In this document: piece after piece, positions 1-64,000 of the stretch
How the letters are laid out: the number at the start of each line of letters is the position of its first letter
Position numbering within the stretch: the stretch's first letter is position 1
Source: an uncultured Gammaproteobacteria bacterium
Lineage (GTDB): Bacteria; Patescibacteriota; Microgenomatia; UBA10105; UBA927
Assembly (NCBI GenBank): GCA_964349125.1
Contig: CAYGFH010000001.1
Location: 562,107-626,106 of the forward strand
Direction: 5' to 3'
Length of the DNA: 64,000 nucleotides
Made by a program: the position numbers and the translations under genes
The notes under the pieces: generated by a model
The model's input: the letters and a program-made list of their open reading frames with translations, nothing else
Told to the model about the DNA's origin: nothing
Databases searched by the model: none

Positions 1-12
1 TATACTGTTTAT

Positions 13-1242
13 GTGAATATATCTGTCACATCAGTAAAAAATCTGTCTATCCCACAAAAAATTATTGGGGTCGTGATTGGCGTAGGACTCCTCATCCTCA
101 TATTAAAACCGTTTAGCACCTCCAAATCTGACAAATATGATACGTACACCGTAAAGAAAGGCTCAATTTCCGAACAGGTTGTGATAAGTGGTAATGCCAA
201 CGCAACTGCAAACGCTGTCATCTATTCCCCTTCTACCGGCGTTGTTGAAGAACTTTATGTAAAAAATGGAGATACAGTCACAGCAAATCAGGTCCTGATG
301 AAAGTAAAAAGTACAGCCATGGAGCTGGATAAATCCAATGCACTGGCAGCATATCAGGCGGCAGTCGCATCTCTGAACACGGCCAAACAAAACAAAATTA
401 CAAATCAGTCGCTTTTGGAGTCAGGAAGAAAATCAGTTATTGATGCTTCTGTGGCCCAGCAACAAATGACAAACAGAAGAAACGAAGGTCTGAGTAATCC
501 CGCGACAGGAAAAACGTATACACAGGATGAAATAGATAGCATCAATTCCCTGACAACCAGCACGAAAAATGCATTTTCTGCAGCAGAACAAAAATTTATT
601 ACCAGTGATGCTGCCATCGCATCTGCACAAAGCGCTGCATCCGCAGCACTGTTGGCATATCAGGCCACAGTAAACGGCACGATAAAAGCCCCAATTGCAG
701 GAACTGTCATGAATCTTGCTGTGGGAAAAGGAGAATATGTTACGGCAAAACTTGCAACGAACACGGGATCAGTAGAGTCCCCTCCTGTGCTTCGAATTGC
801 GACTGCAGATTCTATGACGATCCTCGTAAAGCTCAACGAAATTGATATAGCGAAAGTACATCCTGAACAGAAAGCAACGGTCGTTTTTGACGCCATCCCT
901 GACGCCAAAGTAGACGGCGTTGTATCACGCATAGATGAAGTGGGCACAAATGTAAATGCAGTAGTCACCTACAATGCCTATATCACCATTTCGCAAATAG
1001 ATGCCCGCATCAGACCTGCTATGACAGCGACGGTTACCATCGAAACAGATACGAAGCAGGACGTACTGATTGTACCTAATATCGCCTTGCAAAAAGAAAA
1101 AGATGTCATATCTGTGCTAAAGAGAAAAGGGAACGGTCAGGTGTTAACTTCGGTAACTGTTGGTGTGAAAAACGGCACACAGACAGAAATCATAAGCGGA
1201 CTATCTGAAGGTGACGAAATCCTCGTTTTGAAAACAAAATAA
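13..1242 (+). CDS. Efflux periplasmic adaptor subunit (HlyD/MacA-like membrane fusion protein). GTG start at 13, but the frame is open to the window edge, so the gene may begin upstream.
   Basis: N-terminal TM anchor, long coiled-coil-like Ala/Gln-rich middle and a C-terminal beta-barrel-like region. It sits immediately upstream of an FtsX-type permease and an ABC ATPase, the macA-macB arrangement. Confidence 0.65.
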   Translation: MNISVTSVKNLSIPQKIIGVVIGVGLLILILKPFSTSKSDKYDTYTVKKGSISEQVVISGNANATANAVIYSPSTGVVEELYVKNGDTVTANQVLMKVKSTAMELDKSNALAAYQAAVASLNTAKQNKITNQSLLESGRKSVIDASVAQQQMTNRRNEGLSNPATGKTYTQDEIDSINSLTTSTKNAFSAAEQKFITSDAAIASAQSAASAALLAYQATVNGTIKAPIAGTVMNLAVGKGEYVTAKLATNTGSVESPPVLRIATADSMTILVKLNEIDIAKVHPEQKATVVFDAIPDAKVDGVVSRIDEVGTNVNAVVTYNAYITISQIDARIRPAMTATVTIETDTKQDVLIVPNIALQKEKDVISVLKRKGNGQVLTSVTVGVKNGTQTEIISGLSEGDEILVLKTK

Positions 1243-1243
1243 T

Positions 1244-2530
1244 ATGCCGATGGGTGCGCGTATGAAACAATTCATCCTGGATCTGTCCACATCAGTACGT
1301 GTCGGCTTCTTCCTATCGTATAGAGATATTAAGCGTGCGAATATTTGGACGACACTGCTTATTACGTTCGTTATGATGCTGACATTTCTCAACCTGATTG
1401 TCATCAGAGGGATACTCGTAGGCCTCACGGAAGGATCCGTCAGATCATATCGTGAGCGGTATACAGGCAATATTTTCCTTTCAGCTCTTGATAAAAAGCA
1501 ATATATCGAAGACAGCCATTTGCCGATAACTCTCTCCCAAAATATTCCTCTGATACAGAGCGTCAGTCCCAGATACATAGGCAGCGGCATTGTGGAGGCG
1601 GACTATAAAATCCAGACACGACGTGATGAGGGTCCGGATAGAGCTAATGCAGTATTCGTAGGAATTGATCCGGAGAGTGAGGATGCAACGACAAATCTCG
1701 CCTCACTCCTGGTGAAGGGTACTTATCTGGATCAATCAAAACAGAATCAGGTTCTGGTTGGAGTATCGATGTTATCCCAATATGGATCAGCAGCAGGAAC
1801 AGGATCGATTGCACTCAAAAATGCGGATGTGGGTTCCACAGTTCGGATAACAGTAAACGGCATCAGCAAAGAAGTATTGATTGTCGGAGTGGTCAAGGGA
1901 AAAGTCACAAATATAGACAGTCGGATCTTTATGCTTGACCGAGAGCTCAGACCCATGATCGGAAGGACAGATTTCAATGTAAATGAGATAGCCATCAAGT
2001 CAAAAGATACGTCTCACGATCCCCTGATAAAAAACATGCTTCTGGGCAACAATATAGATTCCCTGGCAAAGGTGCAAACCTGGCAGGAGGCTCAGCCACA
2101 GTTTATTAAGGATATATCCTCCACATTCGCCCTTCTGGGAGATTTGATTGGTGGGATTGGACTGGTAGTCGCTTCCATCACGATTTTTATCGTCATTTTC
2201 GTCAATGCTATTACCCGCCGGAAATTTATTGGCATACTCAAAGGCATCGGCATCAGTCCTGCAGCAATCGAATTCTCGTATATGTTTCAGTCTTTTTTCT
2301 ACGCAGTCACCGGTTCAGGAGCAGGATTGTGCATAGTGTACGGGATTTTGGTTCCGTATTTTTCCACAAGACCTATAAATTTCCCGTTTTCAGACGGTGT
2401 GTTTATTGCAGATATTCCGGGCGTGCTTACCCGTGTGTTGATCCTTCTTATTGCAACCATTATTGCAGGGTATTTACCTGCCAGAATGATAGTCAAACAA
2501 AAAACACTCGATGCGATTCTCGGAAGGTAA
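1244..2530 (+). CDS. ABC transporter permease, FtsX/MacB-type (4 TM with a large periplasmic domain)
   Basis: An N-terminal TM, a ~250-aa extracytoplasmic domain and three C-terminal TM helices. It is translationally coupled to the adaptor upstream and the ATPase downstream. Confidence 0.7.
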   Translation: MPMGARMKQFILDLSTSVRVGFFLSYRDIKRANIWTTLLITFVMMLTFLNLIVIRGILVGLTEGSVRSYRERYTGNIFLSALDKKQYIEDSHLPITLSQNIPLIQSVSPRYIGSGIVEADYKIQTRRDEGPDRANAVFVGIDPESEDATTNLASLLVKGTYLDQSKQNQVLVGVSMLSQYGSAAGTGSIALKNADVGSTVRITVNGISKEVLIVGVVKGKVTNIDSRIFMLDRELRPMIGRTDFNVNEIAIKSKDTSHDPLIKNMLLGNNIDSLAKVQTWQEAQPQFIKDISSTFALLGDLIGGIGLVVASITIFIVIFVNAITRRKFIGILKGIGISPAAIEFSYMFQSFFYAVTGSGAGLCIVYGILVPYFSTRPINFPFSDGVFIADIPGVLTRVLILLIATIIAGYLPARMIVKQKTLDAILGR

Positions 2531-2533
2531 CAT

Positions 2534-3220
2534 ATGATTACTGTCAAAAATTTATACAAAACATATTTCTCAGGCACAGTAGAGTTTCCTGTCTTAAAAC
2601 ATGTATCACTATCAATCAAAAAAGGTGAATTTATAGCAATCACAGGTCGTTCAGGCTCAGGTAAAAGTACACTTCTCTATCAACTTAGCCTACTGGATAC
2701 GCCAACCAGTGGTGAGATATATCTGAACAATGTGTATACAAATACACTCTCAGACGAACAGCGCATCCAGTTTCGATTAGCGGAACTCGGGTACGTGTTT
2801 CAGGATTACGCGCTCATACCAAGTCTGACCGCTATTGAAAACGTTATGACTCCCCTTCTCATGCAAGGGTATTCAATAACTGATGCCCAAAAAAAAGCGT
2901 ACAGTGTTATGGATAAAATAGGGGTCGCAGATAAGCAGGATAACCTCCCCAATCAACTGTCAGGAGGACAACAGCAACGGGTAAGTATTGCCAGAGCCAT
3001 CGCTCATGATCCTAAAATTTTATTTGCAGATGAGCCCACGGCAAATCTCGATAGCGAAACGTCAGAACAGGTACTGGACACATTCTTGGAACTGCATACA
3101 TCGGGACAGACCATTGTAATGGTTACACATGAAGATATATACGCGAGGTTAACAGATAGGATAATTACACTTTCAGATGGATGCATCATAAAAGAAGTTA
3201 AACCATCAAAAAGAAAATAA
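2534..3220 (+). CDS. ABC transporter ATP-binding protein (MacB/LolD-like)
   Basis: Walker A GRSGSGKST, ABC signature LSGGQQQRVSIARA and Walker B ILFADEPT. Confidence 0.9.
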   Translation: MITVKNLYKTYFSGTVEFPVLKHVSLSIKKGEFIAITGRSGSGKSTLLYQLSLLDTPTSGEIYLNNVYTNTLSDEQRIQFRLAELGYVFQDYALIPSLTAIENVMTPLLMQGYSITDAQKKAYSVMDKIGVADKQDNLPNQLSGGQQQRVSIARAIAHDPKILFADEPTANLDSETSEQVLDTFLELHTSGQTIVMVTHEDIYARLTDRIITLSDGCIIKEVKPSKRK

Positions 3221-3250
3221 ATATATACGGAATTACTGTATACACGGAAG

Positions 3251-3760
3251 TCACTTTTTTAGGACATGATCGAGTGTCGTTTTTACAACGAGAAGCACGG
3301 GCACCACAAATACTGCACCGAGTAGCCCAAACAGCATCGTCCCAAGCATGACACTTACGATCAAAATAATTGGGTGTATGTTTGTTATCTTTCCCGTCAG
3401 ATAGGGCGACAGAAAATAATCGATGACGAAGTTAAATAACCCATACACAACCAGTAGTACTATCCCTTCAAAAATCGGCGACACATTCTGGAGAAATATT
3501 GCTCCGTCAAATATGGCAACCAGACTGACTATCAACGTAGACAATGGCATGCCAAAAATCGGTACCACTGCAAGAGCACCGGTCAGTACTGCCAGCAAGA
3601 GTGCAAATCGGACACCAAGAAGAGTTAACACCACCCAGGAGATAGCCGTTATCAGTATAACCAGAAGTAACTGTGTTTTGCCAAATCTGATTAGGGTGAG
3701 AAATATTTCCGCAAGAAGGCTTTTATTAGAAACTACCACATGCTTTCGTACTTGCTTCAT
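3251..3760 (-). CDS. AI-2E (PerM/UPF0118) family transporter-like protein, C-terminal half only; possibly a truncated gene
   Basis: Its TM pattern and motifs resemble the C-terminal half of AI-2E transporters. At 169 aa it is about half the usual length, and there is no room upstream before the next gene. Confidence 0.4.
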   Translation of the reverse strand: MKQVRKHVVVSNKSLLAEIFLTLIRFGKTQLLLVILITAISWVVLTLLGVRFALLLAVLTGALAVVPIFGMPLSTLIVSLVAIFDGAIFLQNVSPIFEGIVLLVVYGLFNFVIDYFLSPYLTGKITNIHPIILIVSVMLGTMLFGLLGAVFVVPVLLVVKTTLDHVLKK

Positions 3761-3908
3761 ATGTGTAGTATAGCAATATTGACCGCGGCGTGAAGTCTAT
3801 AGAGGCAAGAACATTGAATGTGTAAGACATACAGCAGATGATTACAAATAGTGGATTCGTACAGTTGGAGGTTCTGTACTATACACACTGAGTACAAGAA
3901 GACATCTA

Positions 3909-4538
3909 CTAGTACAGTATCCCCTGAAGAATGCTGTAAGAATTTGCAGCGATAAGAGCAATAGCAGTATTAAAGAGTAAATTTCCCAGACCCAACGGCA
4001 ATATCACCTTCCAAAATGGGAAGCGTATCAGTCCAGCAGTAATAGTGATGAAGTCGTTGGAAAACGGTATAAAGGTGCCATAGGCAAAACAGAACCAGGG
4101 AAACAGTTTCGGGTGATGTGTTATCAAATTTCGCAAGCGAAAAAAGAATTTTTCAAATCGCTTCGGGATAAAATCACTCCCCCTGTGTCCCAGATAATAT
4201 GATGTGGAATCGCCGAGCATAACTCCTGCTGCTGCTGATGTCCCCAGTATGAACGGGTTCAACCCTCCCGCTGCCATAGACACAACGACCAGATGATACG
4301 GAACACTGCTGAACGTTGACACTCCTCCCATAAACGCAAGGAAGAATATCAGCACATATGCGTTGTTAACCCCAATTGTATTGATAATCTGTTCCGGGGA
4401 AATAAAAATATTAACGACAATGGAAACGGTCAAAAATACTGTTATTGGAATAAGCCCTGCGATATATGTGTTCCAGGAGATTTTTCTCTTTTTGGGCGGG
4501 TGATTATTCTTCATGAGTTTATGGTTTCTTGGGCGCAA
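3909..4538 (-). CDS. DedA/VTT (TVP38/TMEM64) family membrane protein
   Basis: Multi-TM protein containing a Gly-rich re-entrant segment (MAAGGLNPFILGTSAAAGVMLGDSTSYYLG). Confidence 0.5.
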   Translation of the reverse strand: MRPRNHKLMKNNHPPKKRKISWNTYIAGLIPITVFLTVSIVVNIFISPEQIINTIGVNNAYVLIFFLAFMGGVSTFSSVPYHLVVVSMAAGGLNPFILGTSAAAGVMLGDSTSYYLGHRGSDFIPKRFEKFFFRLRNLITHHPKLFPWFCFAYGTFIPFSNDFITITAGLIRFPFWKVILPLGLGNLLFNTAIALIAANSYSILQGILY

Positions 4539-4863
4539 ATATGCGGATTATCTTTGCCTGTAATTCGCCTTTCTCATCTGGCTCAGCTATGACAATTACC
4601 GGAGTATTTCGTATCAGACCGCTATTGCCAACCACATGCGACCCTTTCAGGATTCGAGTGTTTCTGGAATAAAAAATCCGTGTTATTTTACTATTTTTTT
4701 CTTTGAGGGTAATCGATGTATCATGGATTTCTACGATTTCGCCAAAATACTGATTTTTTGCCCACTCACCAAATTGCGGAGATCTAAACCAGAGCATGGT
4801 GCTCACAACACCAATGACAATCAGAGCGATAAGTACAGGGACAGTGAAATGCAAGTGCTTCAT
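4519..4863 (-). CDS. Hypothetical membrane-anchored protein
   Basis: ORF with an N-terminal TM helix after an internal Met. No recognisable domain. Confidence 0.3.
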   Translation of the reverse strand: MKHLHFTVPVLIALIVIGVVSTMLWFRSPQFGEWAKNQYFGEIVEIHDTSITLKEKNSKITRIFYSRNTRILKGSHVVGNSGLIRNTPVIVIAEPDEKGELQAKIIRIFAPKKP

Positions 4864-4930
4864 ATATACCCATTCTATCAAATCCGCTTGCAAGATACGC
4901 GCTATTTCTATATGCTACTCCCGAAGCATA

Positions 4931-5881
4931 ATGAAGAGCTCTCTCTCACTTTTAGCACTTTCTGTCAGTCTATTTTCACTTTTGTTTGTCGCGTACATTG
5001 CATACTCCGCGGGGTACAACTCACAATCCGCGGTCATTATCAGCCCAATTCCTGAATCAGGATCATCTGAAAGTGTTCTGGCCGCACAGTACGCACCGGA
5101 AAATTTGAAAGAAAACAGACTCGCAGCAATAGTCTCTAATTCTCTCAGTGGCGCACCCGGTGAATTTAGCGTATATATCAAAAATCTAAAAACAGACGAA
5201 GTGTACCAGAAGGATGCAAACGAATCGTTTGAATCTGCAAGTCTATATAAACTCTGGGTTATGGCAAGCGTATTTCAAAAAATTCAAAACAGCAAATTAA
5301 CTCACTCCCAGATACTCAGTCAGGATGTACCAACACTCAATAAAAAATTCCAGATAGACTCCGAATTCGCCGAACTATCCGAAGGAGTTATCACGCAAAG
5401 CGTTGATGAGGCGCTCGAAAAAATGATAACCATATCAGATAACTATTCAGCTATGTTACTGTCTGAAAATGTTAGACTATCAACAGTCTCAGCTTTTTTG
5501 AAAGATAATTCACTACTTCATTCCTCCGTCGGAACGTCAGGTGGCCCCCCCACAACGACAGCATCAGATATCGGGCTGTTTCTTGAAAAGCTGTACTATG
5601 GCGATTTTGCGGATCGGCAATCAACAAATGTGATGCTCGCGCTGTTGAAAAATCAGAAACTGAGAAACGGAATTCCGAGACTGCTACCGAAAAATCAGTT
5701 GGTAGCAAACAAGACAGGTGAATTAGGTGCATATAAGCATGATGCAGGCATTATATTTTGCGATTCAGGGGATTATATCATCGTGTTGTTATCAAAAAGC
5801 GAAAACCCAAAAAAAGCTCAGGATACGATTGCTTTCGTATCCAGAGATGTGTTTGCTTTTTTTTGTACAAATCGGAACTAA
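4931..5881 (+). CDS. Class A beta-lactamase-like serine hydrolase with signal peptide
   Basis: SxxK (SLYK), SDN (ISDNYS) and KTG (NKTGE) motifs in the canonical order and spacing. Start re-assigned to the internal ATG at 4931 that precedes the signal/TM segment MKSSLSLLALSVSLF. Confidence 0.65.
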   Translation: MKSSLSLLALSVSLFSLLFVAYIAYSAGYNSQSAVIISPIPESGSSESVLAAQYAPENLKENRLAAIVSNSLSGAPGEFSVYIKNLKTDEVYQKDANESFESASLYKLWVMASVFQKIQNSKLTHSQILSQDVPTLNKKFQIDSEFAELSEGVITQSVDEALEKMITISDNYSAMLLSENVRLSTVSAFLKDNSLLHSSVGTSGGPPTTTASDIGLFLEKLYYGDFADRQSTNVMLALLKNQKLRNGIPRLLPKNQLVANKTGELGAYKHDAGIIFCDSGDYIIVLLSKSENPKKAQDTIAFVSRDVFAFFCTNRN

Positions 5882-5889
5882 AATGGTAT

Positions 5890-7890
5890 TTATTGCCTAC
5901 GCTTAAGAGGCATTGCATCGACAACGCTTAAGACCTCATCACCATCAAGACCTAGTTGATCAAAGTACCATTGAAGTGCACCATATTGTGGCTTATTTTC
6001 CTCGTTAACTATTTCCATCGCATCTCTTCGACTCAATGTTCCTTCTCTGATCTGTCTTGATCTAAAAGAGTCATTCTCTGTAAATCCCTGCCCGGTATAG
6101 TAAATATAGTTATAAAATGGAGAAGTTCCATCATCTGTTCGCCAGGTTTGAATTGTCTCCTTCGATGTTTCCCAGTTATATTCTTTTTTTAACGTGGAGA
6201 GAATTTTCTTTTCATCCCACTGTATGTAATGCCATAGGAAAATGTAGTTATGTTTCTGGATATATGTAGAAAAATAACCAAATGCGGTATCAAATAAAGA
6301 TGAGTTTAAGTATGATGGGTTCGTCATAAACTGTCCCGTATAGTATGCGGCCAGTTGTATTTTTCCGCTTAATCGCAGGTCGTGTATCACCCCGCCCGGA
6401 TCCGCGTTTTTTATTCCACATTGACCGGTTTTGAATTCCTCTTTCTCCAATTCATTACCCCGGCAAAAAAATACTAATTTTATATTATTTTGCTTTGCTA
6501 ATTTATCTGCGTAAAACTCGCATTGTTTATCTCCCACCATAAACAGTGGGACCATTCCCAGATCAGGTTTTTTCATCCATGCCAATATATTCTTGCGGAT
6601 ATAATTGCGTTTCATCGTTATATCAGCAGATACAATGATGTGCTCTACTCCTAACTTTCCCACCAGGCGCGCCTCATTTCTCCTTGCTATATCCTTTACC
6701 ATACCCCAATCATAGGTATACGCAATCGGATTTAAGTTGAGTTCTTTTTTCAAAAAATGCAGCCCATATGAGCTGTCTCTTCCACCGCTAAACGCTATGA
6801 TACAGTCAGGCTTATCAGAGTTACTTCTATATGGCGCTATGATTGTTTCGAGAGATTGTCTGCCCTTATATTGTATCTTTCTGTGCTCATGACAATAATT
6901 ACACACACCATGTGTGTCAAATGAGATAAAAGGCGTTGTTTCGGGAAGTATACACGTGGTGCACCGACGTAACGCATAGATGGTTTTATAATCAAAGTCA
7001 TGTTTTTTTAATTTGGCCAAACTGTTGATTCCACGGTATAACCGAAGTACATTTTCATCAGCCTTTGCGTTCATGTCCGAGTGATCTGTAATCACAGCCA
7101 TTCGTTTCTCCCGCTTTTTAGTTTTATTTCCAACAGCAAATATGTCGAACTGATGTATTATTCCTGTTCGCATAGAAATAAGTGCTCCGAATCCCGCCCG
7201 TAAGTGTTCTACGTTCCATGATGTTTTTTTGGTTAGGACCGCATGGTGTTTTTGCATCCATGTTCGAACGATACATTCCTCTGATGCAAATATGGTATTC
7301 CCTTCGATTGCACAGAAATATAGCGACCCGGTATTTGTGCTAACGGCAACTGTGTTAGAATCTGCAAACACCATAGCCAGCGACGCGGATCCCTCAATGC
7401 GTGCATACATTTTCTGGATTGCACCCTGGTGGGAATATCCCTGTGCGATATATTTGTTTATCAGCTCAAAGATAACCTCGGTATCAACTTCATATTTAGG
7501 TTTCTTTTTTAGAATCGACCAGAGCTCATGATCATTCACAATGATGCCATTGTGAACACCTACTGTATTACCTGTTACTACCGGTTGATTGTTTTTATTC
7601 TCTGTTTGCAGGCCATTTGTCGCTAACCGTGTTTGTCCAATAATTACGGAATTTTTTGCATAGGTGGATATCATGGTAAGCAAACGTCTGTAAGTCTCTG
7701 ATTGGAGAAATGATCGCGCACCGACGGGTTCTTTATACACATGTATATCGGTGTGCACCCGGGTGAGGATACCAGCAGCTTCTTTGCCTCTGGATTCAGA
7801 CAATAGTAACAGATCATTCGTTGCGGGAGCTATGTTCGCAAACGCACATGCATCTGGATTAGTTATAACAATTCCAAAAATTCCACACAT
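5890..7890 (-). CDS. Two-domain amidotransferase: N-terminal class-II (Ntn) glutamine amidotransferase fused to a WbuX/WbpG-like N-acetyl-sugar amidotransferase (PP-loop ATP pyrophosphatase)
   Basis: N-terminal MCGI (Cys2 nucleophile), a zinc-ribbon-like CxxC...CxxC (CTTCILPETTPFISFDTHGVCNYCHEH) and a PP-loop SGGRDSS. Confidence 0.6.
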   Translation of the reverse strand: MCGIFGIVITNPDACAFANIAPATNDLLLLSESRGKEAAGILTRVHTDIHVYKEPVGARSFLQSETYRRLLTMISTYAKNSVIIGQTRLATNGLQTENKNNQPVVTGNTVGVHNGIIVNDHELWSILKKKPKYEVDTEVIFELINKYIAQGYSHQGAIQKMYARIEGSASLAMVFADSNTVAVSTNTGSLYFCAIEGNTIFASEECIVRTWMQKHHAVLTKKTSWNVEHLRAGFGALISMRTGIIHQFDIFAVGNKTKKREKRMAVITDHSDMNAKADENVLRLYRGINSLAKLKKHDFDYKTIYALRRCTTCILPETTPFISFDTHGVCNYCHEHRKIQYKGRQSLETIIAPYRSNSDKPDCIIAFSGGRDSSYGLHFLKKELNLNPIAYTYDWGMVKDIARRNEARLVGKLGVEHIIVSADITMKRNYIRKNILAWMKKPDLGMVPLFMVGDKQCEFYADKLAKQNNIKLVFFCRGNELEKEEFKTGQCGIKNADPGGVIHDLRLSGKIQLAAYYTGQFMTNPSYLNSSLFDTAFGYFSTYIQKHNYIFLWHYIQWDEKKILSTLKKEYNWETSKETIQTWRTDDGTSPFYNYIYYTGQGFTENDSFRSRQIREGTLSRRDAMEIVNEENKPQYGALQWYFDQLGLDGDEVLSVVDAMPLKRRQ

Positions 7891-7932
7891 ACACTATATT
7901 ATACTGATACAATCAGTAAATAAAAGGAGAGC

Positions 7933-8721
7933 ATGTCGCACAAATACGCTTGCATATCATTGGACTTAGAACCTGATCACGCCGGAAGATCAAACGAATG
8001 TTACGACGCATGGACAAAATCAAATATCCAAGCATTGATGACAGTGCTTCGACAGTATCAAGTACCACTAAGCGCATTCATTGTAGGAAAATCTATCTCG
8101 AAAAACAAAGATATAGTTACGTATTTGGCACAACAAAAAACAGAATTTCACCTTCATTCCTATTCACATGACCTTCGCTATCCTGACAGTGCTAAAGAAA
8201 TCACCAAGGGAGTTCGCGCCTTTCGTGCTTTTTTTCACGCTCCGCCGTCGGGGTATAGAGCTCCTGAGGGCAGGATATCATCTCAAGGATATGCCACATT
8301 ACAAAAAAAGGGGTTTGTTTTTGATTCCAGTATATTTCCATCGTTCTGGCCACATCCCAAATATTTTTTCCAAAAAAGAACTATTCATAAAAATGCGTAT
8401 AACCTCATTGAGGTGCCCATAACAGTGGTTTCACCGTTTCGATTGATATTTTCATTAAGCTGGATACATCTGTTTGGCTGGAGAATATATAGACTGTTAC
8501 TTACGCTTTTTCCTCTACCAAACAGCGTAATATTTGATTTTCATCTGCACGATCTCTACACCGTTCCAACGACCAAAACGCTACCAATGTTTTGGAGATA
8601 TATCTATCGTAAAAATGCTGAAAATGAACTACAATTGCTTCAAACCGTACTGGACTATCTCCATAAAAAGGGATATATATTTGTACCGATGAGCACACTT
8701 ATTTCACATAAAAATATATGA
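7933..8721 (+). CDS. Polysaccharide deacetylase (NodB-like) family protein
   Basis: The N-terminal ISLDLEPDH motif and the HSYSH motif are characteristic of CE4-type deacetylases. Confidence 0.5.
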   Translation: MSHKYACISLDLEPDHAGRSNECYDAWTKSNIQALMTVLRQYQVPLSAFIVGKSISKNKDIVTYLAQQKTEFHLHSYSHDLRYPDSAKEITKGVRAFRAFFHAPPSGYRAPEGRISSQGYATLQKKGFVFDSSIFPSFWPHPKYFFQKRTIHKNAYNLIEVPITVVSPFRLIFSLSWIHLFGWRIYRLLLTLFPLPNSVIFDFHLHDLYTVPTTKTLPMFWRYIYRKNAENELQLLQTVLDYLHKKGYIFVPMSTLISHKNI

Positions 8722-10436
8722 ATATATTAGGCATTTCTGCATTTGGTCAAAACCCCGCGGCATGCCTCCTCGTTAATGGCAGATTAATTGCATTTGCAGA
8801 AGAGGAGCGCTTTATTCGAATAAAAACAGCGTACGGAAAATTTCCGATAGAAGCAATCAAATATTGCCTGAAGGAGGGTAATATCTCAATTTCTGATATT
8901 CATGAGATTTCAATGGGGTGGGATTATGCGAAGTACTCAACGTTTATGCCGTTATTCTCAGCAAGGGTGTGGTTGGAACATGCGTTTCTAAAGCACTACA
9001 GCTCATCAAATCGTGGACTTATAGATATGATCACCCTTCAACCGACAGAGGTACATAAACAAATTTCATTTCATCTTTCACAATTGGGTTTGTCCGGGAA
9101 ATTTCCTGTTATCTCCTATGTTTCCCATCACAAAGCACACGCCGCGAGCTGTTATTACGCGTCGGGATTTCCCAATTCGCTTATAGCGGTTATCGATGGG
9201 AGCGGTGAAGAACGTGCAACGTCGCTTTACAGAGCACATGGACTTACCATTGATGAAATCACACATCAAAATATTCCGCATTCGCTCGGTTGGTTTTATG
9301 CGGCTTTTACGGCATATTTAGGATTCAAACCATATGAGGAGGACGGGTTTGTCATGGGTCTTTCTTCATACGGAAAATTCACAGATGAATTCGCACAAAA
9401 AATATCCCGAATAGTACAGATTCAAAATGGTTCATACACAGTTGATCCCACATATACGCTATTAGGGCCGCACTCACATAGTGAACACTACTCAGATAAA
9501 TTAGTCGATCTGTTCGGGCCATTCAGAAGACCGTTCGAACCGGTAACACAGCGACATAAAGATATTGCGTATGCGGTACAAACCAAACTCGAAGATGTTG
9601 TGCTGCATAGCATTAGGGCGGCTATGCCCGCTGCGCAAAGCAGCAATCTTTGCCTTGCGGGAGGCGTCGCGCTTAACTGCAAAATGAACGGAAAGATTGT
9701 TAAAAGCGCTATAGCATCCGATCTGTTTATTCAGCCGTCCAGCAATGACTCTGGCACAGCACTGGGAGCAGCAATGCTCTGCTCGGTTGGCCATGGGGAA
9801 GATCCGAGGTTTCATATGAATCACGCCAAGTGGGGTCCTTCATTTTCCGAACAAGCCGTCAGGGACATCCTGGATGAAGCTATGATAGCGTACAGTCGAC
9901 CTAAACATATTGAAAAGACAGTAGCACGAGCTATTGCGGAAGGGAAAATTATTGCCCGATTTGATGGTCGTATGGAAATGGGTCCCCGGGCATTGGGAGG
10001 CAGATCAATTCTTGCCGATGCATCAAAAAAAGGCATGGATACCCGTATAAATAAACGGATAAAACATAGAGAACCATGGAGGCCATTTTGCCCATCAATG
10101 ATTAGTGACGTTGCACATGTATACAACGCCAATTGTATGGAGAATCGGTTTATGACCGTTGTATACGATGTGCCCAAAGCACGAGTTGGTGATATTCCAT
10201 CTGTGGTACATATCGATCGGACAAGTAGACCGCAGGTGGTTGATAAATCAGTCGATCCTGCATATTACAACATCATAAAATCCGTCGGTGAGTACACGGG
10301 TATACCCGTTGTATTAAACACATCATTAAACGTAAAAGGAGAACCAATAGCATGCAAACCTATCGATGCACTACGATGCTTTGAAAGTACAGGCATTGAC
10401 GCGCTTGCACTGCAGGGATTTTGGATAGAAAAATAA
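8718..10436 (+). CDS. Carbamoyltransferase (NodU/CmcH/NovN family)
   Basis: N-terminal MNILGISAFGQNPAACLL and the overall ~570-aa architecture are typical of NodU-family O-carbamoyltransferases. Confidence 0.75.
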   Translation: MNILGISAFGQNPAACLLVNGRLIAFAEEERFIRIKTAYGKFPIEAIKYCLKEGNISISDIHEISMGWDYAKYSTFMPLFSARVWLEHAFLKHYSSSNRGLIDMITLQPTEVHKQISFHLSQLGLSGKFPVISYVSHHKAHAASCYYASGFPNSLIAVIDGSGEERATSLYRAHGLTIDEITHQNIPHSLGWFYAAFTAYLGFKPYEEDGFVMGLSSYGKFTDEFAQKISRIVQIQNGSYTVDPTYTLLGPHSHSEHYSDKLVDLFGPFRRPFEPVTQRHKDIAYAVQTKLEDVVLHSIRAAMPAAQSSNLCLAGGVALNCKMNGKIVKSAIASDLFIQPSSNDSGTALGAAMLCSVGHGEDPRFHMNHAKWGPSFSEQAVRDILDEAMIAYSRPKHIEKTVARAIAEGKIIARFDGRMEMGPRALGGRSILADASKKGMDTRINKRIKHREPWRPFCPSMISDVAHVYNANCMENRFMTVVYDVPKARVGDIPSVVHIDRTSRPQVVDKSVDPAYYNIIKSVGEYTGIPVVLNTSLNVKGEPIACKPIDALRCFESTGIDALALQGFWIEK

Positions 10437-10506
10437 ATACATACCGACGAAATCAGTTTCATGAATATATTGATCATGAAATTAGAATACAAATACCCCA
10501 TACCAG

Positions 10507-11100
10507 TTATGGGTAGACTCCAGAGATAATGTGTTGATAGATAGGGTCAACAGGAATACTCAGTGGATATGCTGACAATTTCCTGAGCTGTTTGCCAAAC
10601 GTATACAATGGAGTTTTCATATGCATCATATGGGATTTCAGAAACTGCTTCCACAATACATACTGTGTTTTTGAAAAATGCATGGAACCTGTGCAGTTCT
10701 CTGAGCCACAATAGCATTTGTGGGCACAATTTTCGCATGTGTCATCCTTTGGGCTCAAACAATACGAAATTGCTATCTCCTCACCTGGGAGAATCGTTCG
10801 TATGGCAACAAATAGTGTGTGTCCTTTGTATATATACATCCAGCTATTGGGTGTACAAGAATGATTTATACAGTGGAGTCCCGGAGAGTGCACATCGGGA
10901 TATATACACGCATCATCGGTTAAGTACATGAGGTACAATCCTTGTGCATCATTCCCTACATCATATTCTGACATTTGCACGACTGTTCCCAAATAATCTC
11001 CAATAATAGCTCCCTGTGCTATGGGTTTTTTCGCAAATACTGCGCGTCCCTTCAACGGAGTGTTTCGAATTTCCCATGCATCATCCGGCAGTAAAAACAT
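10507..11100 (-). CDS. SET domain-containing protein (putative protein lysine methyltransferase)
   Basis: NHSCTPNSW (the NHSCxPN motif), GEEIAISY (the GEELxxDY motif) and a Cys-rich post-SET stretch CENCAHKCYCGSENC. Confidence 0.65.
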   Translation of the reverse strand: MFLLPDDAWEIRNTPLKGRAVFAKKPIAQGAIIGDYLGTVVQMSEYDVGNDAQGLYLMYLTDDACIYPDVHSPGLHCINHSCTPNSWMYIYKGHTLFVAIRTILPGEEIAISYCLSPKDDTCENCAHKCYCGSENCTGSMHFSKTQYVLWKQFLKSHMMHMKTPLYTFGKQLRKLSAYPLSIPVDPIYQHIISGVYP

Positions 11101-11170
11101 ATAGAACGCACTCTAGCACAAAAACGAGCAGGTAGATAATGGTTTTTTTACGTAAAAGACACGGATCGGG

Positions 11171-12133
11171 GTGTTCGTTTATACTACTGGTATGACAAAG
11201 GGAATTCATCATATCAGTGCCATCGCGTCCGATGCACAGAAAACTATAGATTTTTACAGTGGCATTCTGGGACTGCGACTGGTGAAACAAACAGTAAATC
11301 AGGATGATCCCGGGACATATCATCTGTTCTTCGGAGATACCGAGGGATCACCGGGAATGGATCTGACGTTTTTTATTTTTCTTCCATCACACAGAGGATC
11401 AATCGGAAATGGTCAGGTATCAAGAGTGTCTCTCGCAATTCCCGAAGCAGCGTTACCGTTTTGGAAACAACGATTAACACAGCATGCAATTCCTTTCACG
11501 GAGCGTAAACGGTTCGATCATAATCGTATTGCGTTTCGCGATTTCGATGGATTGCACCTTGAGTTAGTCGAGACTCGCCACGCTGATACCATTGATGATT
11601 CACACGTCTGGGCATCTTCAGATATCCAAAAGAAGTATGCTATACGTCAGTTTCATAGTGCCACACTGCAGGTACACGCAACCGCAGGTATACTTCCTAT
11701 ACTTACCGGGCTACTCGGATATACGACAATCACCACAGATGCCGAGACCACCCTTTTTGGAATATCAGATTCTACCCGTGCATCACTTTTGGAGCTTAGC
11801 CAAAATCCAGCGACACCGAGTGGCTTGCAAGGTGCCGGCACAGTCCACCATATAGCGTTTCGCGCTTGCCATGAGAAACAGCAAAATGACATTCGTACAC
11901 AGATAGAGAGATTGGGATTATATCCTACAGAAGTTATAGACAGATTTTATTTCAAATCCGTCTATTTCAGAACACCTGCTGGGATACTATTTGAGATTGC
12001 CACAGACGGCCCCGGATTTACCGCGGATCAATCGGAATCGGATCTTGGGACATCACTGTCACTCCCGCCATTCTTACGCCCGTTTCAAGCGGAGATAGAA
12101 AAAAATCTACCAAAATTGATCATAAAAACATGA
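11171..12133 (+). CDS. VOC-family ring-cleaving dioxygenase-like protein (two glyoxalase/bleomycin-resistance domains; MhqE/CatE-like)
   Basis: Tandem VOC modules with HHISA...GILGLRLV and HHIAFRA motifs. Confidence 0.6.
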   Translation: MFVYTTGMTKGIHHISAIASDAQKTIDFYSGILGLRLVKQTVNQDDPGTYHLFFGDTEGSPGMDLTFFIFLPSHRGSIGNGQVSRVSLAIPEAALPFWKQRLTQHAIPFTERKRFDHNRIAFRDFDGLHLELVETRHADTIDDSHVWASSDIQKKYAIRQFHSATLQVHATAGILPILTGLLGYTTITTDAETTLFGISDSTRASLLELSQNPATPSGLQGAGTVHHIAFRACHEKQQNDIRTQIERLGLYPTEVIDRFYFKSVYFRTPAGILFEIATDGPGFTADQSESDLGTSLSLPPFLRPFQAEIEKNLPKLIIKT

Positions 12134-12753
12134 TTAACAAGCTCACACTTTTCGACTACGAATTTGTAGATAATGCAGCGAAGCGCACGCTGTTTCTGCT
12201 GCATGGGACGGGTGGCAATAAACACGATCTATTATTTTTCGACGATCTGTTGCACGGGCAGTACAATCTCATGGGGTTGGAAGGAAATATCCGGGAAAAT
12301 GGCATGCCCAGATTTTTCAAGAGACATGAAGCGGGAGTTTTTGACCAGGAAAGTATTAAAGCGGAGACACTCAAATTACATATGTTTATTCGGTCATGGT
12401 GCATTGAATACGCGATGGAGCCTTCAACATTTTCTTTTTTGGGATATTCAAACGGAGCAAACATGCTTTTAGCAACACTGTTTTTATATCCCTCATATAT
12501 CAAACGGGTAGTGTTATTACATCCGCTGATGCCGTTACCTGCAAACCATCCTGAGCCTGATTTAACAGGACGCAGCTGCTTTGTGAGTATTGGCACCAGC
12601 GACACGGTTATAACACCGACACAAGGAGCATTCGTGTCAGATGTACTGCGCAGGAGTGGAGCAGACGTGACATTCAAGGCATATCCCAGCGGACATGAGG
12701 TCAGTGAGAAAGAGCTTGCCGACTGCTGTGAATTCTTACTATCCGCTATATAA
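12130..12753 (+). CDS. Phospholipase/carboxylesterase-family alpha/beta hydrolase (MhqD-like)
   Basis: GxSxG nucleophile elbow GYSNGAN with downstream Asp/His. It overlaps the dioxygenase stop by 4 nt, so the two are an operon. Confidence 0.6.
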   Translation: MINKLTLFDYEFVDNAAKRTLFLLHGTGGNKHDLLFFDDLLHGQYNLMGLEGNIRENGMPRFFKRHEAGVFDQESIKAETLKLHMFIRSWCIEYAMEPSTFSFLGYSNGANMLLATLFLYPSYIKRVVLLHPLMPLPANHPEPDLTGRSCFVSIGTSDTVITPTQGAFVSDVLRRSGADVTFKAYPSGHEVSEKELADCCEFLLSAI

Positions 12754-12808
12754 TAGACTCTTCAGACATCCAATACCGCGGCTGGATGGTATAATCCAAA
12801 TACACACA

Positions 12809-13495
12809 ATGAACAATGCAGTAGTAGTACATACGAGCCGCATTTTGATTGCAGCACTTTGCATCGCAGTCGGTTTTTTTGGAACACTGGCACTGATACC
12901 TAAAAATGAAACGATAGTGATGCCTCAGGCGCCCATTCCTAATGAAGCTTCTGACATGTTGACTGCTTTACCCTTTACGCTCACTCCACCGTCTCTCTCC
13001 CTGCGCGCACAGTTAACCACTGCAACCGGCGATGTACGGCATAAGACAAGAGATGCGGGCGCATTCCTCTTGGCAACGCCGTCGGCTACGATAGTGCTTG
13101 GAGAATCAATTGCTACGGGAGCTGACGGCAAAGCGACAATCACGATCCCCTCCCTTGTGTCCACCAACATGGAGAAAAATGCGGAACTCGTATTTGCAAA
13201 TATTTTTCTTGAAAACACCGTGCTTCAGCAAAAAGCCGGAGAGATTATGTACCGGATAGAATCCATAGACCATCCGGTGGCGATTCGGGCACTGCGAGCT
13301 CTGGTTAGTGCAAAAAATTCCGTTATTTCCATTACCATCGATGATGCGGATGTGGCAATTAGCGTACAAAAGGGAGAAGCAAAAGTTGGCATTGTAGACA
13401 GTGAAAACACCACGCATGTGTACACTGTTACAGAAGGAAACAGGGCAACTGTAGACACCTACTCCCAGACTATCCGGATAGTATCACCACGTTAA
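12809..13495 (+). CDS. Hypothetical membrane-anchored/secreted protein
   Basis: N-terminal signal anchor after the internal ATG at 12809. No known domain. Confidence 0.35.
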   Translation: MNNAVVVHTSRILIAALCIAVGFFGTLALIPKNETIVMPQAPIPNEASDMLTALPFTLTPPSLSLRAQLTTATGDVRHKTRDAGAFLLATPSATIVLGESIATGADGKATITIPSLVSTNMEKNAELVFANIFLENTVLQQKAGEIMYRIESIDHPVAIRALRALVSAKNSVISITIDDADVAISVQKGEAKVGIVDSENTTHVYTVTEGNRATVDTYSQTIRIVSPR

Positions 13496-14671
13496 AACGA
13501 ACGATTGTTTATATGATTCAAGCGGCTTGAGCATTGTATCGTCCTCATACCCAAGCGCCCAGAGTGCCACACCGCCGAGGTTATATTTTTTTGCCAATGC
13601 AATTTTTTCCTTCATAGAGGTTTCGTCTTCATAATATATTTGGTTATATACACCCCCCTCCTTATAGATGAGGTAGGGTTCTTTCGAATACGGATCAATT
13701 CCTTTCGTACAATCTGTACAGACTCTGAGTTTTTCCATAACCCGTCTGACACTTGCAGTGGATGATCCGCCGGGGATGGTGGCCGACTCACTCGCCGCTT
13801 CTATTGTCTCCCACTGGTATCCGTAGAGAGGAATGCCCAACAGGATTTTTTCTTTTGGCATAATTTTTAGTGCTTCACGTACCGCCACCTCGACATCAAA
13901 TTCGACGGTTTCCCCCGCTCCACCTATCGGTGCGACCGCCCCGGATGTGAGTGAACCGGAATAGTGGTAATCGTAGGTCATGAGTATCACTTCATCGGCG
14001 AGAGCTCCCAGCGCTTTCGGGTCATATAATTTTGGTCGCAGTAGCGCGATGGGAATGAGGTCAATGGAGAGTGTTCCTAACTGTTCTTTCACCAGGATAT
14101 CTTTGACAGCAGAAACAAATTGCGTAAACTTTGCTCTACTGCTTTCAGATGCTTCCATAAATGTCTCTATATCTAAATTCAAATCGGTAAATCCCTTTTC
14201 CTTCATAATAGGGCCGACATCACCCATCATCGTGGTTGCACTTTGCACAGGGTCAATCAGTAACTGTTCGATAACCGCATCATCACCGCTTATGATCAGG
14301 AGGGATTTTTTTAGTTTTTTTTCTGTCGCATCTTTGAGACGAGCGGATACTGCTTCCCGCTGTAGGTTATTCCAACCGGGCTCAAGTTCCCCGGGGTTTG
14401 TGGTCTTCATAATCGTGCCGTCACCGTTTAGTGCCAGCCCAAAATATGTAAGGGTGGTAATGAACCGCTCATACTGTTTATCCGCTTTACCCAGTAGCCA
14501 ATACGGAAGAAATCCAACAATCTTTGGACGGGTGACATGTGCGTTTGTTATATTTGGAATCCCTGCGGAAGATGTGTCAAACGATCCGCCCATATAGATA
14601 AATCCAAAAGCGGACAGGACACCAAAGAGGAGACAGCATGCGCCGATAGTTACAGAACGGACCATGCACAC
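13484..14671 (-). CDS. Glycoside hydrolase family 18-like (chitinase-like) secreted protein
   Basis: The MTYDYH motif and a DxxDxDxE-like catalytic stretch TDLNLDIE aligned to the GH18 DGxDxDWE, with Asp3 and Glu conserved. Also a C-terminal GVALWAL motif and an N-terminal signal anchor. Confidence 0.55.
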   Translation of the reverse strand: MCMVRSVTIGACCLLFGVLSAFGFIYMGGSFDTSSAGIPNITNAHVTRPKIVGFLPYWLLGKADKQYERFITTLTYFGLALNGDGTIMKTTNPGELEPGWNNLQREAVSARLKDATEKKLKKSLLIISGDDAVIEQLLIDPVQSATTMMGDVGPIMKEKGFTDLNLDIETFMEASESSRAKFTQFVSAVKDILVKEQLGTLSIDLIPIALLRPKLYDPKALGALADEVILMTYDYHYSGSLTSGAVAPIGGAGETVEFDVEVAVREALKIMPKEKILLGIPLYGYQWETIEAASESATIPGGSSTASVRRVMEKLRVCTDCTKGIDPYSKEPYLIYKEGGVYNQIYYEDETSMKEKIALAKKYNLGGVALWALGYEDDTMLKPLESYKQSFVLTW

Positions 14672-14724
14672 ATTGTACCATGCACGGGCTCAATGCCGTG
14701 GGTATTTGGTGTACAATTACACTC

Positions 14725-15222
14725 ATGAATGCGGATATGATAGTTTTATTCGGACTTCCGGGCGCCGGTAAATCATTTGTCGCAGATGTGCTTGGGGATT
14801 CATTTGGGTACACTCTCCATAACGGAGATGAAGATCTGCCGATATCCATGAAACAAGCGCTGTTGCAAAAAGCTCCCATCACAGACCGGATGCGTGAAGA
14901 ATTTACTGAGCGTATGATATCCTCATTATCACGTCTCTCCAAAGAGCATACGAATCTCGCATGCCACCAGACACTGCTTAAAGAATTTATGAGAGAGCGA
15001 CTGCAAAAAGAGTTTCCGACGGCAACATTTATTCTCGTCACATCAGAAACAGCAATCAGAGAAAAGAGATATATGAAACGGAAGTATTTTAACCTCGGTC
15101 TTCCGTATCTGCGACAGATGTCTCAGGCATTTGAAGCGGCTCGTATACCACACCAAGAGCTTATAAATCAAAACGATGGCCGACAGGAGATACTCGCCCA
15201 ACTCACGGGGATAGTATCGTGA
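14725..15222 (+). CDS. P-loop kinase, gluconokinase (GntK)-like
   Basis: Walker A GLPGAGKS followed by a GDEDLP...PITDRMR pattern resembling the GntK GDDLHP...LtDEDR pattern. Confidence 0.45.
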   Translation: MNADMIVLFGLPGAGKSFVADVLGDSFGYTLHNGDEDLPISMKQALLQKAPITDRMREEFTERMISSLSRLSKEHTNLACHQTLLKEFMRERLQKEFPTATFILVTSETAIREKRYMKRKYFNLGLPYLRQMSQAFEAARIPHQELINQNDGRQEILAQLTGIVS

Positions 15223-15273
15223 AGTGAGTTGGTCGGCATTGATTATTCTCCGGATCACTGATACCGTTGAAGT

Positions 15274-15828
15274 ATGAAAAAGAAAAAACTTCAGCTTATT
15301 GATGATGATATCTATACAATCAGACGGCTGGCATGGATGCGTGCGCCATCTCTCATCCTCGGACTTATCATGGGATTTGCCTTATCATTTGTTACCTCCA
15401 AATTCGAGCAGGTTCTGGAAAAAAATATTTCCGTTGCATTTTTTATTCCGTTTATTGTATATATGGCTGATGCTGTGGGCACACAAACACAAGCTATTTA
15501 TACGCGAGATTTGGGAAATGGCACAGCCAGGTTTCGAACATATCTGTTTAAAGAAAGCGGACTGGGAATTATCATGGGGTTGTTTTTCGGATGTGTCACA
15601 TTTCTGATTGTCACCACATGGTTTCAATCAATGCTTCTTGCCACGGCAGTCAGCCTTGCAACATTTTTTGCAATCAGCACAGCTCCCGTCGTTGCCATAC
15701 TCGTTACAGAAGTGCTGCAGTTGGAAAACCAAGATCCGGCAATCGGAGCAGGTCCCCTAGCTACGGTTATTCAGGATGCGGTGAGTATATTGGTCTATGG
15801 AGCTATTGCCAGCTGGATTCTCCTTTAA
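15274..15828 (+). CDS. MgtE-family Mg2+ transporter, transmembrane domain only
   Basis: Five-TM MgtE integral membrane domain with the conserved DAVG and PLATVIQDAV segments. No N-terminal CBS region is present. Confidence 0.55.
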   Translation: MKKKKLQLIDDDIYTIRRLAWMRAPSLILGLIMGFALSFVTSKFEQVLEKNISVAFFIPFIVYMADAVGTQTQAIYTRDLGNGTARFRTYLFKESGLGIIMGLFFGCVTFLIVTTWFQSMLLATAVSLATFFAISTAPVVAILVTEVLQLENQDPAIGAGPLATVIQDAVSILVYGAIASWILL

Positions 15829-15963
15829 CTGTAAAAAACAGTTTATTTCTCTGTCGAGAAAACCCTATGTTTCAAACGTGGAGATACGACAGCCCATAGA
15901 GAAGCGGAGGAGAATCAAACTGCGCTTCCTTTGAAATACGCTCTCGCTTTAGCCCGGCGCAGT

Positions 15964-17052
15964 TTATTCCAGATAATCTTTTAATTTCTTTGAGCGGGAC
16001 GGATGGCGAAGTTTTCTCAGTGCCTTTGCTTCGATCTGCCGGATACGCTCGCGGGTAACGCCAAACTGCGCGCCCACTTCCTCCAGCGTTCGGGGTCTGC
16101 CGTCTTCAAGTCCAAACCGCAGGACCAATACTTTTTTCTCGCGATCTGATAATGTCGTTAAGACTTCTTCCATGTGTTCTTTAAGAAGCTGTCTGCTGGT
16201 TTGTTCATATGGCGTAGGACCCGGATCAGAAATAAAATCACCCAAATGACTGTCTTCTTCGTCTCCGACAGGAGTTTCCAGAGATGTCGGCTCCTGGGAC
16301 ACTTTCATAATCTCGCGGACTTTCATGACATCCACTTCCATGACTTTTGCAATTTCCTCTGGTGTCGGTTCACGTCCCAAATCCTGCATGAGTCTCCGGC
16401 TCGCCCGCACAAACCTGTTGATGGTCTCAACCATATGTACAGGAATTCGGATGGTCCTGGCCTGGTCCGCAATGGCGCGGGTGATGGCCTGTCTGATCCA
16501 CCATGTGGCATACGTGGAGAATTTGTATCCTTTTCGCCAGTCGTATTTCTCGACAGCGCGGATAAGCCCCTGATTACCTTCTTGTATGAGGTCCAACAGA
16601 GACATACCCCGGCCGATATATTTTTTCGCTATGGAAACGACGAGTCTGAGGTTGGACTCGATCAGTTTTTTCTTGGCCTTTCGATCGCCCTTTTCATATT
16701 TCTTTGCAAGGGAAATTTCATCGGCAAATGTCAGAAGAGGTATTCGGCCAATCTCTTTTAAATACATGCGCACAGGGTCAGAGACACCTTCACTGGATGC
16801 TTTCACCAATGCTTCTATTTCTTTCTCAAGTTCCACGATACTCTTTGAGGATTCTTTATCTCCGTCCTGTGTGGTGGTTTCAAAGACATCGATCCCTTCC
16901 TGTATAAGGGTGTTACACAACTGGTCGAGTTCTTTGATATGCTCTTCTGGTTTGGGGAAAAGGAAGAGGATGTCTTCCTGTGTTACAAATCCGTTTTCTT
17001 TACCTTCGCGTATAAGGTCAGCAACTGTCGCAAGATTTTTTTGTTTAGCCAT
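15964..17052 (-). CDS. rpoD: RNA polymerase sigma factor RpoD (primary sigma-70)
   Basis: Region 2.4 [27 protein letters not shown] plus a region 4 HTH. Acidic N-terminus. Confidence 0.9.
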
Positions 17053-17220
17053 ATAAGTACCGTGAGTCCCTGCATCACCTTCGTATAAAAAAGTGATTAC
17101 ACTGTCTTATCGAAGAGAAACAAGTGACTTCGCTTGTTCATGACACAGTGTACGAGTATCCTCGAGTGTGTGCTGTATCAAGAATCCCGCTTCCGCAGGA
17201 ATGCACGAAGTATACCAGAT

Positions 17221-19047
17221 TTAGGTTTGATTTTCCAGATCCTTTAACTGCATTGTGGTGTTTTTGAGCTTTGACTGGAGTTCAGTTGCCTCTTTTTCGG
17301 ACAGATCATCAGATGATCCACGCCTCGTCAGCTCCTGAATTTGTCTGTGGAGTATCACACGCTTAAACTCCCGCAAGGTTCTGATCCATTCTTCCATAAA
17401 TGCATTTGGACTGTCCAGAAGCTCCTCCACATCCCACAAAAATGCCTCATCCAACGTCGGCAATAATTCTTTCGGCAGTGAATCAGCAAAATCTTTTATC
17501 AAAAATATCTTTGCTGTTTCCGGCCCCTCCTCATCCGGCATCAGAAACGCGAGAAGATGGTCAATTATTTTACACACAGTCGGATGGGAAAATTCTGGTA
17601 AGTACCCTGATTCCTGAAGTTCCTCGAATAGATCCACTGTTTTTCCCTGCAACAGAAGAGCGAGGATGTATACCTCCAGTTTCTCAGTTCTGGACGAGAG
17701 TTTATCTGGGAGACCGGATTGATTAGCCTGTTCGGTTGGAGCGAATGACACGGTGCCTCGCCCCATCCGGCGCATGCTTTCAAACAATGCTTCCTCAGAG
17801 GTCTTGAGGAGTCCCGCTGTTTTGTTTATATAATGATTTTGAATCACCGGGTTATCAATTTTTGCAATGACAGGCAGCAGTTCGTCACTGATTTTTTTCT
17901 TCCCATAGGCAGTTGCAACATCGTACCGTTTCAGTGCAGAGGAGAGGAAATAATCATAAATAGGCACCGCGTCTGCAATTGCTTTTTTGAGTAGTCCAGG
18001 CGATTCCCGTGCTGCTTCGTCAGGATCCTTTCCCATGGGGAGCGTTACCACCCGCATGTCCATACCTGACTGGTCGGCAAGCTCTATGCCCCGACGGGCA
18101 GCGGCGTCCCCCGCCATGTCACTATCCAGAGCAAACACAACGCGCTCGGTAAATCGCTTCAGTAACCGTACATGGCCTTCTGTAAGCGCGGATCCTTTTA
18201 TGGCTACGGCATTGCCGATTCCTGCCTGAAACGAGGAGATCACATCCAATTCACCCTCCATGACCACGGCTTCGTTTGCTTTTTGGATATTGCCTTTTGT
18301 TACATCCAGGCCATAAAGCACATTACTTTTTATGTACACAGGAGTCTCTGACGTGTTTATATATTTGGCATCTTTTTCGTCCCCCTCGAGGATTCTTCCC
18401 GCAAATCCGACCACATTTCCCCGGTGATCTTTGAGCGTAAACATGACGCGCCCGCGGAAACGATCATAGTACCGCGCCGCCCCGCTGCCCTCGCGGGAAC
18501 TGCGGATCACCAATCCTGCTTTTTCAAGGAGTTCATCTTCATATCCTTTTTTCCGCAAAAATCTATACAGTCCTTCCCAACTGTTTGGGCTGTAACCGAG
18601 TGAAAATGTTTTTATCGATTTTTCCGTTATGTCCCGGTTCTTCAAGTACGCTAGTCCCCGTTTCCCCAGCTCATGTTTGGTGAGTATGTAGTGGTAATAC
18701 TCACTTGCGAGATGATTAGCCTCCAATATGTTTTGTTTGATGCCGGAATCTTTGGAATCAGAATATTTTCTCGTCAATTTTACTCCTGCGATGTTTGCCA
18801 GGTCCTCCAGCGCCTCGGCAAAATCTATGTGGTGGTACTCCATCACAAAATCAAATACCGTCCCTCCTTTTTGGCATCCGAAACAGTGGAAAATCTGCCT
18901 GTCAGGAGACACGACAAATGATGGGGATTTTTCTCCATGAAACGGACACAGCCCTTTGAAGTTACGACCCGCTTTTTTGAGCTTTACATGCTTTCCGATT
19001 ATATCGGTTATATTGAGCCTGGATTTTATTTCATCGATATCTGTCAT
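17221..19047 (-). CDS. dnaG: DNA primase DnaG
   Basis: CHC2 zinc finger CPFHGEKSPSF...CFGC and a TOPRIM domain. Start placed at the internal MTDIDEIKSRL. Confidence 0.9.
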   Translation of the reverse strand: MTDIDEIKSRLNITDIIGKHVKLKKAGRNFKGLCPFHGEKSPSFVVSPDRQIFHCFGCQKGGTVFDFVMEYHHIDFAEALEDLANIAGVKLTRKYSDSKDSGIKQNILEANHLASEYYHYILTKHELGKRGLAYLKNRDITEKSIKTFSLGYSPNSWEGLYRFLRKKGYEDELLEKAGLVIRSSREGSGAARYYDRFRGRVMFTLKDHRGNVVGFAGRILEGDEKDAKYINTSETPVYIKSNVLYGLDVTKGNIQKANEAVVMEGELDVISSFQAGIGNAVAIKGSALTEGHVRLLKRFTERVVFALDSDMAGDAAARRGIELADQSGMDMRVVTLPMGKDPDEAARESPGLLKKAIADAVPIYDYFLSSALKRYDVATAYGKKKISDELLPVIAKIDNPVIQNHYINKTAGLLKTSEEALFESMRRMGRGTVSFAPTEQANQSGLPDKLSSRTEKLEVYILALLLQGKTVDLFEELQESGYLPEFSHPTVCKIIDHLLAFLMPDEEGPETAKIFLIKDFADSLPKELLPTLDEAFLWDVEELLDSPNAFMEEWIRTLREFKRVILHRQIQELTRRGSSDDLSEKEATELQSKLKNTTMQLKDLENQT

Positions 19048-19093
19048 ATGCGCACGAGGAAGGATAGCAGATATACCCGAAAAACGCGAACAA

Positions 19094-19711
19094 TTACAGT
19101 CGGGCAATTACCCGCACGGGAGCCGCTTCCGCATGAAGCTTCATAGGGAACGCCAGTATCTCAAACGATGAGACACCCAGAAGGGACTGCATATTCGTCA
19201 TATTTTCGATGATAAGGACTTCCTTCGAAAGCAAAATTTTGTGAATAGGATATGTTTCTTCTTTGTCTGGATTTATCATATCCATGCCGACAATGCTGAC
19301 ACCGCTGGAAACAAGCTTGTGTGTTAACGCCTCTGTGATCCGCGGATACTCTGTATTATATGATTCAGTACCGTATCTCTCTGCCATACCGGTATAGAGA
19401 AGCACAACAGATCCTTGTGGGACAGTTATCCCCGCAAGTGCATCCACATCGATTACCTGCTTATTGTAGGCATTCACCAGGACTCCCTGTCCCACAAATT
19501 TTTCTGGCGGAAATTCATCCATATATTTCCCATCCTCTATCATATGAAGCGGTGCATCCATGTGTGTCCCAACATGCATGACACTCGTAAGCTGATGATC
19601 CGTGTATCCGTTTGCTGCGATGGTAGTAATCTGTTTAAGACTCGTTGCGGGGTCTCCGGGAAATACGGGCATGTTATCAACAAATGTATGGGATAAATCG
19701 ATGTATGTCAT
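19094..19711 (-). CDS. Cyclase-family protein (arylformamidase/kynurenine formamidase-like)
   Basis: MTYIDLSHTFVDNMPVFPGDP N-terminus and HxGTHxDAPxH-like motif (HVGTHMDAPLH). Confidence 0.7.
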   Translation of the reverse strand: MTYIDLSHTFVDNMPVFPGDPATSLKQITTIAANGYTDHQLTSVMHVGTHMDAPLHMIEDGKYMDEFPPEKFVGQGVLVNAYNKQVIDVDALAGITVPQGSVVLLYTGMAERYGTESYNTEYPRITEALTHKLVSSGVSIVGMDMINPDKEETYPIHKILLSKEVLIIENMTNMQSLLGVSSFEILAFPMKLHAEAAPVRVIARL

Positions 19712-19717
19712 ATGTAG

Positions 19718-20188
19718 TTATTCTATCAAAGGTATCGGAAACATGCCTGACCGATAGTTCATATACAATTCGATCGTTTCTCCGTGATCAAATGCGAGTG
19801 CTTCTTTGTTGTATAGTTTTTCAAACGGTATAAATTCCACATTTGATGATTCCGCATCCGGTAAACCGGTTTTCTGTGTCGGACGGATCAAAAAATCAAA
19901 TGATACATTTTGTCTATCCTCATGCGGACGGATCGGATTTGTATTGATACGGAAGAGCGTGATGACCTCACCTTCCCACCCTGTTTCTTCGTACAGCTCT
20001 CGAAGCGCACCTTCATGGGCGCGTTCATCGCGGTTCAAGTACCCGCCAGGCAACCCCCACTTTCCGCTTTCAAGCAGATCCCCCGCCCGTTTTACCAGCA
20101 GTATGCCGTTATCTTTTTCCACGATAGCATGAACGACAATGTGTCTGAGCTCTGCTTCATACCCTTTTTCAAATCTGCAGATAATCAT
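19718..20188 (-). CDS. NUDIX hydrolase
   Basis: Nudix box GGYLNRDERAHEGALRELYEETGW. Confidence 0.8.
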   Translation of the reverse strand: MIICRFEKGYEAELRHIVVHAIVEKDNGILLVKRAGDLLESGKWGLPGGYLNRDERAHEGALRELYEETGWEGEVITLFRINTNPIRPHEDRQNVSFDFLIRPTQKTGLPDAESSNVEFIPFEKLYNKEALAFDHGETIELYMNYRSGMFPIPLIE

Positions 20189-20197
20189 AGAGTAGGT

Positions 20198-20539
20198 TTA
20201 GGAAACTGATTCATACTGACTCTCGTACCAATCAGGATTTGTTATCGTTATAATTTCCGCGTGATCAGTGACCAAATAGGATGTGGCTCCGGGCAATACT
20301 TCTATGACATCTCCTTTTTCAAGAACAAATGCTTCTCCGTTCACATACACCGTGAGAGTTCCCGAGACTACCGCATATGCTTCCCAACATACGGTATTTT
20401 TCCCTGAACCCGACTCAGGCACCCGTCCTGTTATTTCCTGAAACGTGATTCCGATCTGTTTGTTGGATAGGACATAATCCCAGACTGTCCATCCATCACG
20501 AAAGGCTAATTTTGTAGCATCTTTTTTCGAATGTTTCAT
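20198..20539 (-). CDS. Cupin-domain protein
   Basis: Small beta-barrel-like protein with a GDVIEVLPG motif. Confidence 0.4.
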   Translation of the reverse strand: MKHSKKDATKLAFRDGWTVWDYVLSNKQIGITFQEITGRVPESGSGKNTVCWEAYAVVSGTLTVYVNGEAFVLEKGDVIEVLPGATSYLVTDHAEIITITNPDWYESQYESVS

Positions 20540-20557
20540 AGTACTGTCTCTATCGTA

Positions 20558-21811
20558 TCATGATGATGCGGCATGTTTGCCGGCAATCCAGCCGGTCGCC
20601 CATCCCCAGGATAAATTGAATCCGCCGACAGCGCCGTCAACGTCCAGTATCTCTCCGGCAAAAAACAGTCCCGGTGTGAGGCGTGATTGCATAGTGTTTG
20701 GATCTACGTCACTCAGAGATACTCCGCCTGCGGTAAACTCTCCCTCGTTCCATCCCCGGGTTGCCTCTACAGGTGATTCAAACGAATAGAGCATCGCACA
20801 GATTGCTTGTTTATCCTCGGGTGACAGTTCATTTGCTATTTTTTCCTTCGGAAATTTTAATGCTGCACACACCCCTCCTGCAACTTTTTGCGTCACCAGT
20901 CCCCACAGACTTGCGGCAACGGAATACTGTGGGTACGCATGCCAACGTTTTTCAAGGATTGCCATAAGCGATTCTCCCGTTTCATCAGGGAAAAAGCACA
21001 GTCGCACAGAGCACCCCGCTTTGTGTTCCCGGTTTATACGTATAGAAAAATCCCGGCTTATATCAAATATTGCAGGCCCCGAAAATCCGTACTGGGTAAA
21101 CATCACATCCCCCTGTGCACTCGATAGTTCTGTTCCATCTATATATGAGGTAGCGCGCATCTCCATTTTTTCTCCCTGCAAAAAATGAGACAACACATTT
21201 TTAGATACCACGGGGACAGCACTCACCACAGGCTCTACAATGGTATGCCCAAAAGAAGCGGCGATGGTATATCCTGATCCGTCCGATCCGAGCGCGGGAT
21301 AGGTTTTTCCCCCTGCAGACACCACTATTCGTGAAGCGGTATATTCGCCTTTGGATGTGATGAGAATGAAGTGTTCTCCTTTGGTAATTGCTGTCACCGC
21401 TGTGTCGCAGTATATATCGATACGCAAAAACTTTAGATATTCCACTAGCATGTCGCGGATTGTTTTGGCGTGATCAATTTTTGGAAAAATTTTTCCTTTA
21501 CCTGTTTTTACTTCCAGATAGGTCGGCACTCCCAGCTCATCAAAAAAATGCATAATCTCGGAGTACCCGAACTTAGAAAATACCGTAGTGATGGCTGATT
21601 GGTCACCATGATAGTATCCGGATGGTCCGTTTTCCAGATTCACATTTGTCAGATTTCCGCGTCCAGCTCCTGCTGTCAGCAGTTTTCTGCCAAGTTCAAA
21701 TGTTCTATCAAGGATTGCGACACGACTTTCCGGGTTTTGTTTTTTCGCGGATATGGCAGCCATCATCCCTGCTGCACCGCCACCGATTATAATCACGTCA
21801 TACGTATTCAT
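20558..21811 (-). CDS. HI0933/BaiN-like FAD-dependent oxidoreductase (aminoacetone oxidase family)
   Basis: N-terminal Rossmann YDVIIIGGGAAGMMAA. The ~415-aa length and C-terminal region are typical of the HI0933 family. Confidence 0.7.
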   Translation of the reverse strand: MNTYDVIIIGGGAAGMMAAISAKKQNPESRVAILDRTFELGRKLLTAGAGRGNLTNVNLENGPSGYYHGDQSAITTVFSKFGYSEIMHFFDELGVPTYLEVKTGKGKIFPKIDHAKTIRDMLVEYLKFLRIDIYCDTAVTAITKGEHFILITSKGEYTASRIVVSAGGKTYPALGSDGSGYTIAASFGHTIVEPVVSAVPVVSKNVLSHFLQGEKMEMRATSYIDGTELSSAQGDVMFTQYGFSGPAIFDISRDFSIRINREHKAGCSVRLCFFPDETGESLMAILEKRWHAYPQYSVAASLWGLVTQKVAGGVCAALKFPKEKIANELSPEDKQAICAMLYSFESPVEATRGWNEGEFTAGGVSLSDVDPNTMQSRLTPGLFFAGEILDVDGAVGGFNLSWGWATGWIAGKHAASS

Positions 21812-21819
21812 ATTCTGTA

Positions 21820-21849
21820 TTGTATCAAGTCACAACGCATTGGTATAAT
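21820..21849 (+). promoter_or_regulatory. Near-consensus sigma-70 promoter, TTGTAT-18 nt-TATAAT
   Basis: Hexamers seen directly at 21820-21825 and 21844-21849. The ATG of a small uORF lies 7 nt downstream of the -10, implying a leaderless transcript. Confidence 0.45.
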
Positions 21850-21855
21850 ACCCGT

Positions 21856-21891
21856 ATGATACTCGTTTGCTGTTGTTGCCCTTCTTCATAG
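21856..21891 (+). CDS. Leaderless 11-codon uORF MILVCCCCPSS with four consecutive Cys codons (candidate attenuation leader peptide)
   Basis: The ATG starts at the predicted TSS. The codons are tgc tgt tgt tgc, followed by a stop and then a terminator hairpin. Confidence 0.35.
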   Translation: MILVCCCCPSS

Positions 21892-21922
21892 CGGTCGCTC
21901 TTGGCGAAGGGTAGTGTATGTA

Positions 21923-21944
21923 TATCCGCCGAGAGGCGGATTTT
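21923..21944 (+). terminator. Rho-independent terminator/attenuator hairpin ATCCGCC-GAGA-GGCGGAT followed by TTTT
   Basis: Perfect 7-bp GC-rich stem and T-tract. It lies between the Cys uORF and the LmbE-family gene. Confidence 0.5.
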
Positions 21945-22088
21945 TAGTGACTACTTAACGAATTCATTCATATGAATGAGTTTAGTAGGAACTATCCCCT
22001 GAAGCGAACATTCGTTTGTGTGGAGTAAATCGTAAAACGAATTTGAGCGGAGGGGGAAACAATATTAAATTTTTTATATGGAGGTTTT

Positions 22089-22803
22089 ATGCAAAAAGAA
22101 TATATGACAGTTGATAGCACATGGAAAGAAAAAGGCGCAGCATTTATACTCGCCCATCCTGACGATGAGGCATTATTTTTCGGCATGATGGAGTGTCTTT
22201 GTTGACGCCGGCGTCCCGGTCACTGTCATTCTCATGACCCTCGGAGAAATGGGAATACAAAAACATATGGTCGATGTACTCCCCGACCAGATGAAAGAAA
22301 TTCGTAGGCACGAATTTTCCCGGGCGATGCGATACTTCAGATCGACGGGAATTGCTCTGGATGCGGGTGATTTGAGTCTGCATAGATATGACGAGGATTC
22401 CCTCATAACGTCCGTGCTCAAGCCAGTTCGTGAAGAGGATTTTGGTGTGCTGTTTTCCTTCCGTCCGGAACCGACTCCCTTCGTGGATCATCCCGACCAT
22501 GATAAGACAGGGCATATCGCACGATTTGTTGCTGCAGCGTCGGATGTGGAACATTTTCATCCCGAAATTTCATCTACGGAAAGTAGGCCGAATCTGTTTT
22601 TACTTACCCATCAGGTAGATTCAGCCACCCATATACTTCCCGTATCATGGGCTACCAAACAACATAGGCTTTCCTATCTGGAAGGGTTTTATCCGTCTCA
22701 GTTCCCGACAGAATCTATTGCATCAAGCGGCGTCATATTTGAACGGCTTTCGACACATGAAGGGATAGAGGGAAACGCAGAGCTCTACATGCAAATTCGA
22801 TAG
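22089..22803 (+). pseudogene. LmbE/PIG-L-family N-acetylglucosaminyl deacetylase (BshB/MshB-like), interrupted by a +1 frameshift near 22197-22205
   Basis: The N-terminal 38 codons (frame 0) end ...AHPDDEALFFGMMECLC*, which contains the LmbE AHPDDE hallmark. The continuation VDAGVPVTVILMTLGEMG... is in the +1 frame (ORF 22234..22803). The break is at a T-run, cttTgtt. Confidence 0.6.
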
Positions 22804-22867
22804 ATACATCCGTACTCACCGTATGAAACCGGGATTGGATTTTTTTTAAATCCGAAATACCAAAAAT

Positions 22868-22905
22868 AAGAAGGTGAAGCGGATTTCACTTCACCTTCTT
22901 TTGTT
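22868..22905. terminator. Bidirectional Rho-independent terminator (12-bp perfect stem AAGAAGGTGAAG / CTTCACCTTCTT)
   Basis: Perfect inverted repeat with T-rich flanks on both strands. It lies between the convergent LmbE-like gene and a small minus-strand ORF. Confidence 0.6.
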
Positions 22906-22931
22906 GAGCCAATACAGTATCACACCTCATA

Positions 22932-23090
22932 TTACTGTGTGACATGGCTCACGAGCATTGACGGATTTGTCTGGGCCAAGCCACTCACAACTCCTCCAAA
23001 TGTTCTTCCATCCACACCATGTTTGAATGGCATACCCATCATCATGAATACGAACGCAAATGTAGATATTCCGAAAATTAATTGTTTCAT
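22932..23090 (-). CDS. Small hypothetical membrane/secreted peptide (52 aa, MKQLIFGISTFAFVFMMMGMPFKHG...)
   Basis: Strong SD AAGGAGGTGA 6 nt upstream of the ATG, a hydrophobic N-terminus and a terminator downstream. Not in the supplied ORF track because it is shorter than 60 aa. Confidence 0.4.
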   Translation of the reverse strand: MKQLIFGISTFAFVFMMMGMPFKHGVDGRTFGGVVSGLAQTNPSMLVSHVTQ

Positions 23091-23157
23091 ATATGTCACC
23101 TCCTTTCTGTTTATCCAAGCCGGCTACCGATGAGGTAACCAGCTCAATAAAAAGAAA

Positions 23158-23724
23158 TTACTGAGGAAGAAGCACCGTATCGATCACGTGAATCGTGCCG
23201 TTTTTTGCTTTGATATCAGCAGTAACAACTTTACTTTCATTTATGTAGACATCGCCATTTTTCACTTCGATTTTTATCGGTTGACCCTGCACAGTTGCCG
23301 TCGAAGTAAGTGTTACTACTTCAGACGAAGAAATATTTCCTGCAACGACGTGATAGGTAAGCACCTTTGACAGGGCGACTTTATCTTTCAGTAGCGACTC
23401 CAGTGTTCCGGATGGCAATTTTGCAAATGCAGTGTTTGTCGGAGCAAAGACTGTAAATGGACCTTCTCCCGAAAGAATCCCTACAAGACCGGCTTCTGTA
23501 ACTGCAGTGACGAGTGTTGAAAAATCTTTGTTACCCACAGCTATATCCACAATTGTCCCGGCCGTTTCTTCTTTCATATCTGTACCCTCCTCCATAACCA
23601 GCGGAGCAGGTGATGGTAGTGTTGCAACACCAGCAGTGTTTTGCTGTGGTTGCACCAATACATATCCGATTCCCAATATAGCTATCAATCCAACAACCCC
23701 AATCCAAATTTTTTGTTGATTCAT
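23158..23724 (-). CDS. Fasciclin (FAS1) domain protein with N-terminal signal anchor
   Basis: FAS1 motifs TVFAPTNTAF and a C-terminal GTIHVIDTVLLP. Confidence 0.7.
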   Translation of the reverse strand: MNQQKIWIGVVGLIAILGIGYVLVQPQQNTAGVATLPSPAPLVMEEGTDMKEETAGTIVDIAVGNKDFSTLVTAVTEAGLVGILSGEGPFTVFAPTNTAFAKLPSGTLESLLKDKVALSKVLTYHVVAGNISSSEVVTLTSTATVQGQPIKIEVKNGDVYINESKVVTADIKAKNGTIHVIDTVLLPQ

Positions 23725-24296
23725 TTTGTATCACCTCCCCTCAACGATTTGATTAAAAATCGATATATTCTTTCTACCAGATCATTTTTTTCTTTTCCTT
23801 TTGGCACATGAGGAAAATACTCGAGCAAAAATCCATTTATCGCATGTGTTATTACTTTGGCGTCATCGTGTAGATTGGTTATGTGGAACTCGCCTGTTTT
23901 ATTTCCAAGATCAAGCACCTCTTCTATATGAAGGGCGCTCTTATCCGGAACGAATCCGCCTCTCGTGCGTTTAAATTGCAATCTATGAGAAATATAGTAC
24001 TTCAATACGGTCACCACATCCTGCGAGTTATCTATTTGAAACGCGATCCGCTGCTTTAGCATCTCCGACGCTGATGCGACATGCGGAAGAGACGCTCTTT
24101 TTATACCTAAGGCATGGTTTATGTAGATAAAAATCTCACGCAAAAGAGTTTCTTCGTTTTTAAAATAATGGTAAATCACAGAATGAGTTATACCTATATT
24201 CTCAGCCAACCTTCTGATACTGAATTCTTCAAATCCACTTTTTGCGTATAGCATCGCTCCCTCTTTCAAAATAATTTCTTTGTCGATTTTTGTCAT
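23721..24296 (-). CDS. TetR/AcrR-family transcriptional regulator
   Basis: N-terminal HTH SIRRLAENIGITHSVIYHYF. Confidence 0.8.
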   Translation of the reverse strand: MTKIDKEIILKEGAMLYAKSGFEEFSIRRLAENIGITHSVIYHYFKNEETLLREIFIYINHALGIKRASLPHVASASEMLKQRIAFQIDNSQDVVTVLKYYISHRLQFKRTRGGFVPDKSALHIEEVLDLGNKTGEFHITNLHDDAKVITHAINGFLLEYFPHVPKGKEKNDLVERIYRFLIKSLRGGDTK

Positions 24297-24305
24297 ATTT
24301 TAAAT

Positions 24306-24323
24306 ATAGAACACTTGTTCTAT
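24306..24323. promoter_or_regulatory. Putative TetR operator: perfect palindrome ATAGAACA-CT-TGTTCTAT 9 nt upstream of the TetR start codon
   Basis: 8-bp perfect inverted arms seen directly in the sequence. Confidence 0.4.
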
Positions 24324-24413
24324 TTTGTCAATGCATTGTATACTCACGGTGAAAACCAGTGTGCACATCAGGAAATGACACGTATAGTATGGTAGAGTTT
24401 TAGCACGCATCTC

Positions 24414-25010
24414 TCAAAAATTCAGGAGGAACCGAGCGATTCTTGAGGCATATATGGTCATTGCCGCCGCAATTGATAGATTATGTTCAATAGATACTAT
24501 TTGTATATTCTGGGCTCCGTGAACCGGTATAGTTGATATAGGAACTGTTTCATCATATACGGCGCGGATCGTCAGGATTTTGCGTCGCTGCTCATTCGAT
24601 AGATTTGGTTCTGTTTTCTCAAACAACTCTACTGATTCTCTAAATGATCTGCTTGAACGGGATGCTGTTTCAAGAGTGGGAAAAACCTGAGCACCTGCAC
24701 TAAGCCGCCCGCAAATATTTACTACTTTGTGAATTTTATTTGATCGTTTTGTAAATGCGTTAAGTACAGCACTGCCCCCGGCACTTGTTCCAACTAATGA
24801 AATTATTCCTCCGCTTGCATGGACTGCGTCAATTCGAGATATAAGTTTTTCAAGTTTCGGTTCAAATTTCTGCTGACCATCTTTCCACACAACATCGTGC
24901 ATAATTGGAGTAAATCCGAATCGCTTCCATGTATTTGCAGCTATTCTAAACAATGCATTTTCCCCACCCAGTCCAGGGACAAAAAGTACGGGATGCGTTT
25001 TTGACTGCAT
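24414..25010 (-). CDS. Alpha/beta-fold hydrolase
   Basis: GxSxG (GTSAGGS) nucleophile elbow with an alpha/beta-hydrolase-like layout. Confidence 0.45.
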   Translation of the reverse strand: MQSKTHPVLFVPGLGGENALFRIAANTWKRFGFTPIMHDVVWKDGQQKFEPKLEKLISRIDAVHASGGIISLVGTSAGGSAVLNAFTKRSNKIHKVVNICGRLSAGAQVFPTLETASRSSRSFRESVELFEKTEPNLSNEQRRKILTIRAVYDETVPISTIPVHGAQNIQIVSIEHNLSIAAAMTIYASRIARFLLNF

Positions 25011-25055
25011 AGATTTCTATGAGGTTTCAGATATATTGTGAGAGTTTTGAATCAA

Positions 25056-25898
25056 TTATTTTTTCGAATCGATATATTTTTTTGCAACTTTAACCGCTAT
25101 ACTACCGCCGGGGATCAGTAGTCCCGCCGCATCTGCACCCACATCAAATAAAAAGTTGGGATCCAGTACCTTGCCCATGTATTCGGAAAATACCCGACTC
25201 CCTGTGGATACTGTTCCCGTCAGTCCGTCTACCTCAACGATTGCGTCTTTACGTTTTGTTTTCCAGGTATATTGAAATGCGTAGACGGGATGATAATACA
25301 AATCCACGCATGTTACCTCGACTGCTTCCTCATGAATTGTATCCGCCTGAATTCCTTTTATCATTTTGGACAATGAGTCACGCATGATGCCGCTGACCCG
25401 CGATTGTGGAGGGACAATGATTGCGTCTTTTCCAACAATCTTTTCCAGTGTGGTTGTCACAAGCGTTGGAAACAAAGAGACATAGTCCTTGAGCGACGGA
25501 TTTGTTTTTCCGCTCACGCCTTCCACAAATACTTCATCTGATTCTTCCTGTACACAGTGCTCTACGACCGGGAAATGAAAGTGGCCGCTACTTACTTCAA
25601 ATTTAGTTTTTTCATACGTGACTGCTTTCACGTGTTTCTCGCTCGCGGGAATCTGGTAATCATGGGTACGGTCGTACACATAGCGGGCTTTTGCCGCCAC
25701 GTGCCAAAACGGTTGGAACCGGTGTTCTGAATATGTGAGTTCAAAATCCTCATCCTTCGGTTTAGAAAATAAACTTGCCACCTGATTCATGGCACCAAAT
25801 GCAGAGAGCTTTTTATCCCATGCTTTTTTCTTAGCATCCTCAAATGAAAGCTGATCAGTAAATACGAGGATACGCTGTGGTGCTACGTTTATTTCCAT
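25056..25898 (-). CDS. Hypothetical protein
   Basis: 280-aa ORF with no recognisable motif. It is last in the ArsR-Grx-rhodanese gene string. Confidence 0.3.
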   Translation of the reverse strand: MEINVAPQRILVFTDQLSFEDAKKKAWDKKLSAFGAMNQVASLFSKPKDEDFELTYSEHRFQPFWHVAAKARYVYDRTHDYQIPASEKHVKAVTYEKTKFEVSSGHFHFPVVEHCVQEESDEVFVEGVSGKTNPSLKDYVSLFPTLVTTTLEKIVGKDAIIVPPQSRVSGIMRDSLSKMIKGIQADTIHEEAVEVTCVDLYYHPVYAFQYTWKTKRKDAIVEVDGLTGTVSTGSRVFSEYMGKVLDPNFLFDVGADAAGLLIPGGSIAVKVAKKYIDSKK

Positions 25899-25917
25899 GC
25901 GTTCAGTATAGCGTACT

Positions 25918-26259
25918 TCAACTCACAGGGAAATATTTTGCCCGCCATGCCAACAGGCCGTGATTCATATGGAACACATTCGTGTATCCCAACTTTTGCA
26001 TCATACTGACGGCGACACTGCTTCTGGCTCCGCTTAAGCAGTACACATATATTTTATCCTGCTTTTTTGGGATGAGTGCCTCCACGGAGCGTGAGACATC
26101 TTCAACGGAACAGTTGATACTCCCCTCCAGTTTTCCTCTGGAAAATTCTCCGGAGGTTCGGACATCCAGGATCACACACGCCTCTTTCGTATCCATAGCG
26201 TGCTTCACATCCTCGGCTTCGACTGTCGGCACTTCTGGCTCGTTAAATCCAAATAGCAT
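25918..26259 (-). CDS. Rhodanese-domain sulfurtransferase
   Basis: Active-site loop CLSGARS (the CxxGxRS motif). Confidence 0.75.
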   Translation of the reverse strand: MLFGFNEPEVPTVEAEDVKHAMDTKEACVILDVRTSGEFSRGKLEGSINCSVEDVSRSVEALIPKKQDKIYVYCLSGARSSVAVSMMQKLGYTNVFHMNHGLLAWRAKYFPVS

Positions 26260-26268
26260 AGTTATATT

Positions 26269-26523
26269 TTAAATACCCAACATATATGAGAGTTGCGGCG
26301 GGTTAAATCCTACCAAAAATTCAGGTTTTCGGTCTGGGTACTGTACTTCGATAACTGGCACACCCATCTGCCCTGTCTTTTTTACCATATCGGCAGCTGC
26401 CTGTTGGTCTTCATCAACTAATACTTTGGTGAATGCTATTTTTTTATTGGTTAACCAGTCTGCAGCCATTGTGCAATACGGGCATGTTTTTGTAGCATAA
26501 ACGATAATGTTTGAATAATTCAT
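26269..26523 (-). CDS. Glutaredoxin-like protein (NrdH/Grx family)
   Basis: CPYC redox motif (KTCPYCTMA) on an ~80-aa thioredoxin fold. Confidence 0.65.
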   Translation of the reverse strand: MNYSNIIVYATKTCPYCTMAADWLTNKKIAFTKVLVDEDQQAAADMVKKTGQMGVPVIEVQYPDRKPEFLVGFNPPQLSYMLGI

Positions 26524-26786
26524 ACAACCTCACTTTCTAATGTTACTAATTGTTTACTAATATGTGCGGCTTTCGGATACCGGAGCGAATAATACACCTG
26601 TTTTCCTTCTTTTTTGGAAGTCACTAACCGTGCCTCCTTCAGTTTTGCCAAATGCTGGGAAACCGCAGATTGAGATAATCCACAAGTGGCGATAATTTCA
26701 CTCACATTCTTCGACTTCTGTTCCAAACAAAGAAGTAATTTTGTCCGAACTTTATTTCCAAATGCGCAGTAGATATCGGCTGACAT
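26520..26786 (-). CDS. ArsR/SmtB-family transcriptional regulator
   Basis: Winged HTH VSEIIATCGLSQSAVSQHLAKLKEARLV. Overlaps the Grx gene by 4 nt. Confidence 0.75.
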   Translation of the reverse strand: MSADIYCAFGNKVRTKLLLCLEQKSKNVSEIIATCGLSQSAVSQHLAKLKEARLVTSKKEGKQVYYSLRYPKAAHISKQLVTLESEVV

Positions 26787-26790
26787 GAAT

Positions 26791-26814
26791 ATATATTAGC
26801 ATACGCTAATATAT
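26791..26814. promoter_or_regulatory. Putative ArsR operator: perfect 10-4-10 inverted repeat ATATATTAGC-ATAC-GCTAATATAT just upstream of the arsR-like start
   Basis: Seen directly. It begins 5 nt upstream of the start codon. Confidence 0.45.
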
Positions 26815-26828
26815 TGTCAAGCGGTACG

Positions 26829-27323
26829 TTACTTCCGCATGCGTCCCCACCCTTCCCCCCGTGGATGTGTGGTATTTTGGGTATTTTCCTGTTGATACAG
26901 TCGTTGCATAGGGCCCTGTCTCGACCAAAAAGTTGTCATGCCAGTTGCATCCATAAGCCACCCCGCCAGTACGACAGCAGCGATCAACGATAGGATTATC
27001 ATGGTGAAATTCTTTTTATACGAAACATCATATTGTTTCAAAAACCATACCCCGCTTGCTATGCCCAATACAGCCAACAGTGGTGCCCACCAGGGAAAAC
27101 TGGAAATGAGTTGTTGGAATCGCACAGCTCCCATTGGTCCATGAGTTCGAAGAGAAAATGCGACGATACTTACCAAAAATACGGAGGCAATTATTGAAGC
27201 GCCAATTCCGATGATGAGTGCCAGTGACCCCACGACAAAATACCACCGCGGTTTCATAGACACACGCCCGCTTAGGATCTGTTTCATCACCGCTTCTTTT
27301 ATGATATGTTTCGTTTTTGACAT
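26829..27323 (-). CDS. Membrane protein, putative anti-sigma factor partner of the upstream ECF sigma
   Basis: Multi-TM ORF overlapping the ECF sigma gene by 25 nt. Assignment is by position only. Confidence 0.3.
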   Translation of the reverse strand: MSKTKHIIKEAVMKQILSGRVSMKPRWYFVVGSLALIIGIGASIIASVFLVSIVAFSLRTHGPMGAVRFQQLISSFPWWAPLLAVLGIASGVWFLKQYDVSYKKNFTMIILSLIAAVVLAGWLMDATGMTTFWSRQGPMQRLYQQENTQNTTHPRGEGWGRMRK

Positions 27324-27850
27324 AATGCTTTCATCATGGCTTTCGCCCGGTTTATACGCGTTGCTACCGTTCCCATTGGGATTCGCAGCACATCACTCAC
27401 GTCCTCATACGATAGCTCCTCCAAATAAAAAAGTATGAGCGGTTGACTATAGAGATCAGGCATCTGAGATAAACACCATGACGCCCCCAGTATTCGTTCT
27501 TTCGTTATATATTCTGATTCAATGTGCTCGTCGCTTTGGAGCTCCCTCTCCGTAAACAGCGGCACTTCCCTCTTATATTTTTTTATACTGTTAACTGCTT
27601 CATTGTGCACTATTCTGTATATCCAGCTGCTGAACGTTTTTTTCGTATCAAATCCCTGTAAGTTCGTATACGCTTTTATGAATGAATCCTCTACGACGTC
27701 TGTTGCGACATCTTCCCGGTGCACAAGAGTTACGGCGTAGCGTATGAGTTTTTTTTCGTACCGGTCTATAACCTCCGAAAACAACTCGTGCTCACCGTTT
27801 CGTATACGGATCACCAACTCGCAATCGGTTTCTCTCGTGTGATCAGACAT
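27299..27850 (-). CDS. ECF-type RNA polymerase sigma-70 family factor
   Basis: Region 2 (FIKAYTNLQGFD) and region 4 HTH (LSYEDVSDVLRIPMGTVATRINRA). Confidence 0.8.
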   Translation of the reverse strand: MSDHTRETDCELVIRIRNGEHELFSEVIDRYEKKLIRYAVTLVHREDVATDVVEDSFIKAYTNLQGFDTKKTFSSWIYRIVHNEAVNSIKKYKREVPLFTERELQSDEHIESEYITKERILGASWCLSQMPDLYSQPLILFYLEELSYEDVSDVLRIPMGTVATRINRAKAMMKALCQKRNIS

Positions 27851-27923
27851 ATAGATTATGTGTTGTATAGCGCGCCACTATCCCGCAGACCGTACGTATT
27901 CTGCGGGATTCAGGCACACTGTT

Positions 27924-28283
27924 TTATTTTACTCTGTTTCTACCCATCCCCTGACCCATTCCTGATCCATTTCGAAGCCCGAGCCCAAGAGAAGTTCGTA
28001 GTTCGTTGGCTTTAGTTACATCACCCTTTTCATTTGCTTCGTGCATGAGTTTAAGTGTATGCAGTTCTGCTTGCGTGTCGATGACGGCACACATTCTTCC
28101 TGCTGTGCATGCGGCTTTAAATGCTGATAAATTTTCAGATTCGATGGCCTGTTCTTTTGCTTCAGTGTGATTCGGTCCTTTAACGGACGCATCACCTCTG
28201 TATGCCAGTGCTATCGTCGGATGCACGAAGTATACACCCAATGCCAACGCGACTGCTGCTACCACTATAGATTTGTTGTTCAT
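27924..28283 (-). CDS. Hypothetical secreted protein
   Basis: Start reassigned to MNNKSIVVAAVALALG (signal peptide), which has a strong SD GGAGGTGA upstream. Confidence 0.4.
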   Translation of the reverse strand: MNNKSIVVAAVALALGVYFVHPTIALAYRGDASVKGPNHTEAKEQAIESENLSAFKAACTAGRMCAVIDTQAELHTLKLMHEANEKGDVTKANELRTSLGLGLRNGSGMGQGMGRNRVK

Positions 28284-28397
28284 ATATTTCACCTCCCCTC
28301 TAGAGGTAATACAACGCGCGGGGAGATTTTCTTTCACTGGCGTTCACTTCCACTAGATACGTATTGAAAATACTTCTGTGTAGAGTACTATAGAAGA

Positions 28398-29129
28398 ATG
28401 AAAAAAGTATGTCTGATCACAGGGTCTACAAGCGGTATCGGAAAAGCTATTGCAAAACAGCTCGCAGAAGAATGTATTGTTATCCTTAATTCATTTGAAG
28501 AACTGCCGCCACATTTTATTGAAACCGAATTTTCAGGAAACACGGAAGTATCTTTTTTCAAAGCGGATATTTCAAAGAAACAGGAACTCGAATCACTTCG
28601 CACGCATATACACAACACGTTCGGCAGATTAGACTACCTGGTGGCAAATGCCGGAATCATGCCACTACCGTGTGGGATCGACACCATCACAGAAGATGTT
28701 ATCGAGAGAACTATTGCGGTTAATCTCAAAGGCACATTTTGGACACTCAAACTGCTGGGAGACCTCATCAAAGAAACATCCAAAGAAGGATCTATAGTCA
28801 CGCTTACATCTGTTGATGGCATCATTGGTGAACCATACGGTGTTATGTATTCCGCAACAAAAGCTGCCATTATTTCGCTGACCAAATCATTTGCACGACA
28901 TCATAAACGCCCACTTATCCGTGTAAACGCAGTCGCCCCCGGCCTTATTGATACGCCATTAACAGACAGCACGGGTGAAGACCCGCATGCAACCACGTCA
29001 CTCTCAATCATTGATCGCGTTGGGAAACCAGAAGAAATTGCGCAGATGGTAGCATACCTGCTTTCAGAAAATGCCTCGTATATCACGGGCCAGGTGTTTA
29101 CGGTTGATGGCGGATTTACACTGAAGTAA
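28398..29129 (+). CDS. SDR-family oxidoreductase (3-oxoacyl-ACP reductase-like)
   Basis: [12 protein letters not shown] cofactor motif and YxxxK catalytic motif (YSATK). Confidence 0.8.
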
Positions 29130-29138
29130 TGTTGTGTA

Positions 29139-29843
29139 TTACTCGTTTACGATTTTCTCAAGTTTTTTTTCGGATACACCAGGCACATCCGGGTGCCTCT
29201 TGTTTTGGATGTACTCATAGATCATCGGGAGGACAGACAGTCCGATAATAGCAAAAATCACATAGTGGAAATGTTCCTGCACTATTTCCATATTTCCGAA
29301 AAAGTATCCCGCACTCGTAAATAGTACCACCCAGATAATTCCCCCTACGATGTTGTAAATGATAAATGTCCGGTAATGCATAGATCCCACTCCCGCAACA
29401 AAAGGAGCAAACGTGCGGACAATCGGGACAAATCGCGCGAGAATAATTGTTTTCCCGCCGTGCTTTTTATAGAACTGTTCTGTTTTGTCGATATGTTCCT
29501 GATTAATCATCGGGATTTTTGGATTGTCCACAATAGCTTTTCCAAAATACCGTCCGATGGCATAGTTCACCGTGTCGCCCAAAATAGCGGCAACGATAAA
29601 CAGTGTGAGCACCAACGGGAAATTCAGGGTACCGAGCGCCGCAAGTGCGCCAGCAGCAAACAGGAGCGAATCTCCGGGTAGAAACGGAAGTATGACCAGT
29701 CCGGTTTCGGCAAATACGATACCAAATAATATCGCATAGCTAAAAAACCCATATTGCATCACTATCTCTTTGAGGTGGCGGTCCAAATGAAGAAAAAAAT
29801 CTAACACATTTTGTCCTAATTCCATAGACGTATATGATACCAC
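29139..29843 (-). CDS. DedA-family (VTT domain) membrane protein
   Basis: DedA-family signature pattern with the [18 protein letters not shown] segment. Confidence 0.7.
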
Positions 29844-29852
29844 AGTGGGGTC

Positions 29853-31142
29853 TCACCGCTCAATCCGAGTTACGATATCGGGGTGTATCCGATACGTTTT
29901 ATCTTTATAGGAAATAAGTTTCCAGGAAAATTTTTTGTTTATAGCCAAGACAGCGTCATATAGTGTGCGTGGATTGTATGCTTCTTTGGCTTCGCCGAAT
30001 CGGTCAAGTAGTTCATCAGTTTCCCATCTCTTGGTTGGACTGCTAAATAAAGCTTCACACACATAATATTGATTTGATGCATAGGAAACTGGATATACAT
30101 TGCCGTCCACGATGATCTCGGATTTCTTTTTATCAAAGCACACACGATTCGGTAACTGTCGAAGCAGTTCTTCCCTCTCTGCATCCGCATTCTGAATTGT
30201 TATCCGTATCCACGTTCTAATCAGATGGGAAAATAGGTACGAAAGTGGTATGACCACGCCAACACCAAATATGATTGATATGATATAAAAATTTTTTAAC
30301 AACATTTGCATATCAGACAAAGAATCCGCAGCGAGGATAACACCCTGCTCTTTTCCGTCTTCGCTAAAAATCGTATCGGTATACACATAAAATACCTCAC
30401 CAGTGGCAGCATCAGTGACAAATTCAGGAGGGTTTTTGCGCACGTTGTCAACATAACTGGGATCTATAAATGACGGAGTTCTCCCATTATTCAACAACAC
30501 GGCGTTATATGCAGTTACGATTTCAAATGATACGTCGTATTTAATGTTGCGAATATCTACGTGCTCAACGGACAATGCTCCATTCGGCAGCACTTCAATT
30601 TTCTCACGTAATATATCAATATTTCGCATTAGTTCCGCATCGACATGGGACATATCCGTTCCGATTGGCTCATATGTTGCCACCAGAATTACGCCTACAG
30701 CAGTTGTATCTTTGTACAACTCACGTGAAAGCACTCTCCACCGTTCATTGGTATCACCGGTAAGAAATTGAGGCGTGGAGAATGTGCGTATTCTGGAAAA
30801 ATCAGATGTGTCCAATAAACCTGCGATGGGACTTGACCGCTCAATAACAAATCCGTCGCGTGTCATGATATACAGCGGTTGGGTAAATCCACTGGAGCCG
30901 TTCGGGTGGGGTGTCATCGGATCTGCGAGGTACTTCTGCGTATTCCATGTGGATCCGGTAAATGAGAAATCATTTCGGACACGGGAGACATACTGTTGCA
31001 AATCTGTACGGACCCCACGGATAAATAGCAATCGTAGTAGCACAAAGTTTGAAGAGATATGAAGGATTGCCAACAGCACAAAAAAAACAGCAAGATATAA
31101 AAATAATACTCTTGAAATCTTTTTCTGACCGACTGGAAACAT
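29853..31142 (-). CDS. Hypothetical 2-TM membrane protein with a large extracytoplasmic domain and a C-terminal cytoplasmic region weakly resembling a winged helix
   Basis: TM topology only. The C-terminal stretch LYDAVLAINKKF...LISYKDKTYRI is only suggestive. Confidence 0.3.
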   Translation of the reverse strand: MFPVGQKKISRVLFLYLAVFFVLLAILHISSNFVLLRLLFIRGVRTDLQQYVSRVRNDFSFTGSTWNTQKYLADPMTPHPNGSSGFTQPLYIMTRDGFVIERSSPIAGLLDTSDFSRIRTFSTPQFLTGDTNERWRVLSRELYKDTTAVGVILVATYEPIGTDMSHVDAELMRNIDILREKIEVLPNGALSVEHVDIRNIKYDVSFEIVTAYNAVLLNNGRTPSFIDPSYVDNVRKNPPEFVTDAATGEVFYVYTDTIFSEDGKEQGVILAADSLSDMQMLLKNFYIISIIFGVGVVIPLSYLFSHLIRTWIRITIQNADAEREELLRQLPNRVCFDKKKSEIIVDGNVYPVSYASNQYYVCEALFSSPTKRWETDELLDRFGEAKEAYNPRTLYDAVLAINKKFSWKLISYKDKTYRIHPDIVTRIER

Positions 31143-31253
31143 GTGGCTGTATTATACTCATCTTGCCCCGATTTGCATACACGTACATGTGCAATAAGCC
31201 TATCATATAGATCTATATTCAATTCTTTCTATAATAGAAGATTGTCTAGAAAT

Positions 31254-31565
31254 CTACCAGTGATATGCCGATGTGTATATAAGAGATCCGATAGATTCAA
31301 GGCTCACAAACACACTGATTGTTCCGATGATGGCAAAAATAAAGGCATACCAATACATGTCTCGCTTTATGAAATGATGCATTACTGCTAAGCAGGCGAT
31401 AATCATACATATATACACCCCCGCTTTAACAATCCCACCTATGCTATAGAGCACTGCATGTGCAATCAAAAAACCAACAAGAGATGCCAGTGTCACAAGT
31501 GCATCTTGGTTCACTACATATTTTTGCGGGACAATCCGAGTATGCATATGAAGGAAGTGTAGCAA
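31254..31565 (-). CDS. Small hypothetical membrane protein
   Basis: Three predicted TM helices. Confidence 0.3.
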   Translation of the reverse strand: MLHFLHMHTRIVPQKYVVNQDALVTLASLVGFLIAHAVLYSIGGIVKAGVYICMIIACLAVMHHFIKRDMYWYAFIFAIIGTISVFVSLESIGSLIYTSAYHW

Positions 31566-31626
31566 TTGCCCGTGTGATTCACATGAGACTCACGTGTGAG
31601 AAATGGTATACAGAGCGAACAGGCTT

Positions 31627-31986
31627 TTACACATCAACAAGCTCACCCACGAGGATGGAGGGATCATGATATTTATCAATCAGTGCAAGATTTTTTACAT
31701 TTGCACGGAAAAATAAATCCATCACGATACCGATATACGGCACGACGCCAAATATATAATCTACGATGATGTTCCACAGCATGCGCAGGTATACATGTGT
31801 AGGCACCTTTACACGATAAGCAATCCAAAACAAATAACAGGATACGCCGACTGCAAGCGCATTACCCAATCCGGGGATGATATCCAATAAGGGATCTATT
31901 CCAAATCGTATGCCAAAGACAGAAAACTTCACATCCATCACAGACACCATCCGTCTGGCAAACCCAATTTCAGAAGTTACAGACAT
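31627..31986 (-). CDS. DUF4112-like small membrane protein
   Basis: GIDPLLDIIPGLGNALA motif. Confidence 0.4.
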   Translation of the reverse strand: MSVTSEIGFARRMVSVMDVKFSVFGIRFGIDPLLDIIPGLGNALAVGVSCYLFWIAYRVKVPTHVYLRMLWNIIVDYIFGVVPYIGIVMDLFFRANVKNLALIDKYHDPSILVGELVDV

Positions 31987-31997
31987 GATCCTCCCCT

Positions 31998-32609
31998 TTA
32001 CGCTTTACCAATTTGATTATATGCCCATCCCGCCAACGCTCCACCCACCAGTGGCCCCGCACTATATAATAGTAGGCTGGATATATGCGCGGAGACACCG
32101 GTTATATCAAAAATCAGCGGTGACACCCCCACCGCAGGGTTAAACGCTCCGCCCGATATTGGCCCGCCTGCAGTGGCAGCAGCCAGAAGCGTCATGCCGA
32201 TAGCGAGTCCATAATACTGATTCCCTTTTGCTTTTGACACTGCCACATGGTGTACTACACTCACCAGTGCGAAGGTAAAGAGCACCTCGATGATAAATGC
32301 GCTAATGAAAGATACCCCTTCACCGGGTGCAGGGATAAAGAAATTTTGTTTCACCAGAGAGTAGACACCTGCCGCGGCAAATCCACCAAACAGTTGCGCA
32401 GCCATATAGCGCTTGGCTTCTGCCCATTGTATGTTGCCGGACACCAACAGGCCGAGTGTTACCGCGGGATTATAGTGCGCGCCGGAAATATATCCGCCCA
32501 TATACACCATCGCAGTCAGGATGAATCCGATCGCAATCGGATTGCCGCTGAGAGCAACGGTGAGTACCAGAAAAAATGTACCGATTCCTTCAACAATATA
32601 GTGTTTCAT
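31998..32609 (-). CDS. MIP-family channel (aquaporin/glycerol facilitator-like)
   Basis: Two NPA boxes (HYNPAVT and FNPAVG) in a 6-TM protein. Confidence 0.85.
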   Translation of the reverse strand: MKHYIVEGIGTFFLVLTVALSGNPIAIGFILTAMVYMGGYISGAHYNPAVTLGLLVSGNIQWAEAKRYMAAQLFGGFAAAGVYSLVKQNFFIPAPGEGVSFISAFIIEVLFTFALVSVVHHVAVSKAKGNQYYGLAIGMTLLAAATAGGPISGGAFNPAVGVSPLIFDITGVSAHISSLLLYSAGPLVGGALAGWAYNQIGKA

Positions 32610-32715
32610 ATATCTGTATCATACATCACTTGTGGCGGTTGCTTCAAAGCAAAAGTCCCGTAGTGTCACAATTGTTTCCTTGACACAGTTCACCGGGCAT
32701 CAGCATACTACATGC

Positions 32716-33807
32716 ATGGACCCAAAAGTTACTCCTCCAAAGCCATCTCCCTCTACACAAAATTCAGGAATTCTCGCTATTCTTGCTCTCGGGTGTGTGG
32801 GCGCCTTTGTAGCGGGATTTTTCCTCAGCGATCTACTGAAAAATCAGACACAATCCTCCCCGCCTGTGTCCACTGGTACATCCCCTACACCAACCATGTC
32901 GCAGGGTGTAACGCAGACAGGATCTGGCATATCAGCCGTCGATTCTCTCAGTTTTGCCACAGGGCTTCACTATTTTGACGATACAGTTCTCGCTATCACC
33001 ACAGACACTCCGCGGAAAATTTTTATCGGGTCCATGGTACGGGTTGAAGATGAGCCCAATATGTATGTGCACAACACCCGGGTGAGTTTTTTTGACGGAG
33101 AGACATGGACACGCAAGACTGGATCCGCGCGCTCTAATACATCTGCCATCACCACAAGTGCTCTTATCAGTGCATGGAATATAGATATAGACGCGACCCG
33201 AGTTCTACGAGAACGAGTATCAGGAAAAGCTCAGGTGGATACACACTCCATTCAATTTTTTGCACCTGATCTGCAAAATGAGATGAGTGTGCGAAGTTTA
33301 CCCGGGTATACGAAATTTATGTCCGAAGGGGATGGGACCATCACCATCCAAGGGAAAAAACACGCTGCTAAAGTACTCTACACACGTATCTACTCCATGA
33401 ATACCGCGGATATCCAATTTTATAGTGAGCCAATTGGCGTCACCACAGACTGGGTGGCGTTTTGGGATACTGCAGGTAATTTCTATCATGTGGATGCCAC
33501 GTCAGTTGCCAAACCGACTGCTATATACAAATCTCATACACTGGGCATTCATTTGTCTCCATCAGGCGCAGTATCCAAAACGTTTTCTGTACAAACCACT
33601 AGGGATACCAATATTCCACCGGACAAATACTCTATTTCCATCGGCAATCCTATCGGATCCACACTTGATCTCACACGGAAAAACGCTATCAATAAAGCAC
33701 CGAATGGCGCGTATGATTGGTACTTAGGTGAAGTGGAAGGCACAGTGTCTCATGACGGTCAAACACCACTCTCAGGCTACGGTGTTGTTGAGTATATACA
33801 TGATTAG
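32716..33807 (+). CDS. Hypothetical membrane-anchored extracytoplasmic protein
   Basis: N-terminal signal anchor after the ATG at 32716 and a Ser/Thr/Pro-rich linker. Confidence 0.35.
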   Translation: MDPKVTPPKPSPSTQNSGILAILALGCVGAFVAGFFLSDLLKNQTQSSPPVSTGTSPTPTMSQGVTQTGSGISAVDSLSFATGLHYFDDTVLAITTDTPRKIFIGSMVRVEDEPNMYVHNTRVSFFDGETWTRKTGSARSNTSAITTSALISAWNIDIDATRVLRERVSGKAQVDTHSIQFFAPDLQNEMSVRSLPGYTKFMSEGDGTITIQGKKHAAKVLYTRIYSMNTADIQFYSEPIGVTTDWVAFWDTAGNFYHVDATSVAKPTAIYKSHTLGIHLSPSGAVSKTFSVQTTRDTNIPPDKYSISIGNPIGSTLDLTRKNAINKAPNGAYDWYLGEVEGTVSHDGQTPLSGYGVVEYIHD

Positions 33808-33822
33808 AAATTCTTTGTAGCT

Positions 33823-33898
33823 TGTCTTTGCGAGGAATCCTGAGAAAGGTCGACTAAATTCAGCCGAAGCCCTTGTCGAAGGATGACGCGGCAATCTC
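33823..33898 (+). repeat. REP/MITE-like intergenic element, copy D (TGTCTTTGCGA...GCGGCAATCTC)
   Basis: Conserved termini bracket a variable hairpin-capable insert. Sits between convergent genes. Confidence 0.5.
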
Positions 33899-33959
33899 AT
33901 CATCTTTACGTACGTAGCCCAGAGAACTGAGTAAACCCATTAGGTGCAAGGAGAGCATA

Positions 33960-34250
33960 CTAAATGATAGGGTGATTCGGCAAATAGAATCTGAGCCAGA
34001 GGGTGAGCAGGACACCCAAAACGAGGAGCACCACCAGCATCCACGCGATCGTCTGTGTCAGCGGTTTCCCAAATACACGGCTCCAGAGTGCACTCATACC
34101 GACTGCTGGCAAAGACAACCCACCAATAACTAGAGCCACTATTTTTATAATGGGGATCAGCACCACAGCGGGGAGGATGACGATCGCGTGCGCTTTCGGC
34201 AACATAGTCAGAGCAATAATTCCTACACAAAAAATGGCGATAATATGCAT
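33960..34250 (-). CDS. Small hypothetical membrane protein
   Basis: Three TM helices. Start placed at the internal MHIIAIF. Confidence 0.3.
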   Translation of the reverse strand: MHIIAIFCVGIIALTMLPKAHAIVILPAVVLIPIIKIVALVIGGLSLPAVGMSALWSRVFGKPLTQTIAWMLVVLLVLGVLLTLWLRFYLPNHPII

Positions 34251-34302
34251 AACTCTCGTACCCGGTATCCGATTGGTAGTAACGGGTATACAATGAGTAT
34301 AA

Positions 34303-35670
34303 ATGAAATCTGGCACGCAACAAACTGCGAAACAACTCCTCTATAGCGGCGGCATTGCCGAGATCGTCGACCACCCCACGCCCGTAACCCTTTCATTTCT
34401 CCAAACATGGTTTTCGGGATACGGCTCATTTGGCACAGCAATGCAGTTGCTCGGTTTACCCTTTCATTCATCCACAGACAGCATCCTCATTTGCGTCGAC
34501 GGAGAGTTGTTGGTGGATGTGAGTGCCGAAGAGCGTATGCTCTACGCGGATACCGTACTTGGGTACGGGACGCAAACGGATCATACACACCTGCCCTCAT
34601 TATCCATCCACCCTCTACGGCTTCTGTCTCCATCACACATATGGCAAACTATAAAACTCATCGCAGTGCAAAGTACATGGACAGCAAATCCCGACGGCAT
34701 CATCACCATCATGAACCAGATGGTCGATGCGGTAGCAGTACCCAAACGGTCTCTGACATTTATAGAACTGGATACGCATATCAATACCGTGGTTATGCCC
34801 GCTGTTATCGCAGTCGGATATGTGGCGGAATATTTTCATCAGTATTCACTGCACCAATCCGGTGCGCAGAAAGCCACCATAGAATCATACATTTCCTCAA
34901 AAGTCGCCGAGACAGATTGGATTTTCCATTCAGTGGCGGACCAGTATCTGGTGAAATCAGGCGAGAAATCATTTGACTGGTACATGGATCGCTATGGAAA
35001 CCGCGCCGATCGGGATTTCGAGATTACCTGTCCCAGGTGGTACGAAATACCCGAGCGCATACGAGAACAGATAGATAAAAGTATACAAACGCCCCAGTCT
35101 CGTATTGGGGAGCTCAAAAATGACTCGTTGAAACAGCTCGCAGATACCGTTATTTCTGTGCAGCGGATTCGAAGCCGCTTGAAACAAAAGGCACTCGGAT
35201 ATATAGCACTACTCAGGCGGCAGATCATGGATCTTGTACGGGAAACCGATGCTCTACCCAACGCGACAAGGGAGCAGCTTTTGTCTGGCAATCCTATTAC
35301 CATAACACTCCCTGTACCCGTCCCCACAACACAACAGCCCACTCCTGTACAAAATAGTGGCCGCGGCACACCAATATCGAAAGGGACAGTGACAGGCACA
35401 GTCATCCAAGTCACGTCTTCTCTGATGGATATCCCTGCAGGCACCATCGCCATATTCCCAAACGCCAGTCCCGAGTACAGTATATTGTTTCCGAAATGTG
35501 CCGGGATTATATTTCAAAAAGGCGGACAGACTTCGCACGGAGCGATCGTTGCACGCGAATATGGGATTCCTGCGATTGTGGAAAAGACTGCTCTCGCCAT
35601 ACCAAACAACGTTCGACTCACCATTAATGGTGAACAGGGAACGTGGCAGATAGTGACGTTACAGTCATGA
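34303..35670 (+). CDS. PEP-utilising-enzyme family protein (PEP synthase / rifampicin phosphotransferase-like) with C-terminal mobile His domain
   Basis: C-terminal GGQTSHGAIVAREYGIPAIV swivel-domain motif. Confidence 0.55.
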   Translation: MKSGTQQTAKQLLYSGGIAEIVDHPTPVTLSFLQTWFSGYGSFGTAMQLLGLPFHSSTDSILICVDGELLVDVSAEERMLYADTVLGYGTQTDHTHLPSLSIHPLRLLSPSHIWQTIKLIAVQSTWTANPDGIITIMNQMVDAVAVPKRSLTFIELDTHINTVVMPAVIAVGYVAEYFHQYSLHQSGAQKATIESYISSKVAETDWIFHSVADQYLVKSGEKSFDWYMDRYGNRADRDFEITCPRWYEIPERIREQIDKSIQTPQSRIGELKNDSLKQLADTVISVQRIRSRLKQKALGYIALLRRQIMDLVRETDALPNATREQLLSGNPITITLPVPVPTTQQPTPVQNSGRGTPISKGTVTGTVIQVTSSLMDIPAGTIAIFPNASPEYSILFPKCAGIIFQKGGQTSHGAIVAREYGIPAIVEKTALAIPNNVRLTINGEQGTWQIVTLQS

Positions 35671-35689
35671 TCAGGCGATTGTTGCTATA

Positions 35690-36829
35690 ATGCGCATACG
35701 CATGGAAGCTATCAACGAACCGCTCAAAATTTTATTTATCTATCTGGCTCATCCCCGCCAAAGTCGCGCGGATATGGAATCGGATATTACGGAGCTTTGG
35801 CATCTGGTGACGACTCTTGGTAATGCCCAGGTAGTCGACCTCATCCATCAGAAGGGCTCTGAGTTTCCGGGTACCTACATAGGTCCGGGTAAAGTCGCAG
35901 AAGTCGCGGAGTATCTCACGAGCCACAAGATTGATGCTATTGTCCTCAATGGCCAACTCAAGCCCAGCCAGAAATTTACACTCATGAAAGCGTTCTGGGA
36001 CATGGCGCCAAATATCCATATTTGGGACCGGGTTGATGTGATTTTGGAAATCTTTTCCCGCCATGCCAGAACCACAGAAGCCAAGCTCCAGATCGAGCTA
36101 GCCCGTATGCATAGCATGGGTCCGCGCATTTACGGCATGGGCATGGTGCTCTCCCGTCAGGGAGGCGGTATCGGGACCCGTGGCATCGGAGAAACCAATA
36201 CAGAGCTCATGAGGCGCCACTGGAAGCGGGAAATAAAGAGGGCGACAGACGCGCTCACCAAGTCGGCACAGTCTAGGGCAAGCCAGATGGATCACCGCAA
36301 ACATATCGGCTTACAGACGATATCGATTGTCGGGTATACAAACGCCGGAAAGACATCATTGTTCAATATTCTTACTCACAAGAAACACCTGGTGGAAAAC
36401 GCGCTGTTTGCGACTTTGGACAGTTCGGTAGGAGAAGTATTCCTCCCCTCTCTGGGCAAAAAGGTACTGTTGTCAGACACCATCGGATTTATTGCAAATC
36501 TCCCCCCCTCCCTTATCGAAGCGTTTAAATCTACGCTGATGGAGTCTGTCCACGCTGACATTATTCTCCATGTCATCGATGTGTCCGATCCCCAGATGAA
36601 TGAAAAGGTTCGCGTGGTCCACGACATACTCGCACAGCTGGGCATCCTGCGGGAAAAAGAGGTATATATATTTAACAAAATAGATGCAGCAGCGGATCTC
36701 AACCGCGACACGCTGATAGAGAAAGCGGCAGAAACTCCTCATGTATTTCTCTCCACAAAAACAATAGAAGGTGTGGACACTCTTCTAGAATCTCTCATCC
36801 CTAAACGATTGGCGGACATCAGTACATAA
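35690..36829 (+). CDS. hflX: GTPase HflX
   Basis: HflX N-terminal domain followed by a G domain (G1 GYTNAGKTSLFN, G3 DTIGFI). Confidence 0.85.
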   Translation: MRIRMEAINEPLKILFIYLAHPRQSRADMESDITELWHLVTTLGNAQVVDLIHQKGSEFPGTYIGPGKVAEVAEYLTSHKIDAIVLNGQLKPSQKFTLMKAFWDMAPNIHIWDRVDVILEIFSRHARTTEAKLQIELARMHSMGPRIYGMGMVLSRQGGGIGTRGIGETNTELMRRHWKREIKRATDALTKSAQSRASQMDHRKHIGLQTISIVGYTNAGKTSLFNILTHKKHLVENALFATLDSSVGEVFLPSLGKKVLLSDTIGFIANLPPSLIEAFKSTLMESVHADIILHVIDVSDPQMNEKVRVVHDILAQLGILREKEVYIFNKIDAAADLNRDTLIEKAAETPHVFLSTKTIEGVDTLLESLIPKRLADIST

Positions 36830-36856
36830 AATGCTCCTTGCACTTGAGACTATTGG

Positions 36857-37855
36857 ATGTACTATAGATGTATGACCATCGTTGTCGGACTGTTCTATGG
36901 ATTCCTCGCCTACCTCTTCATCCGAGTTGTCCTCACAGGGTTTTATGTCGTCGAGCAAAACGAACGCGCGGTGAAAACGGTGTTTGGCAAAGCCCAAAAA
37001 ATCAAAGGCAAAACCACACTCGATATTCCTGATTTTGCCGATTCACTGAGGAAAGATGAGCAGGAGCGCTACCAATTCCCGCAACTCAAAGTCATCCCCC
37101 CGGGTGGTTTGTATTTTAAAATGCCGTGGGAAGAAATCCGGAAAGTCTCCATCGCCACACAACTTATTGATATCGGGTTTGATCCGCAGGATCCCTCTGT
37201 CAACGAAAACAATACATCTCTGGCCGCCGTCACCAAAGACCAGCTCAATATCAAACTTCGCGGCCAACTGCAGTATACGGTGTCCGAGCAAAATCTCTAT
37301 GCATTTTTCTTTGGGGTCACCTCCCCCATTGCTCATGTCATGGGATATTTTATTTCCATTTTGCGCGAGCGCATCGCCAATTTTGAAGCACCCGTGAAAC
37401 ACGGTCCCAAAGATTCCCTCCAAGCATCACTTGGCACATCTATCAATGATTTGCGCAAAAACTTAGGAGAATTCAACAGCCATATGGCAGCGGAGTGTCA
37501 TTCCTCAGCTGCCCGCTACGGCATCACCCTGGATGCGGCACTGATCACCGCGCTTGAGCCACCAAATGATGTAGAGTCAGCGCTTGCCGCCATCAACACC
37601 GCACACAATCACGTGTCCTCACAGATCAGTCTTGCGCAGGCAAGCGCCGATCAAAAGATCGTCCAGTCAAAGACGTCCGTGGAAATTGAAACACTCAAGG
37701 CAAAATCGGAAGTACAGGTACTAAACGAAATGGCGTCCCAACTACTGCTCATCAAACAGAGCGGCAAAAAGACGCTTCCTGCATATTTGCGAAACGTCAG
37801 GCTGTCACTCTTATCTCAGGCAAAGAGGATATTTTTGGAGACCAAACATGAATAA
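36857..37855 (+). CDS. SPFH/band-7 protein (HflK-like)
   Basis: N-terminal TM followed by an SPFH domain. It sits directly after hflX, as hflK does in the hflX-hflK-hflC operon. Confidence 0.55.
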   Translation: MYYRCMTIVVGLFYGFLAYLFIRVVLTGFYVVEQNERAVKTVFGKAQKIKGKTTLDIPDFADSLRKDEQERYQFPQLKVIPPGGLYFKMPWEEIRKVSIATQLIDIGFDPQDPSVNENNTSLAAVTKDQLNIKLRGQLQYTVSEQNLYAFFFGVTSPIAHVMGYFISILRERIANFEAPVKHGPKDSLQASLGTSINDLRKNLGEFNSHMAAECHSSAARYGITLDAALITALEPPNDVESALAAINTAHNHVSSQISLAQASADQKIVQSKTSVEIETLKAKSEVQVLNEMASQLLLIKQSGKKTLPAYLRNVRLSLLSQAKRIFLETKHE

Positions 37856-38756
37856 CGCGCTACTCATACCATTTTTTGCGATAGGATTTCTGGTAGCAGA
37901 GTCCATAGTCCTTGGCATTGCCAGATTGTTTGGCGTGTACACCACGGTGCAGGAACGCGAGGCAAAAGTATTTGTGCTGTTCGGCGAAGTGTTGGGGGTA
38001 CTCGATACACCCGGACTCCATAGCCCCCTTGTAGAGTTCGGGTGGAAGGCACTCATCGTAAACATATTCGGAGAGACACATGTGAGAAGTTTGAGTCTCG
38101 ATCAGGAATATATCAGAAGCATTCCGGTGAATTCCGAAGAAGGCACGCCCATGGGAATCGGTGTCTGGTATGAGATGTTTATCTCCGATCCAGTCGCCCA
38201 TATTTTCAAAAACGTGGATCCCGAAGGGTCGCTGACTGCCAATGTGAAAAACGCGACGATCAAGAGTTTAAGTAACCTTCCCTTGGCCCAAATGCTTGCC
38301 AATCGCCACCAGATGTCTGGAGCGGTTCGAAGTGAAGTATCGGCACAGTCCTCTGAATGGGGGTACAAACTGGGGTCTGTTTACATCCGCAAAGTGCACT
38401 TCAGAGACGAAAATATGACCCAGCAGATAGAGGAAAAAGTAGTCAACCAACTGCGTCAGGTCACCTCCGCTATCGAGCAGGACGGACTTAACCAGGTCAA
38501 CGTCATCGCAAGCAAAGCAGAGCAGGAAGCATCCATCGAGCTTGCCAAAGCTGCGGCAGTGAGACCCAAAATCGTAGGAAAATCTCTGGAGGAAATTTCC
38601 AAGGACCCCGAGGTTCTCGACACCATGTTTCAGATATTGGAACAGCAAAAAATTACGGGTGGCAATACGGAGCTCACATTATTGCCTCAGGGCACTCCGA
38701 CAGAATTACTGACGCCGCTTCTGGCTTCCGAAAAAACATCAGGAAATAAAAAGTAG
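37848..38756 (+). CDS. SPFH/band-7 protein (HflC-like)
   Basis: N-terminal TM followed by an SPFH domain. Overlaps the preceding gene by 8 nt. Confidence 0.55.
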   Translation: MNNALLIPFFAIGFLVAESIVLGIARLFGVYTTVQEREAKVFVLFGEVLGVLDTPGLHSPLVEFGWKALIVNIFGETHVRSLSLDQEYIRSIPVNSEEGTPMGIGVWYEMFISDPVAHIFKNVDPEGSLTANVKNATIKSLSNLPLAQMLANRHQMSGAVRSEVSAQSSEWGYKLGSVYIRKVHFRDENMTQQIEEKVVNQLRQVTSAIEQDGLNQVNVIASKAEQEASIELAKAAAVRPKIVGKSLEEISKDPEVLDTMFQILEQQKITGGNTELTLLPQGTPTELLTPLLASEKTSGNKK

Positions 38757-38767
38757 CCTATCTTCAA

Positions 38768-38843
38768 TGTCATTGCGACGTGTCCCGCGAAGCCTTAGCG
38801 TAGTGGGAAGCCTTGGCGAAATGGGAAGTTGCACAGCAATCTC
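38768..38843 (+). repeat. REP/MITE-like intergenic element, copy A (TGTCATTGCGA...CAGCAATCTC), followed by AACCATGAAC and a heptamer tract
   Basis: Seen directly. Starts 12 nt after the stop of the hflC-like gene. Confidence 0.55.
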
Positions 38844-38866
38844 GTCCCTCACTTTCAACCATGAAC

Positions 38867-38908
38867 GGTTAACGGTTAACGATTCGCGGTTCGCGATTTA
38901 TGATTTAT
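38867..38908. repeat. Heptanucleotide tandem tract (CGGTTAA CGGTTAA CGATTCG CGGTTCG CGATTTA TGATTTA)
   Basis: Six 7-nt units with consensus CGRTTWA. The tract ends at the stop codon of the convergent ABC-F gene. Confidence 0.6.
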
Positions 38909-40359
38909 TTTTCCAAATCCAGCGTCTGATGGATTTTAATTTTTTCCACAAACTCGGGAATATGGGATACCAGCACGAGTGCTCCCTCATATGCGCTGAT
39001 GGCTTCGGCGATCACCGGCAAATGTCGGAAATTTATGTGGTTCGTTGGCTCATCCATGATCAGCAGTCCCGGTTCCATCAGCACGAGCCTGGCAAACGAT
39101 AAGAGTCCCTTTTGTCCTTCAGAGAGGCTTTTAATCTTGGCGGTTATCAGTTCCCCGGTGAGCAAAAATCCTGCAGCAGTGGCTCGCAGTTTCTGTTCGT
39201 TCAGCTGACAGTCAGATAGCTGCACCGCTTTGACGAGCGATTCCCACACGGTATCATTGTAGTCCAGTGTGCGGAAATCCTGACTGTAGTACCCTACTCT
39301 CACGCCGGGCGTGATCACCACTCCATCTGCTTTTCCGTTTGCGATGGCATCAATGAGTGTGCTTTTCCCGATCCCATTTGGCCCTTCGATCAACAGATGC
39401 TTCCCCCGAGTGAGTAGGACATGCGCGGGCTTTGTTACGACTTCATGGTTTTTCATGATAGACACACTGTCTATCCGTATCGCATCGCTTCCCAAATTTT
39501 TCTGTACGGGGATGGTGAATTTCCGTATCGTTTTATCTTCCCGTCGTATGTCGACTTTTTCGTCCTCAAGTTTTTCAATTTTCTCTCGCATTTTTTGGGC
39601 GACGTTTCGCATCTTACCGCCTTTATTGGCAAAGAAGTTGGCCTTCTCTTTATTGTCTGCGATCATCCGTTCCCGCTGCGCATTCTCTCGCTGCTGCTGT
39701 TCTATGCGGGTCTGGATTTCTTCCACCACATCCAGATAATTTCCCTGGTACTGTTCTATCTTTTTGGTAAAGCTGTCGAGGTACAGCACTCCTTGGGTAA
39801 ATGCATTTAAAAAGTCCGCATCATGAGAAATCACAATCACACTCTTGGGATACATCATCAGAAAATACATGAGGTGATCTATCCCCGCCCGATCCAGATT
39901 ATTGGTCGGCTCATCGAGAAGGAGTAAGTCGGGATCTTGTATCAGGGCCGATGCCAAAAGGAGCCTCGCCTTTTGTCCACCGGAGAATGATTTGATGTGT
40001 TTGTCAGCGGGCGCATGCAGGTTAACTGCATCCAGTACCCCTGCCATTCTTCTCTTCACATCATAACTTTCCGTATTGCAGCGCTTGGTGAAAAATTCCT
40101 CGATAGTCAGGTCGTACTCTTCAGGATCTATCACCTGGTGTGCTGTTGCCACGGTCAGCGATTTGTCGACACTGATTCTGCCGGATGTGGGAGTCAGTGC
40201 CCCCGTAAGCAGCTTGAACAGTGTGCTTTTTCCCGCACCGTTTTGTCCCATGAGTGCGACTTTCATTTCTTCTCGCACGGAAAAGCTCGCCTCATCGAGG
40301 ATCTGTTTTCCGTCACCATACTGGTAACTTACTTCATCAAAACGGATTATTGTTTTCAT
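38905..40359 (-). CDS. ABC-F family ATPase (two tandem ABC domains, no TMD; EttA/Uup-like)
   Basis: Two Walker A motifs (GQNGAGKST and GPNGIGKST) and two LSGGQK/LSEGQK signatures with an inter-domain linker. Confidence 0.85.
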   Translation of the reverse strand: MKTIIRFDEVSYQYGDGKQILDEASFSVREEMKVALMGQNGAGKSTLFKLLTGALTPTSGRISVDKSLTVATAHQVIDPEEYDLTIEEFFTKRCNTESYDVKRRMAGVLDAVNLHAPADKHIKSFSGGQKARLLLASALIQDPDLLLLDEPTNNLDRAGIDHLMYFLMMYPKSVIVISHDADFLNAFTQGVLYLDSFTKKIEQYQGNYLDVVEEIQTRIEQQQRENAQRERMIADNKEKANFFANKGGKMRNVAQKMREKIEKLEDEKVDIRREDKTIRKFTIPVQKNLGSDAIRIDSVSIMKNHEVVTKPAHVLLTRGKHLLIEGPNGIGKSTLIDAIANGKADGVVITPGVRVGYYSQDFRTLDYNDTVWESLVKAVQLSDCQLNEQKLRATAAGFLLTGELITAKIKSLSEGQKGLLSFARLVLMEPGLLIMDEPTNHINFRHLPVIAEAISAYEGALVLVSHIPEFVEKIKIHQTLDLEK

Positions 40360-40459
40360 ACTGATTTCTTTGTTTTGGATCTGTAAATCGAAACACCCAA
40401 AGCGTAGATATACACGCCAAGCTGAAGTATCGAAGATATCGCAAAACGAAGTAACAGTA

Positions 40460-41098
40460 TTATATCATGCGAAGCGTTGACAGTATTTCAGTATCGTTTT
40501 GTATGTAATACCTGATTTCCAGGTTCTCCGGATCAAGCAGGCTGTACAACGCGCGGATATCACGGTCAGTATGCCTCACGCACCCGGAACTGCCTGGAGT
40601 ATCCGCTCCAAGTTTGGACACATCCCCATTCACACCATGAAGTCCGAATGCCCCTGGAAGCACCCAGTCGCACCCTCCACCACATTCAGGGTACGGCACG
40701 GGTCCATACGGAGACCCCTCAGACACGGGCACGTCCAGCTCCAAAAAATACGGTGCCGTCTCGGGATTATCTGTTGGGTATTTCGCGGTGATGAACCAAT
40801 ATGGCCTTCCAACTAATTGCGGCACAGGAGTAGGACGCTCGTTTGGTATGCCTGTTTTTACCCGAAAAAACGCAATTGGCATACTGGCATGGGAAACTCC
40901 GGGTTGACCGAAATACAGTACCTCCACCTGCAACTCTCGTGAGAGGGAGAACCAAAATCCATATGCTGTTATCATTTGGTCAATTGCCCGCACTGCATGC
41001 ACGCGAGGGAGTGTCACGTACACACACAGCGAAAAAACCGATAGAATGGTCCCAATCTGATAAAATACCTGTATGATGAGACGTGCAGTTCTGTTCAT
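40460..41098 (-). CDS. L,D-transpeptidase (YkuD-family)
   Basis: Catalytic motif HG...SSGCVRHTDRDIRALY. Start placed at MNRTARL... (signal anchor), which puts it 26 nt past the start of the divergent gene. Confidence 0.55.
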   Translation of the reverse strand: MNRTARLIIQVFYQIGTILSVFSLCVYVTLPRVHAVRAIDQMITAYGFWFSLSRELQVEVLYFGQPGVSHASMPIAFFRVKTGIPNERPTPVPQLVGRPYWFITAKYPTDNPETAPYFLELDVPVSEGSPYGPVPYPECGGGCDWVLPGAFGLHGVNGDVSKLGADTPGSSGCVRHTDRDIRALYSLLDPENLEIRYYIQNDTEILSTLRMI

Positions 41099-42164
41099 CG
41101 TGTTGGGTATTGTATCAATACTTGCGTGGCGGTGGTACCACCCACCGTTTGTCCCCGTTGTCACGGGTATCCCCACCCGACCGACTCCTACTGTCACACC
41201 CACACCATCTCCGACTCCGAAGCCTATTCCCGCATCGTTTCTGATACCGGGTGGCACGCATGTATTTCAGACATTTAACAACTGCGGTCCCGCCGCGTTA
41301 TCGATGGCACTATTCTATGTCGGTATAAACAAAAACCAAACTGAACTGGGGCTCGAGCTTCGTCCGTATCAGGTGCCTGGAGGAGACAACGATGACAAGT
41401 CCGTGACACTTAAAGAACTGGGAGATAAAGCCATAGCATTAGGGCTCGTTTCCTATCACCGTCCGGGCGGCACCACCCAGTTGGTGAAACGGTTTATCGT
41501 AGCAGGCATTCCGGTGATCACCAGAACGAGACTGAAGAAGGAAGATGACATAGGACACTTCAGAATTATCAAAGGGTACGATGATGCCTCGGGCGAATTT
41601 ATACAGGATGATTCTCTGCAAGGGAAAAACCTCCGGTATTCGTACGCCGATTTTTCTGCACTCTGGCAGACCTTCGGGTATGAGTATCTTATTATTTCCC
41701 GCCCGGAAAAAATCGCAGAAATTCTTGCCATATTGGGCGATCAGGCGGATGAAACGGTCGCATGGAGGCACGCAGCAGATCAGGCAAGAAATGTGCTCAA
41801 AACTAACCCATCAGATATGTATACAGGCCTAAATCTCTCCGTTGCTTTGTATCATATTGGGGATTTCTCCGGGTCTGTAGCAGAATTTGAGAAAGTGGAA
41901 TCCCGACTTCCCTTTCGCACGCTCTGGTACCAAATCGAGCCGATGTTATCGTACTATGAACTGAAACATGACGCCCGCGTGTTTGACATTACAGACAGGA
42001 TTCTCAGCAATCAGAATCGCGCGTATTCTGAACTCTACCTACTTCGTGGGCGCGTCTACCAAAGACAGGGAAACACAGAAAAAGCCCGCGAAGAATTTGC
42101 AAAAGCGGTACTCTATAATACGTCACTGGGAGAAGCCCGTGAGGCGCTAAGTTCTCTACGCTAG
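41073..42164 (+). CDS. Peptidase C39-like domain protein with C-terminal TPR repeats
   Basis: NNCGPAALSMAL (catalytic-Cys context of the C39-like fold) and a TPR-like C-terminus. Confidence 0.5.
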   Translation: MMRRAVLFIVLGIVSILAWRWYHPPFVPVVTGIPTRPTPTVTPTPSPTPKPIPASFLIPGGTHVFQTFNNCGPAALSMALFYVGINKNQTELGLELRPYQVPGGDNDDKSVTLKELGDKAIALGLVSYHRPGGTTQLVKRFIVAGIPVITRTRLKKEDDIGHFRIIKGYDDASGEFIQDDSLQGKNLRYSYADFSALWQTFGYEYLIISRPEKIAEILAILGDQADETVAWRHAADQARNVLKTNPSDMYTGLNLSVALYHIGDFSGSVAEFEKVESRLPFRTLWYQIEPMLSYYELKHDARVFDITDRILSNQNRAYSELYLLRGRVYQRQGNTEKAREEFAKAVLYNTSLGEAREALSSLR

Positions 42165-42363
42165 CGCTTGGGATGCAGTACTGTTCTTGATGTTCCCCCT
42201 CGCCATTTCCCACATATCCCGCATCTTCCAATTGATCCAACAGTCGCGCTGCCCGGGAATATCCTATCTGCAATTTCTCCTGAAGGACACTAGTCGGTAT
42301 TGTATCCAAATGTTCCAACAGTCTCACCGCGTCATCAAATACACTGTCTTGTACATCCTTCAT
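42004..42363 (-). CDS. Stand-alone FtsK-gamma (KOPS-binding winged-helix) domain protein
   Basis: SVFDDAVRLL...LQEKLQIGYSRAARLLDQLEDAGYVG matches the FtsK gamma consensus (D.AV.....S.LQR.L.IGY.RAAR..D.ME..G.VG). Confidence 0.45.
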   Translation of the reverse strand: MKDVQDSVFDDAVRLLEHLDTIPTSVLQEKLQIGYSRAARLLDQLEDAGYVGNGEGEHQEQYCIPSASVENLAPHGLLPVTYYRVPLLQILRGLFLCFPVFGRRAHEVGRVQNTRDSDC

Positions 42364-42415
42364 ATCTCCAGTATACACTGGTGTATTTTAATCAGGTGCA
42401 TAGTACACTATATCT

Positions 42416-43267
42416 ATGAACCGACCTGAACAATCAAACAATGTATATAAAATGCTTTCGATCGCATTACTCTGTCTTTTTGCAGGACTTGGGATTGGCT
42501 ACTATATAGCCAAAAATCCGGTGAGAGTTTTTGAACCGCAGGGATGTACAATGGAAGCAAAAATCTGTCCTGACGGATCCGCTGTCGGACGCACTGGTCC
42601 GAAGTGCGAGTTTAGCCCCTGCCCACCTGAGACGAGAAAACAACCACAGGGTGACACAAACACGACAACAAATTCGGGCAGGTTTAGCAAACGATTGTTT
42701 GATCCCAATGGAACAATCATAGAGACTGCACCATTCCCCAAGGAAATGACGAAAATATCAGATAGCGCACTGGTTGGATTACAGTGCTCAGGGTTTTACT
42801 ACAATTACGGGAATGGGGGGTTTTTGATGGAAACAGAATCAGGATCAAAAGAGATGACGGATGCCCTACTACTTGATGTGGCCAGTAAACATCCGACGAT
42901 ATCTGCCCTATCCTCATGTAGGACAGAAACAGGCGGCACCATAGTACACTATGAGATTGAAGCAGGAGCTGCAGGTGCTGGGAACACCTCTTCCTTTTTT
43001 ACTCTGGAGACAGATGGCAGTCTCAAAAAGATTTCAAGTATATCCAATGACGGTGCACCGTATTTCATTTGCAGCAGACCGTACATGCTGACAGATAAAA
43101 ATATAGTGTATTGGGGGTGCGGCGGCGGAGACGGCGGATTCGGCCAATCATCCGTCTATGCGATCGACTTGAATACATCTTCAACCAGAAGAGTTATCAA
43201 GTGTACATCCACCGCAGACAGCGAGTCAGCCGATCCCGGCGGACCAAGTACAGTGAAGTGTGAATAG
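42416..43267 (+). CDS. Hypothetical secreted protein
   Basis: N-terminal signal anchor. No known domain. Confidence 0.35.
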   Translation: MNRPEQSNNVYKMLSIALLCLFAGLGIGYYIAKNPVRVFEPQGCTMEAKICPDGSAVGRTGPKCEFSPCPPETRKQPQGDTNTTTNSGRFSKRLFDPNGTIIETAPFPKEMTKISDSALVGLQCSGFYYNYGNGGFLMETESGSKEMTDALLLDVASKHPTISALSSCRTETGGTIVHYEIEAGAAGAGNTSSFFTLETDGSLKKISSISNDGAPYFICSRPYMLTDKNIVYWGCGGGDGGFGQSSVYAIDLNTSSTRRVIKCTSTADSESADPGGPSTVKCE

Positions 43268-43281
43268 ATCTTTCATTCATT

Positions 43282-43345
43282 TGTCATTGCGAGCGAAGCG
43301 CGGCAATCTCGCTTTTCTTGTTTGTCATTCAAACCATCAACCATA
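43282..43345 (+). repeat. REP/MITE-like intergenic element, copy B (TGTCATTGCGAGCGAAGCGCGGCAATCTCGCTTTTCTT...)
   Basis: Starts 15 nt after a stop codon. GCGAG/CTCGC stem followed by a T-run. Confidence 0.55.
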
Positions 43346-43372
43346 AAATAGAAACTATCCGGCTATGCTTTG

Positions 43373-44266
43373 TTATTTCGCCTTAGGCTTCTGTAGCTCA
43401 AGCGGCTCCATAGTTAAAATTCGGGAGTGTACAGGATCAGGAGCATTGGGTTTTATAAGGAACGGTAACGATAGTATCAATATATTTATGAGAGTAAATT
43501 CAGATACCACAGCGTACATTCGATTGAGAATCAATAGTCCCCAAGCAAGCATAATCATAAATAGCACTTTTGCAGGAGTGGTGTTTTCTTCGGTAAAATT
43601 CTTTATAACACACCCCATATACTCACGTATTTCCTCCAAACGCTCGGGCATTGTCTGACGTTTGCTTGGTATGGGAATGATAAACAACAGTCCCAGAATA
43701 GGAAGTCCAATGGAAGCAAACATCATACCGGACATAATAATCTGCAACACTGGCACGCGAACAAGCACATCAAACGATGGGAATATTTTTGTAAACTGAT
43801 CCAGCTGTATAAAAAACAGCATCAGATATATCAGATCATTCCAAAAGTACAATACAATTTGTTTTGTGTAGTCCAGCTCTCTTCTCTCAAAAATACTATG
43901 GATCACGATTGCGGTGGGGATAACTGATATGCAAATCAAAGGAGGAACAAACCGAGCAGGAATCAAAAACAGTATGGCATACCAGAGGATAATAGAATGT
44001 ACAGCAACGATATGTTCATTTACTTTCGGTATAAGCGCATTTCTAAATGAAAAAAAGGTCAGACTGATACAAATAAAAAAATATTTAATTAAGTGATCAT
44101 GTATATCATAGTGCGTCTCATTTTTATCAGGCAGAAGCCCGAGAAAGAAGGAGAATAGGATAACAAAAACAAAATTCCGTACAGCAGTCAGATTCTGTAA
44201 TTTTGGAGCAACATGCAAAAAGATGCCGAGACTAAACCAGAAGGTAACTATATAGGCAGGATCCAT
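43373..44266 (-). CDS. Hypothetical polytopic membrane protein
   Basis: About 8 predicted TM helices. Confidence 0.35.
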   Translation of the reverse strand: MDPAYIVTFWFSLGIFLHVAPKLQNLTAVRNFVFVILFSFFLGLLPDKNETHYDIHDHLIKYFFICISLTFFSFRNALIPKVNEHIVAVHSIILWYAILFLIPARFVPPLICISVIPTAIVIHSIFERRELDYTKQIVLYFWNDLIYLMLFFIQLDQFTKIFPSFDVLVRVPVLQIIMSGMMFASIGLPILGLLFIIPIPSKRQTMPERLEEIREYMGCVIKNFTEENTTPAKVLFMIMLAWGLLILNRMYAVVSEFTLINILILSLPFLIKPNAPDPVHSRILTMEPLELQKPKAK

Positions 44267-44334
44267 AAAACTATCGTACTCTTTTTGTATAAAAATCTGT
44301 AGACTGGCTTTTCCGCGTTTGCTACATTGTATAT

Positions 44335-44466
44335 ATGAAACGAAAATCTTCCATAAAGCCGAAGAGTAAGAAAACCTCCCGTCCCCTTCTTATCGGCATC
44401 ACTTCAGCAGCTCTTGCTCTACTTGCCACAGTCGCAGGCTTCCTTAAAGGCACGAAGTGTAAATAA
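44335..44466 (+). pseudogene. Internally deleted paralog remnant of the thermonuclease gene at 52601..53272 (43 codons)
   Basis: MKRKSSIKPKSKKTSRPLLIGITSAALALLATVAGFLKGTKCK* matches the N-terminus (RPLLIGITAAALALLTSVA) and C-terminus (GFVKGTKCK*) of the full-length nuclease. Confidence 0.45.
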
Positions 44467-44479
44467 ATTTACATCTAGC

Positions 44480-45460
44480 TTATTTTCCCAACAAAAGTGT
44501 GATCAGGCCAATAATTGTATCTTTTTTTGATGGGGCACTTTCTGCAATCAGAAGCGTTAATACAGTGAGTGCATCTGGAGAAAGTTTTTTAGAATCAAGG
44601 CGTTTTGCCCGATTTAAAAACCACACAAAGGCAAACGCACCAGAGCGTTTATTCCCATCAATAAACGGATGATTCTTTACGATAAAATACAGCAGGTGTG
44701 CTGCTTTTTCTTCAATACTTGGATACACATCTTCATCATTAAATGATTGGAGGATATTTCCAACGATTCCTTCAATTGCCTGCTTTGTTCTTTCTACAGC
44801 AAACAAGTCACTCGCCTCGCCTTTTCGAATCAATTCTTTCTTTAGAAGCTCAATACTACCAAGTAAATCGCCAGAAGTTACAGCTAGAGTTTTTTTAGTA
44901 ACTCCAACTCCAGTAAATACACCTCTGTCGTATGCATCCAAAGAAAACCAGGTGTGTGCAAATTCTTTTATTAGATCTATTACTTTCTTTGAATCTATCT
45001 CTGTGGAACCAGGCAGCAATGTCTGTATCTCAGTAACTGATTTCATAAACGCATCGTAATTCTTCGCGATTCGTTTTCGATTGATCGTATATCCATTGGT
45101 AATATGATCACGCAACGTTTTGGTTGCCCAAATACGAAATTGTGTTGCCCTTTTGGAATTTACTCTATATCCGACAGATATAATCATATCTAGGTTATAG
45201 TGATTCATCTCACGCTCAACATTTCTTGCTCCTTCTTTTTGAACTATCCGGAAATTCCGGAGAGTTGACCGTTCTTTAAGCTCAGAATCTGAATAAATGT
45301 TGAGTATATGCTCACTCACAGTCCTTATGTCGATATCAAATGCAGAAGCGATTTGCGCCTGTGTTGCCCAAATGGTTTCATGTGTGACATCTCCTCGGAG
45401 TTCTATTGCCCCGTTTTTCGCCTGATAAATAATTGGCTGCTGAACCACTTTCTGTTTCAT
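44480..45460 (-). CDS. RhuM-family protein with C-terminal Fic/Doc domain
   Basis: RhuM-type N-terminus (IIYQAKNGAIELRGD...ETIWATQAQIA) and the Fic/Doc core motif HPFIDGNKRSG. Confidence 0.7.
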   Translation of the reverse strand: MKQKVVQQPIIYQAKNGAIELRGDVTHETIWATQAQIASAFDIDIRTVSEHILNIYSDSELKERSTLRNFRIVQKEGARNVEREMNHYNLDMIISVGYRVNSKRATQFRIWATKTLRDHITNGYTINRKRIAKNYDAFMKSVTEIQTLLPGSTEIDSKKVIDLIKEFAHTWFSLDAYDRGVFTGVGVTKKTLAVTSGDLLGSIELLKKELIRKGEASDLFAVERTKQAIEGIVGNILQSFNDEDVYPSIEEKAAHLLYFIVKNHPFIDGNKRSGAFAFVWFLNRAKRLDSKKLSPDALTVLTLLIAESAPSKKDTIIGLITLLLGK

Positions 45461-45561
45461 ACAAAATTAGTATATCACCACTTTTTATAATACATTTCAT
45501 CGCGACGAATCTTGAGCTTATCAAAGGGATGACACTAAAAGCATATAGAATATATATTTAA

Positions 45562-46710
45562 TTATTTTCTTTCAGAAAATATATTGAGATATTCTTTATA
45601 GAGATAAGATTGACCATACGTTATATCAGTATCTTTTGGAGAAAGAATATTCATCTCAATAAATCGATTAATCACCTCTTGAGAACCAGGTCTGCTAAAG
45701 CCAGTCCATTGTTGAATAACTGCCACATTTATAATTGGCTGCGCAAAGAGTTTAGGCATAACGAGCATCGCTGATTCCGCAGCACGTTTGCCTAAATTCT
45801 GAATCTTCATCATATCCTGCTCGCGGAGTTTTGTAATCTTGTCTACCGTAATAATAGCTTCATTAGCAATTTCTATAACACCATCAAGGAAAAAATCTAT
45901 CCACGAAACAACATTACCATTGTGATAACTAGTTAATTTTTCATAATAGACTTCTTGATGTCTTTTAAAATATGAAGAAAGGAAAAGAACAGGGCTTTCT
46001 AGAAAATGCTCATGCCACAGGAAAAAGGTAATAAGCATTCTGCCGGTTCTTCCATTTCCATCTAGGAAAGGATGAATAGTTTCAAATTGAGCATGCAATA
46101 TACCTGCTTTAATTACAGTAAGTAAGTCATCATTCGCATAAAAATATTTCTCCAATTCATCAAGCGCTTGTTTCATTTCTTCTACAGGTGGTGGAACATA
46201 TCTAGCGTTATCTGGTCTTGTACCACCTATCCAATTTTGGGTTTTTCTAAACTCACCAGGATCTGCGAAATGTGTAGCTCTGGCTTTACTCATAAGTTCC
46301 TTATGTAATTCCCTCAAAAAACGGAGTGAGAATGGAAAATTTTCCTTCTTCGCCCTGTCCATACCGTATCGAAGTGCAGTAATATAATGGAGAATATCAT
46401 CCACATCAGCAGGGACATTTGTGTTTGTTTTTACTTCCGCTTCGATAGCGTCAATCATAGTGGCCATGGTACCTTCAATCTGGCTTGAAGCGGCGGCATC
46501 TTTTCGCAAATACATCAGGAGAAAGAAATCCAAATCTGGAAGTAATTTAGTAATTCCATCAAGCTTGCCGACGAGTCTTGTAGCCTCACTGGCTTTTTTA
46601 ATAGTTGTGCCGTCAAAGATAAATCCACCTTCGGGAGGAAACTGAGCAGGAATAAATGCTTTAAAACCTTGAGGTTGTTTTCGCAAAATTCCGATCGTAT
46701 TGGCGTCCAT
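45562..46710 (-). CDS. Fic-family protein (adenylyltransferase-like)
   Basis: Canonical Fic motif HPFLDGNGRTGR. Confidence 0.85.
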   Translation of the reverse strand: MDANTIGILRKQPQGFKAFIPAQFPPEGGFIFDGTTIKKASEATRLVGKLDGITKLLPDLDFFLLMYLRKDAAASSQIEGTMATMIDAIEAEVKTNTNVPADVDDILHYITALRYGMDRAKKENFPFSLRFLRELHKELMSKARATHFADPGEFRKTQNWIGGTRPDNARYVPPPVEEMKQALDELEKYFYANDDLLTVIKAGILHAQFETIHPFLDGNGRTGRMLITFFLWHEHFLESPVLFLSSYFKRHQEVYYEKLTSYHNGNVVSWIDFFLDGVIEIANEAIITVDKITKLREQDMMKIQNLGKRAAESAMLVMPKLFAQPIINVAVIQQWTGFSRPGSQEVINRFIEMNILSPKDTDITYGQSYLYKEYLNIFSERK

Positions 46711-46872
46711 ACTTTGTTACTATCTTTTTAGAGATGTAAACAAACTATACTACTTAGTTTACATCTTGTCAAGTGATGTAAACAAACTTATACGTGGATT
46801 TAAGCCATTAATACACGGTTTCTCTACATAATATCTTCTGTCGATTCACGATTAGCGGTTACCCCTTTTCCC

Positions 46873-47508
46873 TTATAAATTCTCTCCACACGTATTCTCA
46901 CACTGAAACACCTGCTCGGGATCATTAGGAAATTTCTTTTCGCATGCCTGCACACAGGTTTTACACGCAGTAAATTGTGTGTCTTCAATTTGTTTGCATG
47001 ATCCATTCACTACACCGCACGTTGCAAATTGCCGACACCGGTCTCCAAGTTGATACATCTCCGTGCACATCTGGGCGGGATTGCTTCCGCAGACGATGTC
47101 CAGCCCATGGCAATTTTCTATTCCACAGGTTGAAGTTATTACAGGAGGTTTCGTATCGGGATTATTTAGTCCCGTGCATCTATAATTTATTTCCGCCGTT
47201 CTTGTTTCTTCTTTCACCACACATGCCGGGTTGCATCCCTCATGTCTGCTGTTTAGATTTGCACTAAACCACCAGGTTTTAGAGTATTCATTATATGTTC
47301 CAGACCCAAGTGCTTCCCCACCTTTTATACAGGAGTTTTCCGCTATGTTTCGAGCTTCCTTTTCCGTCAACAGTGCATTTGCTGTATTCGTTGGTTTTTT
47401 GGAAAAGAGCACATCATACTTAGACAGCACAAACATGCCGATAGCGAAGACAATTCCAAGTGCCACACAAAACGCAAGAACAGTTTGAAGTATTTTACTC
47501 ATATTCAC
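46873..47508 (-). CDS. Hypothetical Cys-rich secreted protein
   Basis: Signal anchor followed by about 20 Cys in the mature part. Confidence 0.35.
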   Translation of the reverse strand: MNMSKILQTVLAFCVALGIVFAIGMFVLSKYDVLFSKKPTNTANALLTEKEARNIAENSCIKGGEALGSGTYNEYSKTWWFSANLNSRHEGCNPACVVKEETRTAEINYRCTGLNNPDTKPPVITSTCGIENCHGLDIVCGSNPAQMCTEMYQLGDRCRQFATCGVVNGSCKQIEDTQFTACKTCVQACEKKFPNDPEQVFQCENTCGENL

Positions 47509-47525
47509 ATCTTATCAGGATTCAT

Positions 47526-48077
47526 TTATTTAGGAAGCGAACTCTTAACGCATGCGCTGACAATTCGTTCAACGATTGGTTCGGATTGTGTTGGCTCAGC
47601 CCAAAGAGTCGGCTCTGTAAATGCGATGGAAAAAGCCTCAAAATCTATACTTTTTCCAATTAGCTCTTTTTGTAATTGTGCTTTCATTTGATCAAATTTT
47701 GAGTCAAGTATATTACCTGCAACTGTGATCTCGTTATCGAAATTTATGCTTATAGCACCACGAATGGATGCATGGGATATATCTACTGCTGGAGTTGTGT
47801 TATCAAAATATGCTGAAATAAACATATCTTTCCATTCCATTTCCCAAAATACTGAATTATCAGAGTATCTACTGAAATTGATAGCAACCGTATTACCTTC
47901 AAAATCAGAAAATTCCTGTCTGCCTGTCCAAGATATACTGTCATCCATACCAAAAGTTTCTTGCACACGCCTGGTAAACGTAACTCCTTCTAATCGTTTA
48001 TTCCATTTAACTATATCTTCTGGTCGCATGGACCTTTCATGTTCATTCATAACATTGCTTGCATTATTATACTGCAA
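47526..48077 (-). CDS. Hypothetical protein
   Basis: ORF only. Confidence 0.3.
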   Translation of the reverse strand: MQYNNASNVMNEHERSMRPEDIVKWNKRLEGVTFTRRVQETFGMDDSISWTGRQEFSDFEGNTVAINFSRYSDNSVFWEMEWKDMFISAYFDNTTPAVDISHASIRGAISINFDNEITVAGNILDSKFDQMKAQLQKELIGKSIDFEAFSIAFTEPTLWAEPTQSEPIVERIVSACVKSSLPK

Positions 48078-48171
48078 TATGAAATTTCATAAAATGAATT
48101 GGAGCAGCAGATTTTATGAATCCTCAACTTCACCATTCATAATTCAAATATAGTAGTATCATACCTACTAC

Positions 48172-48684
48172 ATGCCACACCAGATATTTCATGAATCGGT
48201 CGTATATCTATATGTCCTTACGCTCAGCATTATTCTGACTGTTGCGTATATACAAGGGTTGCTCACCTCATTTCTACAAGCAGGATTATCCATCATATCT
48301 TGTGCATTTGATCTCATTTTTGGAAAAATATTTTTAGGTTGGGTATCACGCACCCGCGACGCAATAGCCTTTCGCATCACGGATCCCGTAAATTCGTTTA
48401 TAGACAGAATACCCAGAGGCTTCAAAGCCATGTTTTTTACACTGTTAGGATACAGCATATTTGTGTTGGATCATCTGTATAACACGACACTATTTGCAGA
48501 AGATGAAACAACATTTTATGACATTGTTATATACGGTCACAAATACTGGATAACAGATTATGCTCTCATGATTGGTGGAGTATTTCTTTCTTATGGACTC
48601 CTGTATTTTTTTATTCTTATCTCAGAAGTCATTCTTTATTTCGTCGACCGACGCATTAAAATTTTCGTCGTAGTACGGAGGTAA
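48172..48684 (+). CDS. Hypothetical membrane protein
   Basis: Four predicted TM helices. Confidence 0.3.
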   Translation: MPHQIFHESVVYLYVLTLSIILTVAYIQGLLTSFLQAGLSIISCAFDLIFGKIFLGWVSRTRDAIAFRITDPVNSFIDRIPRGFKAMFFTLLGYSIFVLDHLYNTTLFAEDETTFYDIVIYGHKYWITDYALMIGGVFLSYGLLYFFILISEVILYFVDRRIKIFVVVRR

Positions 48685-48779
48685 CCCCGGTTAACAACAG
48701 TAACGCACTTGAAAGTGCAGATAATACACCTCTCTTGTTCATTTGCTCTTTTACACCCCAAGTCTTATAGTATCAGTAT

Positions 48780-49930
48780 ATGCCACGGGATATCGTAAAA
48801 GAAGCACAACGTATAGAGCTCCATACCAATTCTTCAGATGATGCGCGTGATAGTATGTTCGACGATGCGGTGCAACTTGTTGCAAAACACGACATGGCTT
48901 CAGCATCTCTGCTTCAACGCAACCTTTCATTCGGGTACGCCAGGGCAGCCAGAGTACTCGATCAACTCGAAGAAGCAGGTGTCATTGGTCCTGCCGAAGG
49001 GTCCAAACCTCGTGAAGTCCTTATTTCTTCGTATGAAGACTATATAAATAGATCATTTAAAAAGCCAAACGTTGCCCTTGATGAAACAGATCCTGATTGG
49101 AACTCCTACAAATCTCCGAATTGGAAATCGCATGTAACACACTCATCATCAATTCTGCTGTTTGACGCAATTTCCAAAAACAGTGGTACTTCCCCGTTAT
49201 CGTTTCCAATCGGCTGGGAAAAAGAATCACTGAAAATCACGACTCTGTTAGAGACACCGCACTGTATTATCACGGGAAGCCCGCACAGCAGAAAATTGGA
49301 ATTTTTGGATACCATGCTTTTGTCACTTATAGCAGTAGCGTCTCCAATAAATTTGCGCATAGTGCTACTCGACGGCGCTCATTATTTGTCGCCATATACC
49401 GGCATTCCTCATCTGCTCACGCCGGTTACAGCTGAACCGGATAAAGCACTCGCAGCACTTCGGTGGGGAGAAATGGAAATGGAGCGCAGATGGAACGAAT
49501 TTTCAAAAGCAAACTGCAGGGATATTGCCTCATATAACAAAGCGTCATCAAATCCCATGAGTCATATAGTGTATGGCATCACCCAGATAGAGTATGTATG
49601 TCCTATGCAACAAATGAATTCATAGAGGGTCTTAAACATCTGACGTCGTTGGGATCCCGCGCCGGAATTCATATGGTGCTGGTATCAGATTCATTAGCAT
49701 CCCGTACTATTGCCAAAGAGATTAGAGAAAATATTCCAAATGTCATCTCGTTTAAGTCGACATGGGATGGAAGTTCAAAGCCAAAAGACTCCGAAGGTCT
49801 CGCACCAAACGAATTACTGTATAAAAATGATGCGGATAACACAGTAACGACACTGGATGCTCCATTGTTAGAAGAATCCGAAGTTCTAGGAATTCTTACG
49901 GAAATAAAAAAGAGCAACAATCATCCTTAG
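48780..49930 (+). pseudogene. Degenerate FtsK/SpoIIIE-like ATPase with an N-terminal gamma domain, split by a frameshift (48780..49625 frame 0; 49598..49930 frame 2)
   Basis: Gamma domain [10 protein letters not shown]...[27 protein letters not shown] at the N-terminus. Motor-domain blocks [24 protein letters not shown] and, in the second frame, AGIHMVLVSDSLASRTI...IPNVISF. The Walker A is degenerate (ITGSPHSRK rather than GTTGSGKS) and the Walker B is LLDG. Confidence 0.6.
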
Positions 49931-50379
49931 AAATTCTCTATCACAAGTTTTTTCATTTCCATCATATTGGCAAATGCATTCGGGCGCTTCATCAGTTCCC
50001 CCATATTCTCCGGGACTATTTGCCAACTTAACCCGTATTTGTCTTTGCACCATCCGCACTGTTCGGATTCCTTGACGCTTGAAAGCTTACTCCAATAATA
50101 ATCAATTTCTTCCTGATCTTTACATGGGACGGCAAAAGATACAGATTCATTAAACGTAAATTCAGGTCCGGCATTGATTGCCATAAATTTGTTGCCAGAA
50201 AGTTCAAATTCTACTGTCAATACTTTTCCGGCCAAGTCTTTTTGAAAATCAGCCAGTCCCTCACTGGGATAATATTCTGTGGACAATATTTTACTGTCAG
50301 GAAATACAGATACATAAAAGTCTACAGCTTCCTTCGCATTCCCATTGAACCATAAATTTGGAGTGATCGTTTTTTTCAT
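49927..50379 (-). CDS. VOC-family protein, PhnB-like
   Basis: MKKTITPNLWFNGNAKEAVDFY N-terminus typical of the PhnB/3-demethylubiquinone-9 methyltransferase-like glyoxalase fold. Confidence 0.55.
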   Translation of the reverse strand: MKKTITPNLWFNGNAKEAVDFYVSVFPDSKILSTEYYPSEGLADFQKDLAGKVLTVEFELSGNKFMAINAGPEFTFNESVSFAVPCKDQEEIDYYWSKLSSVKESEQCGWCKDKYGLSWQIVPENMGELMKRPNAFANMMEMKKLVIENF

Positions 50380-50421
50380 ATGATTTATTGTAACATACCA
50401 CACATAACGCACTCGCACAGT

Positions 50422-50462
50422 TGTCATTGCGAGTCCCGATGCACTTCGGGACGCGGCAATCT
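50422..50462 (+). repeat. REP/MITE-like intergenic element, copy C, with perfect inner hairpin GTCCCG-ATGCACTT-CGGGAC
   Basis: TGTCATTGCGA [hairpin] GCGGCAATCT, followed by AACCATGAAC and a heptamer tract. Confidence 0.6.
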
Positions 50463-50498
50463 ACTCACTGACTACGAACCACCAACCATGAACTAACA

Positions 50499-50540
50499 CG
50501 CTTTGCGGTTAACGATTAACGATTAACGATTTGCGATTAC
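50499..50540. repeat. Heptanucleotide tandem tract (CGCTTTG CGGTTAA CGATTAA CGATTAA CGATTTG CGATTAC)
   Basis: Six 7-nt units. It overlaps the stop codon of the DUF2207 gene. Confidence 0.6.
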
Positions 50541-52417
50541 CACTTTCCACCTCCCCCTCCTCCGCCTCCCCCTCCGGAGTAACCACCCCTGCGTCCACCG
50601 GATGAATGAGATGAAAATCCACTGGAAAATCCTCTAGTCGAAGACGTGCGAGTCGGTGTGTAATACGTATTTGAGTTCGACGGGCTATGTGTAAAAGTTT
50701 TAGAGACAGCGTGATGAAACCGAGTGAACACAAAGCCTTGCGTCTGATCATAAGAGGTATACCAACTTGGAACCTTTAACTCCAGCTCTTTAAAACGCGC
50801 TAACCAAATTTTTTCCACTCCAAACGCTATAGCATATGGCAGTAATTTTTCAAACATAAACTGCTTTTCAGACATAAACTCAAATTGCCTATCCTGGCTT
50901 TTCAAAAATTGCTTCAGCGCGATAATCATATTCTTTGTTACCACTCCATATTCAGTTTTTTTTGGCTTCGCATTTTGAATCGTAAGTATGACCACCAATA
51001 GAGGGATATTCACTGTAAGGAATGCCAAAAATGATAAGAATGATTTTGAACTTCGCGATGCATCTATGGGCTTTTCATATATCTTTTCATCTATGCACAT
51101 AGCATGGATCATGTCGTATATGTTCTCTAATTTGTCTGCTATTTCAAGTTCATCAACGTTAACCATCTTAAAATTTATCGTAGAAATTGCTTTATCCAAA
51201 TGATCCAAGTTAAGCTCTGATGATTTTCCGTCAAACACAGTTTTACCATTAATTTCTATCGTTGTATTGCTTTGTGAATCTTCAGTATTTATATACGAAG
51301 GGGTGAATATTACGTTCAATAATTTTTCTTCAAACGGCAGAAGACCTGGATCTTTCATGTTGGTATTCTCTCTGTTGAGTTTTTCAAAATAAAATTCACC
51401 TTTTTTCTTTTCAAAAATTTTTAGATATCCCCTGCGGGCTAAATCGACGATGGTCGCCGTTATTTCCGGCATGCCTGCACTACCATTCAGTATTGTTCCG
51501 CATACTGCGGGTGGATATTCACGTTTTGAGAGTGCTGATTTTGGCACCGAGAATGAAGCACTTGCAATACCCATCGGTACTTTCGGATCTTTACCAAACA
51601 ATTTCCATTTGATGACATACAAAAACGGAAAAACTATAAACCAAAAAACGATCAACACCTGGATCCACTCAGGAATTTGAAGCATTTCTGCACTGCTATC
51701 ACTCAAGGATGCGCGAGGGGTGGCGACTGAAATCGGCATCGGATCTACAACCGAAACTATCTGCTTTGGGAAGCCGGCAAGGATGGTGAATCCTTCTTTC
51801 GGGTTCAAAGTGCGACGAAGTGAAAATTTGTATACACCGGCATAATAACTACTTACACACGCAGCTTCGTTTGATCCTAATATTCCCGTGAAACAATCAA
51901 ACTTCACGTTTTGAGCAGGAATTTTTTCAGGCAATATCACATTGACCACAGAAGAGGTTATGCCATCTTCCCAAGCGTTACCGGTTACGTTCCAATAAAA
52001 TTCGTCATGATCAGAAAAATACGTGATACCCCCTTTTAATTGATAAGAAATTTTGAAGAACTGAGGACCTTTGAGAAATATATTCGGATCACCGATTTTT
52101 ATGCTTATGACACCGGAGGTGTTTGATGTTGAGAATCTGTATGGAACTCCTTTATCGTTCACTACTGTAATATCAGTGATACTCAGTTGAAATTTCTGAT
52201 TGTTCGAATTAGTTTTGACTGTCGGAATATCTCGAAGTATGCCATGCACCGGACTACTACCCAAGTCGTAGAAAATTTTTTCGGTAATTTTTGCCGAGCC
52301 GTCTTTGTGTAACACTATATCCGCATTAAATTCTTTGATCTGGCTTGCAAAAACTGTCTGAGGCACGACAATTGCAAAAAGTATTATCGTTAAGAGTCTC
52401 CAAAGAAACATACGCAT
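50537..52417 (-). CDS. DUF2207-family membrane protein with C-terminal Gly-rich tail
   Basis: Signal peptide, large extracellular domain, TM helices and the characteristic ...SGGRRGGYSGGGGGGGGGGKW terminus. Confidence 0.6.
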   Translation of the reverse strand: MRMFLWRLLTIILFAIVVPQTVFASQIKEFNADIVLHKDGSAKITEKIFYDLGSSPVHGILRDIPTVKTNSNNQKFQLSITDITVVNDKGVPYRFSTSNTSGVISIKIGDPNIFLKGPQFFKISYQLKGGITYFSDHDEFYWNVTGNAWEDGITSSVVNVILPEKIPAQNVKFDCFTGILGSNEAACVSSYYAGVYKFSLRRTLNPKEGFTILAGFPKQIVSVVDPMPISVATPRASLSDSSAEMLQIPEWIQVLIVFWFIVFPFLYVIKWKLFGKDPKVPMGIASASFSVPKSALSKREYPPAVCGTILNGSAGMPEITATIVDLARRGYLKIFEKKKGEFYFEKLNRENTNMKDPGLLPFEEKLLNVIFTPSYINTEDSQSNTTIEINGKTVFDGKSSELNLDHLDKAISTINFKMVNVDELEIADKLENIYDMIHAMCIDEKIYEKPIDASRSSKSFLSFLAFLTVNIPLLVVILTIQNAKPKKTEYGVVTKNMIIALKQFLKSQDRQFEFMSEKQFMFEKLLPYAIAFGVEKIWLARFKELELKVPSWYTSYDQTQGFVFTRFHHAVSKTFTHSPSNSNTYYTPTRTSSTRGFSSGFSSHSSGGRRGGYSGGGGGGGGGGKW

Positions 52418-52514
52418 ACTTCAATTATAGTATCGCTGATCACAAACACCAGATCCTATTTCGAGATTGCGTATGACTACTCTAATCAATCACTCGCATT
52501 CCATCTTTTATAAA

Positions 52515-52577
52515 CGATTTACGCTTTACGATTTACGATTTACGATTAACGTGTAACGGATAGCGATTAACGATATT
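52515..52577. repeat. Heptanucleotide tandem tract (nine 7-nt units, CGATTTA type) in the divergent promoter region between the DUF2207 and nuclease genes
   Basis: Seen directly: CGATTTA CGCTTTA CGATTTA CGATTTA CGATTAA CGTGTAA CGGATAG CGATTAA CGATATT. Confidence 0.6.
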
Positions 52578-52600
52578 CGCTATGGTGCTATAGTAATACT

Positions 52601-53272
52601 ATGCCCACGAAAACTCCCAAGAAGTCGAAGAGCAAGATAGCCACTCGCCCACTTCTCATCGGTATTACAGCAGCGGCGCTTGCGCTTCTCACATCGGTCG
52701 CTTCGTTTAATCAACTGCGCGGAGAGAAGGTCATAGAGGTTATAGACGGAGACACGTATCGTATAGAAAACAGACAAATTGTGCGTCTCTACAGTATCGA
52801 TGCCCCTGATGTGGATGTATGCATGGGGCAAGAAGCGAAAGAGAAACTATCCTCTCTCATTCTCGGTAAACGTATCACACTCCAAAACATCCGCTCGGGC
52901 GGATTTAACAGAGTGATGGGGTATGCATACGTGGATGGCAAATCAGTGGAAACAGAGATGATGAAAGGCGGATATGCAGTACTCACTCGGGGTACCAAGG
53001 AACTACCGGAACTACTGGAATCTAGCACATATGCCAGACAGAAAAAACTCGGCGTGTTTAGTGATGCGTGTTATCAGATGGAAAATAAAGTAAATCCCAA
53101 ATGTAACGTAAAGGGTAATATCGGGGAGACAAAGCAGGACAGATATTATTTCACTCCCTCATGTCCCAACTATACACAGACAGTCGTCTGGACCAGTTTC
53201 GGCGACCGGTGGTTCTGCACAGAGAAAGATGCTGTTGAAGCGGGGTTTGTTAAAGGAACAAAGTGTAAATAA
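52601..53272 (+). CDS. Thermonuclease (staphylococcal nuclease, SNase-like) family protein with Cys-rich C-terminal extension
   Basis: Signal anchor, then SNase core motifs (VIDGDTYRI, YVDG) and a C-terminal CxxC-rich region. Confidence 0.65.
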   Translation: MPTKTPKKSKSKIATRPLLIGITAAALALLTSVASFNQLRGEKVIEVIDGDTYRIENRQIVRLYSIDAPDVDVCMGQEAKEKLSSLILGKRITLQNIRSGGFNRVMGYAYVDGKSVETEMMKGGYAVLTRGTKELPELLESSTYARQKKLGVFSDACYQMENKVNPKCNVKGNIGETKQDRYYFTPSCPNYTQTVVWTSFGDRWFCTEKDAVEAGFVKGTKCK

Positions 53273-53433
53273 TTTATTATCTAATTAATATTTAGTATTC
53301 CCCGAGCCTCAACTCACTATACCAGAAAGTGCCTAGGTTTCTATCCTTCAGACTTTCCAAAATCTAGGCTATATGGTGAAATGAGGCAAAGGTGGAACGA
53401 TAAAAAGAAACTACAAAACACTCCTGCGATTTC

Positions 53434-53919
53434 TTATTGAATAAAGAATATACACAGTCCAGCGTAAATTAATCCAAAAACAATAGGAATATAGAGTTCA
53501 ATATGAGAAAAAGGGAAATATTTACTATTATCTTTGCCTTCTCCCAAAATTTTCCACTCATTTTCATAAAGAGCAATTGGAAGCCTTTCCTCTATTTGAT
53601 GTAATACTTTAAACTTCCCGGTATTTAACTGCTTGTAGGAACGAATTAAAAACCAAAAAATTATGCTGATTATTACTCCAATAGCGGAAAGTAAGATATA
53701 TACCCATTTCGATTCCTGGAAAAATTCGATTTGAGTAGATAAGCCAATTATTGAAATTAAAGCTGTATTTATTGTTAAAAAATAGCTGTTTGCACTCTGT
53801 CTTCTATCGCTTGTTTTTTCAATGCTTTCTACATAAAGCTTATATTGGTCAAATAAATGTTCCTTATAACTCTCTCCATAATTCTTTTCTGATTCTGTAA
53901 ATAATTGATTATTTTTCAT
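53434..53919 (-). CDS. Small 3-TM membrane protein, last gene of the hsd-linked operon (candidate effector)
   Basis: 161 aa with three hydrophobic helices. Its start is 2 nt after the stop of the TIR-like gene. Confidence 0.4.
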   Translation of the reverse strand: MKNNQLFTESEKNYGESYKEHLFDQYKLYVESIEKTSDRRQSANSYFLTINTALISIIGLSTQIEFFQESKWVYILLSAIGVIISIIFWFLIRSYKQLNTGKFKVLHQIEERLPIALYENEWKILGEGKDNSKYFPFSHIELYIPIVFGLIYAGLCIFFIQ

Positions 53920-53921
53920 AG

Positions 53922-54299
53922 CTACCTATTGCCTGCAATTAAAGATTTGATATTATCCCAAGTCCATCGATATGTTTTATCTAATCCTACTGGAACAGGA
54001 CAACTCTTATTTGCATACCCGTGAATGCCGAAATGGGGAATACCAGCTTGAATAGCCATCTGAATCTCTTTAAGCACCCCTTCGCACGCATAGGTATATG
54101 GGCCTACCATAACAATAAAAATGTCACATTGAGAAATCTTCTCGTAGACTCTTTGTTCCCAATTTCTTTGAGCAAATGGTTCTTTAACAGACCAATCAGC
54201 GATTTCAAAAGGAGTGTCTGAATTTCTTGCCTGACCTACAATGGAATCTCTTAAAAATTGGTCATTATCAAAGTCAAAACTTATAAATGCTCTTTTCAT
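53922..54299 (-). CDS. TIR-like domain protein (ThsB/DUF1863-like)
   Basis: N-terminus MKRAFISFDFDND resembles the ThsB/DUF1863 KRVFFSFHYxD start. Downstream segments W...CDIFIVMVGPYT...GVLKEI..A...GIPHFGIHG fit the same family. Confidence 0.5.
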   Translation of the reverse strand: MKRAFISFDFDNDQFLRDSIVGQARNSDTPFEIADWSVKEPFAQRNWEQRVYEKISQCDIFIVMVGPYTYACEGVLKEIQMAIQAGIPHFGIHGYANKSCPVPVGLDKTYRWTWDNIKSLIAGNR

Positions 54300-54304
54300 A
54301 TTCT

Positions 54305-55828
54305 CTACTGCATTCTTTTATTAATAATTACTTTCAAATCATCAATTACCTCGTAACACATATCATCATTCAGTTTTTCAGTAGTATTAAAGTATTCTTT
54401 TGGATGAACGAAATTCCTTTTCTCTCTAATCTTGTCTGCTCTCCTAATTAAATCCTCATCAAAAATTTGTGTATGAACTTTTTTCAATTTCCATAGTAAT
54501 TTCCCAAGTGTGAAATCTTCTGTATCGGGTGAAAAATAATCTTTTTTCTCTACTTCACTCATCCAGTCTAAGAGAAAGGCTTCCAAAACTGAACCTGAGA
54601 GTATTAGAAAGGATTTATAGAGCTTTTTATCAATGCATGTGTTCAATTCCTTTAAATCTCCTTGTATAACCTTCTCAATAACATCTTTTTTAAACATCCG
54701 TAGTACTTCTAATTCTTCAATAATAAATTCCCGTTGAATGGGTTTATCGGGAGTGGCATCATCAAACAATTCCTTATTTATGGCTTGAATAACATCAACT
54801 TTATCTTTTAAGAAAAGTGTCTTGAATACACTCTCTGATTTCTGTTGAGTAATCTTATCAGGCAAGATAACTGGTAACTCTAGTAAATCTTTCGACCTTA
54901 TATGAGGAAAAAAAGTGCCTCTTTGAAATAATTGAATATATTTCATCACAGTCTCACTTTGAAGATAAAGAAAAAGATATTCAGGTGTGATTTCTTCCGA
55001 TTTTGGTCTAATTACTACTAAAAAAGTGGATGAAAAGATAGATTCCTTGAAATCGTCAGTAACGAGATAAAATTTCTTGTTTCCTGAAAATGAATCTGAG
55101 AATAAAATATCTCCTTTTTGTAATCTAATTGTAGTCTGTTGTTCTTCTGAAAGGTCTTTAATACTTAATGGATAGACAAAGTCTTTAGTTTTAATAACAT
55201 GCCCTTTGGAGCCTTCGAGCTTACGAGGTCGTAGTATCTCCGCCAATTCTTTTAATGCCTTAGTTTTTTCTTGCTTTAGCTTCATTAATGCCTGTCGAGA
55301 ATCTGGCTCGTAAAAGCTGATTTGAAGATTATCTAAGTCGATTTCTGAATAATTAAGTTTCCAAATGCTACGGCTTTCATCAGTTGCTTGATTGATAGTG
55401 TCGTTATTAATTGTATTTTCTAAACTAGAAATATAATCTTTGTATGACTTCGTAATTTGTTGTTCACCAATTATTCCAGATTTTCTATAGTCGAGCTTAC
55501 CAGTAAATGTCTCCTTTGAAAGATACTTACTGAAATACACATGCTGAGGCTTACCTTTTTGAATAACTAAAAGTATAAACTTAACATTTGTTGCTGGTTT
55601 CCAAATTTCAGCTAAGTCGAAAATTCCATTAATATACCAGTCATTAAATATTCTTTGCCTTGAATTTACTTCTTTAATTGAATGTAAAAGCATCACTGGA
55701 ACAACTAATCCAACTTTCCCACTATCTGTATTCAATTTAGAGGTTATATATTCTGTTTCAGAGTTTTTTAAACCTGATATCGGATAACTTTTTCGTTCCT
55801 CAATTAATTCCTGAATATCAATTTTCAT
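54305..55828 (-). CDS. HsdS-like protein (degenerate TRD / conserved-helix architecture) fused to an uncharacterised ~170-aa C-terminal domain (possible HEPN-like Rx6H)
   Basis: Central segment ...FLVVIRPKSEEITPEYLFLYLQS...LLELPVILPDKITQQK resembles an HsdS TRD plus the conserved LPLPPLEEQ region. The C-terminal REKRNFVHP is suggestive only. It overlaps hsdS by 11 nt. Confidence 0.45.
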   Translation of the reverse strand: MKIDIQELIEERKSYPISGLKNSETEYITSKLNTDSGKVGLVVPVMLLHSIKEVNSRQRIFNDWYINGIFDLAEIWKPATNVKFILLVIQKGKPQHVYFSKYLSKETFTGKLDYRKSGIIGEQQITKSYKDYISSLENTINNDTINQATDESRSIWKLNYSEIDLDNLQISFYEPDSRQALMKLKQEKTKALKELAEILRPRKLEGSKGHVIKTKDFVYPLSIKDLSEEQQTTIRLQKGDILFSDSFSGNKKFYLVTDDFKESIFSSTFLVVIRPKSEEITPEYLFLYLQSETVMKYIQLFQRGTFFPHIRSKDLLELPVILPDKITQQKSESVFKTLFLKDKVDVIQAINKELFDDATPDKPIQREFIIEELEVLRMFKKDVIEKVIQGDLKELNTCIDKKLYKSFLILSGSVLEAFLLDWMSEVEKKDYFSPDTEDFTLGKLLWKLKKVHTQIFDEDLIRRADKIREKRNFVHPKEYFNTTEKLNDDMCYEVIDDLKVIINKRMQ

Positions 55829-56930
55829 AATTATTTTTCTTGAATGTGTTTTGCATCAATGATTGGAATTGATTATCTAATTCTCGAGACTGCTCAAGCA
55901 TTTTTTGCTTAAGTACTTCAGTGTCCTTAGCAATCATTGCAAAGTCATCTTGTAACTCTATAGGTGGAATAATCATTTTAATTTTTTCAAATTCACCCTT
56001 AGTAAGAATTCTTTTCATACCTCTGGTCGCATGGTCTTGAATATATGTTCTAGAATTTCTTAAAAGCCAGTACAAAAATAAAGAGTTTATCTTTTTATTA
56101 GGCTGAATAGCATTAATTTGTTGATTGAATGACACTTTTCTATCAGCAATTGCAACTCGCCCAATAGATGCAATGCTACCAGCAATACAAGCCATTAGAA
56201 CTGCTCCAGACGTAACAAATCTAGCCTTATTTAGGCCGTTCTCCGATAGATATTCGCTAGCATTAGTTATATACAGATTTTCTTCTACAATATTGTCAGT
56301 TTTTATCCATTCAATAAATCTGGATGAATAATTGTCTTTTTCATTGCGAGAAGGAGTATTGCCAGTTATTATTTCTCCAAAGGACTTCAATTCCGACTTC
56401 TCCCAACTTTTCGAGTTAGAAATTGGGTCTCCAAACATTTCTATAAAGACTGACTTTATGTATTCATCTAGTAAGCCTGTTGTCTGCTTCCGCTTTTGTC
56501 GAAGGGCTTCGGCTTTGTCTAGGATATTTACAATATTTCTTTGTTCAGTGATTGAAAGCAAGGGTATTTCGGGGTCAGTTAAATTGTTTAATTTAATATA
56601 TTTAATCACTCCTCCAATAGATAATTGTCTCAATTTTTCTACATATTTAAATAAAAACCAATAAAGGTATTTTGTATCTAAAATCGTCTCATCTAAGCTC
56701 TCAATAATATAAGTTCTTTGATAGGCATCAAACTTTCCTTCATAGTACTTCACATTTAAGTCTCCGTTTCCAGCGACTAGCACACATTTGCAGTCATAAG
56801 TATAGGAGTTGATTTTGTATGTATCTTTAGAGCAAGTAAAAAAAGGGTATGCGCCATCATCAGAGCCCGCATTAGCATCCAGCTTACCTGTTTTAATTTT
56901 TGTTAATCTTCCAAGTTGACTAGTATTCAT
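55818..56930 (-). CDS. hsdS: Type I restriction-modification specificity subunit HsdS
   Basis: Two TRDs separated by a conserved central helix, an HsdS-type N-terminus and a 4-nt gap to hsdM. Confidence 0.8.
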   Translation of the reverse strand: MNTSQLGRLTKIKTGKLDANAGSDDGAYPFFTCSKDTYKINSYTYDCKCVLVAGNGDLNVKYYEGKFDAYQRTYIIESLDETILDTKYLYWFLFKYVEKLRQLSIGGVIKYIKLNNLTDPEIPLLSITEQRNIVNILDKAEALRQKRKQTTGLLDEYIKSVFIEMFGDPISNSKSWEKSELKSFGEIITGNTPSRNEKDNYSSRFIEWIKTDNIVEENLYITNASEYLSENGLNKARFVTSGAVLMACIAGSIASIGRVAIADRKVSFNQQINAIQPNKKINSLFLYWLLRNSRTYIQDHATRGMKRILTKGEFEKIKMIIPPIELQDDFAMIAKDTEVLKQKMLEQSRELDNQFQSLMQNTFKKNNYEN

Positions 56931-56933
56931 ACT

Positions 56934-58445
56934 CTACTTTAGCTTTAAAAGACCATCCATAATTTCTTTTTCCAGTTTTTCAATCTTTTCTAATATTATT
57001 TTTGGCGAGTCATATTTGACCTCCTTATAATCGGCATCCTTGTAACTATTGATGCTTAGGTCGTATTTATTTGCTTCTATTTCTTTTCTAGGTACAAAAA
57101 AGACTTTTTGTTTACGATCAGTATCAGTCTGCTGATTTCTACTTTTCCATTTGCTAATAATGTCTGGAATATCGTTATCTGTAATTCTTGCTCTTTTATC
57201 ATCAAGACTATAGCCATCTGATTGCATATCGTAGAACCAGATACTTTCTGTGCTTCCACCTTTTACAAATATCAAAACTGCGGTGCTCACCCCTGCATAA
57301 GGCTTGAATACTCCTGATGGCATGGAAATTACACCTTGAAGCTCACAATCATCAATCAGCATCTTTCGCAAATTCTTGTGAGCGTTTGAAGAACCAAAGA
57401 GGACACCATCTGGAACAATAACGCCAGCTCGGCCACCAATCTTGAGGGATTTGATGATTCGGTTAATGAAAAGTAGTTCTGTTTTAGTTGTCGGAAGAGA
57501 TAGTGACTCATTGATATCACCCTTATCAATACTTCCTTTGAATGGAGGATTGGCCATGATGACATCGAAATAGTTGTCTTCATCATATTTTTTGGACAAC
57601 GTATCTTTTTGTTCTATGTTTGGAATTGAAATACCATGCATCATTAAGTTCATGAGGCCAATACGAACCATACTGTCGTCCATGTCATAGCCGTAGAATG
57701 TTTTTTCTTTAAGTTGTTTCCATTGGCGTTCATCAGTGAGTTTGTCGCCTAATAGTCCGCGGGTAAGGTCATTTTCATCAGTGGTTTGGTGCTCCTTACT
57801 GGTGTGAGCAGTCAAGATATGCTGATAAGCACCTAAGAGGAAACCACCAGTCCCGCAGGCGGGATCACAGATTGTGTCACCAAGCTTTGGGTCGACAAGT
57901 TCGCAGATGAGCTGGATGATATGTCTTGGGGTTCTAAATTGACCTAATTTACCGGCACTCGTTATTTCTGCAAGCAAATGTTCGTACACATCACCCTGAG
58001 TATCCTGAAATCCTTGTCCTTTTTGTTCTTGTTGAGAAATTTCTTCATAAATTTCATCGATGATGTTGATAGACTCCACAACTAACGAAGGTTTGGAGAT
58101 AATGAACACTGCATTTCCCATGTGTTTCGAGTAGGCGCTATTTTCGGAGTTTAGATTTTTAAGGAAAGGAAATACTTTTGTTTGAATGTGGGTCAGCATC
58201 TCACCACCTTCCAAGTGCCGGAAGTGACTCCAACGCATGTTTTCATTTTCACCTGCAAAAATTGACTTGTAGGATTCACCAGTAAATTCAGAGTCATGCA
58301 TCTTCTTTAAATCCATTTGATCAAGCCGTTTCATGAATAGTAGATATGAAATCTGTTCTATGGCGGTGAGTGGATTAGAAATTCCACCACTCCAAAATTT
58401 ATCCCATAGCCGATCGATTGATGATTTGATAGTAGTGTTAAGCAT
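56934..58445 (-). CDS. hsdM: Type I restriction-modification N6-adenine DNA methyltransferase HsdM
   Basis: HsdM N-terminal domain with the catalytic motif IV NPPF (IMANPPFKG) and motif I DPACGTGGFL. Confidence 0.9.
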   Translation of the reverse strand: MLNTTIKSSIDRLWDKFWSGGISNPLTAIEQISYLLFMKRLDQMDLKKMHDSEFTGESYKSIFAGENENMRWSHFRHLEGGEMLTHIQTKVFPFLKNLNSENSAYSKHMGNAVFIISKPSLVVESINIIDEIYEEISQQEQKGQGFQDTQGDVYEHLLAEITSAGKLGQFRTPRHIIQLICELVDPKLGDTICDPACGTGGFLLGAYQHILTAHTSKEHQTTDENDLTRGLLGDKLTDERQWKQLKEKTFYGYDMDDSMVRIGLMNLMMHGISIPNIEQKDTLSKKYDEDNYFDVIMANPPFKGSIDKGDINESLSLPTTKTELLFINRIIKSLKIGGRAGVIVPDGVLFGSSNAHKNLRKMLIDDCELQGVISMPSGVFKPYAGVSTAVLIFVKGGSTESIWFYDMQSDGYSLDDKRARITDNDIPDIISKWKSRNQQTDTDRKQKVFFVPRKEIEANKYDLSINSYKDADYKEVKYDSPKIILEKIEKLEKEIMDGLLKLK

Positions 58446-61248
58446 GTTGGAAAATTTGATTCGTAAAGTTTAATATTTCAAACTGCATTGATTTATCAAA
58501 TAATCCCAAGATTCCATTTTCATGAATTTTGGTAAATGGCTCCTGAACCAAATCTTTCTTGGTTAGTGATCCATTCTCGATAATAAATGTTTGCAGAGTC
58601 TGTAAAAATTGAATCTGCTTGGAACTTAAGGTATTGTGATCAGCGATGAATTCAGCAAATGCCACTGACACTTTTTCTGGAAAAGTTACTAGGCCACCAA
58701 TCCCCATAATGTATTTAATTAAATCAAGAAATCTAACTTGGCGGGCATCATAGGCTTTTTGAAGGTTTTCTTCGGTTGGATATGGTTCGTATTCAGCGAG
58801 TGTTTGAGCCAACTCATCGATTTCTTCACCAGTAATGCTGTCACCGTTTTTAATCCTTCTTAAAGTATCATTTTCCTCTTCTAATTTTTTGATCAATGCT
58901 TCAACTTTTTCGCGATACTTTTGAATAGTCACACGCTCATTGGCGGGACCAAATTTGATATACATTTTTTCTGAGGTTATATCGCGCAAATCAAAGGCAT
59001 CCTGACTTGGCTTAATACCTTCCTCTCGATACTTCATGAGAGGAGCTATTCGATCAATCAAAACATCAAGGTCGGCATCCGTGGCTTTAGCTAGATATCC
59101 GCTATGTAGCACTTCCTCAATCAAATCCTTTTCGTTGGCAACCACATTAACAGTGAGCGGTAAGTCGGATACCATTTCAATCAACACATTTTCGAGCGCA
59201 CTGACTTTCTTTTCTTGATTGTCAGCTTGAGAAAATTTGGCAATCGAATACTGCATGACTTTTAACTCAAAACTCATTGCCTTGTAGTCCTCACCTGTCC
59301 GCGTTCTCATAAGTGGTGCAATGTCTTTTTGAAGTAATGCGAGTTTGTCTTCATTTAGTCGTGCCCAAAATTGTTCATCGAGCGCATCGAGGGTATTTTT
59401 TGCGTCAAGGATAATCACATTATTTTCAGGCAACTTTTTAACCTCGTCCTTTAGTTTTTGGATGGTTGTTTGAATTAGGACTTCATCACTTAGTGATTGG
59501 GCGACCGAGAGTTTTTCGAGCTTGGTTTCAAATAACCTGACTGGAATCGGTTTGGATTGACGATCAATCTTGCCTTTAGGATTCATTTCAAAATAATCAA
59601 AGTTTTCCCAACAATCCATTATTAAGAACTTATCTTTTTGGGTGCACCAAGGCTTAAGTTTCTTTGGCTCTAATATGCGGGTGCCACGACCAATCATTTG
59701 CCAGAATTTGGTATACGAAAAAACAGGTTTGGCAAAAACAAGATTGACCAATTCTCGAACATCAATTCCGGTATCAAGCATATCAACACTGATGGCGATT
59801 CTTGGGAAATCATTGTTCACAAACTGATCAAGCAAGCCACCTTTACCGTAGACTCGAGAGTCATCTGAAACGATCACTTTAGCAAAATTACCTTTATGTT
59901 CTGGGTATAAGTCATCGAAAATTTCTTGAAGCCGTCTCGCGTGCTTCATGGTCATAGCAAAAATAACGGATTTACCAGGGAGTGTTCCGCTATTATCTTT
60001 TATGGATTCTTCCATGAATTCCTGTACGATCAGTGCATTGGTTCCACGATTCGTGACCTTTTTTTCGAGATCAGTGCCCTCATAGTTTATTTCTTCTGGT
60101 TCTTTTCCGTCTGAAATCAGCCGCTGTTGCTCTGCGAGTGAAATATTAGTTTTTCTAATGCCTTCCTTTTGAAATTTTGTGCGGATTTTGAGTACTTCAA
60201 AGTCACTCAGATACGGCGGTTTGTTGTTGATAGCTTCTTCGTATGAATATGCATATGTCGGCAGACCATCATCACAATTAAATAGACTGAAAGTGTTATG
60301 TTCTACTGCATCTTTTGGCGTAGCCGTTAATCCAAGTTGGACTGTGTCAAAATAATCAAAAATGTTTTTGTAGACGTTATAAATCGAACGGTGACTTTCA
60401 TCAGCTACAATCAAATCAAAGAAGTGTGGACTAAGTGGACAGTCTTTATTCTCAATGATATTTAACATGGTTGGATATGTCGCAGAATAGATACGTCTAT
60501 CTGTTGCGATTTCAGTCTCCCCAATTTTTGGCCAAACTGGGGCATTAGGGATATATTCCTTAAATGCGTCTAGAGCTTGATTACGAAGCGCAATTCGATC
60601 TACAAGAAATAATACTCGTTGAACTCTATTTGTTCTCATTAGAACATCCATCATGGCAGCGCATGTTCTTGTTTTTCCGGTTCCAGTAGCCATAACAAGC
60701 AAGGCTTTTCTTTTACCTTTATCCATGTTTTCAAATACAGAACGGATTGCTTCAATCTGGTATGGGCGACCAGCTATATCACGATTAATTAATTCTTGAG
60801 AAATTGGCTTCTGATTTTTTCTTAAAAAGAGTAGTCGTTCTAAATCTTTTTTGGTGGGGAATCCATAAACTTTTCGAGGCGGGAATTTTTCTGTGTCCCA
60901 GAAATAAATATCATTGCCATTGGTGTAGAAAACAAACGGCATATCTTTGCCAGAATTCTTTTGAATGTTAACTGCATATTGTCTGGCTTGTTCCTGTCCT
61001 ATACGAGCATCCCTTGAAGTTTTTTTTGCCTCTACAACTGCCAAAGGATATCCATCATCACCGAGTAATACATAGTCAGCAAATTGATGTCCTTGATATT
61101 CGGATTGCTGCTCTCTAACTCCTTCAGGCAATCCGATCCATATATCCAATTCTGATGTGACATGAGAAGGATCATCTACATCCCATCCAGATTTCAGTAA
61201 GCGCTTATCAATTATTTCTTTTCTAGTTAATTCTTCACTCTTATACAT
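58438..61248 (-). CDS. hsdR: Type I restriction enzyme R subunit HsdR
   Basis: N-terminal nuclease region and SF2 helicase motifs (LVMATGTGKT, DESH in IVADESHRS). About 936 aa. Overlaps hsdM by 8 nt. Confidence 0.9.
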   Translation of the reverse strand: MYKSEELTRKEIIDKRLLKSGWDVDDPSHVTSELDIWIGLPEGVREQQSEYQGHQFADYVLLGDDGYPLAVVEAKKTSRDARIGQEQARQYAVNIQKNSGKDMPFVFYTNGNDIYFWDTEKFPPRKVYGFPTKKDLERLLFLRKNQKPISQELINRDIAGRPYQIEAIRSVFENMDKGKRKALLVMATGTGKTRTCAAMMDVLMRTNRVQRVLFLVDRIALRNQALDAFKEYIPNAPVWPKIGETEIATDRRIYSATYPTMLNIIENKDCPLSPHFFDLIVADESHRSIYNVYKNIFDYFDTVQLGLTATPKDAVEHNTFSLFNCDDGLPTYAYSYEEAINNKPPYLSDFEVLKIRTKFQKEGIRKTNISLAEQQRLISDGKEPEEINYEGTDLEKKVTNRGTNALIVQEFMEESIKDNSGTLPGKSVIFAMTMKHARRLQEIFDDLYPEHKGNFAKVIVSDDSRVYGKGGLLDQFVNNDFPRIAISVDMLDTGIDVRELVNLVFAKPVFSYTKFWQMIGRGTRILEPKKLKPWCTQKDKFLIMDCWENFDYFEMNPKGKIDRQSKPIPVRLFETKLEKLSVAQSLSDEVLIQTTIQKLKDEVKKLPENNVIILDAKNTLDALDEQFWARLNEDKLALLQKDIAPLMRTRTGEDYKAMSFELKVMQYSIAKFSQADNQEKKVSALENVLIEMVSDLPLTVNVVANEKDLIEEVLHSGYLAKATDADLDVLIDRIAPLMKYREEGIKPSQDAFDLRDITSEKMYIKFGPANERVTIQKYREKVEALIKKLEEENDTLRRIKNGDSITGEEIDELAQTLAEYEPYPTEENLQKAYDARQVRFLDLIKYIMGIGGLVTFPEKVSVAFAEFIADHNTLSSKQIQFLQTLQTFIIENGSLTKKDLVQEPFTKIHENGILGLFDKSMQFEILNFTNQIFQHA

Positions 61249-61289
61249 AATTCAGGGAATAGAATATTAAAATTACTTGACAGACATGA

Positions 61290-61507
61290 CCAAATTATAC
61301 TCCCCTCACGCACAAATTACGATCAGATATGTTATGTATTACCGAAGTTAACGCTCGGCCCATCCGATGATTCAGAACCTCCCATCCTAGCCTCAAATCT
61401 AGCTGTATCACCCACTATTTCCTTGATTTTTATACGCTCGAGCGTGAGAAAATCAAGAGCGCTTCCGATTCACTGGTACGTACTCAACCACCTCGGAGGT
61501 GGAAAGG
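61290..61507. repeat. Copy 1 of a ~220-bp direct repeat immediately upstream of hsdR
   Basis: Near-identical to the copies at 62281-62519 and 63272-63490. Contains the 36-bp imperfect palindrome CTTGATTTTTATACGCTC|GAGCGTGAGAAAATCAAG (61422-61457), a CCACCTCGGAGGTGG palindrome, and a TATAAT on the minus strand pointing at hsdR. Confidence 0.8.
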
Positions 61508-61547
61508 TATGTAATTTTGTTTATGGTTTTTGAACATTAATGGGTAA

Positions 61548-62273
61548 TTATTGGGAATTCTTTGGAAGTAATTCCAACAATGTGCTGGAAATTGTTCCCA
61601 CCTGATCTGAAGTTAGCACCATTGGATTTTCTTGAATTGATCTCAATAGCCATTTGGAACCTATAACCAATACCCCATCGATCGGCTTCATGCCAAAACG
61701 CAACACTGCATACGGACTAGAGAAAACTAAAATTGGCTTAATTCGTGGGGAAACAATATTTTTGTTATGTAAATAATCATCCAATCGGATGGCACTCCCA
61801 CGAGATTGTTTCAAAAAACCTCCTTCAAAAATCCCATGCACATACAGCTTATTGTCGCTATAACATATATTCCCCACATGACTTTTCACTTCCAATGCAA
61901 ATACTCCGGTCGGCCCAATGACAACAAAGTCTATATTCGAGGTCAATGGCGGAATTATTAAATTTTCTATGATCACATATTCATGAGACAATTGAAGGAG
62001 TACAGCTCGAACATCCGCCTCCCCGCCCAAACCTCTTGCCAATCGTCGCAATTTCCATAACGTTCTTTCAATTGGACCACGCATGATGATATAGAAAATT
62101 AATAGCAAGCTTCCTGCGATATTTGAACCAAGATGCGGAAATCCAAATGAGAACAAATACACCCAATATGTAATTATTGCGACAAAGAATATATACACGA
62201 GAAACAGACCATCAGTTTTGTGAGAAAATTTTTGTTCAATAAGATAGATATCTTTACCGTATATCTTTGCCAT
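61548..62273 (-). CDS. NERD (nuclease-related domain) protein with two N-terminal TM helices
   Basis: NERD signature GLGGEADVRAVLLQL...NIDFVVIGPTGVFALEVKSH. Confidence 0.75.
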   Translation of the reverse strand: MAKIYGKDIYLIEQKFSHKTDGLFLVYIFFVAIITYWVYLFSFGFPHLGSNIAGSLLLIFYIIMRGPIERTLWKLRRLARGLGGEADVRAVLLQLSHEYVIIENLIIPPLTSNIDFVVIGPTGVFALEVKSHVGNICYSDNKLYVHGIFEGGFLKQSRGSAIRLDDYLHNKNIVSPRIKPILVFSSPYAVLRFGMKPIDGVLVIGSKWLLRSIQENPMVLTSDQVGTISSTLLELLPKNSQ

Positions 62274-62280
62274 ACTAAAA

Positions 62281-62519
62281 CTATACTCTCCCCATTCACA
62301 AATTACACTTGAGAAAGATCAAGTGTAAACGATCGGATGTGTTATGTATCACCGTAACTCAAACCAGGCCCTTCCGATGAGTTAGAACCGCCCATCCTAG
62401 CCTCAAATCTAGCTGTATCACCCACTATTTCCTTGATTTTTATACGCTCGAGCGTGAGAAAATCAAGAGCGCTCGGGTCCTCGTACTGTGTGATGCTCAC
62501 CTCGAAGGTGGCAAAAGTA
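62281..62519. repeat. Copy 2 of the ~220-bp direct repeat (upstream of the NERD gene), with a 20-bp palindromic insertion CACTTGAGAAAGATCAAGTG
   Basis: The core CCATCCTAGCCTCAAATCTAGCTGTATCACCCACTATTTCCTTGATTTTTATACGCTCGAGCGTGAGAAAATCAAGAGCGCT is identical to copy 1. Confidence 0.8.
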
Positions 62520-63254
62520 TTAGTTTCCGAGTAGTTTGATGATTGCTTCGAAGTGATCTGAACCTAAGTTTTTTTTCGAAAGATAGACGCCCCTGGGATT
62601 CTTATGTTTCACGTAATACGGATAGTCTGTTAATTCCGGAACAGCTTTAATCCAAAATCGTTCCATCCGAGTCATAATCACGTAAGCTTTCTTTTTCATT
62701 AATTCTCTCAGAAGATAAAACGTATAGTTTTGAGATTCAGGATACTGATCAGGATATAGAAGGCGTTTAGATCTATACGGGAAGTATTCCATAAATAATA
62801 CTTTGTTTGCCACATTTTCCCAGTTTAAACCTATATGTTCATGTAATCCTCGGGTATGCATCCAATACCAGCAGCGACTAGCTGTTCCATCTGTATAAAC
62901 CCATTCCCTATATTTTGGTGTCATTGAGTAAATCCCAGGAGTATTTAAATGAAATAAATTCTTATAATCAAGGTCCATAATGTCTTGGTAGTCAGGTCTT
63001 AATGACAATTTTGAATCATGGCCGGGATTTGCCTGTAATACTATAACTTTTGCAGTATGTGGATTACCGAAATATGGAAATGGTATATCCTCTGTATGTA
63101 ATGAATACGTGTCGATAATTTTATTTTTCTTTTCTTCACCTGAATATCTGGAAACGATTTTCTGTAATTTCTTTTGATATTCTAAAACCCACTCCTGATC
63201 AACATCCAAAATATATGGTTGTCGTTTGCTGAGTGTATTCCATGGATTTTCCAT
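62520..63254 (-). CDS. Hypothetical protein (244 aa) between two repeat copies in the defence island
   Basis: ORF with no recognisable motif. Its upstream region carries repeat copy 3. Confidence 0.35.
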   Translation of the reverse strand: MENPWNTLSKRQPYILDVDQEWVLEYQKKLQKIVSRYSGEEKKNKIIDTYSLHTEDIPFPYFGNPHTAKVIVLQANPGHDSKLSLRPDYQDIMDLDYKNLFHLNTPGIYSMTPKYREWVYTDGTASRCWYWMHTRGLHEHIGLNWENVANKVLFMEYFPYRSKRLLYPDQYPESQNYTFYLLRELMKKKAYVIMTRMERFWIKAVPELTDYPYYVKHKNPRGVYLSKKNLGSDHFEAIIKLLGN

Positions 63255-63271
63255 AATTACATTAATTTTCT

Positions 63272-63490
63272 CAAATTATACTCCCCTCACGCACAAATTA
63301 CGATCAGGTGTGATATTTTCACCGAAGTAAACGTTCGGCCCTTCCGATGAGTCAGAACCGCCCATCCTAGCCTCAAATCTAGCTGTATCACACACTATTT
63401 CCTTGATTTTTATACGCTCGAGCGTGAAAAAATCAAGAGCGCTGCGATTCACTGGTACGTACTCAACCACCTCGAAACCGAAAGATGTTT
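63272..63490. repeat. Copy 3 of the ~220-bp direct repeat
   Basis: About 90% identical to copy 1 by eye over its full length. Confidence 0.8.
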
Positions 63491-63517
63491 CAACAAATAC
63501 TAAATCTTTGTTATTTG

Positions 63518-63625
63518 GCCTCGTTTTTGAATGCCACCTCGGAGGTGGAAGATGATCCGCAAGAATTTTAAAATTCACCCCAAATTTAGCCTCGTTTTTT
63601 ACTACCACCTCGGAGGTGGAAGTTG
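63518..63625. repeat. Two 37-bp direct repeats (GCCTCGTTTTTGAATGCCACCTCGGAGGTGGAAGATG and GCCTCGTTTTTTACTACCACCTCGGAGGTGGAAGTTG) separated by a 34-bp spacer. Each contains the CCACCTCGGAGGTGG palindrome.
   Basis: Seen directly. A degenerate third unit lies at about 63465-63488. Confidence 0.6.
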
Positions 63626-63667
63626 AAATAGGATTATCCCTAGACTTACGACAGCGAAGCGATAGGT

Positions 63668-64000
63668 TTACCGTGATAATCTCAAAAGTTCTTGTGTGAG
63701 TGACGTCATGTCCAATATCCTCTTCCCGTCTACTACCTGTGCCGTGGAATACAGCACCCTTCGAATTGCTTCGGGATCTCTTCCTACAACCTGGGCAATT
63801 GCGCAGCACGCGGCAGATACATATGGGGCCGCAGCCGAGTGAGACTCAGGCACGACTCGTTTATATCCACGTACAGGTATTTCTATTTCTCCGGGTGCAT
63901 ATATATCAATTCTCTGCTCGTCATTCGATTCGATAAATTGTCCCTTCTGAGTGATACCTCCCACCACTACTGTGTTGGAAAAGAATCCATAGGAATCATC
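63668..64000 (-). CDS. Subtilisin-like (S8) serine peptidase, C-terminal part; 5' end lies beyond the window
   Basis: The frame is open to the window edge. DIYAPG (subtilisin D-I-V-A-P-G) and the Ser-region SHSAAAPYVSAACCAIAQV (subtilisin GTSMAAPHVAGAAALI). Confidence 0.55.
   Translation of the reverse strand, partial: DDSYGFFSNTVVVGGITQKGQFIESNDEQRIDIYAPGEIEIPVRGYKRVVPESHSAAAPYVSAACCAIAQVVGRDPEAIRRVLYSTAQVVDGKRILDMTSLTQELLRLSR

Follow-up and report, generated by a model that had tools for sequence, protein, structure and literature searches.

Few programmed frameshifts work as sensors: that of prfB senses RF2, and that of antizyme senses polyamines. In yeast Ty1 (CUU-AGG-C) and in Gallant's 'hungry codon' shifting in E. 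coli, slow decoding of a sense codon in the A site drives the P-site tRNA-Leu to slip by +1 on CUU (summarised in PMC5009743). Curran and Yarus (1989) are said to have put sense codons in place of the stop at the RF2 site, where frameshifting competed with the rate of aminoacyl-tRNA selection. The mechanism of the prfB +1 frameshift has been described, and prfB genes without it also lack the Shine-Dalgarno (SD)-like and slippery elements (PMC12421855). A 2016 recoding review noted that frameshifting at starved codons could give trans-frame proteins with starvation functions, adding that 'no examples are known' (PMC5009743). With respect to leader peptides, poly-Cys leaderless short ORFs (sORFs) of mycobacteria, the 'Cys ribulon' (Canestrari et al. 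2020), respond to cysteine, and one target operon holds the thiol-pathway gene mshA (10.1101/834739). This confirms the precedent for Cys-codon uORF attenuators in mycobacteria that the initial annotation of the present DNA had invoked (10.1101/834739).

Here, we describe a locus in a 64-kb stretch of DNA (hereafter, the window; features are on its + strand unless stated otherwise) that is a concrete candidate for the long-standing idea of starvation frameshifting (cf. PMC5009743). Poly-Cys leaders, attenuators, and the prfB frameshift are known, and the candidate novelty is a prfB-type cassette with a Cys sense codon. This frameshift is the main result and is more novel than the attenuator upstream of it; the initial annotation underrated it.

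A PIG-L/LmbE gene split between two frames

The gene starts at ATG 22089, ~143 nt past the T-tract of an upstream terminator (not 130 nt, as first given). An SD sequence, GGAGG, was read at 22080..22084, ~135 nt downstream of that terminator; SD-led genes are rare in this DNA (SD-like motif in 5 of the 59 scored genes of the window). The 0-frame ORF (22089..22205) comprises 38 codons and a UGA (22203-22205) and carries the catalytic and metal-binding motif AHPDDE, whereas the +1-frame continuation (22201..22803), which begins VDAGVPVTVILMTLGEMG, runs for 200 codons to its stop and carries the motif HPDH. The trans-frame product holds both the AHPDD and HPDH motifs. Further downstream, a bidirectional terminator hairpin (22866..22905, either strand; 14-bp stem with T-runs on both strands) is the likely 3' end of the transcript.

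The product matches Pfam PF02585 (64.3 bits vs. a cut-off of 28.2; E = 2e-17). The NCBIfam equivalog cut-offs were missed for BshB2 (36.2 vs. 195), BshB1 (22.8 vs. 182.5), MshB (21.9 vs. 224), and Mca (18.1 vs. 277). The enzyme can be placed in the PIG-L/LmbE superfamily but no further, and it is no orthologue of BshB or MshB: of the LmbE gene akin to BshB/MshB that had been annotated, the superfamily assignment stands, whereas the closer kinship misses the BshB and MshB cut-offs by a wide margin. Among solved structures, an archaeal chitobiose deacetylase (PDB 3wl4) comes closest, at E = 3e-6 only, and the family forms a small separate clade with 67 representatives among 1.84 billion proteins. 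A single-sequence AlphaFold model of the trans-frame protein was unusable (pLDDT 33). The uncharacterised hydrolase probably acts in the cysteine or thiol economy; our guess is a deacetylase or amidase whose substrate is a cysteine-containing or thiol-pathway compound.

A conserved +1 cassette at the frame break

The frame changes at the sequence GGAG UGU CUU UGU (22190..22202), which comprises an SD-like element, a 3-nt spacer (the E-site codon), the slippery CUU_U (P site), and the Cys codon UGU (A site). Its 13-nt core is identical in nine close loci, in which flanking third positions vary, and the pattern [GGAG]-UNU-YUU-UGU recurs across 20 distinct loci whose proteins share as little as ~30-40% identity. 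All 20 carry UNU-YUU-UGU, and 18 have GGAG at the 3-nt spacing (absent or displaced in L026, L028, and L032). The slippery codon is CUU_U in 19 loci and UUU_U in one (L019), with the 0-frame stop located 2-4 codons past YUU. Third positions are invariant only at the cassette across these loci, and the least-conserved codon phase changes from offset mod 3 = 2 before the site to mod 3 = 0 after it, a +1 shift at exactly this point. At least 13 further clusters (50% identity) start in the +1 frame with ..[VAI]FV[DEK].., the 0-frame equivalent of which is NUU UGU. Neither the GGAG nor the CTTT element is present in intact relatives such as L020 and L033. Within the 64-kb window, GGAGNNNYTTTGT is a single-copy motif, and no other credible GGAGNNNYTTTGT cassette was identified there.

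The sampling included a scan of JGI metagenomes with a 12-sequence alignment, which led to 17 loci, with L031 as an unrelated GC-rich match; the same scan with a close-clade alignment found no loci. L009 (P0002), a 696-nt contig at 1.8x with its first ~30 nt off-family, was set aside as a contig-end artefact that is uninformative for the site.

A 1-nt break beside a T-run in a single sequence resembles an error, and gene callers report two separate pieces; the initial annotation accordingly listed a pseudogene, a sequencing error, or a slippery site as explanations of a +1 frameshift in a T-run. The frameshift is present, but the 'T-run' is merely CTTT (3 T), and 20 independent loci, which stem from different projects and assemblers, break at the very same nucleotides. 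Purifying selection acts on each half in its own frame, and the region around the break is the most conserved of the gene, synonymous positions included. A single erroneous template for all assemblies is excluded by their 30-80% divergence. On these comparisons, a pseudogene or a homopolymer sequencing or assembly error has next to no chance of being correct and can be considered already refuted, which leaves the slippery site standing from that list.

Two functional pieces without any frameshift, i.e., a 38-aa N-terminal peptide that assembles non-covalently with a separately initiated C-terminal protein, would agree with the gene callers, which annotate the 0-frame ORF as a separate 38-aa protein (P0014) and a 189-aa ORF from ATG 22234, and split enzymes are known to exist. 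However, Met-22234 is not conserved (Leu in L006, L014, L015, and others), and the conserved segment FVDAGVPVTVIL of the +1 frame precedes it and has no SD; no start codon was found in the +1 frame ahead of this segment, and in 10 of the 20 loci that frame opens merely 9 nt upstream of the slippery site. The homologous PDB and intact proteins are single chains across the region. The trans-frame product aligns to PDB 3wl4 continuously and gap-free at the junction, again with no gap relative to intact homologues such as P0034 (predicted junction peptide ...FFGMMECL-VDAGVPVTVILMTLGEMGIQK, i.e., ...MMECL-VDAGVPV...). A query spanning the junction, run for an unshifted close homologue, returned only the cluster of 38-aa N-terminal ORFs. 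Such a split gene is highly improbable in our view.

An active enzyme needs the shift because the catalytic AHPDDE sits in the N-terminal 0-frame part. The comparative pattern shows that the frameshift is required, conserved, and under selection, and that the element corresponds to a prfB cassette in which the UGA stop is replaced by the Cys codon UGU. Two other routes to the +1 frame were rejected: transcriptional slippage, given a run of only 3 T (5 in L019), and stop-dependent shifting on UGU_UGA, given that UGU is followed by CGA or CAA in seven loci, so that 7 of the 20 have an A-site UGU without an adjacent stop codon.

A poly-Cys leader upstream of the gene

Upstream of the gene, an extended -10 element (TGgTATAAT, 21841..21849) contains a perfect -10 hexamer in TGn form (TATAAT, 21844-21849), separated by 18 nt from a -35-like hexamer, TTGTAT (21820..21825), that is also kept in L001, L002, L004, L007, and L012. 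The description of this promoter (TTGTAT-18-TATAAT) as near-consensus holds for the extended -10 and less so for the -35, which matches TTGACA at only 3/6 positions; due to this mismatch, a consensus scan of the window did not list the promoter. The reverse complement of TTGTAT overlaps the -10 (TACAAT) of a divergent flavoprotein gene.

The predicted leaderless leader-peptide ORF MILVCCCCPSS (21856..21891; TAG at 21889-21891) is present as the initial annotation had it, with its ATG at the predicted transcription start, no upstream SD, and four consecutive Cys codons (TGC TGT TGT TGC, 21868..21879) that form the proposed ribosome stalling site. Leaderless status is predicted from the lack of an SD and from the distance of the uORF start codon to the end of the -10-like hexamer, which is 6-8 nt in 13 loci with DNA read (the window, L001-L004, L007, L012, L014, L015, L016, L019, L021, and L033); the exceptions are L020 (13 nt) and L032 (~9 nt). 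Starts of the leaderless type are common in this genome (20 of 59 scored genes).

A predicted leaderless uORF with 2-4 consecutive Cys codons was found at every locus with upstream DNA read, including the two relatives with unbroken genes (L020 and L033). The homologous peptides include MIYMLCCCPSS, MTIQRCCCPSS, MTYTLCCCPSS, MTMFSCCC, MISTSSCCCLLDC, MNSKKTTLSCCVRPKL, MVCCTSC, and MISICCCCLSP, each ending at a stop codon; the Cys run is the only feature common to all leaders, and the rest varies. The Cys codons, whose conservation had been proposed as a check on the attenuator, recur in the leaders of orthologues and of distant homologues alike. On the two strands of the 64-kb window, three or more consecutive Cys codons are found in just one other short ATG-ORF, which lies antisense inside a gene, and no other poly-Cys leader there is credible. 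The poly-Cys short ORF and the GGAGNNNYTTTGT motif both recur in every related locus examined, and the layout of the locus exceeds chance expectation.

Terminator and antiterminator

The 7-bp GC hairpin with a T-tract that had been noted 32 nt past the uORF stop was recovered at 21924..21945 by both a terminator scan and folding (ATCCGCC-GAGA-GGCGGAT plus T-tract; hairpin 21924-21941; -12.6 kcal/mol), with its 5' arm at 21924-21930, loop at 21931-21934, 3' arm at 21935-21941, and U-tract to 21945. Stem sequences vary by clade (CCGCC/GGCGG, CCCGUC/GACGGG, CCACC/GGUGG, and CCUCCC/GGGAGG), with hairpin and U-tract kept in all other loci inspected except L003, which has the uORF and in which no recognisable terminator was found.

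Two upstream segments complete the leader. Region 1 (21876..21892; GCCCUUC at 21878-21884), the 5' strand of an anti-antiterminator, overlaps the 3' end of the uORF and would be hidden by a ribosome on the Cys codons. Region 2 (21897..21914), made up of CUCUUGGCG (21898-21906) and GAAGGGU (21906-21912), can pair with either region 1 or the 5' arm of the terminator. In the minimum-free-energy fold of the free leader, nt 21-37 of the uORF RNA are paired with nt 42-59. Folding for alternative structures, another check proposed at the outset, recovered an antiterminator in which CUCUUGGCG pairs with CGCCGAGAG (21927-21935), i.e., the 5' arm and loop of the terminator (-17.2 kcal/mol); it becomes the minimum-free-energy structure once the footprint of a Cys-stalled ribosome is masked in a transcript that stops short of the 3' arm. 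The pairing is maintained in other clades despite sequence changes. We folded 17 leaders in silico in masked and truncated form: with the Cys-stall mask, the antiterminator was the best structure in 15 of 17, the other two (L016 and L032) being unscored due to a failed automatic terminator call, although the same complementary regions can be seen in their full folds; the terminator-less L003 lay outside this test. With the mask at the stop codon, the antiterminator was lost or weakened in 11/11 leaders so folded.

Equilibrium folding of the full leader always retained the terminator, and the antiterminator was seen only in the co-transcriptional, ribosome-masked folds. The attenuation model depends on co-transcriptional kinetics because the terminator and local hairpin are more stable than the antiterminator at equilibrium, and the thermodynamic argument for the antiterminator, taken alone, is not decisive. 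The comparisons show a conserved architecture of uORF, terminator, and antiterminator.

Does the leader regulate the gene? The short transcript (21856 to ~21945) has its own promoter and terminator, and Cys-rich micropeptides are able to bind metals, so that it might instead be a stand-alone micropeptide or small RNA unrelated to the downstream gene. This we consider improbable: beyond the Cys run the peptide differs from clade to clade, the complementarity of antiterminator and anti-antiterminator is conserved, and the uORF always lies beside the same PIG-L gene family, across different genomic neighbourhoods. In addition, there are compact loci where the gene lacks a separate promoter and its start codon lies 13-24 nt past the U-tract; read-through is obligatory there because this gap leaves no room for a second promoter. 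The compact loci contradict a stand-alone sRNA without read-through, which had been named as the outcome that would overturn the attenuation layout, and together with the conserved Cys codons and the antiterminator they support the ribosome-mediated attenuation first proposed.

Between terminator and SD, the window has a structured spacer with two long hairpins (21947..22075; folding z = -4.5). It is clade-specific (variant forms in L004 and L012; absent from L001, L002, L006, L007, and L014) and single-copy in the window. No Rfam family reached its gathering score anywhere in the window, and all matches of a permissive scan over 21700-22300 stayed below threshold, among them MicA (E = 0.19, within the coding sequence) and a Tetrahymena snoRNA; we attribute them to chance.

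A proposed link to cysteine

All 20 loci have UGU as their A-site codon. This conservation is not explained by the protein sequence because intact relatives have no conserved residue at the matching position. Among 19 reconstructed products, 17 have no Cys outside the cassette and seven have none at all; the Cys content of the family is 0.19-0.25% vs. 0.9% in the window ORFs. In the clade of the window the E-site codon is also UGU, and one Cys would therefore still be incorporated ahead of the shift. One and the same gene carries both the poly-Cys leader and the UGU frameshift cassette. From these features, we infer that termination and frameshifting both depend on cysteine; the best reading of the sequences is that low Cys-tRNA would relieve termination and promote the +1 slip. 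We assign a probability of roughly 0.6 to the proposal that the supply of charged tRNA-Cys controls expression of this Cys-free hydrolase of the PIG-L/LmbE superfamily at two gates.

At the first gate, transcription would begin on the first nucleotide of the uORF start codon, and the leaderless peptide would be translated. When Cys-tRNA is plentiful, the ribosome would reach the UAG and hide region 2, allowing the terminator (21924-21945) to form and transcription to end. When Cys-tRNA is scarce, the ribosome would stall on 21868-21879 and hide region 1, and the free region 2 would pair with the 5' arm of the terminator, resulting in read-through by RNA polymerase. At the second gate, ribosomes initiating at the SD-led ATG 22089 of the read-through mRNA would meet the cassette GGAG-UGU-CUU-UGU. 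Once CUU occupies the P site and UGU the A site, a Cys-tRNA that arrives quickly would keep the 0 frame, and the UGA one codon on would yield a 38-aa fragment. With UGU empty, the peptidyl-tRNA-Leu would slip from CUU to UUU, aided by GGAG:anti-SD pairing at the prfB spacing, and translation in the +1 frame would give an enzyme of 237 aa that combines the 0-frame AHPDDE with the +1-frame HPDH.

The second gate could also be no sensor. The frameshift may be programmed and required but constitutive (fixed-ratio or 'corrective'), with the leader peptide alone sensing cysteine. UGU could be an intrinsically slow codon, wobble-read by a low-abundance tRNA, which in a favourable slip context would give a fixed frameshift ratio. 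The SD-like element and slippery CUU_U could alone yield basal shifting, TGT is not rare and equals TGC in frequency (76 TGT vs. 65 TGC in the window ORFs), and the intact relatives L020 and L033 do with the uORF alone. It is also not obvious that inducing a thiol-pathway-like enzyme under cysteine scarcity has adaptive value. Against constitutive shifting, UGU is invariant in all 20 loci and, by inference, in the at least 13 further clusters, across lineages of widely differing base composition, at a position unconstrained by the protein and in genes with cysteine-free products. A constitutive shift would add a cost with no regulatory benefit, and known cassettes of like architecture, such as prfB, are sensors (PMC12421855). 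We consider a constitutive shift rather unlikely and prefer dual gating by charged tRNA-Cys.

The bolder form of the dual-gate proposal has about even odds: that this is the first programmed frameshift of the 'hungry-codon' type from nature, in which a prfB-like +1 cassette with a Cys codon for the stop senses charged-tRNA shortage and directs the synthesis of a cysteine-free enzyme, in series with a poly-Cys leader terminator as a two-stage, ribosome-only AND gate for cysteine starvation. The frameshift would then be the first natural one to sense an amino-acid shortage. Cysteine leader-peptide attenuation would extend beyond mycobacteria and to a terminator-based mechanism, and a largely leaderless, SD-poor genome would build regulation out of ribosome behaviour alone. 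The 13-nt cassette is portable to reporters, with intact homologues lacking it as natural controls. The locus also points to a systematic annotation error: in public databases the family appears as two pieces, a 38-aa ORF plus a truncated 'PIG-L' protein.

Comparison with known systems

At the level of the enzyme, the PF02585 match and the AHPDD and HPDH motifs are shared with BshB1/2, MshB, Mca, and the archaeal diacetylchitobiose deacetylase, whereas NCBIfam scores of 18-36 bits vs. cut-offs of 182-277 set it apart from BshB1, BshB2, MshB, and Mca. The leader resembles the classical attenuators (trpL, hisL, leuL, thrL, pheL, and ilv) in its four mutually exclusive RNA segments and its intrinsic terminator before the gene, and in the proposed masking of segment 1 by a ribosome stalled at tandem codons and of segment 2 by a ribosome at the stop. 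Unlike them, it is predicted to be leaderless rather than SD-led, its regulatory amino acid is cysteine, and it would regulate a single hydrolase rather than an amino-acid biosynthesis operon.

Similar to the mycobacterial sORFs, the first cistron is a predicted leaderless sORF with at least two consecutive Cys codons, and ribosome stalling is proposed to report Cys-tRNA and de-repress downstream genes. The characterised mycobacterial case, however, works by RBS sequestration (translational attenuation), whereas the output here is an intrinsic terminator with an antiterminator (10.1101/834739). An RBS-sequestering duplex was not found at this locus, where the SD lies ~135 nt further downstream of that terminator. 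The host also differs from mycobacteria in its short Bacillus-like SigA (362 aa) and ~43% GC, and here a second, proposed Cys-dependent step is located within the regulated gene. The 'Gammaproteobacteria' label of L001 is at odds with the Bacillus-like SigA.

The cassette shares with Ty1 and hungry-codon shifting the slip of P-site tRNA-Leu on CUU at a slowly decoded sense codon, although Ty1 uses a constitutively rare tRNA at a fixed ratio and the E. coli hungry-codon shift is a translation error observed in the laboratory. With prfB it has in common the SD-like purine element, the 3-nt spacer (often the identical UAU), the slippery CUU_U with peptidyl-tRNA-Leu moving to UUU, the rare UUU_U variant (here in L019), a short 0-frame N-terminal ORF with the functional protein from the +1 frame, and intact homologues without both cassette elements (PMC12421855). 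It differs from prfB in that the A site holds a sense codon, UGU (Cys), not UGA, so that a pause would report Cys-tRNA and not RF2, and in that the 0-frame stop comes 1-3 codons later than the A site. Finally, the gene encodes a PIG-L-family hydrolase and not RF2 or another translation factor, and the proposed signal is a metabolite shortage rather than the gene's own product.

A conserved programmed +1 frameshift in a PIG-L gene

The start codon of the PIG-L gene, on the forward strand, is ATG 22089, preceded by a GGAGG; the 0 frame ends as ..AHPDDEALFFGMMECLC* at TGA 22203–22205, and the +1 frame reads on as VDAGVPVTVILMTLGEMG... up to 22803. The initial annotation regarded this break, located in a T-run, as a pseudogene, a sequencing error, or a slippery site. 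The run is merely CTTT, and only the last of the three explanations holds: the apparent lesion represents programmed +1 recoding, conserved across loci, in which a Cys codon forms the decision point. A relative found among GTDB genomes (locus L001, 76% amino-acid identity) is broken at exactly these nucleotides. When a 5.8-billion-cluster protein database was searched with the full-length query, nine significant homologues were recovered, all spanning only the C-terminal 75–85%; the sole match to the N-terminus was a 38-aa ORF cluster, and no unshifted close homologue was found in these searches. The 13-mer GGAGTGTCTTTGT is identical in nine distinct close loci, with flanking codons that vary at third positions.

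We compared 20 distinct loci, including relatives that are only 30–45% identical and lie in unrelated gene neighbourhoods. They share a cassette (GGAG-UGU-CUU-UGU at 22190–22202 [+] in the window) typically made up of a Shine–Dalgarno (SD)-like element, a spacer (E-site) codon, a slippery CUU_U in the P site, and a Cys codon in the A site. The consensus is GGAG (18/20), U-N-U, YUU (CUU in 19, UUU in one), and UGU (20/20), with a 0-frame stop 2–4 codons 3' of YUU; the +1 frame is open just 9 nt 5' of the site in 10 of the 20 loci, and YUU_U is the only slippery position in this short two-frame window. Apart from the middle base of UNU, which is free to vary, the cassette columns carry 1.5–2.0 bits of information, including its four synonymous positions, compared to a mean of 0.66 bits at third positions elsewhere upstream. 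Among the codon phases, conservation is lowest at third positions of the 0 frame upstream and at third positions of the +1 frame downstream, and the change falls precisely at the site, showing that each half is translated in a frame of its own.

Searching 1.84 billion representatives exhaustively with an HMM identified 67 family members, whose N-termini fall into three groups: intact, +1-frame starts, and truncated gene calls. Intact proteins are ~240–260 aa long with AHPDDE, and neither GGAG nor CTTT occurs at the corresponding position in the two intact loci for which DNA was read. At least 13 clusters start in the +1 frame with ..[VAI]FV[DEK].., corresponding to UUU GUN, or NUU UGU in frame 0. 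The trans-frame product (237 aa; junction ..MMECL/VDAG..) is ungapped at the junction when aligned to an intact homologue (P0034; ..TILQL/KKAG..) and to PDB 3wl4. Because the catalytic/metal-binding AHPDD is encoded in frame 0 and HPDH in frame +1, an active enzyme needs the shift. We estimate a probability of about 0.9 that the shift is programmed and required.

Assembly of the enzyme from two separate polypeptides is implausible, given that the conserved +1-frame segment FVDAGVPVTVIL has neither a start codon nor an SD 5' of it and that the Met chosen by gene callers is not conserved. Transcriptional slippage is likewise implausible on a three-T run, and a stop-triggered slip on UGU_UGA is excluded by seven loci in which UGU is followed by a non-stop codon (CGA or CAA).

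The family is systematically mis-annotated in public protein databases (P0001–P0009, P0014, P0016–P0072), either as a 38-aa ORF split from a truncated 170–220-aa 'PIG-L' or as calls from spurious +1-frame starts. Rfam contains no family for the leader/gene region; a sub-threshold match to the MicA sRNA at 22128–22202 (+; 24 bits vs. a gathering score of 41, E = 0.19), inside the coding sequence with its 3' end on the cassette, is most likely a chance match.

Enzyme, neighbourhood, and genome

The enzyme is a PIG-L superfamily member that scores far under the BshB and MshB cut-offs, and the solved structure closest to it is that of an archaeal diacetylchitobiose deacetylase (E = 3e-6). A conserved neighbourhood lies 3' of the gene (25056–27850 [–]; also in L002, L003, and L033), encoding an uncharacterised 280-aa protein (no Pfam or NCBIfam match), a rhodanese, a glutaredoxin, an ArsR-type HTH protein, and an ECF sigma factor. 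Relatives retain this sulfur/redox neighbourhood whether their gene is shifted or intact.

The organism is uncultured, with ~43% GC. In the whole window, TANNNT ends 6–8 nt before the start in 20 of 59 scored long ORFs (~4 expected by chance) and an SD-like motif precedes only five of the 59 scored genes; judging from these motifs, the genome seems to be largely leaderless, with pervasive leaderless mRNAs. The primary sigma factor (15964–17052) is a 362-aa Bacillus-like SigA with full-length alignments to SigA of B. subtilis, C. difficile, and S. aureus, beside which the label 'uncultured Gammaproteobacteria' of the closest genome relative (L001; CAYHHA010000002.1) is doubtful.

A poly-Cys leader peptide and a putative attenuator

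The leader-peptide ORF (uORF) MILVCCCCPSS* (ATG 21856, TAG 21889–21891), the terminator hairpin ATCCGCC-GAGA-GGCGGAT (21924–21941, T-tract to 21945), and the PIG-L-family gene, all on the + strand, were found where the initial annotation placed them, although the gene begins ~143 nt, rather than 130 nt, after the T-tract. The promoter (TTGTAT 21820–21825, 18-nt spacer, TATAAT 21844–21849 [+]), described as near-consensus, has a perfect −10 of the extended TGn type, but its −35 matches the consensus at only three of six positions. The divergent gene for an HI0933-like flavoprotein (20558–21811 [–]) also looks leaderless (minus strand TGaTACAAT, 7 nt, ATG). Each −10 overlaps the opposing −35, placing two extended −10 promoters back to back within a 44-nt gap (21812–21855), an arrangement kept in close relatives.

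The uORF is conserved, recurring in every locus with upstream DNA available. It reads MIYMLCCCPSS*, MTIQRCCCPSS*, MTYTLCCCPSS*, or MTLVCCCCPSS* in the close clade, MTMFSCCC* in L003, MISTSSCCCLLDC* in L014, MKKTKLFTNCCINPLK* in L015, MNSKK[TI]TLSCCVRPKL* in L016 and L018, MKISRFIHCCHKGTA* in L019, M/L-[VI]-CCT[SA]C* in L021–L029, and MESRLENTFVCCCTSQKVGRYIC* in L032; it also precedes the intact genes of L020 (MPKKLFSHNSCCCPSQ...) and L033 (MISICCCCLSP*). The Cys run is the only feature common to all peptides. In 13 loci, the −10 hexamer ends 6–8 nt 5' of the uORF start codon, with no SD there. Some uORFs in L025–L029 have a TTG start, and in L029 the Cys frame lacks a canonical start codon. 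In L021–L024, which are AT-rich distant relatives, the product of the gene 5' of the leader looks PIN-domain-like by eye.

In the free leader of the window, uORF nt 21–37 (region 1, the anti-antiterminator 5' strand, including GCCCUUC) pair with nt 42–59 (region 2, the antiterminator strand). A Cys stall was modelled by masking the Cys codons with a ribosome and cutting the transcript before the terminator 3' arm. In the best structure, region 2 CUCUUGGCG (21898–21906) then pairs with CGCCGAGAG (21927–21935), which is the terminator 5' arm plus loop; the antiterminator duplex is predicted at −17.2 kcal/mol vs. −12.6 for the terminator. This mask produces the antiterminator in 15 of 17 leaders despite their differing sequences (e.g., CUUGGGU:ACCCAAG in L015 and L018, GGGAGGU:ACCUCCC in L025). 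A ribosome at the uORF stop codon covers region 2, and with that mask the antiterminator was gone or weaker in each of 11 leaders. Full folds of L016 and L032, where the automatic terminator call failed, contain the same four complementary regions, and changes in the terminator arms between the clade of the window and that of L001 keep both pairings. In compact loci, the start codon lies 13–24 nt 3' of the U-tract, making read-through the only route to expression. L003 has no terminator and may use another output. The recurrence of the poly-Cys uORF and the antiterminator pairing support the attenuation proposed initially, and the leader is probably a Cys-responsive terminator attenuator.

Between the terminator and the SD lies a strongly structured spacer of ~130 nt (21947–22075) with two long hairpins (z = −4.5), for which the window has no second copy. 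A longer, variable form is found in L004 and L012. The spacer is absent from L001, L002, L006, L007, and L014, where the gene directly follows the terminator, and may be an inserted element.

A possible link between the shift and cysteine

UGU is invariant even though the lineages differ widely in composition, and the equivalent position in intact relatives holds no conserved residue (K, L, Q, T, and R are all seen), implying conservation at the nucleotide or decoding level. Cys makes up 0.19–0.25% of the family vs. 0.9% in ORFs of the window. Of 19 reconstructed trans-frame proteins, seven lack Cys, 10 have the cassette spacer codon as their sole Cys, and two have one additional Cys. A shifting ribosome would never decode UGU, and thus the enzyme of the UAU and UCU clades could be made with no Cys-tRNA. 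The poly-Cys leader peptide precedes the very gene that has the Cys-codon frameshift. Curran and Yarus reportedly replaced the stop codon of the RF2 context with sense codons in 1989, and frameshifting there is said to compete with aminoacyl-tRNA selection at the substituted codon. Codons left 'hungry' by starvation are known to favour +1 shifts (PMC5009743). Taken with the sequence comparisons, this tips the balance slightly toward a shift that is itself tuned by Cys-tRNA, the main rival being a constitutive shift that is not cysteine-regulated.

Comparison with known systems

We found no description in the literature of a frameshift in this PIG-L family or of a cysteine-dependent frameshift. 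Seven loci have UAU as their spacer codon and so read GGAG-UAU-CUU-UG, which follows E. coli prfB as far as the last base. In geometry, the cassette corresponds to the prfB site, in which an SD-like element is followed by 3 nt and the slippery CTTT (PMC12421855), and UUU_U in L019 is the counterpart of the rare prfB UUU_U variant. The frameshift would act like those of prfB and Ty1 but lacks the A-site stop that defines prfB: the A-site codon here is always UGU (Cys) and never a stop. The leader would work like a classical trp-/his-type attenuator and appears to have a leaderless poly-Cys sensor in common with the mycobacterial 'Cys ribulon', whose characterised case is translational attenuation by RBS sequestration (10.1101/834739), so that the locus does not belong to that mechanism class.

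Follow-up and report, generated by a model that had tools for sequence, protein, structure and literature searches.

Four hairpin repeats in the window

Which kind of element gives rise to short repeats with shared ends and variable interiors, and does it move? The 64-kb stretch analyzed here (the window), part of an 809-kb contig, holds four copies of such a hairpin repeat, designated A, B, C, and D and all on the + strand, together with one decayed minus-strand remnant. We conclude that A to D most probably belong, as non-autonomous copies, to an "ATTGC" subclass within the Ssn-related-motif (SRM)/TGTC-tagged REP superfamily, a group of DNA hairpin repeats.

The copies were recognized by their two ends. 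The 5' motif TGTCATTGCGA is exact at 38768, 43282, and 50422 and carries one mismatch (TGTCtTTGCGA) at 33823; the 3' motif GCGGCAATCTC is exact at 33888 and 43300 and appears as GCGGCAATCTA at 50453. At up to one mismatch, the 3' motif has 4 matches versus 0.74 expected (0 of 100 shuffles reach 4), and the 5' motif has 6 versus 1.9 expected (2 of 100 shuffles reach 6). An earlier note on this DNA had asked whether the 11-nt 5' end recurs by chance: alone it is modestly enriched, while both ends paired on the same strand less than 80 nt apart, four times, are far beyond chance. The paired motifs confirm the four same-strand copies that the note had proposed. Single-motif matches at 17862, 56339, and 11993 were rejected as chance, the partner half being absent.

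Copy C (43282-43310, + strand) is the minimal canonical form, TGTC ATTGC GAG C-GAA-G CGCG GCAAT CTC; it ends after 29 nt rather than at 43345, as first described. Copy D (50422-50463, + strand) is of canonical form too; its distal hairpin has 7 bp (GTCCCGA-tgcact-TCGGGAC) and its 3' end is …GCAATCTA; the perfect GTCCCG-N8-CGGGAC hairpin once assigned to the copy at 43282 sits here. Copy A (33823-33898, + strand) lies in a spacer of 152 nt (33808-33959) and is an expanded, partially decayed form: TGTCtTTGCGAG and CGCGGCAATCTC enclose a 52-nt interior, in which a hairpin from a different SRM class is nested (ATCCTGAG…CGAAGGAT, 33837-33884). The TGTC tag, present in B, C, and D, is followed in A by T instead of A, a change that disrupts the first pair of the stem as well as the GTCAT tag. 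Copy B (38768-38843, + strand) joins a canonical 5' end, TGTCATTGCGAc, to a tandem-repeat interior (18 nt × 2.2) and a divergent 3' end, cACAGCAATCTC; this end reads aCaGCAATCTC and not GCGGCAATCT, as had been reported. A possible fifth copy near 52440-52500 does exist as a decayed copy at 52463-52503, in the opposite orientation to the others. Read on the minus strand as tggaATGCGAG…CGCAATCTC, it matches 9 of 11 positions in its 3' half and has lost the 5' tag and one stem base. C and D look like competent sites, and A, B, and the remnant look decayed or rearranged.

Anatomy and covariation of the hairpin

The element has sharp boundaries (TGTC-ATTGC-GAG…CGNR-GCAAT-CTC). On the top strand, an unpaired (T/C)GTC tag is followed by a 5-bp ATTGC/GCAAT stem, to which the complementarity of the ends is confined (it had been given as CATTGC/GCAATC), and by a conserved, asymmetric internal loop in which GA lies opposite GNR and which is closed by a G-C pair. 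Beyond it, the distal hairpin varies freely, from a single base pair (1 bp) to long arms and with loops mostly of 3 nt, and the element closes with an unpaired tail, C first and usually CTC. The conserved single-stranded tags are strand-asymmetric, and a C stands directly 3' of ATTGC…GCAAT in all four copies. Element cores span about 21 to 74 nt, and the counted segments, which include 2 nt of flank at either end of the element, group at the odd lengths 29, 33, 35, 37, and 39 nt. Across 394 elements, with TCATT and GCAATC fixed by the search pattern, the two positions before TCATT are T (0.83) and G (0.99), and GCAATC is followed by T (0.88) and then C (0.64); flanks further out are unconserved.

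The inner hairpin is genuine, and the covariance looked for in it is present. In 38 distinct 39-mers, 89% of cells are paired, compared with 73% after shuffling and 22-55% for slid controls, and double-sided changes number 79 versus 26 expected, a count reached by 0 of 500 shuffles. GAG, for example, changes to GAA together with CGCG to TGCG. C and D fold as predicted. The expectation that the interior can always fold holds for D, whose single-stranded DNA fold (-11.2 kcal/mol) has a z of -3.7 versus shuffles; C (z -0.1), A (+0.6), and B (-0.1) fold no better than shuffles as single-stranded DNA, and the minimum-free-energy fold of B leaves the ATTGC/GCAAT stem open. Neighboring elements prefer convergent (tail-to-tail) pairs with gaps of 9-43 nt, as in REP/BIME dimers, and the class is biased toward intergenic DNA, with 34% of elements inside long open frames versus 80% of random segments.

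The element occurs across bacteria

The repeats had been described as specific to one lineage. Among the matches listed by a gapped-pattern scan of genome contigs, both ends (11 nt and 10 nt) recur in more than 120 genome stretches, representing at least 17 bacterial phyla; by calculation, 596 Gb would yield about 8 matches through chance alone. The pattern is also present in 58 viral contigs. The 28-nt core of copy C, TGTCATTGCGAGCGAAGCGCGGCAATCT, is identical in Sedimentisphaerales, Dehalococcoidia, Bacteroidota, Pseudomonadota, and others, and elements nearly identical to it occur in many more phyla. The element is not lineage-specific; it is a subclass of hairpin repeat found across bacteria.

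In other genomes, elements flank genes for small GIY-YIG nucleases

The small GIY-YIG nuclease Ssn (family cd10448) cuts hairpins of this kind in single-stranded DNA, its targets being NTS and SRM (Chenal et al., Nat Commun 2025, PMC11893778). In 178 pattern-seeded element loci, the only recurrent small neighbor gene encodes a GIY-YIG protein. Each of the four GIY-YIG ORFs in these loci has an element no more than about 310 nt away, and three are bracketed by elements on both sides at 0-64 nt (loci include L002, L035, and L161). The element-flanked proteins are 98-101 aa long, with PF01541 as their only match.

The reverse search began with 83 homologous GIY-YIG genes from metagenomes and sought hairpins within 300 nt of each. 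A GTC-tagged hairpin with a 5-bp stem lies near 76 of the 83 genes and on both sides of 53; the published SRM string is matched at 29 and the ATTGC class at 11 (both sides in 6). Upstream ATTGC-class copies are co-oriented with the gene by 12 to 0. ATTGC arms dominate at 16 genes and NTS-like ATTCC arms at 27, and proteins with ATTGC arms are about 53% identical to those with other arm classes, including NTS-like ATTCC. No GIY-YIG/Ssn gene was found in the window (best hmmsearch E value, 0.11) or in the related loci L262 to L265. The earlier note could not have recognized this link because no such gene is in the window.

Relation to known hairpin systems

The consensus of the Neisseria NTS is CGTC-ATTCCCGCG-MAV-CGCGGGAAT-CYRG (PMC11893778). 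Like NTS and SRMs, the ATTGC class has an unpaired (C/T)GTC tag and a palindrome (AT…AT) followed by C and a short tail; it has a defined orientation, lies mostly between genes, and occurs in many copies, and in other genomes it forms hairpin-gene-hairpin units around a single-domain GIY-YIG gene of ~95-100 aa. In NTS, Ssn binding depends most on the C directly 3' of the palindrome, and cutting most on the 3 nt that precede the palindrome (PMC11893778); these positions are near-invariant in the ATTGC set, where they are partly fixed by the pattern. The variable distal hairpin corresponds to the NTS loop, which is dispensable and extendable (PMC11893778). Unlike NTS/SRM, the elements here have an ATTGC rather than an ATTCCC stem, a CTC rather than a CYRG tail, and a stem of only 5 bp that gives way to the conserved GA/GNR internal loop and a distal hairpin of 1 bp to long arms. 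The published SRM string, HGTCWYN(0-2)YYVSBRHN(0-5)WNVSBRGN(0-2)RNCYNB, is an operational definition from 29 genomes. We treat the ATTGC class as a distinct variant of SRM because this string matches 0 of 413 ATTGC-class elements and none of A to D, while the NTS control is matched; the mismatch arises from the YY positions (GC here) and the long interior.

The CGTC-tagged REP superfamily, which includes Neisseria dRS3 and Rickettsia RPE-4/6 (Di Nocera et al., BMC Genomics 2013, PMC3733652), offers a second comparison. In these families, the terminal CGTC is often TGTC and stems "almost invariably" open with complementary A/T; families CGTC-1 to -4 have continuous stems of 8-9 bp, loops of 4-5 nt, a CCA tail, and mainly head-to-head dimers (PMC3733652). 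The ATTGC class shares the TGTC head, the A/T-starting stem, a 3-nt unpaired tail, dimers, a range of several phyla, and the lack of a RAYT, and differs in its interrupted 5-bp stem, variable loop or distal arm, CTC tail, and convergent neighbors. Bulged variants would escape the published search, according to its authors (PMC3733652).

Integron attC sites are likewise single-stranded hairpins with a conserved base stem, a strand-marking unpaired or extrahelical feature, and a variable terminal structure. Unlike attC, the elements here have no R''/R' boxes (RYYYAAC/GTTRRRY), cassette array, or nearby intI, and their sequence is conserved beyond structure alone. Observations counted against an SRM assignment were the lack of an Ssn gene in the window, the misfit to the published string, the 8-9-bp uninterrupted stems and 4-5-nt loops of the CGTC families, neither of which this class shares, the exact ATTGC class at only 11 of 83 GIY-YIG homologues, the shuffle-like folding of A and B, and the lack of an insertion signature.

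A putative mechanism and turnover among relatives

For the SRM-type reading, a route of action can be proposed by analogy with the Ssn enzymes of Neisseria, N. elongata, N. wadsworthii, and Wolbachia. The top strand would become single-stranded, for instance when DNA enters by transformation, at intermediates of replication or repair, or in the single-stranded DNA of phages or conjugation, and the hairpin would then form on it. A cognate single-domain GIY-YIG nuclease (Ssn) of ~95-100 aa, perhaps encoded in this genome, may bind the stem and the 3' C and nick the strand a few nucleotides to the 5' side of the GTC tag; neither the complementary strand nor double-stranded DNA or RNA would serve as a substrate. 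Strand-specific in vitro binding and cleavage a few nucleotides upstream of the tag is on record for four Ssn/SRM pairs only, and the characterized enzymes bind and cut single-stranded DNA, not RNA or double-stranded DNA (PMC11893778). The hairpin-ssn-hairpin arrangement looks like an IS-like unit, of which the dispersed hairpins may be orphan ends that spread within and between genomes.

Comparison with related loci from Patescibacteria-like genomes (80-98% protein identity) bears on such spread. In L263 and L265, nothing occupies site A, and the spacer there is 0-1 nt long versus 152 nt in the window; these are the empty sites in relatives that the earlier note had asked after. At site B, L262 carries a hairpin of a different SRM class (TGTCATCCCCG…CGGGGAT) in B's place behind the same stop codon, and neither L263 nor L265 has an element. 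A D-like copy, 93% identical, lies at a non-homologous locus of L262 (4815-4856). Taken together, sites that are empty or hold another hairpin and a close copy of D elsewhere in a relative indicate that the elements turn over. A target-site duplication or other insertion signature was looked for and not found. Presence and absence among these relatives suggest mobility, and the description of the repeats as a family of repetitive extragenic palindromic hairpin elements, probably mobile or mobilizable, stands.

Alternative explanations

The repeats might act primarily at the RNA level, as terminators, 3'-end stabilizers of mRNA, or small structured RNAs, as had also been suggested. E. coli REPs stabilize upstream mRNA. 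The placement of A, B, and C is compatible with such a role: they begin 11-15 nt past the stop codons of co-oriented, + strand genes at convergent junctions, and a moderately T-rich stretch follows C. The stop-codon rule (12-30 nt) does not extend to D, which is antisense to both of its minus-strand neighbors, the stop codon of one lying 74 nt away and the start codon of the next 43 nt away. No Rfam family matches in the window at the gathering threshold, and none that is relevant does so at E ≤ 10 over 33500-52800; none of A to D passes a terminator scan or has a T-tail, and A and B do not exceed shuffled sequence in stability. Tag identity across at least 17 phyla and dimers in both orientations misfit a terminator, in which only structure matters, and characterized Ssn enzymes leave the RNA version unbound (PMC11893778). 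We consider a primary RNA role unlikely.

The hairpin could instead be one module of a lineage-specific composite with a downstream box and heptamer tracts, for example a BIME-like binding or regulatory mosaic. Indeed, an identical box after two copies, noticed at the outset, is present: AACCATGAAC lies 13 nt after B (38857-38866, + strand) and 20 nt after D (50484-50493), and a variant, AACCATCAAC, lies 21 nt after C (43332-43341). The heptamer tracts are real as well, with 17 matches versus 2.5 expected; (ACGATTW)n runs downstream of D (50505-50539, + strand), and similar tracts lie at 38864-38906, after B, and at 46841-46861 and 52513-52576. The D-like copy in L262 is followed, at its different locus, by a CCATGAAC version of the box and a heptamer tract, and heptamer tracts of other sequence occupy the site B spacer in L263. 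Against this reading, copy A has neither box nor tract, and the 52513 tract is on the other side of the reversed remnant. In other genomes, the box has 0 occurrences within 60 nt downstream of 413 elements, and heptamer-like tracts lie near only 10 of the 413; the hairpin therefore exists and spreads without either. The box is a local extension outside the pan-bacterial element, and the tracts are element-associated only locally, which leaves the composite quite improbable as an explanation of the hairpin.

Mobilization as classical REP/REPIN elements by RAYT, an IS200/IS605-type Y1 HUH transposase, would account for extragenic palindromes that are short and imperfect and carry an unpaired tetranucleotide tag at the 5' end, for inverted dimers, and for the lack of target-site duplications. 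The GTAG-tagged REP/REPIN-RAYT systems of Enterobacteria and Pseudomonas do resemble the ATTGC class: a single-copy nuclease or transposase gene is flanked by single-stranded hairpins that its product recognizes, and many hairpins are orphans. They differ in the fold of the enzyme (HUH Y1 versus GIY-YIG) and in the tag (GTAG versus (T/C)GTC), and REPs are species-specific, whereas the ATTGC class keeps near-identical 12-nt ends across phyla. ORF clustering in the 178 element loci placed no transposase-like family nearby, the GIY-YIG gene being the only recurrent small neighbor, and no CGTC/TGTC-tagged family is flanked by RAYT genes (PMC3733652). Mobilization by RAYT is very unlikely here. Chance similarity or low-complexity coincidence, in keeping with the modest enrichment of the 11-mer alone, is already refuted by the pairing of both ends four times in the same order and strand, the distribution across phyla, the verbatim recurrence of the copy C core, and the covariation of the inner hairpin.

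A repeat family with two conserved ends in the window

The 5′ motif TGTCATTGCGA has three exact matches, at 38768, 43282, and 50422, and a fourth with one mismatch at 33823; the 3′ motif GCGGCAATCTC is exact at 33888 and 43300 and takes the variant form GCGGCAATCTA at 50453. Every 5′ motif is followed within 80 nt by a GCAATCT-type 3′ end, and all lie on the + strand, confirming that the repeat family described in an earlier note is real. We refer to the copies as A (33823-33898), B (38768-38843), C (43282-43310), and D (50422-50463). Matches to a single motif at 17862, 56339, and 11993 lack the partner half and were set aside as chance.

Several details of the earlier description required correction. 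Copy C, for which another extent had been given, is only 29 nt long (43282-43310); the actual 3′ end of copy B is aCaGCAATCTC; the GTCCCG…CGGGAC hairpin attributed to C belongs to the copy at 50422; and D, said to lie just past a stop codon, is antisense between two minus-strand genes. The suspected fifth copy corresponds to an element at 52463-52503, which is decayed and in reverse orientation. The proposal that the interior always folds holds for D, which as single-stranded DNA is more stable than its shuffles (z = −3.7), but not for A and B, which fold at random level; copy C is a minimal hairpin and, unlike D, is not clearly stabler than shuffles as single-stranded DNA.

Copy A contains a nested hairpin (ATCCTGAG…CGAAGGAT, 33837-33884) of another class of Ssn-related motif (SRM; Ssn is a small single-domain GIY-YIG single-stranded DNA nuclease), and copy B contains an 18-nt × 2.2 tandem repeat (GAAGCCTTAGCGAAATGG, 38789-38828), which suggests insertion or slippage inside the distal arms. 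A partial second 5′ end (TGTCATTC, 43322-43329), 12 nt past copy C, may be left over from a tandem copy. C and D look like competent sites, and A, B, and the remnant at 52463 look decayed. No other SRM classes stood out in the window, where generic GTCA-tagged hairpins with a 5-bp stem occur at chance level (12 versus 8.0), B, C, and D aside.

Two further features lie close to the hairpins. An AACCAT[GC]AAC box is found 13 to 21 nt downstream of three copies (38857-38866, 43332-43341, and 50484-50493), and intergenic spacers carry heptamer tracts of the unit ACGATTW (38864-38906, 46841-46861, 50505-50539, and 52513-52576) that resemble cyanobacterial STRR-type heptamer repeats. Box and tracts follow B, C, and D and recur after a D-like copy in L262, a locus from a relative of the window (box version CCATGAAC at about 4873-4880). 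L262 also has an ACGATTW tract at 6990-7050. Hairpin, box, and tract may form a longer, lineage-specific composite unit. Near elements of other genomes, however, the box is absent (0 of 413 elements) and heptamer-like tracts are rare (10 of 413), which marks them as a local extension and not as part of the pan-bacterial element, and a function of the local composite repeat would leave that wider element unexplained. In L263, a relative with 80% identity, other heptamer units (TTCTCGT and TTGGATT, about 7050-7240) occupy the same spacer.

The element recurs across bacterial phyla and viruses

The family had been regarded as lineage specific, a view that fails when a single genome for each species is scanned. 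At least 120 stretches, in at least 17 phyla, match TGTCATTGCGA-N(5-35)-GCGGCAATCT; by our own calculation, ~8 matches to this gapped pattern are expected by chance in 596 Gb. Hosts among the matches listed are Planctomycetota, Chloroflexota, Patescibacteria, Elusimicrobiota, Fibrobacterota, Bacillota, Bacteroidota, Ignavibacteriota, Nitrospirota, Gemmatimonadota, Verrucomicrobiota, Thermodesulfobacteriota, Zixibacteria, Dadabacteria, Aminicenantes, Hydrogenedentota, and alpha-, beta-, and gamma-Proteobacteria. A few matches lack a hairpin and therefore look like chance hits (e.g., loci L042 and L095). The pattern is also present in 58 viral contigs, many from one group of related phages, in which the elements sit between structural genes.

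About 19 IMG/VR contigs (among L124-L181) that share a capsid and other structural proteins carry the hairpin class intergenically, some with several copies each. Such tolerance of hairpin sites by phages would be odd if Ssn restricts single-stranded DNA.

The element is a hairpin with conserved ends and a variable interior

We collected 413 elements from 178 loci with the pattern TCATTGCGA-N4-60-GCAATC, which itself fixes the ends. The two positions 5′ of TCATTGCGA are T (0.83) and G (0.99), and the next position 3′ is G (0.94); the 3′ side reads CG[C/A/T][G/A]GCAATC followed by T (0.88) and C (0.64). The boundaries are sharp, with no conservation farther out. Between them lies a hairpin whose sequence is free to vary while pairing is retained: in 38 distinct 39-mers, 89% of cells are paired, compared with 73% in column shuffles and 22 to 55% with slid partners, double-sided changes number 79 versus 26 expected, and the observed score was reached by 0 of 500 shuffles. 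Covariation of GAG to GAA with CGCG to TGCG fixes the G-C pair closing a conserved internal loop (GA opposite GNR). Counted with two flanking nucleotides at either end, element lengths favor odd values (29, 33, 35, 37, and 39 nt), which fits a 3-nt loop plus base pairs gained two nucleotides at a time. Adjacent copies prefer convergent pairs with a gap of 9 to 43 nt, 34% of elements lie in long open frames compared with 80% of random segments, and no consistent excess of target-site duplications was detectable at elements.

A hairpin downstream of genes could also be a terminator or a small RNA, as the earlier note proposed for the window repeats, but the case for this is weak. None of copies A to D gave a terminator-like call, T-tails are absent, and Rfam returned nothing relevant at the gathering threshold or at E ≤ 10. 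The antisense position of D and the sequence conservation of the unpaired tags across phyla also speak against it. A RAYT-REP reading was rejected on its wrong tag and the lack of a Y1 neighbor, and integron attC sites, kink-turn RNA, and CRISPR repeats were dropped for lack of their defining sequence features.

The ATTGC hairpins are a distinct form within a known kind of repeat

In full-text literature searches, GTCATTGCGAG and its reverse complement turned up only in unrelated primers, and RepRanger 2025 makes no mention of the class. Its frame, TGTC / ATTGC … GCAAT / C TC, is nevertheless shared with two described groups. The Neisseria version of the SRM, NTS, is defined as CGTCATTCCCGCGMAVGCGGGAATCYRG, and NTS-like motifs adjoin homologs of SsnA, a 94-amino-acid single-domain GIY-YIG protein (cd10448), in many phyla (Chenal et al., Nat Commun 2025, PMC11893778). 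Binding of the hairpin by SsnA and three homologs is restricted to single-stranded DNA and to one of the two strands; binding depends most on the C that directly follows the palindrome and cleavage on the three nucleotides ahead of it, whereas the loop tolerates removal or extension (PMC11893778). In N. meningitidis, the system lowers integration of transforming DNA carrying NTS, and the NTS-ssnA-NTS layout is IS-like (PMC11893778). dRS3 and many other repeats have been grouped as "CGTC-tagged REPs," which are often TGTC tagged and lack an associated transposase; their stems begin with A and T, and they have a 3-nt tail (Di Nocera et al. 2013, PMC3733652).

The ATTGC class has the tag, a palindrome with AT at its start and end, the 3′ C, and the strand asymmetry of SRMs, together with the intergenic habit, the dimers, and, in other genomes, linkage to a GIY-YIG gene. 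In contrast, none of the 413 elements matches the published degenerate SRM string, which the NTS control matches, and the 8- to 9-bp stem and 4- to 5-nt loop of the four CGTC families are both absent. Because the frame is shared while the SRM string and the continuous stem and loop are not, the class is a distinct form within the known SRM/REP kind and not a new kind.

In other genomes, the elements flank a small GIY-YIG gene

Clustering all ORFs of the element-bearing loci yielded no abundant neighbor family; GIY-YIG genes are rare but tightly linked. (The recurrent ORF clusters of viral loci are structural genes that the phages share and not enzymes associated with the element.) Only four small GIY-YIG ORFs occur in these loci, all within about 310 nt of an element, and three are bracketed by elements on both sides at 0 to 64 nt; elements upstream share the orientation of the gene. 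The three intact proteins are 98 to 101 amino acids long with PF01541 as sole match, and the fourth ORF (locus L005) is truncated to 60 amino acids. NCBIfam contains no specific model for these proteins, and their closest PDB entry is the UPF0213 protein 1zg2, at an E value of only 2e-6.

The linkage also holds in reverse. Among 83 genes in 80 metagenomic loci, encoding homologs with 49 to 64% identity, 76 lie no more than 300 nt from a hairpin that has a GTC tag and a 5-bp stem, and 53 of these have one on both sides. The flanks of 29 genes match the published SRM string and 11 genes carry the exact ATTGC class, with upstream copies co-oriented with the gene 12 to 0. The dominant flanking arm is ATTCC at 27 genes (NTS-like, e.g., TGTCATTCCCGCGAAAGCGGGAATCCA), ATTGC at 16, ATCCC at 11, and ATCCT at 9. 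Proteins with different flanking classes are about 53 to 55% identical to each other, and the closest protein has the same hairpin class in 38 of 82 cases, compared with 0.17 expected by chance, which hints that enzyme and site co-evolve.

Predicted action, strand bias, and mobility

The best-supported reading is that the window repeats are probably orphan Ssn-type sites that form hairpins in single-stranded DNA. A GIY-YIG nuclease whose gene lies, or once lay, elsewhere in the genome would recognize them on the + strand; the 64-kb window itself contains no Ssn gene (best E value, 0.11). If such an enzyme is present, cleavage is predicted on the + strand a few nucleotides 5′ of 33823, 38768, 43282, and 50422, and its role could be restriction of incoming single-stranded DNA or mobilization.

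In the 178 loci, the putatively cleavable (TGTC…) strand is the C-rich strand 173 times and the G-rich strand 116 times (absolute local GC skew ≥ 0.03), counts in which elements within a locus are not independent and gene orientation confounds. All four window copies lie on the C-rich + strand. The bias may reflect avoidance of the lagging-strand template, and we treat it as a weak observation and a lead only.

It is possible, if rather unlikely, that the hairpin-ssn-hairpin ATTGC unit is an active mobile element with the 98-amino-acid GIY-YIG nuclease as its "transposase." Consistent with this are the 12-nt ends kept in at least 17 phyla, CPR/Patescibacteria, and phages, the nesting in copy A (i.e., insertion into loops of other SRMs), and the bias to the C-rich strand, putatively the leading-strand template. 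If true, the unit would be a new IS superfamily and orphan hairpins its MITE-like derivatives.

The repeat family is real and of a kind already explained in the literature: a repeat thought to be lineage specific now falls in a family biochemically explained only in 2025. Added here are evidence that sites turn over in a CPR-like lineage and a widespread SRM subclass whose stem is interrupted, whose GA/GNR internal loop is conserved, and whose distal arm is free. Since the published string misses this subclass, genome censuses of Ssn targets are probably too low. The subclass also points to a natural scaffold for using Ssn as a programmable tool on single-stranded DNA: a 5-bp stem with the internal loop may be enough, and the distal arm is free.

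Element sites turn over among related genomes

The window belongs to a metagenomic contig of 809 kb, and the genes flanking its elements are ordinary chromosomal genes; the named homologs of one flanking protein are from Patescibacteria/CPR. Comparison with loci of relatives shows that element sites turn over while gene order is conserved. At site A, the window has a 152-nt spacer containing A, whereas in L263 and L265 the two convergent genes either overlap or directly adjoin each other. At site B, a hairpin of a different SRM class (TGTCATCCCCG…CGGGGAT) is present in L262 (flanking protein 98% identical); L263 contains other repeats there but no SRM, and L265 has no spacer. Copy D has a 93% identical counterpart in L262, on a segment absent from the window. 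Loci L121-L123 are uninformative on empty sites because they are 100% identical to the window. This turnover among Patescibacteria-like genomes is modest evidence on whether Ssn/SRM units are mobile.

The window from about 44000 to 64000 is a low-GC block (0.32 to 0.40, versus 0.48 at 32 to 42 kb) that looks like a defense or mobile island, with Fic/RhuM-type, type I restriction-modification (two HsdS), ThsB-TIR, and tandem NERD-domain genes. Copy D and the decayed copy fall within it. An ~145-nt segment is present there in three direct copies (61319-61463, 62329-62473, and 63299-63443), 81 to 100% identical and ~1 kb apart, each adjoining one of the tandem paralogous minus-strand ORFs, one of which has a NERD domain.

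Near the syntenic region of relatives, TfoX_N-domain genes are present at 12098-12415 in L263 and 9527-9850 in L265. TfoX is a competence regulator, and these genes could be relevant should transforming DNA be a target of Ssn/SRM in these CPR-like organisms.

Follow-up and report, generated by a model that had tools for sequence, protein, structure and literature searches.

Genes identified in the region studied, which lies in a window of 64 kb (the whole stretch of DNA analysed), encode Band7, ABC-F, YkuD, Fic, FtsK-like, DUF2207, SNase, TIR, and type I RM proteins. Four tandem tracts of CGRTTWA-type heptanucleotides are located among them within 14 kb, all belonging to one unit family and all lying on one strand (Table 1). 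Tracts A, C, and T3 had been recorded in the initial annotation and were recovered at the same places, far beyond chance in shuffles; the fourth, mini tract M, was absent from that list. A search with the pattern CGNTTNNCGNTTNNCGNTT, allowing up to one mismatch, yielded 16 matches compared with 0.25 ± 0.5 in shuffles, and 15 of the 16 fall within the four tracts, all on the plus strand. The remaining 66 kb of the 80.7 kb examined (from a contig of 809 kb) contained no CGRTTWA tract.

Table 1. Heptanucleotide tracts, REP-like copies, and adjoining features (positions in the window)
Feature	Position	Strand	Description
REP-like copy A	38768..38842	+	TGTCATTGCGA ... GCAATCT, 57-nt insert with 18-nt tandem duplication
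Box CAACCATGAAC, copy 1	38856..38866	+	in heptamer register (CCATGAA); joins REP-like copy A to tract A
Tract A	38866..38907	+	6 degenerate heptamers: CGGTTAA CGGTTAA CGATTCG CGGTTCG CGATTTA TGATTTA
TAA stop of ABC-F gene	38905-38907	-	inside last unit of tract A
REP-like copy B	43282..43309 (with vestigial heptamers, 43282..43345)	+	between convergent genes
Vestigial heptamers after copy B	43332-43345		AACCATC AACCATA
Mini tract M	46842..46862	+	3 units: CGATTCA CGATTAG CGGTTAC
ORF next to M	46873-47508	-	stop at 46873-46875
Left neighbour of tract C	49927-50379	-	3-dmu-9_3-mt family
REP-like copy C	50422..50462	+	-21 kcal/mol, z -3.3 to -3.8
Box CAACCATGAAC, copy 2	50483..50493	+	exact; joins REP-like copy C to tract C
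Tract C	50499..50540	+	6 heptamers: CGCTTTG CGGTTAA CGATTAA CGATTAA CGATTTG CGATTAC; perfect core CGATTAA x2
TAA stop of DUF2207 gene	50537-50539	-	inside last unit of tract C
Tract T3	52515..52577 (by CG phase to 52584)	+	~9 heptamers, CGATTTA type: CGATTTA CGCTTTA CGATTTA CGATTTA CGATTAA CGTGTAA CGGATAG CGATTAA CGATATT
-35-like hexamer	52567-52572		TTAACG; right end of T3
Extended -10	52586-52594		TGcTATAGT; 16 nt after the -35-like hexamer
SNase start codon	52601		ATG

Period 7 was assigned to A, C, and T3 by TRF, and their description as heptanucleotide tandem repeats of the slipped-strand type is supported. All of the tracts are degenerate: the longest exact period-7 stretches are 16, 23, 23, and 12 nt, the maximum is 3.3 perfect units, and only two to three perfect units are left. 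Three assemblies, ERZ27247837, ERZ27247817, and Logan ERR3094292, carry the tracts in identical form, but all of them represent one clone (100% identity over 3-16 kb). RNA structure beyond chance was not detected in the tracts (z scores, -0.3 to +1.1), and Rfam 15 gave no match in the window at the gathering score, with only chance-level matches (E >= 1) between 38600 and 53000. Two mutated units of tract A give rise to a weak terminator-like hairpin.

All four tracts are intergenic and come into contact with coding sequence at a stop codon only. The reported overlap of A and C with the stops of the minus-strand ABC-F and DUF2207 genes was verified, and the gene identities were confirmed by Pfam; M lies 10 nt from the stop of a minus-strand ORF, and T3 is located, as had been described, between the divergent DUF2207 and thermonuclease (SNase) genes, in an intergenic region of 183 nt. 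The further statement that the tracts end at convergent stops holds for A but not for C, the left neighbour of which is encoded on the minus strand, like DUF2207. The C-terminus of DUF2207 (...GGG(K/S)W*) is conserved among homologues, the nearest of which is 41% identical, indicating that tract C begins at the native stop. The initial annotation had also asked whether unit number alters the C-terminal extension of the ABC-F or DUF2207 product; three of the four tracts follow stops, where any such change is limited to a few residues.

The position of the tracts relative to stop codons can be explained by arithmetic. TAA is present in every unit on the minus strand, and in CGATTAA on both strands. 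Because a period of 7 is not divisible by 3, a run of three units puts stops in all three frames, and the minus strands of A, C, and T3 indeed contain stops in all three. An array of this kind is thereby barred from genes, and the closest position available to it is one where its first TAA serves as the stop of the gene, which explains why a tract appears to end exactly at the stop codon.

Tandem tracts of the same units (CGATTTA, CGGTTTA, and CGATTAA) are present at more than 120 loci in at least 12 phyla, including Bacteroidota, Acidobacteriota, Chloroflexota, Verrucomicrobiota, Desulfobacterota, Armatimonadota, Cyanobacteria, and Patescibacteria, in genomes with a general excess of period 7. 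Of the 130 tracts at these cross-phylum loci, 112 are situated outside long ORFs, and for 42 of the 112 an ORF stop is no more than 10 nt away (on one side for 22 and on the opposite side for 20). The tracts are more frequent in convergent and less frequent in divergent intergenic regions than the background (18:6 compared with 62:71; P = 0.014). Among the other perfect tandem repeats with three or more copies in the same 856 kb, 69 have period 7, representing 48 different units, versus 3-11 at the other periods from 4 to 12. Another Patescibacteria genome (L286) contains nine period-7 tracts in 21.8 kb versus at most one at other lags; no two of its tracts share a unit, and two of them begin at a stop. 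In viral contigs, three perfect tandem units were counted 22 times for CGATTTA and 4 times for CGATTAA versus 2, 13, and 4 times for composition-matched controls, and 107 times for TAACTGA. The counts for the units found here are within the control range, indicating that the unit itself is not special. Units beside the perfect cores exhibited no position-specific conservation, which fits neutral decay.

Tracts A and C have a second feature in common. To the left of both lies a REP-like element (TGTCATTGCGA..GCAATCT), followed by the exact 11-nt box CAACCATGAAC and then by the tract, in the same order and orientation. The probability that REP-like elements and tracts share intergenic regions by chance is ~0.04, with the order and the box left uncounted. 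In the third copy, B, the element is followed by two vestigial heptamers and no CGRTTWA tract. Only copy C folds significantly better than its shuffles, copies A and B being no better, and the neighbourhood of T3 contains only a 9-mer match to the inverted end of the REP-like element (P ~0.03). The proposal that tracts and REP-like element form one composite element is upheld for A and C in the window; T3 and M lack a convincing REP-like neighbour. Because A and C share both the element and the box, a composite repeat appears to have been copied locally.

The association may go further. In this reading, the tract would be a built-in part of a small intergenic element, mobile or prone to copying, that is composed of a REP-like hairpin, the box, and a heptamer array and inserts at gene 3' ends; its heptamers would be either recognised by a putative recombinase or transposase or made at insertion, and T3 and M would represent eroded copies. 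All copies lie on one strand within 14 kb; the 11-nt box occurs nowhere else in the 64 kb; the vestigial units of copy B keep the same register; and REP-like copies A and B start 12-15 nt past the stop of a plus-strand gene (12 nt past that of Band7 for copy A), and the array extends as far as the stop codon of the gene convergent with it. Loci L124 and L126 also show a REP-like element with heptamer arrays on either side. Across the entire JGI metagenome collection, however, the composite pattern gave just three matches, two of which were redundant; REP-like termini were found at only 3 of 120 cross-phylum tract loci and did not adjoin the tracts; neither target-site duplications nor terminal inverted repeats delimit the whole unit; and two of the three REP-like copies, as noted above, do not fold better than shuffles. 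The neighbours checked included no transposase or recombinase, and no RAYT-type (Y1) transposase was seen in the ~10% of the contig examined. We consider such an element unlikely, and the broader proposal, in which a mobile module of hairpin, box, and array lands at gene 3' ends and seeds one heptamer family at many loci of a genome, distinctly improbable. Under that proposal, the arrays might also work as stops in all frames and as 3'-end elements in the leaderless, densely packed genomes of Patescibacteria.

REP elements and BIMEs of enterobacteria are short imperfect palindromes located in intergenic regions at the 3' ends of genes. They are frequently found between convergent genes and are sometimes assembled into composite mosaics. 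The elements found here are likewise short, probably imperfectly palindromic sequences at gene 3' ends, but they share no sequence similarity with REPs, a stable hairpin is formed by just one copy of the three, and BIMEs are not known to carry heptamer arrays.

The initial annotation had pointed to phase variation. Tracts A, C, and M lie at or after stops; T3 lies upstream of and overlaps the -35-like hexamer of a promoter-like site of the SNase gene. Gain or loss of 7-bp units in T3 would shift the promoter geometry of the divergent SNase and DUF2207 genes, making T3 a contingency locus comparable to hmw1A/hmw2A of Haemophilus influenzae. Heptanucleotide repeats that modulate expression from promoters have been documented there (Dawid 1999; Power 2009, PMC2651432), T3 resembles them in having 7-bp units in tandem within a promoter region, ~100 bp upstream of the gene, and switching would be plausible in surroundings that constitute a defence and accessory island. 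The hmw repeats, however, are perfect, comprise 13-38 units, and vary among strains, whereas the ~9 units of T3 are mostly imperfect, with just 3.3 perfect units, and are identical in the three assemblies of one clone. The promoter-proximal units (CGTGTAA CGGATAG CGATTAA CGATATT) are the most degenerate, the extended -10 of the SNase promoter lowers the need for a -35 element, and 85 nt separate the tract from the DUF2207 -10 box. With exact periodicity of 16-23 nt, no tract is long and perfect, and A, C, and M are placed neither inside an ORF nor between promoter elements. A phase-variation switch is therefore not supported for the tracts in general, and a contingency role of T3 is highly improbable.

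An iteron-like function, also raised initially, is not supported: the units are 7 bp long and contiguous instead of ~20 bp (17-22 bp) at helical spacing, and no replication-initiator gene or Rep family was found among the neighbours checked, which comprised part of the ORFs in the window. Iterons would be the DNA-level version of a wider reading, namely that the tracts are site arrays for a sequence-specific nucleic-acid-binding protein, either a post-transcriptional regulator as proposed for TAACTGA or a ring-shaped RNA binder reading triplets at 7-nt spacing, with the 3' UTRs of ABC-F and DUF2207 and the SNase/DUF2207 promoter region as targets. The repetition of one unit at four loci on one strand is consistent with such arrays, as is the accessibility of the tracts, which are single-stranded and unstructured as RNA, and TAACTGA families, with one heptamer at many loci, have been read along these lines (PMC4679880). 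Within the window, the unit positions that are kept best are CG and TT, the tract limits themselves being set by the CG phase. Set against these points, the positions relative to genes are mixed (after stops and in a divergent promoter region), units decay at 120 loci with no position-specific conservation, the unit does not occur more often than composition-matched controls, and it is not kept at the orthologous DUF2207 loci of other Patescibacteria. Taken together, these data make a binding array very doubtful.

The tracts bear a closer resemblance to known classes of simple sequence repeats (SSRs). According to Mrazek, Guo and Shah (2007), as cited in PMC4679880 and PMC4692102, heptamers are the most abundant class of long SSRs (LSSRs), and slippage has been proposed as their origin. 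The tracts share with LSSRs a head-to-tail 7-nt unit repeated beyond chance, a non-coding, intergenic location, the dominance of period 7, and a slippage origin that has been proposed. They differ from LSSRs in that the arrays are short and decayed (3-10 units, of which at most 3.3 are perfect), in that a single unit family is repeated at four loci close together, and in that two copies lie inside a larger composite repeat. The occurrence of the same unit at several loci is a property of the short tandemly repeated repetitive (STRR) heptamers of cyanobacteria (Mazel et al. 1990, as cited in PMC4692102). In both cases, one heptamer unit is arranged in tandem at many intergenic loci of a genome and has no assigned function. 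The unit sequence and the phylum are different, STRRs have not been described as linked to a hairpin element, and four loci are visible here in the 80.7 kb examined, compared with on the order of a hundred loci in STRR families. TAACTGA direct repeats, found in marine Beggiatoaceae, Cyanobacteria, and Bacteroidetes (MacGregor 2015, PMC4679880), are also A/T-rich heptamers with stop triplets, occurring in sets of two to six with one unit at many intergenic loci, and are distributed patchily across phyla, with no evident transfer mechanism. TAACTGA sets, however, mostly lie in forward orientation a few nucleotides upstream of starts, whereas three of the four tracts here lie at or just after stops, and TAACTGA is strongly enriched in viral contigs, in contrast to the control-level counts of CGATTTA and CGATTAA.

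We therefore regard the tracts as heptanucleotide SSRs of the LSSR/STRR-type intergenic class known in many bacteria, here in a Patescibacteria (Microgenomates-like) metagenome-assembled genome, and assign this reading a probability of roughly 0.6. On the basis of established SSR biology, a 7-nt unit would have been amplified by slipped-strand mispairing at replication, and the arrays have since decayed by point substitution to the two to three perfect units that remain. Selection may have kept the arrays out of genes through the combination of TAA and period 7. The occurrence of one unit on one strand within 14 kb, and nowhere in the other 66 kb, is not predicted by generic slippage. Since each tract in the related genome has a different unit, the same-unit pattern observed here needs copying or sequence-specific selection. 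The common unit family and orientation of the four tracts, and the REP-like element and 11-nt box shared by two of them, point to local spread by copying of a composite intergenic repeat, visible in two copies, rather than to four independent births. Any function that the tracts have at present is incidental, such as the -35-like hexamer that one unit offers the SNase promoter or the weak terminator-like hairpin in tract A.

The preference for 7 nt is unexplained in the literature, and the combination of period 7 and TAA provides a simple account of arrays that halt exactly at stop codons. For routine annotation, these results caution against reading degenerate heptanucleotide SSRs as phase-variation switches or iterons. 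If a mobile module does exist, it would provide a route of dispersal for same-unit families (STRR, TAACTGA, and CGRTTWA), for which the literature states no mechanism; an array that travels with a hairpin element, if this proved to be genome-wide, would hint at how such heptamer families are dispersed.

Direct reading of the sequence confirmed the head-to-tail heptamers that the initial annotation had reported at tracts A, C and T3: CG occupies unit positions 1-2 on the plus strand in all three, and period 7 was called by TRF at each. A further tract, M, was absent from that annotation. In a search of the window with the loose tract pattern CGNTTNNCGNTTNNCGNTT (at most one mismatch), 16 matches were obtained, compared with 0.25 +/- 0.5 in dinucleotide shuffles, and 15 of them fall inside the four tracts, all on the plus strand. 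The arrays are imperfect, as exact period 7 spans at most 16, 23, 23 and 12 nt across the four tracts, and no more than 3.3 perfect units are left.

Heptamer tracts, REP-like copies and neighbouring genes, in window coordinates (genes named by Pfam family)
Feature	Position	Strand	Remarks
Band7	37848-38756	+	
REP-like copy A	38768-38842	+	TGTCATTGCGA...GCAATCT, insert 57 nt
Tract A	38866-38907	+	CGGTTAA CGGTTAA CGATTCG CGGTTCG CGATTTA TGATTTA
ABC-F	38905-40359	-	
REP-like copy B	43282-43309	+	TGTCATTGCGA...GCAATCT, insert 10 nt
Tract M	46842-46862	+	3 units
3-dmu-9_3-mt family	49927-50379	-	
REP-like copy C	50422-50462	+	TGTCATTGCGA...GCAATCT, insert 24 nt
Tract C	50499-50540	+	CGCTTTG CGGTTAA CGATTAA CGATTAA CGATTTG CGATTAC
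DUF2207	50537-52417	-	
Tract T3	52515-52577 (to 52584 in CG phase)	+	CGATTTA CGCTTTA CGATTTA CGATTTA CGATTAA CGTGTAA CGGATAG CGATTAA CGATATT
SNase	52601-53272	+	

The tracts match decayed heptanucleotide SSRs, a class that has already been described, and are a real but ordinary feature. According to Mrazek (2007), as cited in PMC4679880 and PMC4692102, heptamers are the most abundant class of long SSRs, with an excess in intergenic DNA, and the mechanism proposed for long SSRs is slippage. STRR, as cited in PMC4692102, and TAACTGA (PMC4679880) are each one-unit families within this class. When one genome per GTDB species was scanned with (CGRTTWA)3, at least 120 loci were found, and the matches listed belong to Bacteroidota, Acidobacteriota, Chloroflexota, Verrucomicrobiota, Desulfobacterota, Armatimonadota, Cyanobacteria, Nitrospirota, Gammaproteobacteria, Planctomycetota, Firmicutes and Patescibacteria (Daviesbacteria and Saccharibacteria), with arrays of up to 22 perfect units. 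The 856 kb around these matches contain 69 other perfect tandem repeats of period 7 with at least three copies, representing 48 different units, vs only 3-11 repeats for each of the other periods from 4 to 12. The same preference for period 7 was observed in another Patescibacteria genome (L286; GCA_040960375.1, JBFOMN010000045.1), where 21.8 kb contain nine period-7 tracts (at 6322-16253) and at most one repeat at any other lag from 4 to 12. Each of these nine tracts has a different A/T-rich unit (GTAATCN, CAATTTT, GAAAATT, TTAAANN and others), eight are intergenic, and two begin at the stop of the upstream gene; a (TTAANNN)3 run begins right at the stop of the DUF2207 orthologue.

The unit itself is not specially enriched in viral contigs, the set in which loci with three perfect units were counted: CGATTTA and CGATTAA gave 22 and 4 loci, respectively, vs 2, 13 and 4 for composition-matched control units, and the published TAACTGA gave 107. 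Among the 120 loci examined from the matches listed, no position-specific conservation, including that of CG, was detected in the units flanking perfect cores.

Gene boundaries appear to confine the arrays. In minus-strand reading, the first triplets of tracts A and C are the TAA stops of ABC-F (38905-38907) and DUF2207 (50537-50539), respectively, in agreement with the reported overlap; convergence holds for tract A only, as tract C has on its other side the start of a gene on the same strand. T3 is flanked by the divergent DUF2207 and SNase genes, as was also noted initially, and tract M follows the stop of a minus-strand ORF at a distance of 10 nt. The end of DUF2207 (...GGGKW*) corresponds to that of three homologues (...GGGSW*), indicating that tract C starts at the native stop and that the gene is not truncated. 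The Gly-rich C-terminal tail of DUF2207 is encoded by a CCTCCNCC-type repeat at 50546-50575 (TRF periods 9 and 15). Each unit contains a minus-strand TAA, with CGATTAA carrying TAA on both strands, and as 7 is not divisible by 3, a stop falls in every frame within three units; such stops were counted in each of the three frames on the minus strand of A, C and T3. An array therefore cannot lie within a gene, and its closest approach is a first TAA shared with the gene; we infer that selection sets this limit. Among the matches listed, 112 of 130 tracts are not located in any ORF of 120 aa or more, and 42 of these 112 adjoin an ORF stop at a distance of up to 10 nt, with no bias between the two sides (22 and 20). 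The listed tracts with both neighbours assignable were preferentially located in convergent rather than divergent intergenic regions (18:6, vs 62:71 in the background; Fisher P = 0.014). At a Daviesbacteria locus (L048, 4176-4234), (CGATTAA)n fills the 53-nt gap between convergent ORFs from stop to stop, an arrangement like that of tract A.

The proposed linkage of tracts to the hairpin-type REP-like element was borne out at copies A and C, which share the element, the exact 11-nt box CAACCATGAAC and the tract in the same order and orientation; the box occurs nowhere else in the 64 kb. At copy B, only two units in this register follow, AACCATC AACCATA. Given some 30 intergenic regions that are 60 nt or longer, the chance of two of three REP-like sites and two of four tract sites coinciding is P ~0.04, a value that excludes order, orientation and the box. 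The exact box and this co-occurrence indicate a composite repeat that was copied within the window. All four tracts and three REP-like copies lie on the plus strand within 14 kb (38.7-52.6 kb), and none was found in the other 66 kb of the 80.7 kb searched (the window plus flanks of 7.5 and 9.3 kb). This clustering and the single unit family and strand, unlike the many units of L286, suggest copying rather than four independent births. It is improbable, though, that one-unit heptamer families are seeded by the hairpin-box-array unit acting as a mobile vehicle: the composite pattern had three matches in the metagenome collection, including two redundant ones, REP-like termini were present in 3 of 120 tract-bearing loci among the matches listed and adjoined the tract in none, no transposase was found among the neighbour genes checked, and copies A and B fold no better than shuffles, copy C being the only one that does. 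Copy A holds an 18-nt tandem duplication, GAAGCCTTAGCGAAATGG x2.2 (38789-38828), which accounts for its longer insert relative to copies B and C. For an inverted copy beside T3, the sole match was a 9-mer (P ~0.03). The pattern GTCATTGCGAG...GCAATCT with variable GC-rich inserts recurs in unrelated phyla, i.e. in L048 (about 3400-3440), L093 (Chitinophagaceae; 5299 plus a minus-strand copy), L124, L125 and L126. In the searchable literature, the element was undescribed and its termini gave only unrelated primer matches; the tract sequences were likewise not found there.

The phase-variation role initially proposed for the tracts is disfavoured by the few perfect units and by the position of three of the four tracts after stop codons, where a change in unit number alters at most a few C-terminal residues. 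The heptanucleotide switches of Haemophilus influenzae hmw1A/hmw2A, in contrast, are perfect, strain-variable tracts of 13-38 units (PMC2651432). T3 is the only candidate for a phase-variable promoter tract, as a -35-like TTAACG overlapped by its right end lies 16 nt upstream of TGcTATAGT and the SNase ATG in a predicted promoter; however, the T3 units nearest the promoter are the most degenerate, and the predicted -10 is of the extended type. An iteron role, the alternative proposed, does not fit contiguous 7-bp units with no replication gene among the neighbours checked. The tracts might, by analogy with the proposal for TAACTGA, be binding arrays, but nothing in the present analysis favours such a role. 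Integron attC sites, CtrA boxes (TTAA-N7-TTAA), KOPS and DnaA boxes were rejected for mismatched spacing or consensus.

As RNA, the tracts are unstructured (z -0.3 to +1.1), and folding of whole intergenic regions on both strands revealed no significant structure except REP-like copy C. Rfam gave no relevant match in the whole window at gathering score or in 38.6-53 kb at E up to 5, and ARAGORN identified no tRNA or tmRNA. In the terminator scan, two mutated units of tract A, which form a 5-bp hairpin with a T-rich run after it, were flagged as weakly terminator-like; the region contains 19 such sites vs 12.5 +/- 4.2 in shuffles, an excess that is not significant. Inverted pairs, (TAAATCG)n ... 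(CGATTTA)n around a short loop, occur just after genes in Acidobacteriota and Armatimonadota (L025, L028, L033, L041, L061 and L062); these would form long perfect hairpins, and terminators may arise from heptamer arrays in this way.

Boxes resembling a -10 element, several of them of the extended TGnTAnnnT type, were observed at 52586-52601, 52415-52429 (-) and 50377-50395 (-) and before the starts at 41073, 42416, 44266 (-), 45460 (-) and 48780. Such boxes stand 6-8 nt ahead of ATG in many window genes, with no visible Shine-Dalgarno sequence; the sequence suggests that leaderless mRNAs may be common in this Patescibacteria genome. The segment at about 43000-64000 has a GC content of 0.32-0.40, vs 0.44-0.49 upstream, and resembles an accessory or defence island. 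Its genes include RhuM/Fic, Fic, FtsK-gamma/SpoIIIE-like, DUF2207, SNase, 8xMP plus ThsB-like TIR, a type I RM system with two HsdS genes, and NERD-domain genes. Three repeats of ~1 kb at 61291-63474 (blocks of 145 and 45 nt sharing 81-93% identity, and an exact 30-nt repeat) correspond to three paralogous genes in tandem (241, 244 and 177 aa), of which one encodes a NERD domain.

Homologues of DUF2207 carry the names Gottesmanbacteria, Roizmanbacteria, Microgenomates or Patescibacteria, with 41% identity for the nearest one. This indicates a Patescibacteria lineage without a close relative in the databases and leaves no orthologous intergenic region for comparison. The window belongs to an 809-kb contig of ENA assembly ERZ27247837. 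The same tracts are present in ERZ27247817 and Logan ERR3094292 contigs that are 100% identical to the window over 3-16 kb and therefore represent the same clone; as every contig found with these genes matches the window at 100%, the strain comparison covers one clone only. No description of heptanucleotide SSRs, the class to which the present tracts are assigned, was found for the Patescibacteria.
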